Shown here: in pieces, positions 1-64,000 of the stretch
Position numbering within the stretch: the first letter of the stretch is position 1
How the letters are laid out: every line of letters begins with the position of its first letter
NCBI GenBank assembly: GCA_976551045.1
Contig: CDPCPM010000016.1
Location: 27,094,001-27,158,000 of the forward strand
Direction of reading: 5' to 3'
Length of the DNA stretch: 64,000 bases
From: Glaucostegus cemiculus
Taxonomy: Eukaryota
The notes under the pieces: generated by a model
Databases searched by the model: none
Told to the model about the DNA's origin: nothing
What the model saw: the letters and a program-made list of their open reading frames with translations, nothing else
Program-made: the position numbers and the translations under genes

Positions 1-974
1 TGTTTGTCCTTTAATTGGATGCCTAATATTGCATTTTTGAATGTATTAATTTTTTTACTGACACAGGACAAGAATGAATTATTATGTTGGAAGCAATTCA
101 AATAGCAGTATCCATGTCTTCAAGAAATAAGTATCAGAAAATATTGAGATGTTATTAGGATTTTCAGTATGGGTCTATTGATAAAGGGGAGATGATGACT
201 GTAATAAAGTGAAAAAATTAAGAAAAAACACAAGCAGTTAAAATAACACTATGTTAGGGTGAATGGAAGACTGCAAGTATATAAAAATGTGGATTAAAAG
301 AAACAGTAGATGCTATCGTGCAAAGATTTAGTGCATCAAAATTTTATGTAATTTACACTGGTGTGAAACTGTATTGTGTTGTTAAATGTATAAACGTTGG
401 TGAACTAATTCATGTTTTAAATAAAGAAATGTTTATTTTTCTATTTCTTTTGTTGTTTTATTGGTGAGTTAATTTCATGATATCTGATATCAAGAATGCA
501 TTGACACTGTAATTATAATGTTACAGAATTTATGACTGAATATTCCAAAAATGACAAATGCTGTACTCCAGCAACTTAAGAAAGACAACACTTGGTGGTG
601 CCCTTGACTTAAAATAAATTGCAAGTTATATGTGAACCTTCACACATGCCATATAAGCTTTATTAGAAAAACAGTCCATGATCCTAAGAGCATTTTCCTT
701 GATAGATATATTTTTTATATATTCATATATTAATTTTAGTCAGATTAGAGTGTTTAATATTACAGTGTGTTCCTGTCATCTAGTTCTGTCTCAAATTTGC
801 TGTTTCTTTACCCCAACAGTTTAATCATGCATCTCACAGGAGAAGCAATAGTTTAGAACATGGTGACAGATGTAGGTCACCATTCTCTTGAATGGTCCAC
901 TATTCAAACATCTCGTGGCTATTGCGCACCTAAACTTCATTTGCCAGTTGTTAGTTCATACTCTTGAATGCCGA

Positions 975-1450
975 TCCAAGTCTTCAAAGTTGAATTGACC
1001 TCAGGCCCTGAGATATATATAAGGCTGCTATAGGAGACAAGAGAGGAGTTTGCTGGGATGCTGATAGAAATTTATAAATCTTCTCTGGCCACAGAAATGT
1101 TGTCAGATGGCAAGAGGAAAACCAATGTGAAACCTTTATTTAAGAATGGCAGCGAGGATAAGCCAGGCAATTACAGGTTGGTGAATCAAATGTCAGGGGT
1201 AGGGAAATTACTGGGGAAAAATAATTTTCACTTGGAGAGGAGGGGTTGATCATGGATACTCAGCATGCCGTTATTCAGAGGAGGTCCTATTTGAATAATT
1301 TGATTTAAATTTTGTGGAGGTGACTAAGTTGATAAGGGTAGTGCAATTGACTTAGTCAGCACAGACATAAGTAAAAGGTTTGATAAGGTCTCACGTGGGA
1401 GACTGATGTAAATGGTATGAGTCCATGGAATCCAGGCAATTTGACAAATA
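975..1450 (+). mobile_element. Degenerate CR1-clade LINE ORF2 (RT) fragment
   Basis: ORF 1058..1249 reads NVKPLFKNGSEDKPGNYRLVNQMSGVGKLL, matching the CR1 motif NVxPLFKKGxxxxPGNYRPVSLTSVVGKLLE. A decayed 'FDKVxHxRL' region follows near 1380. Confidence 0.8.
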
Positions 1451-4400
1451 GTCATTTATGTTTCTATTGTACAGGGTCTGCTGATGTTATGGTGGGAGAC
1501 TGTCAGAGTCCAGTCTACACACAGGGCAGTGAATCCATTTTACTTATGGTGCTTCATAGCCTGTTGAGTCATCATTGCTGTGTGGATAATCATTATTTAT
1601 GTACAGCTCAGTCACTGCAATTAATATATTTTTGCTGGTTTTAGTTAAGAGATGTGTTAACCAGGAAGCAGGAAGAGCTCACTTTTTCTGTACTAACATT
1701 GTGAACAGCCAGATAGCAACATTAACACATCATCCAGAAGACATATCTTGATTATTATTGCATTGATTTTACCAGATATTAGAGCTCAAACCTACAACCT
1801 AGTGGCTTAAAAGGGAGAATACAGAATACTGATCCAATATGATGTTTTGCAGTTTAACATCTGCTATTTGAAATCAGAGGAAATAAATGGGAAATTCACT
1901 TGTTTGAAACATTAGTTATTTGACAGAGTTGAAGTTGCCCTGGCTATTTAAAAACAACATTTTTTTTTAAAGCTTGGTCACTGCATTTTTAACTTTTTAC
2001 AGATGCCACCTATTTTTACTCTAAGTTGTTTGAGTTAGTGGTTAGAACATAGCAATGTTAGGAACAAGAAAAGTACATTGGACCTAAATGGCACACCCAA
2101 TTCAGTGAATATTGGCTCAGTCTCTCTGCCTTCTATCATTTTTTCATCTTCTTTCCCAGAGCAAATTCAACTGTTAATTAAACTCAATTTATTCCCCTAA
2201 TACTGTACTCATGAACCTTGTTCTGTTCCCCATTACCTCTGCATTTTTGTGTATTTTAAAGTATTTCCTTAAAGTTAACATTCCTCTTGTTTCATTCCAT
2301 CCTTTGTCTTTGGGCTATCTGAAGTGCTCTTCATAATTCTAAAGTCTGAGTGTTGATTTTACTCAGGCCTGTGGGTGATTGATAGTTGCAGCAAATTGAT
2401 GTTGTACTAGGTTATGCTAGTCAGTTAACTTATTCCTAGTTTGGGATGATCCAGATGTCTGCTGTAGGGTTTGCTAGGTGCAGTGAAGAGGAAAATCAAC
2501 TTAATTTCATTATTATGGTTGTCAAAGCAACAGTTATACACATGCTCCTTTGTGCTAGTTATGACTGTAATCAACATAAGGTCTTAAATTGACTTGCGTA
2601 TTACTGGGACTCCATGGTGCCAAATTCAGTTTTGATGTTAAGGATATTATGACATTAAATCATTTATGCATGCTTAGCTCAAGCCTGTAATGAGGTCTTG
2701 AGCCCACTTGATTGCTGAAGGGTATTAACAGGATTATTGGATTTGTCTTTTTTTTGTGGCGGGTTTTCCTGGACAATTTTCACTTTGTCAGGTGCATGCC
2801 AGTGTTATGAAAATACAAGAACAGCTAGACTAAAGACCATATCTGTTCTGGACCAAAAGTTTTCAACACTATTGGCTTGGGCCATAGGCTAACAATCTGT
2901 TGCTTAGATCAACTTCATTATCCTTGTCCAATAAATATTCATAATCAATAAATTAAGCCACTTGTTTTGTTTTATTTTTGTTACTTGATCCCATTTTTGT
3001 AATGGAGTGATCCTCGTCACTTTCTGATCTTTAGCAATCATTCCTGATCCCAGAAAATTTGGAAGTTAAATTGATTTGCTTCTCTGTTTCCGGAGTTTTC
3101 TATCTTTACAAACTCATTTGTTTCATCAGTGCCTTGACTTGATTGCACAGACTGTTAAATCATAGGAACAATTTCTTGCTTATGTTGCAGCTGTATTTTG
3201 CCTGAGTTTCCTGAGATTACCATACACATCAGCTTGTATTCTCCCCATTTTTCATAGGAAATTCAGGAAAAACATTTGTACTAATTGATAATGAGATCAG
3301 TGAAGTCAAACTTGCACCATCAGTTTGCAGTATCTGATCCTTTCTTTTGGCTTTCTAAATATTCTGGCTGTATATTTCCAACATTTGTGGTTCTTAGTTT
3401 ATGCAAAATCATGCATAGTTTTGATTATTAAAGATGGATCTAGATACACAATAGCCTATTGTAGCTAGAACATCTTGACATTGGCCTTTTTTCCCCCCGA
3501 CTTCTTTATTGCCATTTCTGAAATGCCCCAAGTGTTTATCCAAGGCCTCTTCCTCATGATTCTCATCCTCTTGCGGTCATTTGCAACAGAAGTGTGGATG
3601 TCATTATTAGCCAGCACAAGATTAACTCCCAATCTGAATTATCAAAGATTAAATGGAACTTCCTGCAATGATTGTTTACCTATTAATGGCACATTTATAT
3701 TTCAATCCTTGATTGACATTAATATGACTTGCAAAAACATTAGAAATGATTTTCATGATATTAGTGAATGATTGTATTCAACTGGGTATGTTCAAGTGGT
3801 AATATTTTCTGATTTTGCAAACTTAATGAAATCTAATCAAATCTGTGCCACGCATATATCACTAATAGTTAAGTATGTATATCATCAGTGTACTTATAAA
3901 TACACAAGATTTCTCTATAGCCTCTTCTGACTACTCAATAGTGTGATGTCCAAGCTTGGATGAACTGTTACTGCTTGCAGCTTAAGGACAAGCTGGAAAA
4001 AACTGAAACAAGTGCTTCCCATCCACTATCATCCATGTTCTTCCAAATTTTTGCTGTGTTTCTTTTTCCCTGTCCTGCCATGTCTTGTTCACTCACCTAC
4101 CCTGTGCTCATTAACTTACTTGGTTTCCACCCCTTAACACCTTAAGTCTGAAATCCATGTATTTAAATCCCCACTGGATTGTAGCCATTTGCTGCCTCAT
4201 GCAACCACCACACCCCATTCCCATGCCCATTTTCCTTCCTTTGCTAGTAGCATCTTTTTGCATTTTGTGTCAAGTCCTCTCAACGTTTGTGATCTTGGGT
4301 TGGGTTCAAAGCAGGAGAATTCCCTCTCTTTGCTATATCATAACCAGCTTAGCACAATCATTCAGTGATAACACGAAAATCATTCTGTATTTTTGTTTTT

Positions 4401-4619
4401 ACAAGGCATTTTAATTTCAAAGGCTTGTTCAAAGAAAGAAATGCAAATGCACTCATAATAAGTATATAATGATTATGATAAGTTATATGTTTTATTTAAA
4501 TTAATGGCGAGTCTCTAATATTGATGGCCACTGGCCAACTGTTGGACAAGTGCAGACAGCCAGACATCATTTCTAAGGATTTCATGCATCATACCTAAAC
4601 AAAAAGACACAATTGGACT

Positions 4620-4840
4620 TGAATCTTATAGTTGTATGTCACAGAAACATGGCCTTCAGCTCACCATGCCCAAGCTGGCCGTTGCTTCCCTCTATACCAA
4701 TTCCATTTACCTGCATTAGGTCGATAGCCTTCATGCATTGGTGATTCAAGTGCTAGTCTAGATCCTTCTGAAATTTGAAAATATCTGCTTCCACTACATC
4801 CTCCGGCAGCACTTTCTAGATTCCAACCAGTTTCTGTGTG
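4620..4840 (-). mobile_element. CR1-type LINE 3' end remnant
   Basis: 'cacagaaacatggccttcagctcaccatgcc...ccatttacctgcattaggtc' resembles the CR1 tails at 21759 and 50069. Boundaries are approximate. Confidence 0.6.
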
Positions 4841-4944
4841 ATTTTACTCTCTGAAGTCATTCTGTTGTTGAAGACAATCATTTCAAAAGTTGGGAAGGAT
4901 ATTTAATTTAGATTTCCATTATTTGCACAGTTAAGTGATAATAA

Positions 4945-5030
4945 TCACTGAAATTAATTGATCTGTATCAGTGGTATGCAAGATAAGTTTTTCACTGTAT
5001 CTCATTGCAAGTGACAATAAACCAATTCCA
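4945..5030 (+). mobile_element. Short Rex1/Babar LINE 3' tail
   Basis: 'aagtttttcactgtatctcattgcaagtgacaataaaccaatt' matches the tails at ~14550-14600 and ~44560-44605. Confidence 0.6.
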
Positions 5031-5363
5031 AATTTCCTCTACTTCCAGCATTAAGGGAGTTAAATCCCTTTGGAATTGCACATTTGCATCTGCTCAGGTG
5101 GCCATTCCATATGAACCTAGATAGTAAGCATTCACTGTTGATTTGTTCCCAGATAACTATTGTTCTGAATGTTATGTGCCTTTTTTATGTCCACTGTGCA
5201 AAGCAAGTACAGCTTACTTTTGGTGACCATGGTTCCTTTAAAAGTCTGTTCTGAAATTCCATTGCATTTCACAGAATTTCTATAGTTACAACAGGAAGCA
5301 AGAGAACTTCTGGGATTTTAAGGTGACAATCAATAAACTGATGAACTCCTAATTAAACAAAAA

Positions 5364-5424
5364 TTTATTGCAAAGAAGAAGTTGAAAAAAAGAGCCCATT
5401 AGAATCCAGTTTCAAAAATTTATT
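5364..5424 (-). terminator. Paired AATAAA poly(A) signals, candidate 3' end of col10a1 copy A
   Basis: Plus-strand TTTATT at 5364-5369 and 5419-5424, about 1.1 kb past the stop. The same arrangement occurs behind copy B. Confidence 0.55.
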
Positions 5425-6516
5425 TGACAGCACATAATAAATATATAAGCAGAGGTAATACAAAACCATACGATAGATTGTTGTTATAACTTATACTAGC
5501 TTTCCATGTGATTCATCTGAAATACTGTTCCATGGATGCTAGCAGCTGTTTAGCCATCTGAATCAGCTGGTGTTTCTTCTGTGCTTCCAGAATGTTCAAC
5601 TGTTTTTGACATCATAACTAAGCCTACTTCTTTTGAAAGGTGAAAGGCGCACATTCCCACAATGTTCACTAGAATTCTGATCCAGAATACCAAGCCAATT
5701 ACATTTACTCATCCCCCCACCTTTGTCCTCAATGGACTAAGGATCAAAAGTGGTATCTTCACTGCCAAGTTGGCTGATGGATAATCAACGTACAAACCTC
5801 AGACGGTCCATGAATGGCAATGACAAGGAAGAACAGAGAAAATTTCTATACATTAAAAAGTTACTCATGAAAAAAATATTTACATTTTCTTTGTAATAAA
5901 CACATTTGAAGTATTTTAAGTGAAAAAGCAGCTATTGGTTATAAATCAAATAACTAAAACTTATGAACTCTGAAATAGTGTACATTAATGAGGAAATAGA
6001 TAAAATCTGGAAGCAAAACAATTAGTGTAATTCAATGAACAGCAGAAATACTGCAGTCTAATTTTGGGTAGGAAACACTAATTTTGTATCATCAAACATA
6101 TTTCTTATTTTAGCATAATTTCCCCAAAGATGCTGATTCAGAAAAGAAAACAAAATATACAGAACGAACAGCTTTTTTGGTTTTTAGAAACAGAGCACGT
6201 TTCTTCCTCATGAAGGTAACAAGCTATAAAAATGCATATAATTTTCTGCTTCATTATGTGTATCTTGTACATCAGTGCATTGTATAAACCATATTGTATT
6301 TAGTAAACTTAGATGATCCAAAAGCATATGTGCAGTATAGGAAGAATGACATTAATTCCACAGATATACGTTGTATTAAAATAACACAGTGATGACTTAT
6401 TAGCTTGATAGTAATTGTCCCTTTTTGGCTTCTATTGATTCCTTAATGAGGTTGCATTGTTTATCAAGTAGGATTTGTCCTCTCAAACCTGATCAGATAT
6501 CATTAACTGAGGCAAA

Positions 6517-8348
6517 TCATGAAGGGCTAATCAAAAACCCTGAGAAAGATGACTGTTTCTCATCAGATGAATATAAACCATTGGCTTCTTCTGAAGGTAG
6601 CAATACATAGACTTGGTCATTTTCATGTAAGTGTACTATAATACTTCCTGAAGCCTGATCAACATACCCTGTTGTGTAATCGTCATATGTTTGTAGTATG
6701 GGTTTTCCATTTTTATATATTGCAACCCAGACACTTGCCCCCTTGATTTGTACATGGTAACTGAATTGGTAAAGCCCTGGTATTTCACATGTAAATACAC
6801 CAGATGATGGATTGTAGTTGTTATTTGAATTGGTCACTAGTATGTCAAACATAATTGGTTGACCTACTGGTGGATATGGCCGAGATAGAATGGCTGTAAA
6901 AGCTGGAACAGGACTTAATAATCCAGGTGGTGGCTGTACAGATTTTTCTGGTTGGACATAAATTTCACCAGGTAAACCTGGTGGGCCTGGAAGACCTGGT
7001 GGACCTGGAAGACCAACTGCTCCATTTTGACCTGGTGCTCCTGGTGGCCCCTTGATTAATTGTCTACTAACAATGCCTGGAGGCCCTGGTCGTCCTGGAG
7101 CTCCTGGAGCACCATCTTTACCAGGAAGCCCTTGTGCACCTTTCAAACCAGGCAAGCCTTTGTGACCAGGTGTTCCCACAGGTCCCCTCAGTCCTACTGG
7201 ACCTGGAAAGCCTAATGGACCTTGAGGACCAGGAGCACCAGGGCTTCCTGGTTTACCAGATGGACCAGTAAGCCCAGGATCACCTTTTTGGCCCACAAGT
7301 CCAATTGGTCCTGGTAGACCTGTTGGACCTGGTTTTCCGGGAAAACCTGATATACCTGGGCTACCAGTTGGTCCTCTCTCACCCTTTGCTCCTGGGTAGC
7401 CTTGTATACCCATGTGCCCTGGTGCCCCTTTCATTCCTGGTGAACCAGGAATTCCTTGTAAACCTCTGGGGCCTTCTGATCCCGGTATACCAACTGGTCC
7501 CATTAATCCTGGAGGTCCTGGTTTTCCAATTGGTCCCATCTCACCTTTCTTTCCAGGATATCCAGTATAACCAACTGGACCAGGTTCTCCTTTGGATCCT
7601 GGATCACCTGGCTTTCCAATACCTGGCAAGCCTGGTGCCCCTGGCAAACCTTGTAAGCCAGGGTGACCTTTAAGACCAGGGGGCCCTGGTAATCCTGGTG
7701 AACCATTTACTCCAGGCTTTCCAATTCCAGGTTGTCCAGGTGGTCCCGGTGGCCCTTTTTGACCTGGTGCACCTGTGAAACCAGATGGGCCTGGTGGTCC
7801 AATTTCACCCTTTTTACCTGGTTCCCCAGGGCGACCAGGAGCTCCGGGCGCACTTAATCCCACTGGTCCTGGGATTCCTGGTGACCCCGGGGAACCTGGA
7901 GGTCCTTTCTCACCAGCAGGCCCTGGGATGCCAATTCCTCTTTCCCCTTTTGGCCCAGCAGGACCAGGATAACCTGGATGTCCCTTTGCTCCAGGTAACC
8001 CAGGTACGCCTGGAGATCCTGATGCCCCTGGTGGACCTGGTTTTCCAACAACTGACAATCCAGCTGGTCCAGGATTTCCTGGAGGCCCTGGACTGCCTCT
8101 CTGCCCTTGTAGCCCTTGAACTCCTGGATCACCTTTTGGTCCAGGATATCCTATTCTTCCTGGCTGTCCTGGTGATCCCGGAATGCCTGGAGCCCCCTTT
8201 AAAGTGAGTCCTTGTGGTCCTGGTTGTCCTGGATCGCCAGGAGCTCCTTTCAGCCCAATACCTGGCTTGCCTGGATATCCTGCTTGGCCTGGGGGTCCTG
8301 GTGGTCCTGGAGGTCCAGGTGGTCCAGGTAACCCTGGATCTCCCCTCA
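6517..8348 (-). CDS. col10a1: Collagen alpha-1(X) chain, copy A, exon 3 (triple helix + C1q/NC1 domain)
   Basis: Uninterrupted ORF with a Gly-X-Y helix carrying 8 imperfections. The NC1 has [50 protein letters not shown], typical of type X collagen. The acceptor aactttctaccttcacAG (AG at 8349-8350) gives a phase-1 junction G|TG-AGG-GGA-GAT. TGA is at 6517-6519. Confidence 0.93.
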
Positions 8349-9584
8349 CTGTGAAGGTAGAAAGTTGCATCTAAATATAATATGCTTTCATAGTTAATTT
8401 TTATTCCTCTCTTTAAAACAGAATTATGAGCAAAATTAAAACAAGTCATATTTCAATTTGCTTATATTACACTGTCTTGAGAAATGTAAAAATGAAATCA
8501 CAATTTTAAAATGGTTAGAACTAAGGGGTGAGATTTTCTGCTGTGTTGTATTGATTTTGCATGCTATCTTATCCAAAGCTAGTCAAAAGATTAAAGAATG
8601 GCCGTCTCAAATGACCTTCAGTGCAGGCTGAATTTCTGTAATCTTTTGCATTATATAAAAATTATAGCACGAGAAACCAGTCCTGCTCACAAAATTTGCC
8701 ATACCATGTGATCAAATAAATTCCATTTTATGGACTTTTGAGAAGCAGCTTCAATGTAAATTTGGAGGCTCCAAAATACTGATGGACACATTTTGAAAGC
8801 TTTTATTTTTTGTAATCAAACTGACTAATACAACTGATAAATGGGGCTTCTGCATGGGTATTCTACAGTAATTTTCAATTTTTTAAAATGGACACCTTGT
8901 TTTCCAAAAGTTTACATGATAACTCACTTTAACTCTTAATAAAACTCATAGATTTAGTATCAAAGAACATTACTAATGATTTTTTAAAATAAATTAAGTT
9001 GTAAAAGACAGACTACTTTTGCTGGTCCATGGAGTACTTTATATGTGGTGACATGCAAATAAGTTGAAGTGAAATATCGAACATGGAAACTAATTTCCCA
9101 AAACTAGCTGATTGTACTCAAAGTGGGAAAACATGGTAAATAAAATTAATATGGTTAATCAATTTGGGTTTCTGTTAAAGCTTATTGTTGAAATGTGACT
9201 TTTAAAAGTTGTTTAACAAGCATTTAAATGGATAAATGCTTAAAGAACATTTAGACCTATGAAATTGAGAGAGCTGTACTTGAATACTATAAATTCCATT
9301 TGTAAAAGAGCAAATTTTTAGGGTGTTTTGATGTTATATTCTTGCTTGAGTGATATTTGTTGACCTGTTTGTCAAGGTGTGGTACTATGTTTGTAGTTTG
9401 AGATTATTCTTCCTCCTATTGTGGAAACGGTTTCAATAGAACTAGAATACTACAGACCTATAACAGATTTTAAGTAGAGATGTGGGAAGAAGGAGAAGGA
9501 AAAATAAGTGGTTAGGTCTGTGATTAGGTGGAAGTGAAGCAATGATAAAATACTAAAAGACAAATTATGTAATCCTGGTAAAAG

Positions 9585-9700
9585 GTCAGCAACCCTGAAA
9601 TGTTAGCTCTGCATCTGTCCCTCCGGATGTTGCCCAACCAGCAGAGTATTTTCAGCATTTACTGTTTTTATTTTGAATCAGATTTCCACTATCTGCAAAT
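9585..9700 (+). mobile_element. Penelope-like element terminal repeat remnant
   Basis: 'cctgaaatgttagctctg..gatgttgcccaaccagcagagtattttcagcatttactgtttttatt..cagatttcc'. The same family recurs near 27780, 32035-32520, 54535, 55655, 56085 and 57380. The class assignment is from recall of elasmobranch repeats. Confidence 0.55.
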
Positions 9701-10104
9701 TTACTTTTACACATTTGTAATATGTTCTCACTAAGGCACTTTATATTGCATTGTTTATCGTGTTATTATTAGTCACATGTGAAGGAATCAAAAATATTGA
9801 CCATAGATATCTGTGAAGGAATAGCAGTTTTAACAATTACAATTCTTCAGTAATGTCCTGTTTAGTTAAACGATCCAAGCAAATATGATACATTAACTTT
9901 GACTTGCGGAAATATTTAATTAAGAGCTTAATAGAGGTTGGTAGTTATGATTATCATGGTCATATATTAGAAAGTTGAATTTAGAAATCTTTTGTGGTGA
10001 GATGATCAGAAAAATAATACATCACTAATTTACTTTATGAAAAATTTACCATGTCATAAATGGAAAAATAATGTTGAGTTTAGAAATGATATGTTCTCAG
10101 AGAA

Positions 10105-10720
10105 TCAGAATATATACGTAACAGCATTCGAATTGGGTGTAGGCCACTTGACCTTCGAGCATGCTTTGCTAATTAATAAGATCAAGGCTGATCTGATTAT
10201 AGCTTTGGCTTAGCATTCCCATCTATGCACAAGAGCCTTTTACCCTCTTGCTTATCAAGAATCTATCTACGTTTTCCTAAAAAAATATTCAGAGTCTCTT
10301 CTTCCAGTGCACTTTGAGGTTTCCAAAGACTCTTGATCCTCTGAGAGGATCAAATGCCTCAACTGTCTTAAATGGTTGACCTAATATCTTTAAACAGTGA
10401 CCTTTGGTTCTGATTTTTTCACACCAGGAAGCATCCTCTCCACATCCACCTCTATTAAGAGCCTTGTATATCTCAATCAAGTCACCTGCCACTCTTCTAA
10501 ACTCCTGTCCTGTCCAATCTTTCCTCAGAAGACAACCTACAAATTGCTGTTATTAGCTTATTAAAGCTTTTTGTGATCCGTTCCCAAAGCATTATCATCC
10601 TTCCTTAAATGAGGAAATTATTGCTGTGGACAGTAATTAAGAAATTTTCTCACCAGTGCACTATATTACTGAAATATGGCCTCCCTCCGTTTGTGTTCAA
10701 TTTCCGAGGAATATATGTTG
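10105..10720 (-). mobile_element. CR1 LINE 3' fragment
   Basis: ORF 10289..10492 reads GDLIEIYKAL..RTKGHCLKI, the CR1 ORF2 C-terminus. Confidence 0.75.
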
Positions 10721-11279
10721 TTAATACATTATTAATTTATTTTTGTGGAATTTTCTTCATTGAAGCATCTCAATAAAAGTCTTGGCTAAGAGACAATGCA
10801 AGCAGATTACTCATCCAGCCAACTGTGCATTGATATACTAGGTGGTATCAAACTCAGCATCATTGCATAAAGGAAGTAAGTTTCCAATGTGAAAAAAAGA
10901 GTGTAATCTGGAGTTTGGAGCCTGTGGCATTTTCAGGGTAAAGCTTAGTGGTTTGGAAAGCAATGCCATTGTTTAGGAACTATTGAACTGACACTTCAAG
11001 AGGACAGAGAGCATCCCGTTTCTTAATTTGGTCAGGAATTATGACAGATGAAGTAAGACGCTGGAGGACTCTATTCAGGGCAGTTTACTAAGGGCCCCAT
11101 AGAGAAGTTGCCAAATAAGAGTAGCAGGAGATGCCAACCAATGCAACTACTATTACAAAGTATCACATATTTGGAGGAAATGAATGAACACTTGGTGACT
11201 TTACAGGGTCAGCCAAAGGAAAGGAACACACTTCCATTAATTTAGTGCATTAACCATCCTTGGCAGTTATAATTTTCTT

Positions 11280-13620
11280 TTCCTCACACTGCCTTAAATT
11301 ATATTTAATATGTGCTGAACATGTCCATTTTAGAATAAAGTTAGTACCAGTATTTTTCTCAAGAAGCTTTCCTTGGATTACAGAATGCATTTAGGTCCGA
11401 GTATCCGTCTAGCATTTATTTGGCTTTATCTTAATTTATTCCTGACATTTGGGAAACACTCAAAAGACTGTGTTCATTGCCTGGCATGAGCTGGTTAGCC
11501 ACCTTTGTGAAGTGATGCAACTCTTGTGCTCTCTTGATGTTAGGGTAGCAGTGACCTAGGAAAAAGTGGAGTTGTTGTTTCCCCTGCAATGCATGATAGT
11601 CCCAGAGACACATAAATTGTTGAAGACTATGCATGCTGGAGCTGCAGTCCACCCACATTGGACATCATAGTGAGTGGCGTCAATGCAGTAAGCAGGCCCA
11701 ATGTGAATAATATTGAGCACCTTGAATATGGCTTAAGCTTCTGGCTTGTGCCTTGTGGATGGTGGAGTCTTTGAGAGACTAAAAAGCAAATTACTTATTT
11801 TAATGTATCTTGCCTGATCTCTGTCATTACAGTGTTAAAGTGGCTGATCCAGATAAACTTCTGGCCCCATAAGTTCAGTGCTGAGATATGATGATAGTGG
11901 TGCTGATGAAGGTCAGTGAGACATTATTTGGCATTTTTGTCAGACGTGGTCAATGTCTGGCACTTAGAAACAGAAAATAGAGTCCTCCAGCGTCTTACTT
12001 CATCTGTCATAATTCCTGAAAATTCATCTCATCTATTGACCCAACTTTGGATGTTGTTATTATCCTGTTGTTTACCGGCATACAATGTTTCATTACTGGA
12101 ATTGGTGGCTGAGATGAATACAACAGTATTGTCAACCAACAGCTACACTCCTATCAGATGGAAAGTCATAAATGAAAGCAGCTGATGATGGTTGGCATAA
12201 GGACCCTCTAGTGAAGAATTCCTGAAGTGATATGCCAGAGCAGTGATGACTGGCTTTTGATAACTGCAACCCTTTTTTTTGGGTTGTATAAAATTCCAGT
12301 CAATGAAGGCTTTTTTAATAATGCTCATTTACTAGTTTTCATAGGGGACATTTGCACTGTATTTGGTCAATTGTTGCCTTGATATTGAGGGCCAGCTACT
12401 CTCACATTTCCTATGATACTCAGCTCTTGTGTCCATGCATGGATTAAGACTATGATAACTTGAATCAAATAGGGCTGGCAGAACCTGAACTGTTAGTGAG
12501 CAGCTTACTGGTAAGTCAGCTAGCCATAAGTACACAGCCTTGCAGGATGTTTATTTAACACATTATTTTTCGCCATGGTATGTGTGGATTCACCAATGCC
12601 CAAAGCTTGAAGGTCAGTCCACATTTCTCTCACCTGTGTTTAAGCATCCTCACTTTGAATTTAGAAGTGATAAAAGAATTTAGGAGAATTTGAGCATCAG
12701 GAGAGGTGAGGTGTGCTGCAGGAAGCAGGGTGCAGGGTCTTGATAAATATGGTATGTGGTTTGAGACTCAGCCTGGGTAAAGCAGGATGCCAAGCTTATA
12801 AAACTGTCTGATTCAGCCTCAGAGTCTGGCCAGTGGGAGCAATGGAATCTTTGGCAACAGAGAACAGCCTTCAGTGGATTCAGCATTCAATGAGAAGAGA
12901 AACTGATTTTTCCACAAATTGATGTTAGGCACTGTTAACAGCGTAGTGATAATGATGTGGTGTAGACAAGTTCTGGGCAGGTGCATATGTTTGTTGTCAG
13001 CGTACACAGTGGCTGATGATATCCATTCCTGTGGATAATTATATAACGGGGTGGGATCCAGAATGACATCCTTGGGGAAATCCAGGATTGACTATGATGG
13101 TAGAAGAAAATCAACTGAAAGTGTGCTGAGTACATTTAAGGAAGAGTGAGGCAATCTAATGGAATTGGATAAGAGGAGAGGCAGTGAGGGAGGATGGCAT
13201 ATCTGTCAAACATCATAGAGAGATCAGGGAGATGAGGACAAATATGCATTCGACTCAAAGTGAATGCCTTTTGTGATTTTAGGCAGGGTATATTTTCAGG
13301 GACAGTGTCCTGGAAGATCACTGAGGTATCTTGAACCATGGTTCCAGATGATACCTTTGTTGCCTGGGATCTATGGGCACTTGTATTTTTAAGTAAACTA
13401 TTAATGGTACTTTGGATTGCCTTTAATGAAGACATTGTGATAGCTGTCTGAAACAAAAAAATAATTTTCGTTAATCTTTCAAAAATGAACTGAATGGTCA
13501 TTCTGAGGTGCACTCCTTTTCTGACTTGTGTAGATAGTGGAGCACATAAGACCTTCTATGATCCCTAGCCTTCTTGGCTTTGGGAATTCTGACATTTAGT
13601 AAATTTGTACAGTGCAATGT
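11280..13620 (-). mobile_element. Old, highly decayed non-LTR retrotransposon (CR1/L2-group), same family as 20020-21758
   Basis: A decayed RT motif (GVPQGSVLGPTIFSCFINDL-like) lies on the minus strand near 12160-12240, with blocks resembling the 20020-21758 element. There is no intact ORF and the boundaries are approximate. Confidence 0.55.
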
Positions 13621-13639
13621 TGCTGTTGGTAGTCAGTGC

Positions 13640-14605
13640 ACACTCAGCCCCCTATTTTACACTCATAATTCCATGGTCAGATTCTGCTCCAACTCCATCT
13701 ACAAGTTTGCAGATGACAGCTGTGTAGGGGACTAAATCTCAAATAACGATGACTCAGAGTTCAAAAAGGAGATACAGATCCCAATGGCATGGTGTCATGA
13801 CAACTTTTCTCTCAATGTCAGCAAAACAAAAGAGCTGGTCATTGACTTCAGGAAGTGGGGTGGCACACACGCTCCTGTTTACATCAACGGTGCCAAGGTT
13901 GAGAGCTTCAAAGTCCTAGGAGTGAACATCACCAATAGTCTGTCCTTGTCCAACTGTGTCAATGCCATGGCCAAGAAACACACCGGCGCTCCACTTCCTC
14001 ATGAGGCTAAAGAAATTTGCATGTGCCTTTTGCCCTCACCAATTTTTATAGATGCACCATGGCTTGGTATGGCAACTGCTCTGCCTGTGACCACAAGAAA
14101 CTGCAGAGAGTTGTGGACTCAGCTCAGCACATCATGGAAACCAGCCTCCCCTCCTTGGACTTTGTCTGTACTTCTCGCTCCTTCAGTAAAGCAGCCAGCA
14201 TAGTCAAAGGCCTCACCCACCCTGGACCTTCTCTCTTCTCCGCTCCCCCACCCCCTCATGAAGCAAAATGAAGATTCAAAAGGCTGAAAATATGTACCAC
14301 CAGGCTCAAGGACAGCTTCTATCCCACTGTTATCAGACTATTGAACAGTCCAACAATCCCCTTATACGATAAGTTGGACTCTTGACCTCACAATCTACCT
14401 CGTCATGACCTTGCACCTCATTGTCTGCCTGCACTGCACTTTCTTTGTAACTGTAACACTTTATTCTGCATTCTGTTATTGCTTTTCCCTTGTACTACTT
14501 TGATGTACTGATGTGATGAATTGATCCGCATGGATGGCAGACATAACAAAGTTTTTCACTGTACCTCAGTACATGTCACAACAATAAACCAATTTACCAA
14601 TTTAA
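13640..14605 (+). mobile_element. Rex1/Babar-clade LINE, 5'-truncated
   Basis: SIYKFADD; WCHDN..LNVSKTKELVIDFRK; LTNFYRCT..AWYGNCSA..KKLQRVV. The 3' tail is 'tttcactgtacctcagtacatgtcacaacaataaaccaatttaccaattt'. Confidence 0.85.
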
Positions 14606-14974
14606 TTTACTGGCCCATGTTAAGCAGAGCATCTTTGACATAATTGATACATCTGTTTGCTATTGATGTCATGATTGGCAGCTTTGTAATATTTGGAAGT
14701 GATTTGTCTTTGAATGATTTTGCCAGGTCATTCTTGCAGCATTTATTGTCAGTCTAGACCTTTATCAGGAGCAGCTCAAAAAAACTATTGCTATGGATGG
14801 TTTTTGGTGGATGCATCCTATTTTGTAAATATGAGTGTAAGGGGAATTGTAGATAATTTATAATCTAGTATAGCCTTCCTTGGATACCAAATTACCAATT
14901 CATAAATCCACAAATAGTTCTGCAGACATCTAAACAATATGTAGTTTAATATCTCTGACATTCTATATTATTAC

Positions 14975-16075
14975 ATGGAAAACATAAAATAAGTCAGGAG
15001 TAGCAGCCAACTGGCTCCTTAAGAATGCCCTGCCAATTAATTTGATCATAAATGATTCTGTGTTGGCTGTGACATCACTTTCCAATGCTTTCCCCAAACC
15101 ACTTGACTCCCTTGCAGCTTAAATGTCTGTCATTCTCCACCTTGAATATATTTAATGATTGCCTTCACAGCTCCCTGAGGTAGCAAATTTCAAAGATACA
15201 TTACTCTCTTCCTCATCTCTGTTCAAAATGGACAATTCCATTTTCTGAAACTGTGGCCCCTAGTTCTGGATAACCCCAGCAGTGAAAACCCTATTAGTAT
15301 ACAACCTGTCAACTCCCCCTCAGAATCTCTTATGTCTCAATAGGATCACCTCTCATTCTTCTAAACTTCAGTGAGTGTAGACTCTACTTGTCTTCATATG
15401 TTTCACTTGTGAACCTTCTCTGCACTGCCCGCAATCCAAATATGGAAGCCAAAGCTGTTTACATTACTCCTAATGTGGTCTCTTCAGTACCCTGTACTTT
15501 TGTGCTAACCTTCTGTGTTCCATGTACCACAGATCCCTTTGAACCATAACATTTTGTAGTCTCATCCCATTTAAATAACTTGCTCTTTTATTCTTCCCTC
15601 CAAAGTGATAACCTCACATTTTCCCACATTATGCTCTAATTGCCAACTTCCTGCCCACTCGCTTAAGATCTATACATACTTTGTGTGGTCACTACTTGCT
15701 AATCTACTTATCTTTGTACCTTCAGCAAAATTGGCCACACTACACTTGGTTCCTTCATCCAAGTTATTAATGTAGATAGTATGTAGTTGAGGTCTCAGTG
15801 CTAGCCACTAGTTACTGGCTGCTGATCTTAAAATGACCCATTTATATCTGACTCTCTGTTTTCTGTCAATTAGTCAAATGACAATCCCAGTAAATTTATA
15901 ACCCACAACTTTGTGCACCCTTACCCTGTTCAGTAACATATGTTGGCACATTATCAAATGCCTTATGGAGATTCAAATATACTATATACACTCACTTCCC
16001 ATCACCTACCCTGTTTATTACGTCTTCAACATACTCTAGTAAACTTGTCAAACACCATGTCCTTTTCAAGAAACC
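14975..16075 (-). mobile_element. CR1 LINE fragment, decayed
   Basis: 'ggatcacctctcattcttctaaac', 'ccttcatccaagttattaatgtagat' and 'ttatcaaatgccttatggagattc' are CR1 ORF2 reverse-strand signatures. Confidence 0.7.
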
Positions 16076-18652
16076 AAATTTTTCTGCTTGATTTTCTTAC
16101 ATCTTTGAACAAAGAATTTGCACAGCTCCATAAAAGTGAAATATTTATATTCATCTTCCTTTAAACATTGTTGTTTCTTACCCGTGATACCCTTTGCATT
16201 ATCTTCAAGATTCTGGTAATGATGCCCTTTTAATTCATAACCTACGTGGTAAAACACATTTAAAGTTAATTGAAAACTAGCACAATATAATTAAATTTAT
16301 GAATAAAGAACTGAAATGTAGCATCTGAATTTTGGGAGTTTTTAAGATTGCCTGCATTTCAGCATAATAACATGGAATTTCCTTTTTTGTATGTAAATAT
16401 TAGTTAATATAAAATTATTTCAGATTGATATAAAACATTATAAAAATATATTGGAAAGGAAGAATGCAAATAATTTTTTGCCCTCAAAAGAAGATCTTGC
16501 AACCATTATGCATGTTGCTTTCTTGTTGTGATTTCAAAACAGACTGTTCTTCTCCATCTTTGACATTTTTAATATTGTCCAGTAAGCAACTGGAGTCTCA
16601 CAAATACCTCATCCTGCTATCTAGCCCACTAATTTTCCCACTGATTCCACTGATTTTCAGGAGATGTAAAGCTGGTTTTGTGTGACTAACGCAAGAGTAA
16701 ACACCTAAGAACTGAAAAACGGGTGTGAGAAGAAATATCTCCCAGGCTGTGATACCTAAAAGTGAGCACAAGTATTTATTGTCAGGTCACCTATGTTAAT
16801 CTTTTGGCTAAAAATTAGGGTTAAAATTATCACACTTTCTTAATACTAGTAACATTTCTAGAAAAATTAATTTCACGGTGTGTCTTTCTTGATCTTTGAG
16901 ATAATATCTCCTTTGCTTGTTACTGACTTGCTGACCCTAAATTAACATGATGCTATAAGCTCTTTTTGCAGAGCCATCACAAACTACTTTCCAAATGTAA
17001 ATAAAATGTTCAAAGTCCTTCATTCAGAGAAATACTACTTTCTGAAAGGCCCCAAAAGATGAAACAAGCCTTCACAATGTTGCTAGCCTGAGGCATGGTC
17101 ACTTTAAATAATGACATTCATTAACATTTTAAAGAAAAGCTGTCCTACCAGTCACACAAAGAATTAGACAGTCTGCCATTGTAGTGAATTTCCTGACTGT
17201 ACTTTAGGTTGGAATTTCTACTTGATTTCTCTTTTAGGAAAGGGAGTTCCTGGGAAGGGGAATCCATTGTCAAACTACGTGAATAAAAGTCTTGTAATAT
17301 ACTGTCAGGCTACCCACTGTTCCAGGTATCAGATCAGATATCAGCACATTCTAGGTGACTTAAAATGTTCTAAAACATGTTGAAGCAACTTGCACCAATA
17401 TCCAGCAGAAGATACAAGTGGCAGATACAGCTCACGAGAGAGTTCATTGGCTAGTGTGGGACTGTTTTCTTCATGGATTGCAGGACTGAAGTCTCTGAGA
17501 GCTCAGGACATGAAAAAAAAATCTGGAGGCCTCAGAAAACTAGTGGTAAAAGATGTTAAAGGACAGGCCAAGAAGTTATACCGCTTGGTTGTGTGTGGAG
17601 TCCACATCGAGCCTCTGTAGTATTGCTTTGGTGCCTCAGATATTTTGTTGAGATATAAAATGCCTGAATAATCCTAAGCAAGATGCTTTTTTTAATTGCC
17701 TACTTGGATCCAGCGGTATCATAACAGATATTAGGAAACATTGTCATGAATGGATAATGGTGGAGAAAGAGAACAAGCAGATGAGTACATGGCTTCATTA
17801 CTTGGTTCTCCACAGGAATTGTACTTGCATGCTGTTCAGAATTCCTGGTAGCTTAGACGGCTGTCCTGGCTATACCGTGGAGGAGTTTTGAAGGGGGTTG
17901 ACCATTATCTGTCATGCAGACCAGAAGAAATGATGATCTCCATCAGCAATAGAGCAACACTGGTGCAGTGGCTGTAACTCTGTCAGTATGTAAGCTTTCC
18001 TGCACATTAGTCCTTCCTCTTACAAAATCAATATTTGCCGTAGTCCCAGCAAGTCATTTCGGCCTGATGCCTCCCCACCAGGTACATGCAGAAACATGTG
18101 GTGAGACCCTCATGAGCTTTAATGCCCAGAGGACAAATTAAAAGTGTTCCACATAAGGAGCAGCAACTGTTTGCCATCACTGGCAAGGTCAGTAGGGATG
18201 CACTTTGTAGAATTAGGAAACCTTTAAAGATAAGTACTATGGGTTGATCACCTGCTGTAAAATGAAATGAAGGCATTGATTGTATTTGGCATTAATCACT
18301 GAACTGACAGTGACTGGACTGCATAAGTGAAGTTATTCTATATAATTCAAGTCACTTTTAGGAGATCAGAGGATGCTTTTGCTGAGAATAGGTAAAGCAG
18401 AAGTTGAATGAGCTGCATTTGTATGTGCCTTGCCTACTAGCTTATTTGAGCAAGGGCGGAGTGAAGAACCATTTTCACTAATTCTTATCATACGTAAAAT
18501 TAAAAACAAAAATATCACCCAGATTGACAGTAAACTAGTAACTTCAACTTGGGCTATACTACAAAGTACAGTAGCCGAAATTGGTTCATCTTTTAATTAG
18601 TGTAAATCACAGCAATCTTATATAGTTGTTTCCATATGAGATGAAAACTTAC

Positions 18653-18761
18653 CAAGACTTTTTGTATTATAGGGTGATTGATTGTAGGTTTTATATCCTA
18701 CTCCATACACCAGGGTAACAGACATAGACATCAGAAGTGCACCAACTTCCTTTGAAATCAT
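18653..18761 (-). CDS. col10a1: Collagen X copy A, coding part of exon 2 (signal peptide + NC2): MISKEVGALLMSMSVTLVYG-VGYKTYNQSPYNTKSL
   Basis: Acceptor catttacAG at 18777-18778, then a 15-nt leader and 36 codons + 1 nt, then donor G|GTAAGT (GT at 18651-18652). The phase matches exon 3. It is homologous to exon 2 of copy B and to the LVHG signal-peptide end of tetrapod COL10A1. An in-frame upstream ATG at 18773 would add MPSN. Confidence 0.88.
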
Positions 18762-19146
18762 ATTTGAAGGCATATTCTGTAAATGTTTTAATAGAAATGT
18801 ATTTATAATCATTAACAAATGGAATAATAAATATTTAATAGCATAATGAAATTTACTATCAAAAAGAAAATTTGAAAATAACAAATAGTTACATCCCTAA
18901 TGAGATACTGACTTTGAAAAGTCTTGACTAGGCCACATTTCAAACAAATTATTGAACATCTCCATGGATGATGTCTTTCTTACTGTCCATGTTTCCAATT
19001 ATTATTTCAAACATATTTGCAGAGAGCTACAAGGAAGAAGTATACATATCTAGTAATTCAACCTATTTGCAACTAATTGAAATCTGTGACATGACCTTCT
19101 TGCTCCTTTGCATGCTAACATAATTAAAAATTGAAATGCAACATAC

Positions 19147-19234
19147 CAGTATGTTTTCTCTTCTGAACCGTATTTCAGTTTTGCATCCCCTATTGGATTA
19201 TTCCCTGATATCTTGGAACATCTGAAGCAGAAAT
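19147..19234 (-). other. col10a1: Non-coding exon 1 of col10a1 copy A (TSS approximate)
   Basis: Begins ~30 nt below TATATAA and ends at donor CTG|GTATGT (GT at 19145-19146). Intron 1 is 370 bp, the same layout as copy B. Confidence 0.7.
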
Positions 19235-19256
19235 GCAAAAGTATAAATGCTGGTAC

Positions 19257-19435
19257 TTATATATGAGAGACTCCGACATAAACAGCTGTGAATTTTAAAA
19301 CTCCTCCCTTTAAATGGAAGTAATAACTATGCTGTTTTCTTTTAACTTTTAAAGTGCATCAGGTTGGTGGTTTTGTTCTGGTATGTTGTCTCCTTTCAGA
19401 TTGGTGTTCAACATGACGATGCAGACAGTTTTCAA
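19257..19435 (-). promoter_or_regulatory. Proximal promoter of copy A: TATA box, GGAGGAG box, RUNX-like site, CCAAT
   Basis: TATATAA at 19263-19257, CTTCCATTTAAAGGGAGGAG at 19320-19301, AACCACC at 19372-19366 and CCAAT at 19404-19400. All are collinear with copy B. Confidence 0.75.
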
Positions 19436-20019
19436 AACCAAAACTGCTATAAATCTTCAATAAGTAACTTTTGATTATCTAATTTTATAGAACAGTTGTC
19501 CCACCCCCCCCCCCCCCACCCAGTATTTCAAATTTGGAGTACCGAAGGACCATAAGGCAACATTTCAGTACTTTCCATCAATGACTTTTTTTATTAATCT
19601 CATCCAAGTAAGTTTTTTTTAACATTTAATAACATTATGGCATCTGGACCCTGGCTAAGCAGAATACATAAGATTGGAAGACTTTTGTTCACATAGCTTG
19701 ACAAATTTATTTCTTTATTTGATTATTTACCTGAAATTACAGAAGTTACTGATTTAAATGTGATAATCAAAATAGCAAATTTGAACCATACTTCATAACT
19801 ACTAAATGCAATTCTACCTCTAATATCTGGCACAGTTGCCTAACCAAGAGTGCCTATATGATGGAGTATTAGCTTAGGCACAGATTGAAGCCAACCAACA
19901 TAAATGTAATTTATTCTTTCCTGAGATGGTGAGATGGAGTTACCTCAACCTGGACATTCATGCTAGAAAACAATAAATGAAGTGTAAACCAGTGGAATTG
20001 GCCATGAAAAATCTAGTCA

Positions 20020-21758
20020 GATGTAGGTATCCCTGGCATAGCCAGCATTTATTGTTCTCAGCTATTTGTTTTAGAGGATTCTGGTGAAACACTTCCTTGA
20101 ACTATAGCAGTCCTTTAGGTGAAGGTATTTCCACAATTCTGTAGGATAGGCAGTTCCAAGATTTGAACAGAGCAACAATGAAGGAAAAGGGAGATATATT
20201 TGCCATCATGATGTGTGACTTGGGGGTTGGGGGCCGAGAGGGGTGGGTGGAGATACTTACCTGCAGGTGATGCTCTTCTGATGCACCTATTGCCTTTATC
20301 CCCAGAGGCTGCAGGTTTAGGAGGTGTGTTTGGAGTAGTCTAGATGAGTAACTGAAGTGCCTTTTTTAGATGGCACACATAGAAGTCACAACACAATGGT
20401 GGTGGAGGAAATGAATATTAGGAACAATTCTTTGAGTGTTGTCTGGAGTTGGGCTCATTCAGGCAAGTGGAAAGGCTTTGGGGTGTCAAGGAATGAGTCA
20501 TTTGCCACAAGATACCCAGTGTCTGATTTGCCCTCACAGTTGGTATTTGTATGGCTGATCTAATTGAGCTTGTGGTCAATGGTGACTTTTAGGATGTAGA
20601 TATTGAAGGTTCAGCCTTAGTAATGCCATTGAATATCAAAGGTCAGTGGTTCAATTCTCTGACTTGTCGAAAGAATTATACTTTTGTGGCATGAATAATA
20701 CTTTCCACCTAGCAGCTCATACCTGCAAGTTGCCTCGGACATTTAACCTTATGCTGGAAGGAAGGTCATCGATGAAGTAGCTGAAGATAGTTGGGCCTGG
20801 GGAACATCCCTGAGCAACTCCAGCAATAGTGTCCTGGGGTTTATATGATTGAGGTTCTATATTTACAACTATCTTCCTTTGTACACGTCATGCCTCCAAC
20901 CATTGGATACTTTCTAGTTGATGCCCACTGAGTTCACTAACTTGAAACCACACCCAATCAAGTCCTGCCTTTGTGACAAAGGCTGTCACTTGCACCTTAC
21001 TTCTGGAATTAAATTTTTAAATTTAAATTTTATTTACAGCGTGGTAACAGGCCCTCTCGGCCCAACGAGTCCGCGCCGCCCATTTTAAACCCCCTACCTG
21101 AACGTCTTTACAGCTGCTGGTTTACATTTGGATCAAGGCTGTGATAGGACTGGAGCTAAGTAAAGTAAGCAAAATCAAAAATTGGCATTGGGGAGCAGAT
21201 TATTGGAGTGCAAGTGCCATTTTTTCACATTATCAATGACACATCCCATCCATCACTTTGCTGATGATTGATAATAAACTAGTTAGTAATTAGTCATCTT
21301 GATTAGACCTACTTTTTATGAATAGGAGATAACTGGATAATTTTCCTCCAGGTTGCATAGATGTCAGCTCTATAGCAGCATGGTTGAGGTGCAGCTGGTT
21401 CTGAAGCACAGGTTTTAAGTACTACAGCCAGAATGCTATCTGGTCCCATGGACCTTTGTTGGATACAGTTCTCTCAATCTTATCTTGATATTATGTGAAC
21501 TGAATAGAGTTGGATTAAGATTGGCTTCTATGATAGTTGGATCTTGGGAAGAAGCCAAGACAGATCATCCACTCAGCACTTCTGACTGACCATGGTTATG
21601 AATGATATAGCCTTTTTTTTCATATTTATATGTTGAGGCCTACCATCATTGAGGATAGAGACTTTCTTGGTACTGTCTCCTCTTGTTAGCTACTAAAGCA
21701 TCCACCACTATTCATGAATTGATGGGACAGGGCTACAGAGCATATGATCTGATCAATT
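20020..21758 (-). mobile_element. Old CR1/L2-group LINE remnant (host of nested insertions)
   Basis: The minus strand near 20765-20830 reads IAGVAQGCSPGPTIFSYFIDDL, a decayed RT motif. Family sequence resumes briefly after 22814. Confidence 0.65.
21016..21110 (-). mobile_element. 5'-truncated V-SINE (CR1-type tail only)
   Basis: Near-identical to 29812-29885: 'ttaaattttatttacagcgtggtaacaggccct.tcggcc.aacgagtccg.gccgcccattttaaacccc'. Confidence 0.8.
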
Positions 21759-22813
21759 AGAGTCATAGATTACTACAGCACAGAAACAGGCCCTTTGCCC
21801 TATCTAGTTCATGCCGACCTGATCTGTCTAGTCCCATCTACCTGCACCCTGACTATATTCCTCCAAGCCCTTCCCATCCATGTACCTATCCAAACCTCTC
21901 TTAAATGTTACATTTGAACCCGCATCTATCACTTCTGCTGGCAGCTCATTCCACACTCGCACCACCCTCTGAGTGAAGAAGCTCCCCTTCAGATTCCCCT
22001 TATATATTTCACCTTTCACCCTAAACCTATGTCCTCTAGTTCTAGTCTCACCCAACCTTAGGGGGAAAAAGCCTGTGTGCATTCACCCTATCCATACCCT
22101 TCATAATTTTGTATACCTCTATAAGATCTACCCTCATTCTCCTGTGCTCCTAACTTATTCAGCCTTTCCATATAACTCAGGTCCTCAAGTCCCAGCAACA
22201 TCCTTGTAAATTTTCTCTGCTCTCTTTCAAGCTTATTACTATCTTCCTATAGGTAGATGACCAGAACTGCACACAATAAGCCAAATTTGGCCTCACCAAT
22301 GTCTTGTACAATTTCAATATAACATTCCAACCCCTGTACTCAGTGCCCTGATTTATGAAGGCCAAAGTGCCAAAAGCTCTCTTTACAAACCTATCTGCCT
22401 ATGATGCCACTTTCAAGGAACTACGGATCTGTATTCTCAGGTCCCTTTGTTCTACCACACACTACAGAGCCCTACAACTGTATAAGTCTTACCCTGGTTT
22501 GTCCTCCCAAAGTGCAACACTTCACGTGCATTAAATTCCATCTGCCATTTCCCTAGCTGGTCAAGATCATGCTGCAAGCTTTGATAGCCTTCCTCGCTGT
22601 CCACTACGCCCCCATTTGGTGTCATCCGCAAATTTGCTGATCCAGTTTACCACATTATCATTTAAATTATAAATACAGATGATAAACAACAACGGACCCA
22701 GCACCAATCCCTGTAGCGTACCACTTGTCACAGACCTTCAGTCAGAGAGACAACAATCTACTATTGCACTCTGGCTTCTCCTGCTAAGCCAATGTTGAAT
22801 CCAATTGTCTACC
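21759..22813 (-). mobile_element. CR1 (HER1-like) LINE, 5'-truncated
   Basis: ORFs 22177..22365 (LYKTLVRPNLAYCVQFWS) and 21828..22082 (TRGHRF..FFTQRVVRVWNELP). KFADD lies near 22620. A candidate TSD TCAATT is at 21753-21758 and 22814-22819. Confidence 0.9.
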
Positions 22814-23887
22814 TCAATTGTGCGTAGAATCATTTAACACTGTCTGTTGCATGATCGATCAGGGAATGGTAGAAAATGTGCTATTGTGAGTGAATAGCAT
22901 GCAGTTTCCACAGTTTGTCAAACTCATGATATGCTCACCTTAAGATGCTTTGTTAACTGTAATGTTTGATAGGAAAGTTAATTAGAGCTACCATTGGTGA
23001 GTTTCACTCACTTTTCTAATCATTTTATTTTAAATTGGTGACTATTGATCTTTGTAACTGGAGCAATACCAGATTTGAAACTTTTGTCTCAAGTTCCTTT
23101 AATTTTCAATGCAGCTTTACAGAGCAAAATCTCTTGTAATATTATATACCGGGCTTGAGGTCTGAAGCAGCATGTTTATAGGGACCAAACCTATTTGCTT
23201 TATAGTCAGTAAACCCCCAAATAAGTTAAATAGGTGGTTTGAAAAATTGCTTTATTGTAAAAGAAATTAATTGAGTTGTGAGCCTTCATTACTTATATAT
23301 CATCGTGTACTTAATTTATATCCTTATCCTCTAACAACGTCATGCATAACAATACTTAACTTGAGCAATGGCTGTTCTAAGTTACTGAGTTGTGTTTTCA
23401 AGTTTTGAATTTTGTATTAATGAGCCAAGGCATTGCTAAGGTTGAAGAAAGGAAAATCTGAAGTAAACGTACAAATAATGAATTGTAATGCAAAACTGGA
23501 ATTTGAAAATTTAAATATTGTTTGAGGTACAAAAAAAGGAATGAATGATAGAGAATTTTGAATTCCAGCAAAAGATAGAAAAAGAATGGGAAATGTCATG
23601 AATCTTGGTTTCAGTGGAGTGATGATGCAAGATGTACGTTGGAGGAGGAAGAGGAGTTGATAGTATAGTGTATTCTCATTAAGGGGAACAAAAAATCAAT
23701 ATTATGAACTATATTGATCATATTGATTTAATAATCTTTACAGAAGTGAATATGAGTGCTATTACAAGAATGAAGCTCATTCCTTATAAAGAGAAGTATG
23801 GTGAAGACATAGCACTTTGGCGAATCAGTTTTACATGCAATATTAAGTTTATTTCAAGAGTATGAAATTATAGTGGTGTATTTCATT

Positions 23888-25780
23888 GAATCATAGAAAA
23901 TGCACAATACAGAAGAAGGCTTTTCAACCCATGCCAGTCGAGAAACGGCGACTCAGCCTGGTCCAAACTTTTAGCACCTGGTCTGTAGTCCTTCCAGATC
24001 ACAGTTCTTCAGTTGCATATCCAAGTATTGTTCAAATTTATTGAGTGCTTCTGCCACAACCACTCTTTCAGACAGTAGGTTTACACTCTGGGCAAAAAGT
24101 ATTTTCCTGATTTCCCTTCTAACTCCTCTGATTACTTTAAATCTGTGATCTTTGATTTATGACCCCTCCCCTAGGAGAAATAGGATCTTCTCATTTCTAC
24201 TACTCAGCCCCTCGTGCTTTAACTAAATACCCTTTAGCCTCCTCACCAAAGAAAACATTAGGCCTTCCTTCATGGCTACAATTTTTCGATCACAGCAACA
24301 TCTTTGTCCAGTGCAACTGCATCCTTCCTGTCATGCGGTGACCAAAGTGGTACACAGTACTCCAGCTGTGCTCTAACAAATGTTGTATACAGTTCGAGAA
24401 TAACTTCCCCTGGGTTTTATGTTTTATGTCTCTACCGAGGAATAAAACATCCCTTATTCCTTTTTAACCACGTTATTAACCAGTCCTGCTGCCTTTAGGG
24501 ATCTGTGGGCATATACTTCAAAGTCTTTCTGTTCTGCCACACCATGCAATATCCTGCAGTTTATTGTATTTTTCCTTGCTTGTTGCACTTTCGCAAATGC
24601 ATTGCCACATACCACTTTGTCTGAAGCTGTTCTTTTCACTGTTGACCACGCAACCAATCTTTGTATCTTCAGCATACTTGTTCATCATACACTTGAGTCG
24701 AAATCAATAATATACACTATAAGAAGCAACGGACAGAGCACGGAATCACCCCACTAGTCATAAGCTTACAATGACAAAATCCTCTCATCATTTACCTTTT
24801 GCTTCTGGCTACTGAATTCAATGCACATCCAATTTGCCACTTTCCTCTGGATGCCATGGCTGTTACTATACTGACCAGCCTACCATACTAGACCCTGATG
24901 GAAGGCTTACTAAAATCTATGAAGACTGCATCAAACACACTGCCATCATCAATGCTCCTTGTTACTTCCTCAAAAAATTCAATCAATTAGCAAACATCTT
25001 CCCACAATAAATCAATGCTGACTGTCCTTTGTTAATCTAAATGATATTTTCCCTTAGAATAGATTTCAATAATTTATTTGCCAGTGACGTGTAATTACTT
25101 GGTTTATCCCTTTTTCCCTTTTTAACCACCATTAGCAATCCTCCAATGCTCTGTAATCAGAGAGATTTGAAAATGTGTAGTCATAACCTCTGCAGTTTCA
25201 TCCAGACCTGCAATTCATTCATATCCAAAGACACCAAATTCCTTCATATATCCTTTTTGTTAACTGTGCTTACCCAGTCCAACAGTTCACACTTGTTCCA
25301 TTAAACACACAGCATTGGCATCATCCCCCTCCTTTGTTAAGGCAATTGCGAAATGTTATACATATCCTCACATTCACACACGTTATTTTTTTTTACTCTA
25401 ATAGGCTTCCTCTTTCTTTAGTTATCTTCTGGCTTTTTATGTACTTGCATGCTTTGATTTGTACATGCCAATATTTTTCTTATCCTCTTTGCTTTCCAAA
25501 TTTCCCTTTTGGTTTTATATCTACACTTCCTGTACTCTTCCAGGCTTTCTGATATATTAATCTCTCTGTGTCTGACATTTCTCTTTTTTGACTTAATCTA
25601 TCCTCAATGCACATTATAATACAAAGGACTTCAGATTTGGCAATCCCATCCTTTTTCTGTGAAGGAGCATGCTTACCCTGACTTCCTTCCTGAATGCTCC
25701 CTGTTCTTGCAAGACTGATTTACCTTAAAGCTGATGTTTCCTGACCCCCTTTGCTAAATCACTTCTTGGTCTAGTAACAT
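23888..25780 (-). mobile_element. CR1 LINE, decayed and internally deleted
   Basis: Tail 'gaatcatagaaaatgcacaatacagaag', followed by 'gtgaccaaagtggtacacagtactcc' and 'ccttgttacttcctcaaaaaattcaatc' (CR1 RT, reverse strand). The 5' boundary is uncertain. Confidence 0.7.
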
Positions 25781-27779
25781 TTTTTTTCACAAAACTGCAT
25801 CTTTAAATCTGGATTAGAAATTGCACTTCTCACCCCCCATGCTACCACTATCACCAGTGCCACTTGTTGAATTTGTAACATACTGGGTAAAAATATTGTT
25901 CTGAGTGTAATGTAGGAATTCCATTCCTTCTGTATCCTTTGCATTGACCATGTCACTGTTACTATCAGGGGTTATTGAAATTTCTTATCCAAGTAAATTT
26001 AATTTCTATTACATGCACACATAGTGTTTCCCATGAATTAAAACATAAAAGTCAAGGATGACTTCAAAACGTCGACTTTTTTATGAAGACAATTTGCAGT
26101 GGGATCAATCAAAAATATTTCATACCTGGAATCTGGTTCTAAATCAAGCTCAAATCAACAGGATGAAAATAACTTCCCTGTAATGATGTAAAGGATCAAA
26201 TTAAAATGGATTTTTGGCTGCTCTCAGCCAGTTTTATGTGCATGAAGTAGATAGGAAATTACTGATAATTTGGTCCTGAATTAGCATTATTACACAGAGA
26301 CACCACAAATATGTCTGGTGTGGCAAATGAAATTGCCACATTGATGCATTTGTTGGTACAGCTTTGAATTAATTGATGTTATATCACTATGGAAGGAAGT
26401 TTCCTTTGCAATAAACTTTGCTTGACTAGAATCCCACATACAAGATGACTCCTCACTCTGCAACCAAAATATTGACAAAAAAGATCATTATCACCTTCAC
26501 GGAAATGCTACAACAATCCACCATGTTTGCTCATAAATGGGAAATTTGACTTAAATGTTAACTAATTCAACTTTTAATTCTGCAGGAGATAGAACAAAGA
26601 TTGAATGAACAAGAGTTTGAGCAAGAAAGCAATGGGAAGCCAGGCCCAAATAAGAGTTGGTGGAAAAGGCCAGTTGTTACACCAGCCAAGTCCAGAATTG
26701 AGGAGAGTAGATGTGTCCTAATTCTTGAGTACTGAGGAGCAAATTACAAGAGGAGATGATAAAAATATGGAAGGGACACATGAATATCAACACTAAATCT
26801 AAAGTAGTACATTTTGGGGAGAAAAATAACAAAGTTCACATCTTACACAGAAAATAATTAAATAGAATGGAGTAGCTAAGTGACATAAGTGTACAAATGA
26901 CTATAACAAGGAATGCAATTTAATAAGGCCATATGAAAAGCGACCCAATAACTGGATTTTTATGTCTAGAATTAAAAAGAACAGAAATTATGTTGAACTT
27001 GTAGCAAGACTTTATTAGATCAAACTTGGATTCTAATTGCTCACTTTATTAGAAGAAAAGCTATACAAACACCATGATGTTGCAAAAAAAAGATAAAACC
27101 AGAATTTTATAACAATTGGGAAAGGAACAAGCAGTGGCCAAAGAGAGGTTTTTAAAATAATGATAGTGTAGAAGGAGTGCTCAACAAGCTGGATAGCAAA
27201 GCTTTAAGCATGTTATTGGAGTAGGATGCAGTGGACCTGCTGGAAAACTCTGAAGTGTATGGTACTGGGCTGGATTTGAGTGGCAATTCTGTAGTCCATG
27301 GGACTGATGTATCAGAAGGGATATGGGTCAGATAAGGAGTGGGGTAGGTGGGTGTAAAAGATGAGGGGGTTGATCATAAACTTCAGAGCCATTGCATTGT
27401 GTAAGTTTAATAAAAAGGACCTAGCAGTGGATTCCATGGCCTGGAACCTGCTTAAGTGTGTCCCCTTTAACAAGAATTGAAGCGGGCCTTAGAAGCTCTG
27501 CTTGATTACTTCAACATGATTAATCTGTCTCATTTGCAAACCTGGAAGGTGCATGGAAGTTTGGAATGTAAACATGGAATGTTATTTGCACTAACATATC
27601 AAACACAGGGGATCTAAAAGGAAAATTGCAGGCTTTGTGGAATTCATAGTGTCCATAGTTTTTTATCAAATAATTTTCATTGAAATTGAATCATCGCAGA
27701 AAAATGTGGTGCTAGGCAATATATTTTGTATGCAAGTGCATTTTCACTTTTGGGCTAGAACAAAACTTGAAGACATTAA

Positions 27780-27915
27780 ATGTCCTGATGCAGGGTTTCG
27801 ACCCGAAACATCGATAATTCCTTTCCCCCCACAGGTACTAGTCAACCTACTGAGCTCCTCCAGCAGATTGTTTGCTGCTACATATTCCAGCATCTGCTGT
27901 CTCTTTTGTCTCAAG
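27780..27915 (+). mobile_element. Penelope-like terminal repeat remnant
   Basis: 'cctgatgcagggtttcgacccgaaacatcgataattcc..acctactgagctcctccagcagattgtttg..ttccagcatctgc'. Confidence 0.6.
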
Positions 27916-29424
27916 GAGATAGCCACCAAAAAAAATCAAATATAGAATTCCAGACCGAAAAAGATTGTGGATTTAGAATTGTTTCGTCTTTCTTCCCCTG
28001 CCATCCCCTTTAGGAGTCAGTGGACATTAGTGGAGATAGAACTATTGGGCAAAGGTAACTTAATATGCATTTGATTATTAATATAATGCATAGGAGTTCA
28101 ACTGCAGGGGCAGAATTTAAGCTTACAAAAAATTTACTTTGTCAACTAGTCAGGAATTCTATTTCCAAAATTTTTGATATAATTATTGTTTTGTCTTTCT
28201 TCCCCTGCCATCATAGCTGACCACTTAGGAAGGAAGAAGGCTAATGTAATAATTCAGTAATGACCACATGAAGACGTTTGGCTGGATATCATTCAAATGA
28301 TCCAAATAAGTTTTAAAAAATGTGGTTTTTGAATGGCAGTTTAATTTAGTGTGGAATGATGGGTCTCCATAAGCAGAAATGGAAATGGCAAATTTTTAGG
28401 TGTGATGACCAAACATTCTTGAAGTATTCAAATCTGCATTATGAATTTAACTCTTGGGCATTTATTAACTAAAAAATGTAAAACCTGTGTAATTCATTTT
28501 TAAAGTTTAAAATGGGAATTCTATTTGCACAAATTTGTCTTCCTGCCTTCTAAATCAATGCAGAAAAGCAGCAAAAAAGATAATTATTACTTAAACTGAA
28601 TACGATACTGTAGAATATGACTATAAACTTGGCAAGTTGCAAGCAAAATTACACCCCAGGTTTCATCATAAAAATATCTGCCACGTCTAATTAGCTAATA
28701 ACTTAAATGCACTCCTTTTAAGGCTCTCAGCAAAGATTTTCCAAATTTTATCTCATCTTACTGAAAATAGCTTCCTACAGCAATGACCCTGGTCCCAGTT
28801 TTGTGACTCCATAAGTATTCATCTGTTGTGTTATCTGTGAACCCTAAAGATGCTGTGACAGGAAAAGATAATTTAATCCAAAAGATCATCTCCCCTTATC
28901 TTGATGTTCATAACTGGCTATTAATCTAACTCCATTGTTTTTTTTTAAATAAAATTGCTCTTGTGTTTTCATACATTGTGAGGATATCATTGCTGGGAAG
29001 TGAAACTCTTCCCAATTCCATTACATCAGCTGTAACATAACCAGATGTAGGTTAAAGCTTCTTTTCATTATGTTACATCTCTATCCAGCTATACTAGAGT
29101 AACTTCAGTTTCCATTTCCCTTATTGGGTGGCCTCTTCCCGTATTACTGCCAAATAGTTTGGAATTAGATTCAATATATTGTTGAAATTGGATTGGGGTG
29201 ATCCAAGCTCGTTTCACAACAAACCAATAGAGTTAGTGGACAGAAGGGACTTTCATACCATCAGTCTGACCAATGTTTAACCTAAACCTCAAAGCTTGCT
29301 TTAATGATAAACAGACTCATAGAACCAAAATACAAATAAAGCCTACTGCTAATGAAAATTAAAATGTTAAATATAGGAAAAAAATAACTGACAAAGCTGC
29401 AGAAATGCTGAGGATTTTCTCCAT

Positions 29425-29600
29425 TATCAGAATCAGAATCAGTTTTATTGTCACAACCATATACATACATGGTACGCATAGGAGCGAGATACCGTCCTCC
29501 ACAGGAACACGTCTCATAGAAAAGAATAACATAACAACACTGTCACACTGTATAACTTTACCAACTGCAGTGGCCCTACATATTCACCATCAGAGATCAA
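29425..29600 (-). mobile_element. LINE 3' end with (TCTGAT)n tail
   Basis: The minus strand ends 'gtgacaataaaactgattctgattctgat', a Rex1-like terminus. Confidence 0.5.
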
Positions 29601-29805
29601 CATAATCCTTGAATGGGGATGGCTTCTATTTGCTCAAGATATAACTTATTTGTGAAAGCCATGGAGGTCTGAACCCAAATTTCTGGCAATAATCATGGCA
29701 CTTTCAGAGAGTGCCAGTCCTCAAATAACTCCCACTTCACTACCCCAGTGGCAATCTAGCTGCTGGGATTTATCTCATTTTAGTGTAATAAGGCAAAGAT
29801 TTCTT

Positions 29806-30048
29806 TTTAAATTTTAAATTTTATTTACAGCGTGGTAACAGGCCCTTTCGGCCAAACGAGTCCGTGCCGCCCATTTTAAACCCCCAAATTAACCTACCCG
29901 TACATCTTTAGAATGTGGGAGGAAACCGGAGCACCTGGAGGAAACCCACACAGACACGGGAGAACATACAAACTCTTTACAGACAGCGACGGGAATCGAA
30001 CTCCGATCGCTGGTGCTGTAACAGCGTTGCGCTAACCGATACGCTATC
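29806..30048 (-). mobile_element. Near full-length tRNA-derived V-SINE (HE1-like) with CR1-type tail
   Basis: Pol III A box TAGCGTATCGG (30046-30036) and B box GAGTTCGATTCC (30003-29992). V-domain TTCTCCCGTGTCTGTGTGGGTTTCCTCCAGGTGCTCCGGTTTCCTCCCACA. Tail GGCCGAAAGGGCCTGTT. Confidence 0.88.
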
Positions 30049-30049
30049 T

Positions 30050-30900
30050 TCCTCCACTTCCTTATGTGGCATCTGACCACCTTTCACTAAGAAATTTCTC
30101 TGAGCTTAATCCTTATTCTTTCATTGACAATTTTAGATTGATGTCCTTCTTCATGGACTCTGCAGCCAATGGGAAAAAATAGACTTAGTTTAATCACAAT
30201 TAGAATCTTTGGTACTTATTTAAAGTTTCTATAAAATCTCCTATGTGACTTCTCTGCATGGATGAAAATAGTCCAAGTACCCAAAGTCCCTTAATATTGT
30301 GGTTTACCATATCTGGCATTATCTTGTTGATTCTACATTGCACATACTCAATGATGTTATTGTTCCTTCTACAACTGAGAGCCCTGAATTCCATGCTACA
30401 CACAGGTGGAAACCTAATCAAGGTTTTGTTCAGAATTATCATTAATATTTTCTTTATGGGCTTGTTTGTAGAATCAAAAATACCTTTAATTATTTTATAC
30501 TTAGAATTTCAAGTTTTACTCCTTTGAAGTTCATATGCAATCTTCAGCATCTTTCCATTGAGTGTATTCTGCCATTTGTGGTTTATCTCCAAAATTTATT
30601 ATCTCCTACCTGTTGACATTAGAATGCAATTTCCACCTGTCATCTTTAACTAATTGTTTTGACTGGGCTTTTAAAAACACTACTTGGCATTTGGAAAAGC
30701 TATATATGTTGTGATTTCAGATTTTAAATTCATCAACTTTGATAAGCCATTTGTGCATGTCAGGAGATTCAGCATTGAGTTGTGGCAAACCATAATCATC
30801 CATTTTTCAATTCAAGCAATACCTGTTTACCAATATTCTGGTTCCTGTCTGTCAATCCACTTTCCTATACATTTCATCCTATATTATGGCAGGTTAAGAT
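30050..30900 (-). mobile_element. Highly decayed CR1 fragment
   Basis: ORF 30200..30442 (KTLIR..IEYVQCR..LGLFSS..GDFIET) is an eroded CR1 C-terminus. Confidence 0.55.
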
Positions 30901-31399
30901 CATCCTGACTTTGTTTTTAATTCATTCACATGAAATGAGTGATGACAGTAACCCACTGTTCATTGCCCATTCCAAAATACCTCTCGACTTGTGTGTCCGG
31001 CTTGGTCATTTCAGAGGGCCTTTAAAAGTTGACCATAAGTGTGGATCTGGTGTCACATAAAGGGCAGCAGATTCCTTTCCCTGTTGGAAATCTGTGAACC
31101 AAATAGGTTTTTATGACTATTAAAAGTACAAACTTTTTATTTGAGACTTATTTGAATTTAAATTCTCCAGTTGTGATGGTGGGATTTGAAATTATCTTTG
31201 GATTAATATTCCAGGTCTCCAGAAACCAGTCCATTAATCCAGCCACCATGCACTTGTACCAATGATTTTGGTTTCATGCTATTCCAGTAACCTACCAACT
31301 GTAACCTCCTCCAAGTTTCCACTGCCTGCACCGGAACTGAAGAGAGAAGGACAGAGAAAATGCAGTGTGGTGCATAAGAGTGGAGTGAAAAAGTTTGCA

Positions 31400-32620
31400 A
31401 GCGTTTTCAAAGCCAGTAGTAAAAGTTTTCATGGATATATTAGGAGAGCTGGAGTAATGCAAACCAATTATAGAAAGGTAGTATTTGATATTACATTCTA
31501 TAAGAAGGATATGACAAATATATTAGATGAATATTTTTATCACAGTGGAAGAGGATGAAATATACCACTTTCTCACAAAAGCCAAAAGCACATCAAGGAA
31601 TTTTAATTTAATTAAGCAGAATGATATTGGTTAAAGTAATGGGACATAGGAGAGACAAATATCCAGCATCTGCAGAATCTTTTCTGTCAGAGTGTTCAGG
31701 AACTGATGGCTTTCAACTTAAAGTAGTAAAAAAAAGGACATTGCAGTTGCATTACTTGTAGTTTTACAAGTTCTTATTTTTTTAATGAGAGTAATGTTTG
31801 TTGACTTGAAAAATGTTAATGCCATTTTTATTTAAGATGAAATGAGAGAGAAACTATCCATCTTTCAGTTTTGTCAGTTCTAGGAAGATGTTTGGAATCT
31901 GTCATCAGGAGCAAAGTGCTTGAGTAACTGAATAAATATGAGGTGATGAGAGACAATGCGAATTGATTATAAAAGGTAGTAATGTCAGACTAATCTAGTT
32001 GAAATTTTAGAACATGGGGGAATCAGATATGTCCTAACAGAAAGTGCTAGAAACACTCATTAGGCCAGGTAGTATCAATGGAGAGAGAAACAGTTGATGT
32101 TTCAGGTCAAACACCCTTCTTTAGAAGAGGGAAAGAGGAAAAATTAGTCAGTTTTAAGTTGCAGAGTGAGTGAGGGAGGTATGGAAAGTACAAGAGGAAT
32201 ATAGGGTCGTTTTAGAATTGAGATGTAAAAGAGGATATCTTGTTGATGAGTTAATGGAAACAGTTTTTCTTGCCTCCATTGTCTCATTAGCTGGATGAAT
32301 TCATGCACAGTTTATACCCATAGTAATCCTGGCCTTACTTTATCAGATATATTCCCTTTCTCCTCATCCCTCTGCAACTTAAAACTAGCTTGCTCTTCTC
32401 TCTTTCCCAGTTCTGCCAGAAGGTCTTTGGCCTGAAATGTTAACTCTTTTTCCCTTCCCCCAGGTGCTGGACCTGAGTGTTCATAGTGTTTTCTGTTCGT
32501 TTTCTAGGTTTCCAGCATATGAAGTTTGACGTTTTTAATTTTTCAAAACATTCTTATGGACTTTGCCCGAGCAGTTAGTGAAGTACTACACAAAAATGAT
32601 TGACAAATTGAAAATAGTTT
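31400..32620 (+). mobile_element. Decayed CR1 RT fragment interrupted by a Penelope-like inverted element
   Basis: 'cagactaatctagttgaaatttt' (xTNLVEF) precedes 32035 and 'atggactttgcccgagca..gaagtactacac' (MDFxxAFxxVxH) follows 32550. Confidence 0.55.
32035..32520. mobile_element. Penelope-like element with inverted terminal copies (foldback)
   Basis: The left arm is the reverse complement of the right arm. A perfect 17-bp pair is AGTTTTAAGTTGCAGAG (32150-32166) with CTCTGCAACTTAAAACT (32370-32386). Confidence 0.65.
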
Positions 32621-33274
32621 GAACTGTGACTGATCTTGACCAATCCATGTGCATAGTATTGTGGCACATTATTTATTTGCTGATGATAAATGATCAAACA
32701 ACTGAACAGTCAAAATATTTTCAATGAGCAAATTAAAAACATCACTGTGGAAATTTTGTACTTTGAATGAAACAAGCAATTTCATTTATAACCTTTAGAA
32801 GACAGTTATTATTTTAACTAATGTTTCATCTTGTCATTTCTTCACACTGATTTGTAAACTATTGAAATACATGAAGTATAACAGTTTATAGCACCCAGAT
32901 TTTTTTTTAACAATGCCTTTACTGTGGCACATTCACTTGGAAAAGCTTAATTTCCTCCAGTTTTATATGTTGTTTCTGGACATTATTTCAACTAAGCTTT
33001 ATCTTTGTTAGGTTGTTCCTCTTCTTGAATAATGAGGTTTCATCAATCAACAGAAAAAATTAATCACAGGAGCTGTTGAGCATAAACTGCATTGCTTTTC
33101 AGCAATTCCAAACTGCTAGCTAAAACTGGAATTGGAATTTTTTGTCATTGAAATAATGATGCTTATAAATTCCCTTAATATGCTCATTTTGGTAAATTTT
33201 CAATGTGATGCTATTTTTCAATATACCTGCACATATAATTATGTTAGTATGCCTCTTTTCCGCTGCTTATTAAA

Positions 33275-33366
33275 ACATTTTCAAATTTGTAAATCACACA
33301 ATCTAGTTTATTTATATTTTACATTTTCAAATTTGTAAATCACACAATCTAGTTTATTTATATTTT
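33275..33366. repeat. Perfect 46-bp tandem duplication
   Basis: ACATTTTCAAATTTGTAAATCACACAATCTAGTTTATTTATATTTT occurs at 33275-33320 and 33321-33366. Confidence 0.95.
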
Positions 33367-35403
33367 GCCAGCAAAGTTATTTTTTTCTCCCACTTTGTTC
33401 TTTTTTCCTCATGTAACTCTGGGTGTGGAGAAATTAAAGATACTTGGTACAAGGCACTTGGAAAATCCTGCAGGATTTCAAATAATTAAAAAAAAACTTT
33501 TCCCTTTGCCTTCTACTTTGTAGGAAAGTGGTCTTGAGATATAGGATTAGCCATGATTTAATAAGTTGCTGAGGAAGATTGAAGGGCCATGTGGACTACT
33601 TTGAATCTATGTGGTTTCTTATGGAGTTGAGAGGATGGTGGAAGATAGATGGGGAACTTCAGAGAGAGCCCAGTTTCAAGAAAAGGCACTCATCTCTTTG
33701 GGTTGAGGTCCAGGAAGTAGGTAGGTAGTTGTCCCATGATAAGGCAGAGGCCTGAGGTTGAGGTAGGGAGGTGGTAGAACATGGTATTGGGGGCTCTAAT
33801 TGTAAGGGGCCAGGAATGGAGGGAACACCAAGCATAATATTGTAAATGGCCCTGTCAGTCAGAAGATTGACACATTAGATCCCCATTAAAGGAGACATTA
33901 AATCTCCAGGTAAATGGGAATGGCCTGATTCAGCATGATTGGCCCATGCCATTAAAAAGGTTTGAATGTACAAATAAATTTAGGGTATATGATTTCAAGG
34001 TCTATGTTGTACACTGAATTCACTATGCATGCCTGGTATTCTCTGGCATATGTGTGTTATATACTTGCATGAACAAGAACAAGTGTTCAGAAGTGCACAT
34101 TTTAAACCAAACATTTTAAATTTAATTCCTCTGTGCAACATACAAGATTATTGCAATATGCTAAAGAAATCCGAGCCCTCTTTTTATGCAAAACAACCTT
34201 GATGTTTTGGTTCTACAGTACAGATCTGTAGCATGTAGGTACAGCAGGATTTAGGATGGCAGCTAGTACATTAGACTATATTGCAAGCAAATTGAAGTAC
34301 AATCTTGCTTCATTTACACAGGGCTTTGAGCTAGAGTGGAAGTAGCAACAGCAGCAAATGCTAGATTTATTCAGCAGCTCAGGAAGCTCATTTTAACATT
34401 AATTTTCTGGGAACTGGGCACTGCTAGTAAGGTCAGCATTTATTATCTAACTCTAATTATCCTTGAGAAGGTGGTAGCGAGCAGGGAACTATTGTTGCAC
34501 AGTTGTTCAAGTCTGCAATCTAACCCTAAAGGAATGAAAGAGTGAGGGGATCAGATGGAAAATGGACGTGAAATGGCAGAGCAGCCATAACCTTATCAAA
34601 TGGTGGTTTGAGAAGGTTGAAAAATCTTTTGGCATATTTCTGACCCTAATATTTGTATGCACTTGCTGAGTCAAAGGTTCATATTTCATATCAAGGGTCA
34701 CAGAGCAAAAATTCCAAAATAATCAAAAGGAAACTAAATAGTCATAAAAAATAGCTCCAGTAATTAACACCTGATGTTGAAATTGTTTTTTGTATATCAC
34801 AACTGAATTTAGATGTATAAATCCACAACAGTCCAGTGTCCCTTTGAGAAAACATCCTGAGCTCATTACCAGTTGAATTTTGCAGATGTGAGTATTATAA
34901 ATCTTTGCCTTGGTTGTCATTTGAGCTTGATGTAATACTTTGACTATTCATCCATTTTCATTGCCTTGAGTTTGACAGTAAAGTCAGGGGCTGGATCTTC
35001 TACTCTCCAGCATGCTGAACACCTGCCGTTGGACGCACTCCTTCTTCTTGAATGGTCCCATGTGTAGTCTTCTGTTGAGTTGACAGTTCTACTTTCCTGT
35101 TGTTCAGCAAGGCCCAGTGCAGTGGAGGACCTTGCAAGTGACTAATTTCTTCTCGAGATTGACAGCGGGTGAGCCCCACCACCTGGCTTATCCATTCCTA
35201 TCCACTCACCACAAGCCATTGCAACCCTAATCTATGCCCTCCACCTCCACCACCTCCATACTTTCTCAGAAGTCATGTGCCCATCTTGCCAATCTGTGGC
35301 TCAGCAAGGCTAAACTTGTAATGATTGAGCGCCTCTAGAGGCTATTTTCCATAATTCTGGTTTAACAGAAGCAAACGAGATTTAGAGTAGCATCATAAAC
35401 AAT

Positions 35404-35484
35404 TTTATTTTATATACACATTTTGAAATAATAAAATGCTTTGTGGCTATTAATGCATTTCAATACAGTTTTTAATATTTTATT
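35404..35484 (-). terminator. Paired AATAAA poly(A) signals, candidate 3' end of copy B
   Basis: Plus-strand TTTATT at 35404-35409 and 35479-35484, about 1.0-1.1 kb past the stop. Confidence 0.55.
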
Positions 35485-36494
35485 TTTTGACAGTAAGGCC
35501 TCGGGTTTATAAAAAAAGGTTCAATATAGTTTACTGTACAATATTGCCAGTTGATTCCTGTTATTTTGGAAATGGACAAGGATTTCTCCTATCCAAAGCA
35601 CCTCTCTGTGATTTAATTGTGGAATAATTAATTTTAGTATTTGTCAAATCTTTAAGATAATTATTGGTGTCAAGTAGATTGGTTTTGAGTAGGTCTGTGT
35701 GGGAAAAAGGAGTATGAGTTTTTTTTTAAAAATTGCATTTATATTGTGATATTTCAGTTTAAGACAACATAAAATGAAAAATCCAGTTTGTCCAATTTTT
35801 TGACAGTATATTTCTCAAAACTTGCACTTGCTGCTTTAAAGCTAATTCACTGTGACGCAAGAGGTTCTCTTATTTTCTTGCTGCTACGAGAAATGGCTGC
35901 ATGTTGTAATTATTTGGAAAATACCGCTAGGTTCCATCTGAAGGGATATGGATGCTTGTTGTTGACATGGACGAAAATAACCATTGATCAGTTAGTCGAG
36001 TAAACCATTATGTGATAGATCATTATAAACTCTTGAAGAAATACATATAACTAAGTTATTTGAAATAATAGTAGTTCTCCACTGTCTTTCTTTGGTAGGA
36101 TGGAGATGCCTGAATGACACTAAATCTCCTTTGAAACAGGGGACAATAGATATGTATTTTGCAATGTATTTTCCAGGAACTTTCTCGAACACAGTGAGAA
36201 ACATTACTGCCATTTCGCCAGAGATAGGAATGTGACAGTTCGATTAAGCACTTTGGAAATGAGTTTCAACCAGAGCCCACCCTGAGTAGATGGTGGATGG
36301 AAATTGTGCCATGTTTCCCTATGGGGTCCTGCAGGAGACCCAAAACATTTTAGTCGTGAAGCCTTTATAAAGTATTCTGTGTGAATTGCCAGGACTCCGC
36401 AAGCATGTATAAACAACTCGCCACCACGTTGGAGGTGGGATGGTTGTGGGTGATGGCGGGTGGTTGGGGGAATTGCCAGTATGATTGATGTGCA

Positions 36495-38329
36495 TCAAAT
36501 AGTTTGACTAATTAAAAATCCTGAGAAGGATGAATGCATATAATCAGAAGAATATAAGCCATTGGACTCGACTGAAGGTAACCCAACATAAACTTGGTCA
36601 TTTTCACGTAAGTGTATTATAGAACTTCCTGAGGCTTGATCAACATAACCTTCTGTATAATCATCATATGTGTACATTATAGGTTCGTCATTTTTGAACA
36701 GTCCAACCCAAACATTTCCTCCTTTGACTTGTAAGTGATAAGTAAATTGATAGATACCTGGCATTTTACATGTAAATATTCCAGTTGAAGGATCATAATC
36801 ATTATTTTGATTGGCAAGTACTTTGTCAAATGCTATAGGTTGTTGGGCTGCTGGAAAGGATTCTGAAAGAATGGCCGTAAAAGCTGGATATGAATTTGTG
36901 ACTCCTGGCACAATGTGACCATTATAGCCCCCATACTTTCCTGGTTGTGCACTTTCCCCTGGAGGCCCTGGTGCACCAGGGGGCCCAGGTGGACCTGGTG
37001 GACCTTCTGGGCCTGGAGGGCCTGGTGGTCCTTGAGGTAACTTCTCATGGAAACTGGAAGAAAGACCTGGTGGCCCTGGTGGCCCTGGAGGTCCTGGATC
37101 TCCTTTTTCTCCAGGGAATCCTGGAGGGCCTGGGTAACCGGGAGGGCCTCCTGGACCAGGAAGTCCAGGGGGTCCATTCAATCCAACCTCACCTGAGAAT
37201 CCTGGTGGCCCTGGAAGACCTGGAGAACCAGGTTCACCTGTTTTGCCAGGTGACCCAATGGGTCCAATAGCACCTTTCTGGCCAGGAGGTCCTCTTGGAC
37301 CTTCTGGCCCAGGCAGACCAGGTTCTCCTGGAATTCCTGATTTACCTGGGGCACCCCCAGGACCCATCTCACCCTTTAGTCCTTGATATCCTCGAGCACC
37401 TGCTGAGCCCGGTTCCCCTTTAGCTCCTGGTGCACCAAGTGCACCAGGTGCACCTCGTAGACCTTGAGGCCCAGGTGGACCGGATGGTCCTAAAAGTCCA
37501 GAAGCTCCTGGATTACCTGGGGCACCTTTTTCTCCTTTTTCTCCAGGATATCCGGCAGGGCCTGGTGAACCTGTGTCCCCTTTAAGTCCTGGTGGGCCTG
37601 GTCTCCCAAAACCAGGAAGTCCGGGTTCACCTGGTGGGCCTTGGGAACCAGAGGAACCCTGGGGTCCAGGAGGTCCTGGTAACCCTGGTGTGCCATCCAC
37701 TCCAGGCTTTCCAATACCTGGTGGTCCAGGTAGCCCAGGTGGGCCTCTTTGACCTGGTGCACCAGAGTATCCAGGTGAACCTGCTAAGCCTTTTTCACCT
37801 TTTTCTCCTGGCTTGCCAGGAATGCCCGGGGCTCCTGGTTTTCCGTATCCTACTTCACCGCGAATTCCTTGTGGTCCTGGTGGTCCAGGGGGGCCCCTTT
37901 CACCTGCACGCCCTGGTATTCCAACTCCTCTTTCTCCTTTTGCACCAATTGGACCAGGGTACCCTGGTTCTCCTTTTTTCCCAGGTGGACCTATTGGTCC
38001 CGAAGCACCTGGCGGCCCTTGTGCACCCGGTTTACCAGGAATGGACAATCCATTTGGCCCTGGAAATCCTCTTGGACCTGGTAAGCCTTTCTGTCCTTGT
38101 ATGCCAGGAGGTCCCATGCTCCCTTTTGGTCCAGGGTACCCTCTTTCACCTGACTTTCCTGGTGCTCCTGGAATACCATCCTTCCCTATGCCTGGTAGCC
38201 CCTGTGGACCTGGCCGCCCTGGATGACCTGGTGGTCCTGGAGTTCCAACACCTGATTTTCCTGGGTATCCTGGTGGGCCTGGTGGACCACGTTGTCCTGG
38301 TGGACCTACTGGTCCTCTGTACCATCTGA
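36495..38329 (-). CDS. col10a1: Collagen alpha-1(X) chain, copy B, exon 3
   Basis: The frame stays open 212 nt upstream of the ORF-track Met, up to the acceptor ttttctattaacAG (AG at 38330-38331). It reads (G)TC-AGA-TGG-TAC-AGA-GGA = [15 protein letters not shown]. The NC1 has [65 protein letters not shown], very close to canonical type X. Confidence 0.95.
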
Positions 38330-38759
38330 CTGTTAATAGAAAATGAAGAGATCTGTTTTAGATTATGGTATCAATATTTATATTGTGCATTGCTTCATTA
38401 TAAGGGTTGAACTGATTTCAACATTACCCTTTATTTTTCTAGGATGTACGTTTTGAAAGATGAATGAAAAATGGCCAATAATGGAAACTGATTATGATTT
38501 TTTTTATATTTACAAAAATTAGCAACTTAGTAGCATGAGCTGTACTGGTAAACAAGCAGATATTTGGAAGCTTTATGAAGAATAATGGAGGGTAAGTAAG
38601 TGTATTCAAAGAACTTCAGCTAATTTTTCAGCTTTTTAGCAAAGAACAAATCCTTGAAATAGAATTACATTGAGTTTAATAAGTTCAAAAATTGGATTCA
38701 CAAATTTGTACATGTAGAATGAATTACATATTAATGCCAGGTTTGTATACCTCCTTATG

Positions 38760-39075
38760 AGATCAAGTTCCACTCTGGATACTTGGTCATGAATATCTAG
38801 ACTAGCACGATAGTGTCACACTGAGGGATTGCCAGGATGTCAAAGGTGGCTTCATTTAGCTATGACATTGGACAAAGGGCCAGCCCATCTCTTCTGGTGG
38901 ATGTAAAAGATCCATTATACTTTCTCAGAATAGATCAAGAGATGTCTTGGGCAATACCTCAAATATTAGAATGTCTGGTCATTGCAGCATTGCTGTTTTT
39001 AGAAACTTGCTTACTTCCTGTATAACACCCATGACAATATTTCAATAAGTACTTAATTGATTGAAAAGTTGCAGC
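38760..39075 (+). mobile_element. Deu-SINE (SacSINE1/AmnSINE-related) remnant
   Basis: 'ctgagggattgcc..gtcaaaggtggc..ctggtggatgtaaaagatcc..tctggtcattgcagcattgctgttt' resembles the Deu domain as I recall it. Further fragments lie near 48395-48510 (-) and 53395-53560 (+). Confidence 0.55.
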
Positions 39076-40389
39076 AGGCCATAGATTAAGTTTGTGTACC
39101 AAGCTAATATTTTTATTCCCTTATATAGTTCATCATATTGTGATTACTTTTCCCACCTGTGTCCACGATATCGTGCTTGTACCTTGCTTAAATTGTTGTA
39201 ACAATGGTACAGCAGAAACAGGCCACAACACGTTGCTCCACCACCTATCTAGCTTTCCCTGAAATGCATCTATGTTATATGATTCAATGATGCTTCAAAA
39301 CAGTGAATGCCACATTTTTGTTACGCACTGGACAGAAAGTTTCCCCTGAATTCCATATTGGCTTTATTTTATAGTTATTGTTCCTAATTTTGGACTACCT
39401 CACATGTTTATATTTCACTTATTCACTTGATAATTGTTGCTTATTGTTCACGCTTGGATGCCTCTAAACTGAGTAGTTTGCTAAGTAAGCTGTTTCAAAG
39501 GACAATTAATAGTGACCTACAGTACTCAGGAACTGGAGTCACAGACCACATAATATTGGCAGATTTCCTTTCCTGAGGGTCATGAGTAAAGCAGATAGGT
39601 GTTTGCGATACTACAATGGTTTCATTGCCACTGTGCCTGATATTTGGTTTTTATTACTAGTTTATTTAATTACTTGCATTTACATGAATCTCTAGATTGA
39701 TGGGGGTGCTGTAGCAAAAGTGGTTGCAGAATTCTCCACATTTACCCAGTCTCTACCAGGTCAGTCTTCAAACTTGTTGTCTATATCCAAGCGTTCACCA
39801 GTCTGCTCAGTTTTCTCGATAGTGTATAATCTTCAATTTCTGGTATTGTCCTTGTAAATTATTTTGCACTTCCTTCAAAGGTTTCATTTTCTTGTTATAA
39901 TGTGATGACCAGAAGACCGCCTTTTGCTCTGAGCGCAGTCTAAATGATAAAATTTCAACCTAAGCTCTGATTTTTGACATCCAACTATCTCAAAACGAGT
40001 TCCAGTGCTTGGTTTGCTGTTTATATGATGCCATTATTTTAGCCATTTGAGTTCATGTGTCCTATTATTTCTCTGTCCCTTTCAGGCTGTCACTTGTCCA
40101 ATGCTACATGGTGCAGCAAAAACAGAAATTGCTGGAGCTTTACAGCAGATACCTCCAGCATCTTATGTTTTTATTTCAGATTTCATGTTTCACTGTGCTT
40201 TTTTAATTACTTTTGGGAGTTTTTGCTCGGGTTTTCAAATGATTCATAAACTCACAGAGGGTTTAGGAGAATAAAGAAGTCCTCAACAGTTTGATACAGA
40301 TATTGATGTGGAAACAAGAGGTTATTCCAAAAATGTGGAGCTGGGTTATCAGTAAGTGATAGCTGTTATTGCAGCAGAGCATTGATGAA

Positions 40390-40890
40390 AGGATTGGGAG
40401 AGGTATGGTTGCAATGTGAATGTTCCTAGAGTGCAAGTTTATGAGGAGTAGTAGTATAGGTTGATGGGGGTGCTGAAAGTATTAATTTATGATGACGTTG
40501 GATAGGCTAGGCCTGTACTTTCTTGACTGTGGAAAACTAAAGAACAAGGTAATGTTTATAATGATTTATTAATAGAGTAGATAAAAAGAAACTGGTAAGA
40601 GATTCCAGAACAAAGGATCACAATCTTAAAATTAGCCATAGACTGTTTCAGGGTAATGTCAGGAAGCATGAATTCACACAAAGGGAACTGGAAATCTGGA
40701 ATAATCTTCTCAAAAATGCTTTAGACTCTGGATGAATAGAACAAGTGGATCAATACACTGAGAGTTTGCATGGAGGAAGATCTATAGATAAAACGCAATG
40801 AGAGTAAATGAAGCTGAGAAACAGATCAGCCATGGTCTAATTGATTGGTGGATCAGGCTTATTGTCTGAATAGCTGAATTCTTTCCCTAG
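40390..40890 (+). mobile_element. Decayed CR1 3' fragment
   Basis: 'ggataggctaggcctgtac', 'ttcacacaaagggaactggaaatctggaat' and a tail 'gatcagccatggtctaattga'. Confidence 0.6.
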
Positions 40891-43800
40891 GGGAGCATTA
40901 AAGTGGATAGTAGGTTGCTGCTGACTTCTGCTTTATTTTGTTATGAAACTGGTCCACAGTTGAGGTATGGTTGGATGCACAGTAGTAAATGGAGTGGGAT
41001 CCTAAGCTTTCTCAATGGGATGAATTTTTCCCATTAGTGTCAAAGCATACAAACTTCACTAATACTTGACTTTTCTTTTATCCCCCATTCCGCTCTGACC
41101 AGACTTCCCTCACTTTGCAACCAGGAACAATGTAGCCTTGATTCAATTCAGAATTTCTCAGTTGATTTTGATGGTTGGGGCGAATTGTAGTGGTGGAGAG
41201 AGATTTTTTTGAGACTTCAAAAAATAAGTGATTGTGTTTGATAATCGGAGGTCTAATTGTAAAACGAGAAACTGGTGTCTGTGGAAAGATAAATTTACAG
41301 AGGGGAGAGATGATGGCAACAAACTGATAATGGCAATGGGAAGCTGGGAAGATGGAGTTTAAAATGGCTTACCCAACACCACAGTGATAAGTGGCACAGC
41401 ACACTCATTTGGAAAGTTAACATGAAGAACTCATTAAGAAGTGAGTAAAATGGATAGGGAAGTTTAATAACAAATTAAGGGTATAGTGGAAGTAGATGGG
41501 ACAAAAACACATCACATGAATAAACTAGATTTCTTACTCCCCTACAATAATCTTGATTCTATTGAGAATTAATGATGGACAATGCAATTCTATGTGTAAT
41601 ACAAGCCACCTTCTCACCTCTGGGGACAGAGAAAGTAGACACTCGATTTTCTTCCGAGCTCTCAGAACTTCGATCTCTGTTTCGCTGACCTATTTAGGAA
41701 AAGTCAACAAATCACAGTGGAACTTTAACAAATATTTTCATTTGTTACTTTGGGTTCATACACAAGCACACTAGTGGAAGGATTGCCACAAGTGATCTTT
41801 TGGCTGTCCTGTAATAATTTATGTTGTCCCTAGTGAAGAAGAAATTCTGTAAATTGCGTTGGTTAAAATTCTCTCAGTTGCACGCATGTGGCAAATGTTG
41901 CAGTAACAGTTTGTACTTAGTACCTTATTAAAAAGAGTAGAACTTTTGCTTACCAAGGCAATTTTTGATTTGTGTTCAAGCTTCAAAAGGGTAATAAAAT
42001 GTATTTAAAAAAATTGAAAAATAATAATTTAATTATATAAAATATAATTAGTTTCTAAATATAAAAATATAAAAATATATAAATATAAAAAGTTTCTAGC
42101 TATAGATTCTCCATACTGAACTATGTGTTGTTTTTCCCTTTCCTCTTAAAGGTTGTTTCTGCAAAGTTACTTTGCATTACTTCTGTAGTAGAAGATTTTG
42201 ACACAACTCTTATTGCTTTTCCCTGCCTTGCTAAAAAAAATTGTGCTGATTTTAATCAAGTTGTATGTGTGTAAGAGTAAACAAAAACATCAAAAAAAAT
42301 GAACCCGTATCTTTGATGGCTTTCCTTCAAACAGGAAACTTTAAAAACAAACCTTTGCAAAGCTTGGATGATGAGAAGTACTAACATTGACTTTTATCTA
42401 TGCTTAAAATTAGAAAGTTTATGTAAGAAAATATGCCGTTACTTATAAAAGACAATGAACCATATTACCTATATAATGGAAATTATGATTTTACTTCATT
42501 AAAGCAAGGTTACCGTTGACATTCAGTTTAATTTATATTTTGTTGTTTGTACTAAATAATTATCTTACTGTAGCCCAGTATCTAATTGATCATACTCATG
42601 CAATGATCATACAACATGTGTAAGGTTTTTTTTAGTTTTTATTTTATCCTCTTAATAAAATCAATGCTTTGGGTTGAATTGAATGCACAGGCCCAAATAT
42701 CTTAACCACTGACAGTGCCACATTCATTACACTGGACTGTCTGCTTTGACCATGAACACTGCACCACACCCTTCTGACTCAGGCAAGATTATTACCAACT
42801 AAGCCATGTCAGCACTATGTGGTGAAGATTTAACCAATTATGAGCAGGGGAATGACATCATTCATGAATCAATTCTGTGGAACTAATAGAATATTCTTTC
42901 TTAACAACAATTAGACAGACACGTTCTCTGAGCTTAAGAAAGACTGCAAAACACATTGGTACATCTCAATGATTTTTAAATAATGTTGAATATTTGTCAT
43001 CCAAATTAAAATTGTATTATAATAGCACATTTGATTACATTTATTGTTTATTGGAGCACATTGCTTCGGGGGACAGTTTTTTTTAGAAAAAGGCTTCATT
43101 TGGAAAATCCAGGTGGAAATCTGAGATCTATTATCTGAACTGCACCTGATGTTGAAGAATGAAAGAAATTAATGACATAATGATTACTACAAGGAATACT
43201 GCAAAGTAATTTAAATTAGGAGTGTACTTAAGTATAATGGGTGTCTTAAATTTAAGCACAATTATTTTGTTTCATTATTGCCATGGTAGTTTATTTTCCT
43301 TCTGGTCAATTGTTTTATCAATAACTAATTACTAGCAACTGATACCTCCTTGTAGGTTTTCATACCTGCATGGTACTTAAAGTTTTGTAGATTTCTTGCC
43401 TCTTTAATTCACCTGAATTTTTTTTTCAAATCAGCATAACATTTGGGTCAGTGAGCAGAATCTTCCTGGCTGATGCTGGGTTTCCAAAGGAAAACACCTG
43501 AGTTAATTGACTCAAATGGAAGTCGTGGTTTTATGTGGACCGATGTTAGTCTGGGACTGATTGAGTGACAGATTTTAATACAATGGCTGGAGGTACTTAG
43601 TGTTAAAGTAGAAATTGCCTCTCCTGTTCACTATTGGCTGAAGTATGGTTGAAGACCTCAAAGTGATTATTGCCTATGGAATGTGGTTTTTTTTATTATT
43701 TTACTTTAATGTTTTTAATGATTTGTAATTACAGTAAATATTTAATTAACTTTGTTTAGAAAATTTACATAATTCTTAATGGCATCTGGAAGGTTTTTTT

Positions 43801-44024
43801 TAAACTCCTCACAGCTTTGACGGAAACCAAAGCTCCACCCTCAGCTCTGCCTTCTGTCAAACCATGTCAGGGGTATTCTGGGGATGGGTCTTTGCACTAC
43901 CTTAGGCCTCATCACTGCTCCCCATTTCCAAGTTGCAGAGGGAGAGCAAGATAGATCCTTTATGTCTGTCCCTGATGAATGTGGCCAAGAAAGGACTACA
44001 GCTTGGTATTGGTGTCAGTTTACG

Positions 44025-44608
44025 GCACACCAACGCATCGATTTCCTCAGAAGACTAAGGAAACTTGGCATGTCCCCGATGACTCTTACCAGTTTTTACA
44101 GATGCACCATAAAAGGCATCCTATCTGGATGCCTCACAGCTTGGTATGGCAACTGCTCTGCCCAAGAGACCTATGAATTCAGCTCAGTCCATCACACACT
44201 CTAGCCTTCTCTCCATTGACTCTGTCTACACTTTCCACTAGTTCAGAAAAGCAGCCAAAATAATCAAGCACCCCTGCCTCCCCAGTCATTCTCTCTTCTC
44301 CCCTCTCCTTTTGGGCAGGAGATATAAAAGCTTAGGAACATGTACGACCAAGCTTAAGGACAGCTTCTATCCTGCTGTTATCAGATTCCTGGGTAGACCT
44401 GTCATATGCTAAAAGATGAACTCTTGATCTTGCAATCTACCTCATTGTGGCCCTTGCACTTTACTTGCAACTGTAATACTATATTCTGCATTCTGTTTTC
44501 CTTTTGACTACCTTGATGTGTATTTGTATGGAATAATCTGTTTGAATGGCTGTGAAATAAAACTCATTTCACTGTATCTTGGTACATGTGACAACAATAA
44601 ACCAGTAC
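44025..44608 (+). mobile_element. Rex1/Babar LINE, 5'-truncated
   Basis: AHQRIDFLRRLRKLGMSPMTLTSFYRCTIKGILSGCLTAWYGNCSAQ, with a 3' UTR collinear with 14200-14600. Confidence 0.85.
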
Positions 44609-47193
44609 CAGCTTCTCAATGTCCATTATGGTTAATGGTCAACTGGAGCTGACTTTTTTGCAACCTTATAATAAGCAAATGTCATTCTCGGTTCTTTACC
44701 GCCCCATGTTAATGGTCAATATTCAGTATCTTGCCCTTGATGGTACTCAGAATTTTCAGAATAATCATTTGTATGTAACAGTCATCATCCCCCAACTGAT
44801 TCTCCTACCACCGACCTCCACCAGCAATGTTTTAACAATAACCAAATAACCTAAAAACCAGCACATCTTATGACTCATATTAATAAAGAATACATGACAA
44901 GGGACCAACCATTGCATTTTACATCCTGCAAATAGTTTATCTTAGCAATTCTAAATTAACAATACGGAATGGTCAGCAGTGACCATGGTCCATGATGCTT
45001 ATCATGTTTTCTGCGTGTGCCCTGTATTGGGGAGGTAATTGAAAGACAATTTTAAGTTCAGAAATTTAATTTTAAGTGGGAATGTACTGGTGCCACTGAC
45101 ATTTTTTTTCTCGAATTGTTTTCTCCTAAGTTGTGGCCTCATGATTGTTAAAAGCTGTTTGCCTAAAATTTCTTGAAAAATTTGCTGAAACAATGTTGAA
45201 AATGCGTATTATACCTCGCTTTGGTGTAAATCTTGGAACACTGAATGAATGTTTTAGCATTGGGTATAAGTCGGGCACAACATCGCAGGCCGAAGGGCCC
45301 ATTCTGTGCTGTACTGTACTATGTTTATGACATTATTGATATTTTGTCCTGATTCTATGAAACCTGAGTTACGGAAATCCTCTGATTTTTTTAATATAGT
45401 TCTTTTCCAAGGATAAATGCAACTCACAATAATTTTTTTTGAATTTACACTAGTTCTGAGTGTGCTATGTATTTTAGCTACAGTGGGATATAAATTTGAA
45501 TTTCTGTTATATATACATTTGTTAAACTATTTCTTCACACTGAGGCCAGAATTATTTTTTCCGCAGCTCTGATTGAATCTTTAGTGCATAAGAATTTAAT
45601 CCAAATTTGAAACGTGTCCATGGGTTTATTCAGATTTAGATATTTTCAATAATTTTTATGCTTTATAAGTGATGTAAAAAGTAATATCATACACATTCAA
45701 TACAGTCCATTAAGCATGTTCCATTTTGTATTTTTTAACATTTTAAGAAATGCTAGTGGGATTCCAAATAAATTCTGGATTAACTTGCTGAAAGAGATAA
45801 TGGTTTATAATTTTAAGAAGAATTTGCACATTTAGTATGGCCTCATAATCTGTATATTATTTAATGTCTTCTATGTAGATTATTGTAGGCATTTGTTCTT
45901 CTAAAATATAATTAAATGTGCAATTAAATTTATGATAAATGTTCATGGCCCATTAACTTCCACCAATTCATATCTGCCTTTAAACAAGTTTGGTGTAACT
46001 TGCTATCACGCAAATATGTTTGGGTTAGTTTAGACTGATTAGTTTTAGGCAATAAATCAGCTCTCCTATGGATTATGTACATCAACAATTACTTGCATTA
46101 TGTAGCATCTTTAACATTGTAAAACATCCAATTGCACTTTACACATTAGAAAACAAAATTTGTGACTGAGCTGTATGAACTTCAAAGTATCTAACATTAT
46201 CTAATCTAACACCATTTAATATCTAATTTCCTATTTTCATTATTCAACACCAGCCAGCTGATCCTCCAAATCCTTTCCCCTTTTCTGACATGAGTATACC
46301 AGTTTTGATGCACATTTTAAAAACTGCTACAATTCAAACTGGAATTTATATTAAAAATAGATGAAAACAATTATTTGTGCAGATATACATTTTCATTTAT
46401 TTTAATTTCTGTCCAGTGAATTTATCTGACATTTCATCTTATTTGGTATCAAATATTCACAAACTTATTGACAATGCCTTTTGCCATTTCTCAAAAAAAG
46501 TTCAGTTGAAGATCATCCATGTTATCGAAGTTTAAATAGGTCACTATGATGACAGAGTGTCTGCAGAAAGATGAATATTTTGTGATTTGCAGTTATTTAT
46601 CATAAGAATTGTAAGGTCTTAACATAGTCCATTAAAGAAAGCTGTTCCTAGGATTCTTCATCCGTAAGGATAATATCCTATTGTTTGTAATTTGGCAATT
46701 GTGGTAATCATATATTTTATTCTGTCCATTGTCTATGTTCACAAAGACGATTTGAATTAAGATATGGATTGATGAAGCAGTGCACCAGCATGTTATGCCA
46801 GTAATTACTTGGCTGCAAGTTTGTACGGGAGTGACCCAGGTTCATCCTGGTTGTCTGGGGAGTTGGTGAAGTATTCAGCTTTGGGAGGGACAGAAAATTG
46901 GAGAACATGTCAGCCTTAACCCTTTTACATTCCATGCTGTCTGGAAGAATGCATCAGCAGAAAGGTTTCACTGCCCAATTTAGTGATGCACAATGTGAAA
47001 GCCTTACAAAGAGGATATACAAAAATAAGCTTTGGGTATGGAATTGGAAAGAAAATGAAAATTAAATGTTAGTTGCCTGAACTATCATTCAGAAACAAAA
47101 AAAGCACTGAAGCATCAGTAGAGCTGCACTATATTGTCATTTTGAATGATTTGGTTTATTAAAACTCACAGTGACTGCAACATGAACACTTAC

Positions 47194-47293
47194 CATTGGT
47201 ATTGTGTGCATTATTATATCTATAATATCCAAGTCCATTGACCAAGGTAACAGTTAATAGCAACAGAATTGCACCACCCTCTTTTGGAGCCAT
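47194..47293 (-). CDS. col10a1: Collagen X copy B, coding part of exon 2: MAPKEGGAILLLLTVTLVNG-LGYYRYNNAHNTN
   Basis: Acceptor ctttacAG at 47309-47310, a 15-nt leader, strong Kozak aacATGG, 33 codons + 1 nt, then donor G|GTAAGT (GT at 47192-47193). It encodes a hydrophobic signal peptide. It is too short for the ORF track. Confidence 0.92.
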
Positions 47294-47691
47294 GTTTGTT
47301 GTTCAGATCTGTAAAGTATTTATAGAATTTTTGAATACTGATGGAAAGGAAGGTGTGAACTAATGTAATTATCTTAAATCCAGAGTAGCACTATGTTAGC
47401 GTTAAAGCTATTAGCAGGAAACAAATTATCTACAAGAAAATAATATATTGTTAAAAATTGTGAAACATTGCATTCACGTGTAACATATTTGAAAGCTTAA
47501 AACCATTTAGTTTTAAAACTGCTAACAATTAAAACATTTAATTTATTATGCTATATGTTGCTTAACAATAATCTGCCAGTGCATTTAGTAGACACTTCAC
47601 ATTTAAGAAGGGTTCCAGAAACCGAACATGCTGTTAATAAGTAATGTAGTACTGTAGAGCTAGAATGACATTCAAAGTTTAACAAACATAC

Positions 47692-47780
47692 CGACATTTT
47701 TTATCTTCAAAATGTTGATTCAGTGCAGTCTCCCAATAATTTATCCTACAAAATAGTAGGGTGTCTGATGAAGAAGTCTT
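47692..47780 (-). other. col10a1: Non-coding exon 1 of col10a1 copy B (TSS approximate)
   Basis: Starts ~30 nt below TATAAAA and ends at donor TCG|GTATGT (GT at 47690-47691). Intron 1 is 383 bp. Confidence 0.72.
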
Positions 47781-47801
47781 TACAGAAACAATACATGTTG
47801 C

Positions 47802-47985
47802 TTTTTATATGAGAATGCTTACTCACACAACAGTAAGTTCAGTAGCTCCTCCTTTCAAGTGGAAGTACCAATTATGCTGCTTCATTTTTCACATTGACAA
47901 GTTGTATCAGGTTTGTGGTTTCTTCTGTTTTGAGTTGCCTTGACTTCATTGGCATTGCTCTTCTCATTGCAGACAATTGCAAATG
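47802..47985 (-). promoter_or_regulatory. Proximal promoter of copy B: TATA, GGAGGAG box, consensus RUNX site, CCAAT
   Basis: TATAAAAA at 47809-47802, CTTCCACTTGAAAGGAGGAG at 47865-47846, AACCACA at 47920-47914 and CCAAT at 47952-47948. Confidence 0.8.
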
Positions 47986-48280
47986 CAAATATTGAACAGC
48001 TTTCTGAATTGAGTTTTGAATGATTTGCATACTTTGGATTTAGAAATGTACTTGTAAACATTAGTGAGCACTAGCATAGATCTGTGCTATTAACCTTGTC
48101 TCAAACATTGTAATTTAAACAGACATAAGTTAGGTATGTGGATGTTCCAAACAGGTTGATCCAAACTAACTGGCAAATTTCTCTGCCATTCATTGCATGC
48201 TCTGTGTTGCACAGTTGCCATGACAAAATTGTGATTATGTGATAAAAAACAAAAAAAGACAGTCACTAACGGTCACAAAA

Positions 48281-48381
48281 GAGTATTGGCCAGAAGTTAT
48301 ACTTAATTCTGCACATTAATTCCCATTAACTTCTATGGAACCAAGTATGTGGGACATACATACATCTCTTGGCTTATACTC
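48281..48381. repeat. Degenerate 101-bp palindrome (MITE-like)
   Basis: The termini GAGTATTGGCCA and TGGCTTATACTC are imperfectly complementary. The centre is TCCCATTAACTTCTATGGAA. Confidence 0.5.
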
Positions 48382-49099
48382 CTACACTGTAGCATCCACT
48401 CATTATTGCTATGCGATGGCAGCCAAGATTTTTGTGCTCAAGTCTCAGGAGTGGCATTTGAGCCTGCAAGCTTTTGACCAGGGCAAATGATGGATGCTAC
48501 TCACTTAGCAATGACCAAACTCCTCCATATTTTTTTAATATCACAGTGTGTCTTGATCAAAATTTTCTGATTTGTCTTCCTTGGAATGGATGCACTTTTT
48601 TATACATGACCTACTGATTCTCTTATATTGGTTCACATATGACCAAGAGTATGGTTACTCTCGGCGATGATAGATATGAGTAACTCATTCTTTAGAACTA
48701 CATCCTAAAGACCATGTGCATATATTACTTAGGACTACTTATTTCTTGCTTTGCAATCTTATATCATATTTTATAACTCAATCTTTTTGGTTTCCACCTT
48801 TCATTAGATTTGTGTCTGCTTTTTCTCATCACTTGTTACTCTCACTTCGTATCTTGATTGTGATTGTTTTACAGCATGTGTCTCTTTGCTTTTAAGGGAT
48901 ATATGTTTTGTAATTTACCAAGAACTTCTATGAACACTTTCCATTGTTCTTATGTTAATAATTAGCTCAGTTTACACCAGAGTTATTTTCTAGCATTTTG
49001 AATTGTGCCTAACTTAAGTTTTAGATTTTAGTCTATGACTGCTCTTTCCTTCTCAAACCTAATGATCTACCCGGTATATCTCAGGTTTTCCTTTACTGT

Positions 49100-51360
49100 C
49101 AGATTGCTAACTAAATCTGGAATCAGCAAGGGTAGAACTTATAATGGGGCCAAAGACCATGGTTTAAAGCATTTAATTGGAGGAAATTGTGACATTCAAG
49201 ACAGGATATTGACAAGAAGTCTGATGCAATGGAGGCAGGAGAGAAATTGAAATAATTGTTGAAGAGCTTGAGTTGAGTGTTTTCAGCATTTACATCTTTG
49301 GAACTAACTAATGAGTGCCAAGGAGATCTGGAAAAGAATGGTGCTTGGATGCATTTGTGTGGAAGCAGTAAGGAAGGCCAGTACTGGAAGTGACCTGGCT
49401 GCAATTGTATACCTAACAGTCAAACCAAGTGAGGAGAGTTCCAGGGTGATGAACAGTGGAGAAGAATGATGTGGCTGAAAGGTTGCGGGGTGCAGTTAAG
49501 ATGAGAAGAAAGTGCACAAGCTCATGCTGTCCTTTGTTGCTTTTATTAGTGCCTTTGCTATGGAAAAGTAACTGTTAAGATTGTGATTTGGAGGTGTTGG
49601 AGAGATAAACACAAGTTTGAGAGGCATCAGTGCACTCAGGACTTGGAAAATGGACCCGTAGACTCCAGGTTACAAAGGTACTGATAGTGGACTTTGTAAA
49701 ACAGGTTGGGACTGGTAGTTTTGAATTTGCATAATGAGGATGACTGTACCTGAGAATGTCATCAGGAAGGAAAATTAGTTGGGAAGGCTGAGTTGAAATG
49801 AGATAAAGGGAGCAAGTTTTTTGTTCCCTGAACTAAACAACCTTAGAGATAGGAAAGGAACTAAATAAAGATACCAGCTCTCAGAGGTGGAGTAAAAGAG
49901 AAGCTCAAGATGGTGTTTCACTTGACTAGCTGTAGGAAGTAAGAGTAGGCATTAAGGATGGAATGGGTATAGGGAAGGATTTAAGTAGCTGATTGTTAAT
50001 GGAGGAAAGAATTCTTGTTCACCAGGTTGTTCCTAGAGCATTATGTGGATTAAGCAGAGGTGCTTGGTGAACCATAGAACCATAGAACTTTACAGCACAA
50101 AACAGGCCCTTCGGCCCACCAAGTTGTGCCATCCTTCAAACATCTCACAATCTAACTCTTTCCTCCCACATATCCTACTATTCCACATTCTTCCATGTGC
50201 CTATCTAACAATCTCTTGAACCTGTCCATTATATCTGCCTCTACTACCACCCCAGGCAGTGCATTCCATGCGCCAACCACTCTCTGGGTGAAAAACTTCC
50301 CTCTGACATCTCCCTTAAACTTTCCACCCAATATCTTATAGCCATGCCCTCTCATCTTGTGCATCTGCGCTCTGGGAAAGAGGCGCTGGCTATCAACTCT
50401 ATCTATTCCTCTCAATATCTTATATACCTCTATCAAGTCCCCTCTCATCCTCCTCCTCTCCAATGAGTAGAGCCCTAGCACCTTAAGCCTCTCCTCATAT
50501 TCCATACCCTCTAATCCAGGCATCATCCTGGTAAATCGCCTCTGTACCCTCTCCAACGCCTCCACATCCTTCCTATAATGTGGCGACCAGAACTGAACAC
50601 AATATTCTAAGTGCTAAGTGAAGGTCATGCTTTTTACCCTCACACTATTCCTTAGATAATACAGTGAATAGAAATTAGGAGTATATGGAGGAAGGCTTTT
50701 AACATCATCTTCAACATGTATATTAATGAGTTGGATGGGGTTGAATCCCATTAGGTGTATCTAACTCTTGGGTTGGCAATCTGGATGTTAAAGCTGGAAT
50801 GTGGACTGACAGGAGCAAGTTTTGTACTTGATAGCTTCTACCTCCATTGCAAATGGTTTTATTAACAAAGAAGTCCACTTCATTAGAACAGGTAGTGAAC
50901 AATGACGCCAAATACGCTCAGATTTACACACCCTGGACTTCTTTAGAGATAAAAGATGGGGGAGTAATCAGAGACCGAGACAGTAAATGTTTACTGAGGA
51001 GAGGGGAGGTGTGGTTAAGCAGATCATTAGTTAAGAGATTGCAAGTTTGAAATGCACTATAAATATCCTAAAATGGATTAGTGAAAAATATCCCAAGATG
51101 GAGAGGAGATGTGTGTGGATCAAAGAATGGGAAAAGCAATGTGAGATGATGCTTGTGCAGAAGCTGAAGGAAGATATCTTGGAAAAAGATGAAGAAAGGA
51201 TTAGCAGATGCAGGAATGTAACGAAAATAAGGATCTTAAAGAAAACTCATGAACGGGATATGTGGAGGGCATGTAGGTACCAGACAGATTGGAAGGGAAG
51301 ACAAGTGGTGATCAGAATTATAAACATGACTTATAATGAAAAGTGTAGCCAGGAAAGGAG
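49100..51360 (-). mobile_element. Very old L2-like LINE remnant (interrupted by young CR1)
   Basis: Purine-rich plus strand with a faint LLxDLSAAFDTVDH-like trace near 49460-49520. Boundaries are uncertain. Confidence 0.35.
50069..50613 (-). mobile_element. Young CR1 (HER1-like) LINE, 5'-truncated
   Basis: Stop-free ORF2 C-terminus ALERVQRRFTRMMPGL..LERRRMRGDLIEVYKI..FFTQRVVGAWNALP, with an 8-mer tail (GTTCTATG)n. Confidence 0.93.
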
Positions 51361-51931
51361 ACATCATTAACTCACATTCTGTCCAGCAACGGCGTATTAG
51401 ATACAGAGATCTGGCTTCAAGACTTAGAAAATCATATTCTTTATTTTCTATTGCTTTACTAATATCCTTACAAACTTATATTAACTGGAAATCTTCTTAG
51501 CAAAGTATGTAATTCTAAATTTCTTCTTGGAATATGAGCAATATAGGTAAGATTCACCACTCCTTTACATCCCTGGTCACTGTGAATTGATGGCTTACTT
51601 TCTTGAATCACTGCTAATTTTGGTGTGGTGATCACCCCACAGTGGCATTCAATTATGAGTTCAGAGATATTGATACTTTAATCAAGTCCTGATTCATGGC
51701 ATGAATATTAGTCACTGGCATATGAGGTAAATAATTAATTCATTTAAACACAACCCAGGAAACGATGATCAAGCTATTCATGCAGACAGTGTATGTCTCA
51801 GACTTGCATGTCTCGAACTTCTTCCTCAGTTCCAATGCTTAACTGGTAATACAACAGTGGTTATGCATTGTACTTATCTGAACTCTGGACATTGTGATGT
51901 CAATGGCATTGAAGCATTGAGGAAGTAGAAT

Positions 51932-52068
51932 NNNNNNNNNNNNNNNNNNNNNNNNNNNNNNNNNNNNNNNNNNNNNNNNNNNNNNNNNNNNNNNNNNNNN
52001 NNNNNNNNNNNNNNNNNNNNNNNNNNNNNNNNNNNNNNNNNNNNNNNNNNNNNNNNNNNNNNNNNNNN
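51932..52068. other. Assembly gap (137 N)
   Basis: Run of N. Confidence 0.99.
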
Positions 52069-52859
52069 AAATTTCCTCTTTGTTTTATTACTCTGTATAC
52101 TCATGAAATACAAGGGCATAATTTTCACTTTTAGCTTTTTAAACCAATGGAAAGGACAATCTGTTAAAAAGGTGAGCAACACATTGCAACTAGTTTATGC
52201 CTTTTATTCTGTGTGTGCTGCACTTGTGGCCAGTCCCTTCACCTAGCTGATTATTTATTATAGAATATTACATTTTCTTTTTGTGAATTCCACTTTGAAT
52301 TTGGAAGTTTTTGTCAGGACTCACTTTTTTCATTGCCAGAATCCCAGTGCGTGAAGTTTTCTTTTAATGTTCAGGTCTTCTCAACACACCTCTGTTCTCT
52401 GTGTTACCTAAGTGGTAGGTATGATAAGGACATATCAAATTAGATTTTTGATTGCCAAAACCAAATACCGAAAGTGAATCTGCAGTGAAGATGTAGCATA
52501 GTTAGAATTATTTGTATCATTGTTTAATAGGAATTGCAGCTGTTAAATGTAAAGCAAACTATAGAAAGCATTAACTTAGGCTAGTGAATTAGCTCTTGAC
52601 AGCACTGCAAACTGAATATATTCACCAACGTCTGCTTGAAGTTGTGCTAACTGTTCATGTCTTGTGATACTGCTGGATTGTGACAGCTTCCATTGGTTTT
52701 CTGATGATGAGTGTAGATAACATGCACAGTAGGGAACTGTTCTAACGGACATATAATTTTACTTAAAATCGTTATATTTCCTTACCCCTGATAAAATTCA
52801 TTGTTTTAATGCAATTTATATTTCCTGGGTGAGAGAGCAGGACTCTGTGCAGTATATTT

Positions 52860-53140
52860 TCACTTACAAGAGGGAAGGGGGCTTTTTGGTCCATTGAATC
52901 TAAGTAGGTACTCGGAGCAATCTCCTGATCTCATTCCTCCACTTTTTTCTCTGTAACTCATTCCTCGCATATGCTCATTAAGTCTTTCCCTTGCCCCCCC
53001 CACCAACCCTTTCAGGATGTGGAAGGAAACTGGAGCATCTGGGGAAAACCAATGCAGTCAGAAGGAGAATGTTGAAATTCCATGCAGCATCATAGCTCAG
53101 GATTGAATCTGGGTCACTGGAACTGTGATTGCTGTACCTA
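52860..53140 (-). mobile_element. Old V-SINE copy
   Basis: 'ggatgtggaaggaaactggagcatctggggaaaacc..ggattgaatctgggtcactggaactgtga'. Confidence 0.7.
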
Positions 53141-54129
53141 ATTTTATATAAATGTTATGCATTCAAACACTACTACGTTGTAAGGAATTACCATTTTCCC
53201 ACTAAGCAGAGCTGATGAGAAATTTGGTAAATCGTCAAACAGCAGAATTATGCAAATAGCTTAGCACACTTGCTACACCATAGTGATTGTCATCTTGAAT
53301 ACCCTATAACCAAGAAGATTCATAAAGTGATTTCTGTTGTACATATACTGTAAAAAGTTAGTAATTGCTCAATTTAAAATATGTGGCTTCATGTTGTGCC
53401 TGACCAACATTTCCTTCCCAACCAGCATCAACAGAAAAACAGATCAGTGGAGTTTATGCTGCTGTGGGTTCTTTCTGGAAACAATAGATGTGCTTGCTTC
53501 CACAACAGCAATTCTCGAACTTCTAATCAACATATGTGAAGCACCTTAAGATTACTTTTGGGTGTAAGACAGAAATATTTTGATTTTCACATACCAGCCA
53601 TTTTAATCATTCACAAAGAAAGATAAATTTCCAAATTTTCATCTGGCTACTTTATATTCAGTGAAATAGTTCAAAAGATTTTTATTATAATTAAAGCATT
53701 AAGTCAGATCACATCGGATGAGATCACGTGTATCATACTTAATATATTAATACAAAGTATAAAACACATTTATAGTACGAAATATAAACGGCAAATTTGC
53801 TTTCATTAAACCAAATATAGTCCACATTCTAACACTTCTGGTTCTGAATCTATACAGCTGTTACTTTCCAAAGTCCTGACATATTTATTGGGTAACTGCA
53901 TATTTATCTATTTTATATTCCTGCTGCATTTCACAAATATGTCTTCGCCAACATGAATATAGTCATTCCAGAAGTCATCAAATTTGCCAGAATTTCTGGG
54001 AATCTTACAGCACAATAAAATGTTATTAATTTCATGAATGTCTCTTTGTTATTTATTGTTTTGATTTATTACCAAAAAGTGAATAAGCCAACAGCATTCT
54101 TGCTGAGATGCTCTATATTTTCCATATTT

Positions 54130-54495
54130 CATTATAGCAAAGAAGAAAGTTATTTTGGTCCATCAAATCTGTGCCGACTCATAGAGCAATGTCAATCTCC
54201 CACTGATTTTTCTTGTAACCTATTTACCCTGAGTTACCATCAATTATTTCCAGCCCACCCACCCCCTCCCCAGATGCTATCACTTACCCACATACTAGGG
54301 AAATTTTACAGTGGCTAGTTAACTTACCAAACTGCACATCTTTAGGATATGGGAGGAAACTGGAGCACACAGGGGAATCCCATGTGTCACAGAATGTGCA
54401 AACTCTAAACTGACAGCACAGGTGGTCAGGATTGAATGCCGGTCACTGGATCTGTGAGGCAGCAGCTGTACTGACTACACCAATGTGCTATCCCA
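54130..54495 (-). mobile_element. Old V-SINE copy
   Basis: 'ggatatgggaggaaactggagcacacaggggaatccc..ggattgaatgccggtcactggatctgtgaggcagc'. Confidence 0.75.
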
Positions 54496-54769
54496 AACTT
54501 GATAGCTTACAAAATTATTAGTATCTTGCTTTTTTGAAAACAGAAAATGCTGTCAACACTTAGCAGGTCAGGTAGTATGTGTGGAAAGGAAGCAGTTAAT
54601 ACTTCTGGTCCAGTCCTCTAACTGGAAATTTACCACTTTAATCAATGGAGATTCATAGATCAAGAGAATCCAATTGAAAATATATTCTGAATGGTTGTTC
54701 ATTAGAGTTTGTTGTTTGCATTATTCATCTACACTGCACCATACTTCATCACAGGTTTGATTTTGAAGT

Positions 54770-54990
54770 TTTCAACCTGCTGTTTTCAAACCCCTTCACG
54801 ACTTTACTCCTCCCGGTCTCAGTAACCTCCTTCAATCCTGCAATCTGTGTTTCTCGAATTTTACTCTCTTGATCATTTCCAAGTTTAGTCACCTCTCAAG
54901 GCAGTCAGCTCTGGAATTCCCTCCCTACACATCTCTGTCTCCATAACGCATATTGTTTCCGGAAGACATTTGTTTAAAGCCACATCTGTG
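54770..54990 (+). mobile_element. L2-like LINE 3' fragment
   Basis: 'ttttcaaaccccttcacg..ctcagtaacctccttca..ctctggaattccctccct' resembles an L2 ORF2 C-terminus. Confidence 0.5.
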
Positions 54991-56713
54991 ACCAAGTTCC
55001 TGTTCATTTGCCCTATTGTGGCATGGTGTATACAGCAGAATGGAGAAGGATCACATGGTCCTCACAGTGCAAACCTTTCAGAAGCGCAATATTCCCATCC
55101 AAGTCTGTGCAATTGGATGGTAAATTGTATTTCTGTGCAGTGGCTACATTTTTTTCAATGACTGAAGTAGAAATGATTGTTGTCAAGGGGTAACCTATTG
55201 CATGGTAGCAGATTGCATGTCAGAATTTGGTTAAAAGCTATTAAGTTTTAATGTGTTGCCAACTTAAGCTTCTAAATGACCTTCCTTGAAAAGAAGTGAG
55301 GCCACAGTAGTTTTTTCAAATGTTGAATCATTGCAACTGATGGGGTAAACCATGTGCTTGCTTTATATACTAACATAATCAATAACCTTCATTTATGGTC
55401 ATTGGTTGGGTTGCTGTGCTGTGAGTAGAATGTGTAAAGGGAAGGGGCTGGTAAACATTGGAGGAGGAAGGACAGAGAGGGAGGATTTTGGGGTGGGATA
55501 TTGATGGAGAAGAAGTGTGAATGGGGGGCCTGTGGGAGGAAGCCAAGAAAGAAAGTATGGGTAAGAACTTAGTGTGACTGTAGACATAGTATGGATAGGC
55601 ACAGTATCTATTTGTGTGTAAGTCCACACAGCAAGGTCAGGTTTTCAGTTGAAGAATACTATGATGCTGGAGGAACTCAGCAGACCAGGCAGCTTCCGTG
55701 GAGAAAACCAGGCAGTCAACGTTTCGGGTCAGGACCCTTCAGGACCCTTCTTTCAGTTGTCTTGGACTAGCTTGTCATTGGTTTGCTCTGTCAATTTTGT
55801 GTGGACACTAGAATGCAATGCCTATTCCCCATTAAAAAGAAATCCTACACAAGCATCTTCCATTTAATACCAGAACTGGAGTAGAAGATAGTCATTCTCA
55901 AGTCCTAGGACTGATTAAGAAGGAAAAGGACTTTACATACTATGTTGCTTCATTTAGTTTATGACCAATCATCAAAAGGCAATTGTGACAGTTATTTAAT
56001 GGCTGAAGTTTTTAACAGATTCTGCTCATATATCAAGCAAACAAAAGGGTTGTAGTAAGTTTATTAATTTCAAGCTTAAAAGCAAAATACTTCTGATGTT
56101 GGAAAGCTGAAACTAAAGCAGAAAATGAAAGAAATTCTCAGCAGATCGGGCAGCATGTTTGGAGAGAGGAACAGAATTAACATTTGGGGTAAATGACCTA
56201 CTAAGTTTAGATTGGGAAGAAGTCAGTTTTCAGACAGTAAGTGTTTATTAATGTAGAAATAATGTATGGCAGTTATGTTGTATGATTTAAAATAATTCTC
56301 ATTTGTAGAATATATATCTCAATTTCCCTTTGGAATTGCTGAATTTCATTTTTTTCCTTCAAATGTTTCTACATTTAAAAATAAAACAGAAATTCAAATT
56401 TAAACTTAACATTAAACTAAACTTGATTTAACCATATTATCCAGGTACCATATTTAAGAAGAAGCGTAAATGGTTACTGTTCAGAAGTTATCTTGGTTTC
56501 CCTAGATATTAGATGTTTAGGTAAAATAAATTTAAGTAACTATTAAAAATTGCTAATTTTAAAATGGATTAAATGCTTCAACTGCCAAACGATTAAATTT
56601 GTTCAATCTTGGTGTTGATTATTTTAAAGATTTCATTTAAATAAAACACAAATACTTTGTTGATGATGACTGACAGGTTCTGACCTACAGATTTGTTAGA
56701 GCATTTCTATACT

Positions 56714-56910
56714 GATATTTATTTATCAGTCACATGTACATCGAAACACATGGTGAAATGTGCCTTTTTGCATTAACAACCAACACAGTCTGAGAATGTG
56801 CTGGGGGCAGCCCGCAAGTGTCACCACGCTTCCAGTGCCAACATTGCTTGCCCACAACTTCCGAACCCATATGTCTTTATTTTGGAATGTGGGAGGAAAC
56901 CAGAACACCC
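56714..56910 (-). mobile_element. V-SINE with Rex1-type tail, 5'-truncated, with TSD
   Basis: Partial V-domain plus tail. The flanks are GCATTTCTATACTGA (56701-56715) and GCATTTCTTATCTGA (56911-56925). Confidence 0.82.
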
Positions 56911-59900
56911 GCATTTCTTATCTGAATGTTTCATTGTAATGTGAATGATTCAAACTGTCACTGAATTGTGAGAGAGGAACAAAGGTGAGAAAATATCTTC
57001 ATGTGAAAATTGTGAAACTATCAAACATATATAAACAAGCGCTGATTATGTTAACCCTGTGGGTTAAATGCTTAGTTGGTTTGTAACACCTCAATCCTCT
57101 TCTGCTTTCCATTCCAATTTTAGCCTCCTTTTTTATAAATGCTAAACATATGTTTAATATGTAACAGTGGTCATAAGAAAAAAGTAAACATGCCACCAGA
57201 AGTATTTGGCCATTTGTTACTTGTCTGTGGTTTTACTTAAAGGTCTTTTATTTCTCTGAAAGCCTGTTGACCCTGGCAGTGAATAATTGTAGTCCAATGT
57301 CAAAAGTCTTTAGAATAAAAAGGCCTGGAAAGTCTTATAGTTCAAAGAAAACAATAAATTAAAACCATCCATGTTCTGACAAAGGGTCAAAGACGTGAAA
57401 CATTGACTTTTCTTTTTCCATAGATGTTTCCTGACTAGCTGAGATTTTCCTGCATTTTCTGTTTTTGTTTCAAAATAAGGCAGAATTGTTCCATTTACAA
57501 TTGATTGAACACAGCGTGGAGCAATTTGCACGCTTTTCTGAATGTCTTGGTGGAATTATCTGCCCCCAGAGAGCTGTGGAGATCAGTTCAGATCAGCCAT
57601 GATAAAACTGAATGGCAGGGCACAAGATGTCCTACTCCTGTTCCTATTTTCTTGTGTTCTTGTACCAGGAAAGTCAATTCCTGACTTTTCAGTGGGATCT
57701 TCTTTCACCCTTCCATCCTATTTACAGTGCAAAAATCTCCCAAATGATGCCAGTGGTGGTGCAACATGCAGGGTTTGTCTGCAATGGAATTTTCAAACTC
57801 ACTGATGGGGACATTTCTTTTTGACTCACTTAACAACTATGTCTTACTAAACCCTTTTCCTCTTAAATAATATAGTTTAGTGAATGGAACACTCAAACTG
57901 CATTGTTAGTCTTTGCTGAAATCTCTGACTTCAAGAACAGCCTCACCCTTGTTTCTGGAATGCTTTGTTTTTGGAAGTCAGTGTCACAATCTTTCTCAAC
58001 TTGCCAGCCTCAAGGTCATTTCAGGCTGCTGCCATTGCTCTTTCGCAGCTCACTGCTATGCCAGGGACATCACCCAAATTCCACATTTAGGGAGAGAAGA
58101 TTCCTTCTACTTAGTTTTTCAGCCCTCAGGAGCTGCTTTTCAGGTTTCCCCAAAATGCATCCTGCCATTTCCTTGCAACCTGCCTGTCAATCTCCTGGCT
58201 ATGGCCATGGGGAATCCCTGTGGTCCCTTTGCACAAAGATTATGTCTCCTTCAGTCACTATTCTTGACAAGCCCATTCAATTTTCTCTCACTCCCTGGGA
58301 GCACTCTCCCATTACCCTCCCATCATTACAGCATCCAGTTATTCAGCAATACTCCTTGAATATTGTTGCTTGCTTTATGTCTGAACCTGCAACCCACCTA
58401 TTTGGAACACCCTGCTATTACTGATAGTGTCACTTGTGCAGCAGAATGTTACACAGGGAAACCAACAATACTGTTCTGCAAACTTCTCAATTAAAGATTT
58501 TGATTTTTCTGCAACTTGGACAGGCAGCATTAGGATGCTTTTAATACTGTTTTGATGCTTTTAAAAGAGAGTAAGGCAATTTCCAACCCATTCTGTTCAC
58601 TGAGAGTACAAATATTTATATGTTGCAAAATAGAATCTGCCACATTGCTCTTTTGTAACATGAGAAGGAAATGTATGCAATGTAACTAAAAAGGATAGAG
58701 CTCTTGCTGTCGGTCAGCAGAACCTAGCCCCAACCGGCAACGTGAATCCTGCTTTGTCCACCACACATTACACTTTAAGGAAACAAGTAACAAAGTGATG
58801 TCAAGCAATGTGCTTTGTTACCTAACTGCATTTTTAAGACCTGTATTACAGGCATATTTGGGTTATTATTTTAGCTAGTTCTTATATTTTTACAACATTA
58901 ATATCCTTATCCTCATCTTTTTGCACAGCTCACAGTTAAGTCCAACTTTGGCATTTCTGTTCATGAGAGGATAATGAACTAGGAAAAACTTTCGCAGTCA
59001 ATTTTTGGCTGTGGAGAACTGGAACAGAATTAATTTGTACTTTTTTTAAAGTATCTTCTGATAACTGTTATTGAACAGGAAGAGCATTTAGCTGAGGTAG
59101 AAATGTCTCAGTCAGTAGGCTGAATCAAATGTAGTTAGACTTCATTGTTTGTTCATTTGTGAATAATAGAAACCACACCCTCAGGGAAACTAATTACACT
59201 GGCTCAGAGAGTCTCTCTGCAAATTTAATTTAAAAATATTTCAGAATGCATCAATATTGTAATAGTTTACAATCCGTATGCTACTGGTCTTTGTGACCAG
59301 AAAATTATATTGCACCTAGTTTTCCATTTTTAAGAATAAAACACAACATTGGGCTTACAGCCCTATTAGAAATAGAATGGAAATACAGTGATTAGGCACA
59401 TCTGTGTAGATGATGACATTTGTATTAGTTCTCTGTTTTGTACTTAAATGAAACTTGTTATCGCCAAATCTTCCTTATCGCAGCAGTCTCATAGAGCATA
59501 GGTCGTTTGGCCCACTCATTTTATGCCAACCATCAAGTATCTGTCTATACTAATCCCATTTACCCGCACGTGGTTTTGTAGCCTATTATGCTTTGGCATT
59601 TAAGTGATTATCTAGATGCTTCCTAAATGCTGTAAGATTACCTGCCTCCACCACCCACTCAGTTTTCACGTGTTATATAATTTCCCAGGTGTTTAAAAGT
59701 ACTGCGGCAGCATTTGCTACATCTTAATGATAACATGGAGGCGATTTCACCTTGAGTAAATGTATTTTAATCAATCGGAAATGATTAGCAGTTCCATTTC
59801 AAAAGAAATGATGGCTAAACCTAAGAGCAAGGTAAAACATTTCCTCTGTTGTATGTTGTAACTGCACAGTATAGCAATCTATGTATTTTGAACTCGGCCT

Positions 59901-60572
59901 CCGAAATTTGGTACCATTGAAGACAGAGTTTAATGTGCATGTAGCATGTTCCACATGTATGACAGAGAACAAATTTCTATCCCATTGTTGATTTAAATGA
60001 AAATATGGAAAATATCTTTCTGTTTAGCTCTATTGCATGCAATATGAGATAATTTCTTTTCTGATTTTACTGTTGCTTACTGCTGTGAATGGAAGAGAAA
60101 TTACACATTTCAGACTTTTTGAGGTTAGGGTAAATTGAAAACTGTCCATATTAAACATATTACGGTTATAAAATATTTCTGTAAAATGTACTGTTGCAAT
60201 GGAGAAAGACAGAAAATATGCATTATTTTGGCACTGTGACAAACTGTAAAATGTCTTTCAAACAATATTCCAGATCGTTCATTTAACCTCCCAACTCTTT
60301 TTGTGAACTTTTGAATCATGTTGTCAAATGAAAATTTTCTGTCATGGAACTGATTGATGAGATCTATATTGACTCTACTTCTTGGCATACCTGTTTGTGG
60401 CATGGAGCTTCATGCAGTTTTGGAACTTTGTGGAATCAGTTTTGAAATGAATCGGTGCCAATATTCTTAGATTATGATAGGATTCCGCTAAACTCATAAA
60501 CATAGAAAAATTGGATGAAGGACATACTTGACAAGGAAATATTAAAAGAGCAGGTAGCAAAGAAACAAAAAA

Positions 60573-60820
60573 GTCTGTAAGGAGTCTTGTCTGTAAGGAG
60601 TTAGTACATTCTCCCCGTGTGTCTGCGTGGGTTTTCTCCGGGTGGTCCGGTTTCTTCCCACATTCAAAAGATATACAGGTTAGGGAGTTGTGGGCATGCT
60701 ATGTTGGCGCCAGAAGAGTGGCGACACTTGCGGGCTGCCCCCAGCACATCCTCAGTAATGCAAAAAGATGTATTTCACTGTGTGTTTCGATCTACATGTG
60801 ACTAGTAAATAAATATCTTA
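60573..60820 (+). mobile_element. V-SINE with Rex1-type tail, 5'-truncated
   Basis: V-domain 'ttctccccgtgtgtctgcgtgggttttctccgggtggtccggtttcttcccaca' and tail 'atttcactgtgtgtttcgatctacatgtgactagtaaataaat'. Confidence 0.85.
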
Positions 60821-63109
60821 GATATTTAAAAGAAATAAGTTCCTTAGTTTAGTTAGATAAGTTAAAAGAATGGTGAATGAATGTTTCAGAAGAAAAATGA
60901 AGAGAAACACTAATTAATATTCTATCAGCTCTGTAGTGTGTCTATGAAATACTCAAACAATTAGAGCAAGTTAAAAAGCTACTAATATATGCAGTGGTCA
61001 TCACCTTCTCCCAGGCCCTTTGCACTTGATTTAACCTAATTTCCTTTCTGCATTTTAGACTTTAAATAGAAGGTCATAAACTGTTGGAATTTTCTACTGC
61101 AGAGTATTCAGTCATACACAGGATCAGCCATGCTCTCATTGGTGAAACAGGCTTGAGGGGTGATATAGCCAGCTCCTGCTTCTACACTGGTTAAAATCTT
61201 CAATGAATCACTCTTGTTTTTGTCAATTGCTGCTGTGCCTTTTCCCTTATCTATGTCTTTAATGTCTTTGTCCTTATTTTTATTCCCAGCATCATGCAAC
61301 ACCAATCTTGTGGCTTGCTCTAGTATCTATCACCCACATCCTCCCCCCTTCCAACTTCTGATAGCCTTTTGTTTGTTCTACTTCTACTGATCAACAGCAG
61401 ATTTTCACCTTATGTAGGTACAGCAGCAAAATTGACTGACTTAATCATATTAACAACAAATTGCAAATCAGGACAATTCACAAAGGACAGAGTAATGTAA
61501 CTGGCTAAATTACTTCATTTTGCACAGGACTCTTCTTATCAGATGATGTGCGTATGGCAGAAGATTTTCATAAATCAACTTGGAATCCACCAGGGTTATC
61601 AGTGTGTGAATAAATTGGCTTTCAATCTATCCTAGCAAGAGAAGAGTATACAGTCTCCAGAAATTCTTGATTCTGGGTTCTATTCAACAGTTTTTTTCTC
61701 TCAGGGTTGTGAGGTCTTTGGAACTGTACTCCTCACAAGACAGTGCAAGCAGAGTTTTAGAATATTTTTAAGGAAGAATCTGATCAGTGAATAACTACTG
61801 GGGAAAACTGGAATGCATTGTTGAGGGTGCAATCAAATTAGCAATGATGTTTTTGAATGGTGAAGCAGAATCGAGGGGCTCAGTGACTTACTCCTGCTCC
61901 TAATTTGTATACCTGTATGTCGGTATTTGATAATATTGAAACTGATTTTGAGAAAACATCTGAGTTTTGTGAAAATTTCTTCAAATGTCATTAGACAATG
62001 TGAACATGAGTGTTTATGAACCTGAATCGGGAAAAAGAAACTTGTGGTTGTCCATGATAATGTCAGTGAAAGGAATATCACTTGTGCATGAATGAGTTGT
62101 TGGTACTTGGATCTAGACCATGTGTAAAGTGTTAGAAGATACCTCAGCACTGTGAGTATTGAAATGTAACACAGGGATGTGGGATTGGCAGGAAGACTGA
62201 GGGTGAGTGTCAGGTGCAGGTTGAGAAGCATCTGTTTTTCCTTTTACCATATGATTGATTTCACCAACGTTACCTTTGGTGGTCTTAAGAGCTTAAGGCT
62301 TTTGCCTAGCATTGAGCACCAAACCATCTGGAATTTTTATTTGTATTCTAGAATGTAGAAATTATAAAATTTTGCTTAAATATTCCCAAAACCAAACGGA
62401 AAACCATCAGTACAGTTTTATAGTTACATATATGCCTGTTACATTCATTTCCAAATATCACGGGAATGTGTTTTCTGAACACACTGAGATTCTGTGGGAT
62501 TATATGCTCTTCCTCTATTACAACGTGAATTGAGTAAACTACCACTTGGAGTTGTTCTTGGGATACTCTTTTCTTCAAACTGCCAAAGACCGTTCTGACC
62601 CATTGGAAGTAAATTTCAGCATCTGTTTACACTGACTGGTGGCTGCCAAGATGTTGGAAGTAATATACATTTTCTAGGGTGTTGTTTTCTTTTATCATTA
62701 TAGGACTGTGTTATGCTGTGAGGAGAGTTTGGAGTAGGAAGCTTTTGATGTTTAATATAAGACCAATCTCTTACATGCCTCAGTGAATTAGCCAATGGTG
62801 ACTTGGATTTTGGCCCTTGAATGGGCACATGACCAAGTTCCAAGACTGAAGTTCATTCTGGAATGGAGGCAATGTAAATTGAACAGCTTCCCTGTAGATT
62901 AGCTTCACTGCAGTAGGAAGCTAGTTAGAGGCGAGGTACAGCATTATTGTGTGAAAGACTGAGAAAAGTTTTGGAGTGTTTACACAACTTTGTCTCCTGA
63001 ATAGAAAAGCTGGCCAAGCTATTTCAGAGGACAGGCAAGAGTCATCTGCCTGAAGGCCAGACCAGAAAAGAATAGCATATTTTCTTCCCTGAAGGATATT
63101 CGTAAACCA

Positions 63110-63555
63110 GATTGCAGTGCAGAGAAAATTCACTGGATTGGTTCCAGGGAGGAAGCAGTTATCTTGTGAAGAAAGGTTGAATCTATACTCCGTGGAGTTT
63201 AGAAATATGGATAAAAAGATATTGAAACCTATGAGGTATCGGGGTGGGATTAGGTGAGATAGGATGATGGGTTTGACATGGTAGATGCTGTGACATGATT
63301 TTTCCTAGTAGGATAGTCTCAGAGGCGGGTGAGGAATAATTTTTGTTTTCTCAGAAGGTCAGGGATTTATTTTACTCTGTTGTGGATACTAATCCATTAA
63401 GTATATTCAGATTTTTGGCAAGTAGGAAGTTGAGGATTTTGGGAAACAGATGAGAAGGTGGAGTTGAGGCCAACGATCACATCAGCTATGGTTTTATGAA
63501 ATGGTCAAATTGGCTCAAGGGCCTAATTAGCCTACTCCTGCTTCTATTCCTTTAA
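63110..63555 (+). mobile_element. Decayed CR1 3' fragment
   Basis: 'gcagtgcagagaaaattcactggattggttccagg', 'ttctctcagaaggt' and tail 'ggctcaagggcctaattagcctactcctgcttctattcc'. Confidence 0.65.
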
Positions 63556-63556
63556 G

Positions 63557-63875
63557 ATATTTATTTATTTGTTAGTCACATGTACATCGAAACACACAGT
63601 GAAATGTGTCTTTTTGCGTTACCGAGAATGTGCTGTGGGCAACACACAAGCGTCGCCACGCTTCTGGCACCAACATAGCATGCCCACAACTCCTAACTTG
63701 TACGTCTTTGGAATGTGGAAGGAAACCAGAGCACTTGGAGGAAACCCACGCAGGCACAGGGAGAACATACAAACTCTTTTCGGAATTGGGTTAGGGTTTT
63801 CTTGCTAACCCTAACCCTAACTCCTTACGGAATTGAACCAGGGTCGCTGGCGCTGTAATAGCGTTACTCTAATCC
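63557..63875 (-). mobile_element. V-SINE with Rex1-type tail carrying a telomeric insert
   Basis: B box GGTTCAATTCC (63839-63829), V-domain at 63712-63770, and the same tail as 60573-60820. Confidence 0.85.
63788..63821. repeat. Short inverted interstitial telomeric repeat
   Basis: GGGTTAGGGTT-ttcttgct-AACCCTAACCCTAAC. Confidence 0.8.
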
Positions 63876-64000
63876 TTTCATGTTGCTATGGTCGCTATTG
63901 ATCATATTGTTATCCATTTTTAATTAAAAGCAATAAAACACATGAATAATTAAATATAACTTAGCTTTTTCTTCCCCTTTTTACCCTACAATCCTCATTC

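Follow-up and report, generated by a model that had tools for sequence, protein, structure and literature searches.

Known type X collagen systems

Type X collagen is a network-forming homotrimer with a calcium-binding NC1 domain, and human COL10A1 follows a three-exon plan. SCPP genes, which are also of concern here, are built of phase-0 exons. COL10A1 is present as a single copy in tetrapods, and in elasmobranchs an array of six Col10a1 copies was published in 2019 with phylogeny and in situ data (PMC6759074). In the catshark, Col10a1.2 is active in ameloblasts of the secretory and maturation stages, and Col10a1.3 transcripts occur in odontoblasts and, transiently, also in ameloblasts; in stage-33 embryos the vertebrae are positive for Col10a1.4 only and Meckel's cartilage is negative for every copy (PMC6759074). 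The Col10a1.2 clade carries a short acidic domain (S/D S/D DSSEE) between the signal peptide and the helix, and convergence with acidic SCPP genes has been proposed for Col10a1.5 (PMC6759074). Because the array, its age and the paralog-specific in situ patterns have been known since that work, the checks proposed in the initial annotation of the present locus had mostly been done already.

Two tandem Col10a1 genes in Glaucostegus cemiculus

In the window (the whole stretch of 64,000 nucleotides that was analysed), two intact type X collagen genes lie in tandem and very probably correspond to Col10a1.2 (gene B, the upstream copy) and Col10a1.3 (gene A, the downstream copy); they are likely to encode network collagens of teeth and denticles. 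Both are minus-strand genes with zero internal stops, and Pfam Collagen and C1q score above cut-off in both (Table 1). Each product has a signal peptide (judged by eye), a short NC2, an interrupted Gly-X-Y helix of ~460 aa (461 and 455 aa, interrupted 8 times each) and a C-terminal C1q domain. The short N-terminal domain, the interrupted helix and C1q (E 2.4e-53) are shared with tetrapod COL10A1 (PDB 1gr3 for NC1), whose three-exon plan with a phase-1 intron is also predicted for gene A.

Table 1. Features of the two Col10a1 genes in window coordinates
Feature	Position	Strand	Basis
Gene B proximal promoter and predicted non-coding exon 1	47692..47985	-	sequence and alignment to gene A counterpart
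Gene B exon 2 (15-nt leader, predicted signal peptide, Tyr-rich NC2 start)	47194..47308	-	sequence; related-species contig and reads
Gene B extra exon, 72 bp, phase 1-1, in frame, 24 codons	41618..41689	-	sequence; both flanking RNA joints; catshark riboprobe
Gene B last coding exon (triple helix, 8 interruptions; C1q/NC1; stop)	36495..38329	-	sequence, Pfam
Gene B 3' UTR, likely ~3.8 kb, to AATAAA 32677	32672..36494	-	inferred from related-species contig
Gene A proximal promoter and predicted non-coding exon 1	19147..19440	-	sequence and alignment to gene B counterpart
Gene A exon 2 (predicted signal peptide and short Tyr-rich NC2)	18653..18776	-	sequence; Raja clavata match
Gene A last coding exon (triple helix, 8 interruptions; C1q/NC1; stop)	6517..8348	-	sequence, Pfam
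Gene A predicted 3' UTR, ending AATAAA 5424 or 5369	5364..6516	-	sequence alone

In gene A, a TATA-like box at 19263 precedes a predicted exon 1 donor at 19147 and an intron 1 of 370 bp; the start codon (ATG 18761) follows a 15-nt leader in exon 2, and the last exon contributes 1,832 coding bp. The protein is 646 aa long, or 650 aa with an alternative in-frame ATG at 18773. The corresponding positions in gene B are 47809 for the TATA-like box, 47692 for the predicted donor and 47293 for the ATG, with an intron 1 of 383 bp and 1,835 coding bp in the last exon. GT/AG ends are present at the predicted gene A junction 18653/8348 and, in gene B, at 47194 and 38329. The two collagen genes of the initial annotation, together with its TATA boxes, intron 1 lengths, 15-nt leader and exon 3 lengths, are thus borne out by the sequence.

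The RNA compared with the locus is that of unspecified tissue of a related species, with 92 differences in ~2,330 bases. Its stranded reads are compatible with minus-strand transcription of gene B, and the exon 1 joint of this gene does not occur among the 15 of 53 joints listed. Few reads fall on gene A, and neither its junction 18653/8348 nor its exon 1 joint is among the joints listed. A related-species contig extends 3,339 letters past window position 36000 and ends near AATAAA 32677, from which the length of the gene B 3' UTR was deduced.

No third Col10a1 copy is detected in the window by tblastn and a promoter scan (best non-self promoter score 66, background 57-66), and Col10a1.4 is absent from it. 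A Col10a1 gene is expected to lie within intron 6 of Nt5dc1, on the strand opposite to it and near Frk; 0 of the 99 plus-strand open reading frames of at least 38 aa between 47.9 and 64 kb of the window match a nucleotidase family. The earlier expectation that the array extends past the window agrees with the six elasmobranch copies (PMC6759074).

Paralog identity and phylogeny

Paralog identity was assigned by eye, from comparison with two of the six Raja copies and from diagnostic motifs, copies.1,.4,.5 and.6 being inspected for motifs only. Over one helix stretch (eye count), gene A shares 107 of 120 residues with Raja 1.3 and 77 of 120 with Raja 1.2, whereas gene B shares 94 of 120 with Raja 1.2 and 74 of 120 with Raja 1.3. 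The sequence nearest to gene A is that of the thornback ray, which points to a batoid, and 18 of the 19 residues of the gene A signal region (by eye) equal Raja clavata Col10a1.3. Like the described Col10a1.3 (Scyliorhinus BK010870, Raja BK010857; PMC6759074), it shows no acidic N-terminal domain, and as far as found it differs from these by species divergence only. Gene B resembles Col10a1.2 (Scyliorhinus BK010869, Raja BK010855; PMC6759074) in the signal-peptide region, a 72-nt SSEEN segment and the helix, and likewise lies upstream of Col10a1.3. The order B then A along transcription agrees with the published numbering and with the elephant shark scaffold order.

Protein searches yielded no chondrichthyan entry named as Col10a1.2 or.3; the sole chondrichthyan array protein obtained was a horn shark model named 'collagen alpha-2(IV) chain-like' at its source, a single fused model whose two units were read by eye as.5 and.6. 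C1q trees group A and B with these two units, with a support of 98/98 in a tree of 15 motif-cut segments (from 14 of 23 proteins, otolins present) and 99/98 in a tree of 20 motif-cut segments (from 19 of 29 proteins, all 7 otolins lost). The chondrichthyan copies are joined to bony-vertebrate COL10A1 with a support of only 77/87 in the 20-segment tree, and the 15-segment tree does not resolve this branch.

That one copy might instead be a COL8A1, COL8A2 or otolin-type gene is suggested by the shared domain order of COL8 and COL10 and by the modest gap between PDB matches of the gene A NC1 (183 bits for collagen X, 167 bits for collagen VIII alpha1). This identity is largely refuted and its probability close to nil: both copies fall in the chondrichthyan Col10a1 group with and without otolins, and both match named Col10a1 paralogs directly. 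An AU test confined to the COL8A2 grouping rejects this position for either copy (p-AU 2.5e-05 and 1.4e-40); the teleost and platypus rows of the trees are presumably of the COL8A1 type. The proposal that both genes encode type X collagens and that they arose by an ancient tandem duplication in a cartilaginous fish is borne out.

A 72-bp acidic exon in gene B

The initial annotation had given gene B a single intron 2 of 8,864 bp. Two RNA joints of the related species reveal an exon inside it, which divides the former intron into 5,504 and 3,288 bp: joint 38329/41618 (7 reads in run X10, 10 in X11, 0 in X9) and joint 41689/47194 (13, 3 and 0 reads, respectively), both also present in one contig. 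Gene B thus has three coding exons and encodes 668 aa, not the 644 aa given earlier, while the 646 aa of gene A stand. Because of this exon, A and B do not share a common architecture as had been described, and gene B also departs from the tetrapod gene plan.

The exon encodes an acidic RSSESSEEN with three S-x-E sites. Its motif S-S-E-S-S-E-E corresponds to the Col10a1.2 acidic domain, with one Asp to Glu change relative to the published D-S-S-E-E. The catshark Col10a1.2 riboprobe/cDNA has a segment of equal length, 48 of 72 nt being identical (eye count).

Since the exon is symmetric and the skipped frame remains open without a stop, it could be alternatively skipped, with the 644-aa protein as a minor isoform. 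We consider this rather unlikely, as both inclusion joints occur in two of three raw-read runs and in the contig, the catshark riboprobe contains the segment, and the direct joint 47194/38329 is absent among the joints listed, which are 15 of 53. In the main-text passages of PMC6759074 on exons and introns, no separate exon is described for the Col10a1.2 acidic motif. That the motif forms its own phase-1 exon, of equal length in shark and ray, is a small addition to these passages, as is the corrected model of a gene whose 72-bp exon is easily overlooked in annotation.

A search of gene A intron 2 for a hidden exon gave 5 in-frame candidates under strict settings and 70 under relaxed ones, all with at most 33% S/D/E. 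An SSEE at 10532 in this intron sits in an apparent LINE remnant.

Divergence of the two copies

The two proteins are identical at 385 of 645 aligned residues, and their triple helices at 132 of 313 columns when shared Gly is excluded. Around the promoter and exon 1, ~290 bp can be aligned (z 15.3, reached by 0 of 200 shuffles). In contrast, three intron stretches give z 0.9, 0.0 and 0.5 (200 shuffles), so the introns are indeed not alignable except for a common LINE remnant. A core promoter kept between ancient paralogs is again a small addition, the consulted parts of PMC6759074 containing no A/B promoter alignment. Purifying selection, as claimed earlier, agrees with a dN/dS of ~0.36 overall and 0.24 in C1q, well short of 1, although this Nei-Gojobori estimate between paralogs is rough (dS near 0.9) and not assignable to one copy.

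Expression and possible function

The products of genes A and B are probably network-forming collagens of the matrix that mineralises in teeth and skin denticles. As in the family at large, each chain would be secreted and trimerise through its C1q/NC1 domain, and its interrupted triple helix of ~460 residues would join a pericellular network. The predicted S-x-E sites of the extra exon may be phosphorylated by Fam20C, by which gene B, the ameloblast copy, would gain an N-terminus that is acidic and binds mineral, unlike that of copy A.

Short-chain network collagens occur in elasmobranch egg cases, and Tyr residues cluster in NC2 of both copies, as might be expected if these were egg-capsule collagens of the oviducal gland. 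Such a role is highly improbable, since the matching catshark genes are active in teeth and scales (PMC6759074) and the egg-case literature, in the parts retrieved, does not mention C1q.

The division between tesserae and vertebrae put forward in the initial annotation does not fit the A/B pair, because the catshark counterparts are active in ameloblasts and odontoblasts and only Col10a1.4 marks vertebrae, with no copy in Meckel's cartilage (PMC6759074). In contrast to tetrapod COL10A1, catshark expression is odontode-biased. A role of one or both copies in endoskeletal mineralisation in Glaucostegus cemiculus is nevertheless conceivable from the 7 TPM of Col10a1.2 in catshark vertebra RNA (PMC6759074). 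Moreover, the published in situ data cover one shark at one embryonic stage, prior to mineralisation of Meckel's cartilage, and thus hardly extend to tesserae or to batoids. We regard this role as quite unlikely: the authors attribute the 7 TPM to skin contamination, Col10a1.3 is below 1 TPM (PMC6759074), and a 2026 catshark cartilage study, in the portion available, mentions col10a1.4 only.

The acidic exon of gene B invites comparison with acidic SCPP/DMP1-like phosphoproteins and with the SE domain of Col10a1.5. Like these, gene B encodes a secreted matrix protein with an N-terminal Ser/Glu-rich S-x-E motif, but it has only one short motif, in a phase-1 exon of a collagen, and homology to SCPP genes is not claimed. 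It is possible, though we would stop short of calling it probable, that cartilaginous fishes made collagen X an SCPP-like mineral regulator by inserting symmetric phase-1 exons with Fam20C sites into the ancestral intron 2, one paralog at a time, while one core promoter was kept for >350 million years. Such a plug-in exon is seen here for Col10a1.2 and predicted for.4,.5 and.6. If true, the copy-specific tissues would reside in distal enhancers and the mineral affinity in the plug-in exons. If the other acidic domains are likewise inserted, phosphorylated exons, this would suggest a concrete, testable way in which sharks and rays could form the matrix of enameloid and dentine while having few acidic SCPP genes or none.

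A literature search on the NC1 calcium-site residues gave no match. The YDEY of 1gr3 is replaced by YDDY in both A and B.

Structure of the two collagen genes

Six-frame translation places the last-exon frames of the two minus-strand collagen genes within open reading frames at 8370–6520 (gene A, the downstream gene) and 38357–36498 (gene B, the upstream gene), and the coordinates of the initial annotation proved exact. Gene A encodes a product of 646 aa with 0 internal stops and a helix of 461 residues with eight interruptions; starting at another in-frame ATG, 18773, would lengthen it by 4 residues. Its splice junction is predicted. The gene B helix comprises 455 residues, also with eight interruptions, and Pfam Collagen and C1q are above cut-off in both products.

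Features of the two Col10a1 genes in window coordinates
Feature	Position or length	Strand	Basis or remark
Gene A TATA-like box	19263	-	sequence
Gene A first donor	19147	-	sequence; predicted exon 1 end
Gene A intron 1	370 bp	-	sequence
Gene A exon 2	18776-18653	-	ATG at 18761
Gene A intron 2	10,304 bp	-	predicted, sequence
Gene A last exon	1,832 coding bp	-	sequence
Gene B TATA-like box	47809	-	sequence
Gene B intron 1	383 bp	-	sequence
Gene B exon 2	47308-47194	-	ATG at 47293
Gene B extra exon	41689-41618	-	open 72-bp segment, AG/GT bounded
Gene B last exon	1,835 coding bp	-	sequence
Gene B 3' UTR, ~3.8 kb	32672-36494	-	likely, inferred
Aligned promoter + exon 1	19147-19440 (gene A), 47692-47985 (gene B)	-	paralog alignment

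An acidic exon in gene B

A short S/D S/D DSSEE domain is reported for Col10a1.2, the copy matched by gene B, in passages of PMC6759074. Because the initial gene B model lacked this domain, all six frames were searched for it, and RSSESSEEN was found at ~41670 on the minus strand, within the presumed intron 2. Four public RNA runs of a related species (X1, X9, X10 and X11) were aligned to 36000–48200. X10 contributes 7 reads to the joint 38329/41618 and 13 to the joint 41689/47194, X11 contributes 10 and 3, X9 contributes none to either, and a single X1 contig spans both. At the equivalent place, the catshark Col10a1.2 riboprobe (PMC6759074 supplement) likewise carries 72 nt, of which 48 are identical to gene B by eye count. 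The open segment, the RNA joints and the catshark counterpart together establish that gene B encodes a product of 668 aa, not the 644 aa presumed initially, and that two introns, 5,504 and 3,288 bp long, replace the single presumed intron 2 of 8,864 bp. Both ends of the originally predicted junction 47194/38329 are used (47194 to 41689 and 41618 to 38329), but the direct joint is not among the 15 listed of 53 joints in the aligned region; a minor form skipping the 72-bp exon through it, for which the 38 further joints leave room, is improbable. Three S-x-E sites are present in the N-terminal non-helical domain (NC2) of gene B. A search of the gene A sequence for in-frame candidates gave no comparable acidic exon, and the two copies thus depart from the common architecture first ascribed to them.

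The Col10a1 array system is already known, having been published in 2019, and searches of an open-access library for this array retrieved only PMC6759074 and PMC13188829. Passages of PMC6759074 on exon, intron, promoter and phosphoryl terms mention no separate acidic-motif exon, conserved promoter or phosphorylation; beyond this open-access scope, subscription papers or public genome annotations may already hold a four-exon gene B model. On a tentative reading, several paralogs gained their acidic domains through the insertion of plug-in phase-1 exons, leaving the core promoter unchanged. Such an exon is demonstrated in one copy only, gene B; the Ser/Glu units that recur in horn shark XP_067876004.1 (protein level) and acidic stretches in the catshark Col10a1.4 and.6 riboprobes of PMC6759074 (transcript level) are compatible with it.

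Identity within the Col10a1 array

Passages of PMC6759074 describe five tandem Col10a1 genes in holocephalans and six in elasmobranchs, 5/6 of the elasmobranch copies lying inside Nt5dc1 intron 6, and place the duplication before the holocephalan–elasmobranch split, dated 352–447 Ma. In an eye count along a single helix stretch of 120 residues in the alignment of its supplement, gene A matches Raja Col10a1.3 at 107/120 and Col10a1.2 at 77/120 positions, and gene B matches Col10a1.2 at 94/120 and Col10a1.3 at 74/120; the gene A signal region equals that of Raja at 18 of 19 residues by eye, which suggests a batoid.

In C1q trees of retrieved proteins, both genes group with two horn shark array units (98/98 with 15 rows including otolins; 99/98 with 20 rows, otolins filtered out), and grouping of gene A or gene B with COL8A2 rows was rejected (p-AU 2.5e-05 and 1.4e-40). 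Support for joining the chondrichthyan copies to bony-vertebrate COL10A1 is only 77/87. Against PDB, the gene A C-terminal C1q domain (NC1) scores 183 bits with collagen X (1gr3) vs 167 with collagen VIII (1o91); the top row is 4dou, an adiponectin chain with three copies of the domain, each scoring 95 bits. At the C1q end of gene A (6520–6560, minus strand) stands DEKQ; the corresponding residues are DYMH in gene B, EYVH in human collagen X (1gr3) and EEKS in the second horn shark unit; a change in the NC1 surface of gene A is possible.

Protein-level and promoter scans revealed no third Col10a1 copy in the window, and none of the 99 plus-strand ORFs screened upstream of gene B proved to be an Nt5dc1 exon. 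XP_067876004.1 (Heterodontus francisci), a predicted protein of 2,324 aa that bears the name 'collagen alpha-2(IV) chain-like', is apparently a fusion of two Col10a1 array genes and LINE sequence, which shows mis-annotation of this locus in public models.

Divergence and a shared predicted promoter

The two proteins are identical at 385 of 645 aligned residues, the C1q domains at 86/130 and the helices at 132/313 columns, shared Gly excluded. Nei-Gojobori estimates (dS 0.90, dN 0.33) give a ratio of 0.36 overall and 0.24 in C1q, values that are rough because dS is high and that agree with the purifying selection suggested earlier. Alignment scores of five intron, far-upstream and 3' UTR stretches do not rise above those of shuffled sequence (z 0.0 to 1.0), as the initial reading of the introns had it, with the exception of one shared LINE remnant. 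The 300 bp up to the first donor, however, align with z 15.3, a score reached by 0/200 shuffles; upstream of the TATA-like box the copies share blocks near CAGCATA, TACTTCCA and GGAGGAG, and the flanks are unalignable. This alignment lends support to the promoter and exon 1 predicted for both genes, and the promoter conservation is a point absent from the initial annotation.

Possible functions

Collagen X chains are secreted, form NC1-driven trimers and build a network around the cell that is linked to mineral nucleation. PMC6759074 cites binding of collagen X to annexin on matrix vesicles and calls the roles of individual domains unknown. According to its passages on catshark, ameloblasts of teeth and scales transcribe Col10a1.2 at the secretory and maturation stages; Col10a1.3 transcripts occur in odontoblasts and, transiently, also in ameloblasts, and Col10a1.4 is the only copy transcribed in vertebrae. 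Carried over from the shark embryo, these patterns suggest that the pair most likely divides odontode work, gene B serving enameloid and gene A the enameloid–dentine side. Of the division between tesserae, vertebrae, teeth and denticles envisaged initially, the part in teeth and denticles fits these patterns, and a role in tesserae or vertebrae is not supported for this pair. The initial observation is partly confirmed and its interpretation partly supported; phylogeny, synteny and paralog-specific in situ work, checks of the kind it proposed, had been carried out in related species in 2019 (PMC6759074).

S-x-E sites on the gene B extra exon would be putative Fam20C targets. SxE motifs in cartilaginous fish Spp2 are treated as putative phosphorylation sites in a passage of PMC13188829, and the open-access papers retrieved yielded no data on collagen X phosphorylation.

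Surrounding features

Low first-mate minus-strand depth occurs in several non-repeat-looking bins across 5294–19125 (X10 1.2 at 18632–19125; X11 1.3 at 5294–5787), weakly hinting at plus-strand transcription through the region, as inside an Nt5dc1 intron, or at repeats. Both second introns hold LINE-like high-copy remnants (13700–14600 and 43700–45360) with 66% identity over 542 bp, and every run covers them very deeply; a Pfam ALKBH8_N match at 43821–44201 falls within the latter. A 153-codon open frame at 50155–50613 (minus strand) gave no Pfam match and resembles the C terminus of a reverse transcriptase from a CR1-type LINE. An assembly gap of 137 N (51932–52068) lies upstream of gene B. 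The related species shows good conservation of the first 500 bases of the gene B 3' UTR. Inside this inferred UTR, 33275–33366 consists of two tandem copies of a 46-bp unit that are 100% identical, each containing a minus-strand AATAAA; the repeat may have arisen by recent duplication or be an artefact of the assembly.

Follow-up and report, generated by a model that had tools for sequence, protein, structure and literature searches.

A Col10a1.3-type collagen of Glaucostegus cemiculus with two substitutions in the proposed aromatic assembly strip of its NC1 domain

Introduction

Elasmobranchs carry six tandem Col10a1 copies (Debiais-Thibaud et al. 2019, PMC6759074), and this cluster is expressed in teeth and scales, with all six paralogs expressed in the same organs (PMC6759074). 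In the catshark, Col10a1.2 is found in ameloblasts, and Col10a1.3 is found briefly in secretory ameloblasts together with Col10a1.1 and Col10a1.2 and then in odontoblasts; its level is low (11 and 2 TPM, versus 31 and 16 for Col10a1.2), and Col10a1.6 reaches 77 TPM in the ray jaw (PMC6759074). The main text of that study contains none of the words "aromatic", "NC1" or "heterotrimer" and does not discuss NC1 surface residues. Our searches found no paper on the Col10a1.3 NC1 surface; the relevant passages of PMC13188829 concern only Col10a1.4, the endoskeletal copy.

Chick collagen X molecules first come together at their C-terminal globes, after which lateral association of the helices builds a hexagonal lattice (PMC2289091), and collagen VIII forms NC1-centred tetrahedra and lattices (PMC12864517). 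Aromatic strips on the NC1 surface have been the proposed basis of network assembly in collagens X and VIII since the crystal structures, and their role in the lattice is worded as proposed or "likely" in the sources (PMC8172203). Each strip has eight residues, W611, Y615, Y623, Y625 and W651 from one subunit and Y562, Y663 and Y667 from the next, a list that we took from a secondary source (PMC8172203) and not from the original structure papers. Our searches of the open-access literature found no mutational test of the strips and no report of a chondrichthyan collagen X lattice. Here, we describe a paralog in which two of these strip residues are replaced.

Results

Two adjacent collagen genes resemble Col10a1.3 and Col10a1.2

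The window, i.e. the whole 64,000-nt stretch of DNA that was analysed, contains two short-chain collagen genes, copies A and B, both on the minus strand:

6517-8370, minus strand: copy A open reading frame
6517..8348, minus strand: copy A last exon, triple helix and NC1 (Pfam Collagen, E 6.5e-69; C1q, E 2.4e-33)
6520..6906, minus strand: copy A NC1 (C1q-type) domain (phmmer to 1GR3, E 2.9e-53)
18653..18761, minus strand: copy A (Col10a1.3) first coding exon, signal peptide and short NC2, with a phase-1 GT donor (splice junction inferred)
36495-38357, minus strand: copy B open reading frame
36495..38329, minus strand: copy B last exon, triple helix and C1q-type NC1
41618..41689, minus strand: copy B acidic NC2 exon, 72 nt, RSSESSEE
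47194..47293, minus strand: copy B (Col10a1.2) signal-peptide exon, like the published Col10a1.2 rows (by eye)

The spliced model of copy A (646 aa) is open, with a single terminal stop and a signal peptide; that of copy B (668 aa) is also open. Copy A has the architecture of collagen X, namely a signal peptide, a short NC2, an interrupted triple helix and a C-terminal C1q domain, and its helix and NC1 lie together in one last exon, as in Col10a1. Its NC1 is nearer to collagen X (1GR3, E 2.9e-53) than to collagen VIII (1O91, E 2e-48).

We matched copy A to published Col10a1.3 by eye, over the N-terminal 400 alignment columns. Its first coding exon begins MISKEVGALLMSMSVTLVYGVGY and matches thornback ray Col10a1.3 at 18/19 residues, and its first helix stretch is identical to that of the thornback ray at 78/88 positions and to that of the whale shark at 74/88. 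Copy A also shares the GPQGLTLKG motif with published Col10a1.3, and it has the same place in the array, adjoining copy B directly downstream of Col10a1.2. The 72-nt exon of copy B agrees with a short acidic motif described in Col10a1.2 (PMC6759074). On the strength of both signal peptides, the first helix stretch of copy A and the acidic RSSESSEE exon of copy B, we assign copy A to elasmobranch Col10a1.3 and copy B to Col10a1.2.

In an unrooted NC1 tree, copy A grouped with a Chiloscyllium Col10a1.2-type protein and with shark Col10a1.5 and Col10a1.6 (chondrichthyan grouping 99/97). An Atlas search returned generic C1q clusters, and Rfam gave no match. Col10a1 is located within an intron of Nt5dc1, close to Frk. 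A Pfam scan of 71 of the 163 open stretches and a motif scan found no Nt5dc1 exon in the window; as the locus is published with a span of up to 400 kb, these exons may lie beyond the window. The scans that gave the acidic serine-rich exon of copy B found no equivalent in the copy A intron. Neither the Col10a1.3 gene nor its duplication is new, and the functional effect put forward below for the NC1 changes is a putative one.

Elsewhere in the window, a perfect two-copy 46-base tandem repeat (33275-33366) lies between the two collagen genes, and positions 51932-52068 are a 137-base assembly gap of N. Three further open stretches, at 50152-50613 (minus strand), 43821-44201 (plus strand) and 13736-14203 (plus strand), presumably are retroelement remnants, which they resemble; the one at 43821-44201 has a Pfam match to ALKBH8_N (E 2.1e-05).

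Copy A has replaced two of eight strip aromatics

An earlier note on this DNA had read ILQTYDDY and SSDEKQSSF in copy A where copy B has IMYTYDDY and SSDYMHSSF, and both motifs and their coordinates were confirmed codon by codon. Residues 3-132 of the query aligned without gaps to residues 30-159 of the 160-residue 1GR3 chain, such that the human position is the index + 547. This offset depends on the end of the 1GR3 chain, which we take to be residue 680. Relative to human collagen X, copy A thus carries Y623Q, Y667E, V668K and H669Q, the same numbering that the note had given; it agrees independently with the assignment of c.2001 to Tyr667 (PMC12743679). At 668, copy B has Met, unlike the human Val. 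The substituted sites and the retained strip aromatics are as follows:

6691-6693, minus strand: copy A, Gln at human 623 (Y623 lost), CAA versus TAC in copy B
6553-6561, minus strand: copy A, EKQ at human 667-669 (Y667 lost), GAG AAA CAG versus TAT ATG CAT in copy B
36672-36674, minus strand: copy B, Y623
36534-36542, minus strand: copy B, YMH at 667-669
6874-6876, minus strand: copy A, Y562 retained
6727-6729, minus strand: copy A, W611 retained
6715-6717, minus strand: copy A, Y615 retained
6685-6687, minus strand: copy A, Y625 retained
6607-6609, minus strand: copy A, aromatic retained as Y651
6571-6573, minus strand: copy A, Y663 retained

Across the four substituted codons, copies A and B differ at seven bases, with no indel and the frame kept. 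Tyr to Gln and Tyr to Glu each take at least two base changes, which makes base-call error implausible, and the sequencing errors that the earlier note had considered do not account for the motifs.

The note had further described the changes as a loss of aromatic residues from the assembly surface. For Y623 and Y667 this is correct, but V668 and H669 are absent from the available strip list (PMC8172203), and the loss is partial: six of the eight strip positions remain aromatic in copy A, against 8/8 in copy B. All eight are aromatic in 6/6 bony-vertebrate COL10/COL8A2 rows and in both 1GR3 and 1O91, and the sites are therefore normally constrained. The eight-residue strip is a structural feature of the bony-vertebrate members, not of gene orthology. 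Both aromatic losses specific to copy A fall inside the strip, with a chance probability of P 0.16 (8/19 positions), so that clustering in the strip is by itself suggestive, not significant. When five chondrichthyan rows, which are not independent, were pooled, strip losses numbered 5/40 against 1/55 other aromatic cells (P 0.08). This count leaves out positions 576 and 598, where every one of the rows has lost the aromatic; with them included, losses at other aromatic cells are 11/65.

At the positions of human Y576 and Y598 (copy A codons 6832-6834 and 6766-6768, respectively), none of the five chondrichthyan NC1 rows has an aromatic, and 6/6 bony rows do; position 598 is Gln in all five. 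These two losses, together with W651Y, set both copies A and B apart from human collagen X. We take Y598 to be a site of human chondrodysplasia mutation.

E667 recurs in other chondrichthyan paralogs

Among the rows examined, E667 occurs in 3/9 chondrichthyan and 0/8 bony-vertebrate NC1 domains. The changes in copy A are thus not all private to it, as the earlier note had allowed they might be: E667 is also present in a shark Col10a1.6-type NC1 and in elephant shark Col10a1.5. The former belongs to P0016, the best representative match, a fused shark model with Col10a1.5 and Col10a1.6 units that we assigned by match to published rows. Its C-terminal unit (GLHSSEEKSSSFSG) has H663, E667, K668 and S669; it shares E667 and K668 with copy A but, unlike copy A, keeps Y623 and loses Y663. 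Elephant shark Col10a1.5 (published supplement fig. 3, where NC1 is readable for the Col10a1.5 rows only) has L611, I623, E667 and Y669; it resembles copy A in E667 and a non-aromatic 623, and differs in having lost W611 and in Y669. The three elasmobranch Col10a1.5 rows keep the rings at 611, 623 and 667. A strip ring is also lost (W651S) in the Chiloscyllium Col10a1.2-type protein, an ortholog of the copy B type. The lost rings therefore vary by copy: 623 and 667 in copy A, 663 and 667 in Col10a1.6, 651 in Chiloscyllium Col10a1.2, and 611, 623 and 667 in elephant shark Col10a1.5.

Homolog searches (6/78, 5/151 and 0/183 candidates) yielded no NC1 of a Col10a1.3 ortholog; the single chondrichthyan protein among them was the Chiloscyllium protein of Col10a1.2 type. 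Nor was such an NC1 present among the best 150 representative matches, which held one usable shark protein. NC1 trees from 11 rows, built both with the seven sites and after their removal, did not settle the order of copy A, Col10a1.5 and Col10a1.6, and neither did trees of the helix joined to NC1 from 7 rows; they do not tell E667 by descent from parallel E667.

We considered a wider conversion tract between copy A and Col10a1.6, and none was visible at the NC1 sites, since only 667 and 668 are common to these two against copy B and Col10a1.5. A general decay of copy A was likewise rejected: in 12 relative-rate tests, its NC1 evolved no faster than that of copy B or of the remaining copies (P at least 0.19 throughout).

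Copy A NC1 is predicted to fold and trimerise

The AlphaFold2 model of copy A NC1 had a pLDDT of 88.9, and Foldseek placed it at TM 0.92 to both 1GR3 (rmsd 1.1 A, 59% identity) and 1O91, i.e. the predicted fold is that of human collagen X and of collagen VIII. The trimer-base residues 553, 556, 557, 641, 675, 677 and 678 are identical in copies A and B, L575V being the only change. Prediction with three copies of the domain plus calcium gave a homotrimer score of 0.66, versus 0.00 for the best of 3 controls, though this may reflect memory of solved trimers. Contact agreement was at least 98% and pLDDT at least 91; calcium was unscored. The homotrimer mark was reached by 21/30 microbial and 17/29 eukaryote homo-oligomers, and by 0/23 and 0/30 single chains.

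In the predicted trimer, residues 73-80 (with Q623) line one interface face and residues 120-122 (E667-K668-Q669) the opposite face, which suggests complementary faces of the seam between subunits. No pair between 623 and 667 or 669 was present among the best contacts listed. As the altered stretches lie at the predicted inter-subunit seam, a change in chain selection becomes a rival to loss of the lattice.

The calcium-cluster motif is kept in copy A:

6655..6687, minus strand: Y625-D626-D627-Y628-T629...D634-Q635

By alignment, copy A has Thr at 629, like human collagen X, where collagen VIII has Lys; we take this Lys to be the one that fills the calcium sites of collagen VIII. Collagen VIII keeps the acidic motif and nevertheless has its calcium sites filled by lysine (PMC8211825; PMC12864517), so calcium binding does not follow from the acidic/DQ motif by itself. 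Copy A resembles collagen VIII in fold but lacks both its 8/8 aromatic strip and the lysine that replaces calcium. The proposal of the earlier note that copy A may trimerise and bind calcium is supported, in that the trimer-base and calcium-cluster residues, T629 included, are retained and a trimer is predicted; judged by sequence and model, trimerisation and calcium binding are both likely kept.

The Col10a1.6-type NC1 (P0016 2196-2324) shares Lys at 629 with collagen VIII, unlike copy A, and the Col10a1.5-type NC1 (P0016 1214-1338) has Q635H. Hence the calcium cluster may differ among Col10a1 paralogs too.

Discussion

Our best reading of the changes in copy A is a paralog-specific resurfacing that would tune NC1 association. 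We give an even chance to the account in full, in which copy A is an intact Col10a1.3 whose NC1 would trimerise and likely bind calcium, and whose two polar or charged strip sites would weaken or re-target clustering but not abolish it. Neighbouring subunits contribute Y623 and Y667 to each strip, so an A homotrimer would lack both rings in every one of its three strips. If the strips drive clustering, such a trimer would present six rings per strip, edged by Gln and Glu-Lys, and this smaller, charged-edged patch would make NC1-to-NC1 association weaker or differently specific.

The same substitutions might instead have no selected effect, the partly exposed sites having become near-neutral after duplication. 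Different copies have lost different strip rings, the strip enrichment is not significant (P 0.16; pooled P 0.08), and adiponectin and C1q chains are polar at 667-669 with the same fold, all of which would be expected under such relaxed constraint; we still judge it unlikely, given that three paralogs have Glu at 667 and two of them (copy A and the shark protein) have EK, and that copy A shows no general acceleration. Equally live, and unlikely in much the same way, is a role in chain selection, whereby the seam changes would steer co-expressed paralogs into homotrimers or towards particular partners and would hardly affect the lattice. Here, the placement of Q623 and EKQ on opposite interface faces of the predicted trimer is joined by a strip that spans the subunit interface (PMC8172203), by six paralogs active in the same organs (PMC6759074), and by changes at the non-strip positions V668 and H669 as well. 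On the other hand, a 623-to-667/669 pair is missing among the best contacts listed, Col10a1.6 has E667-K668 yet keeps Y623, and the core trimer residues are near-identical in copies A and B.

The earlier note went further and suggested that A trimers may stay outside the usual network, with A as a soluble chain or one that caps the lattice, perhaps in A/B heterotrimers. In such a heterotrimer, a single A chain would impair two strips out of three. The replacement of two of eight rings, one by a charge, points in that direction. The helices of the two copies align without a gap over ~440 residues, so that register does not exclude heterotrimers; collagen VIII chains can heterotrimerise (according to a review), and the low catshark Col10a1.3 overlaps briefly with Col10a1.1 and Col10a1.2 in secretory ameloblasts (PMC6759074). 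We nevertheless hold capping to be distinctly improbable: six strip aromatics are left, W611 among them, the lattice also uses lateral helix association (PMC2289091), and the final site of Col10a1.3 is odontoblasts, whereas Col10a1.2 is in ameloblasts (PMC6759074). Furthermore, Col10a1.6, with two strip losses and E667-K668, is at 77 TPM in the ray jaw (PMC6759074), which fits a bulk component better than a cap. There is next to no chance that copy A is a pseudogene or an artefact of sequencing or assembly. Its sequence comes from a single assembly, and the searched protein collection has no identical entries, but the codon changes are multi-base and keep the frame, the 646-aa model has a signal peptide and no internal stop, and EK is found again in the independent protein P0016.

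Under paralog-specific resurfacing, several tooth and scale Col10a1 copies would have re-surfaced the same patch, and that of copy A would be part of the subfunctionalisation of these copies. We see an improbable extension, on a par with capping, in which the strip-edited set (Col10a1.3, Col10a1.6 and holocephalan Col10a1.5) would act as low-valency or terminating subunits that set the mesh of the enameloid-dentine scaffold; if this were true, one edited chain per mixed trimer would spoil two of three strips. The Y623 and Y667 variants are natural, predicted to be folded and apparently old, and offer a ready comparison of copy A with copy B for the strip mechanism. For the sharks and rays, they may add a protein-level side to the published expression-level subfunctionalisation of the Col10a1 copies.
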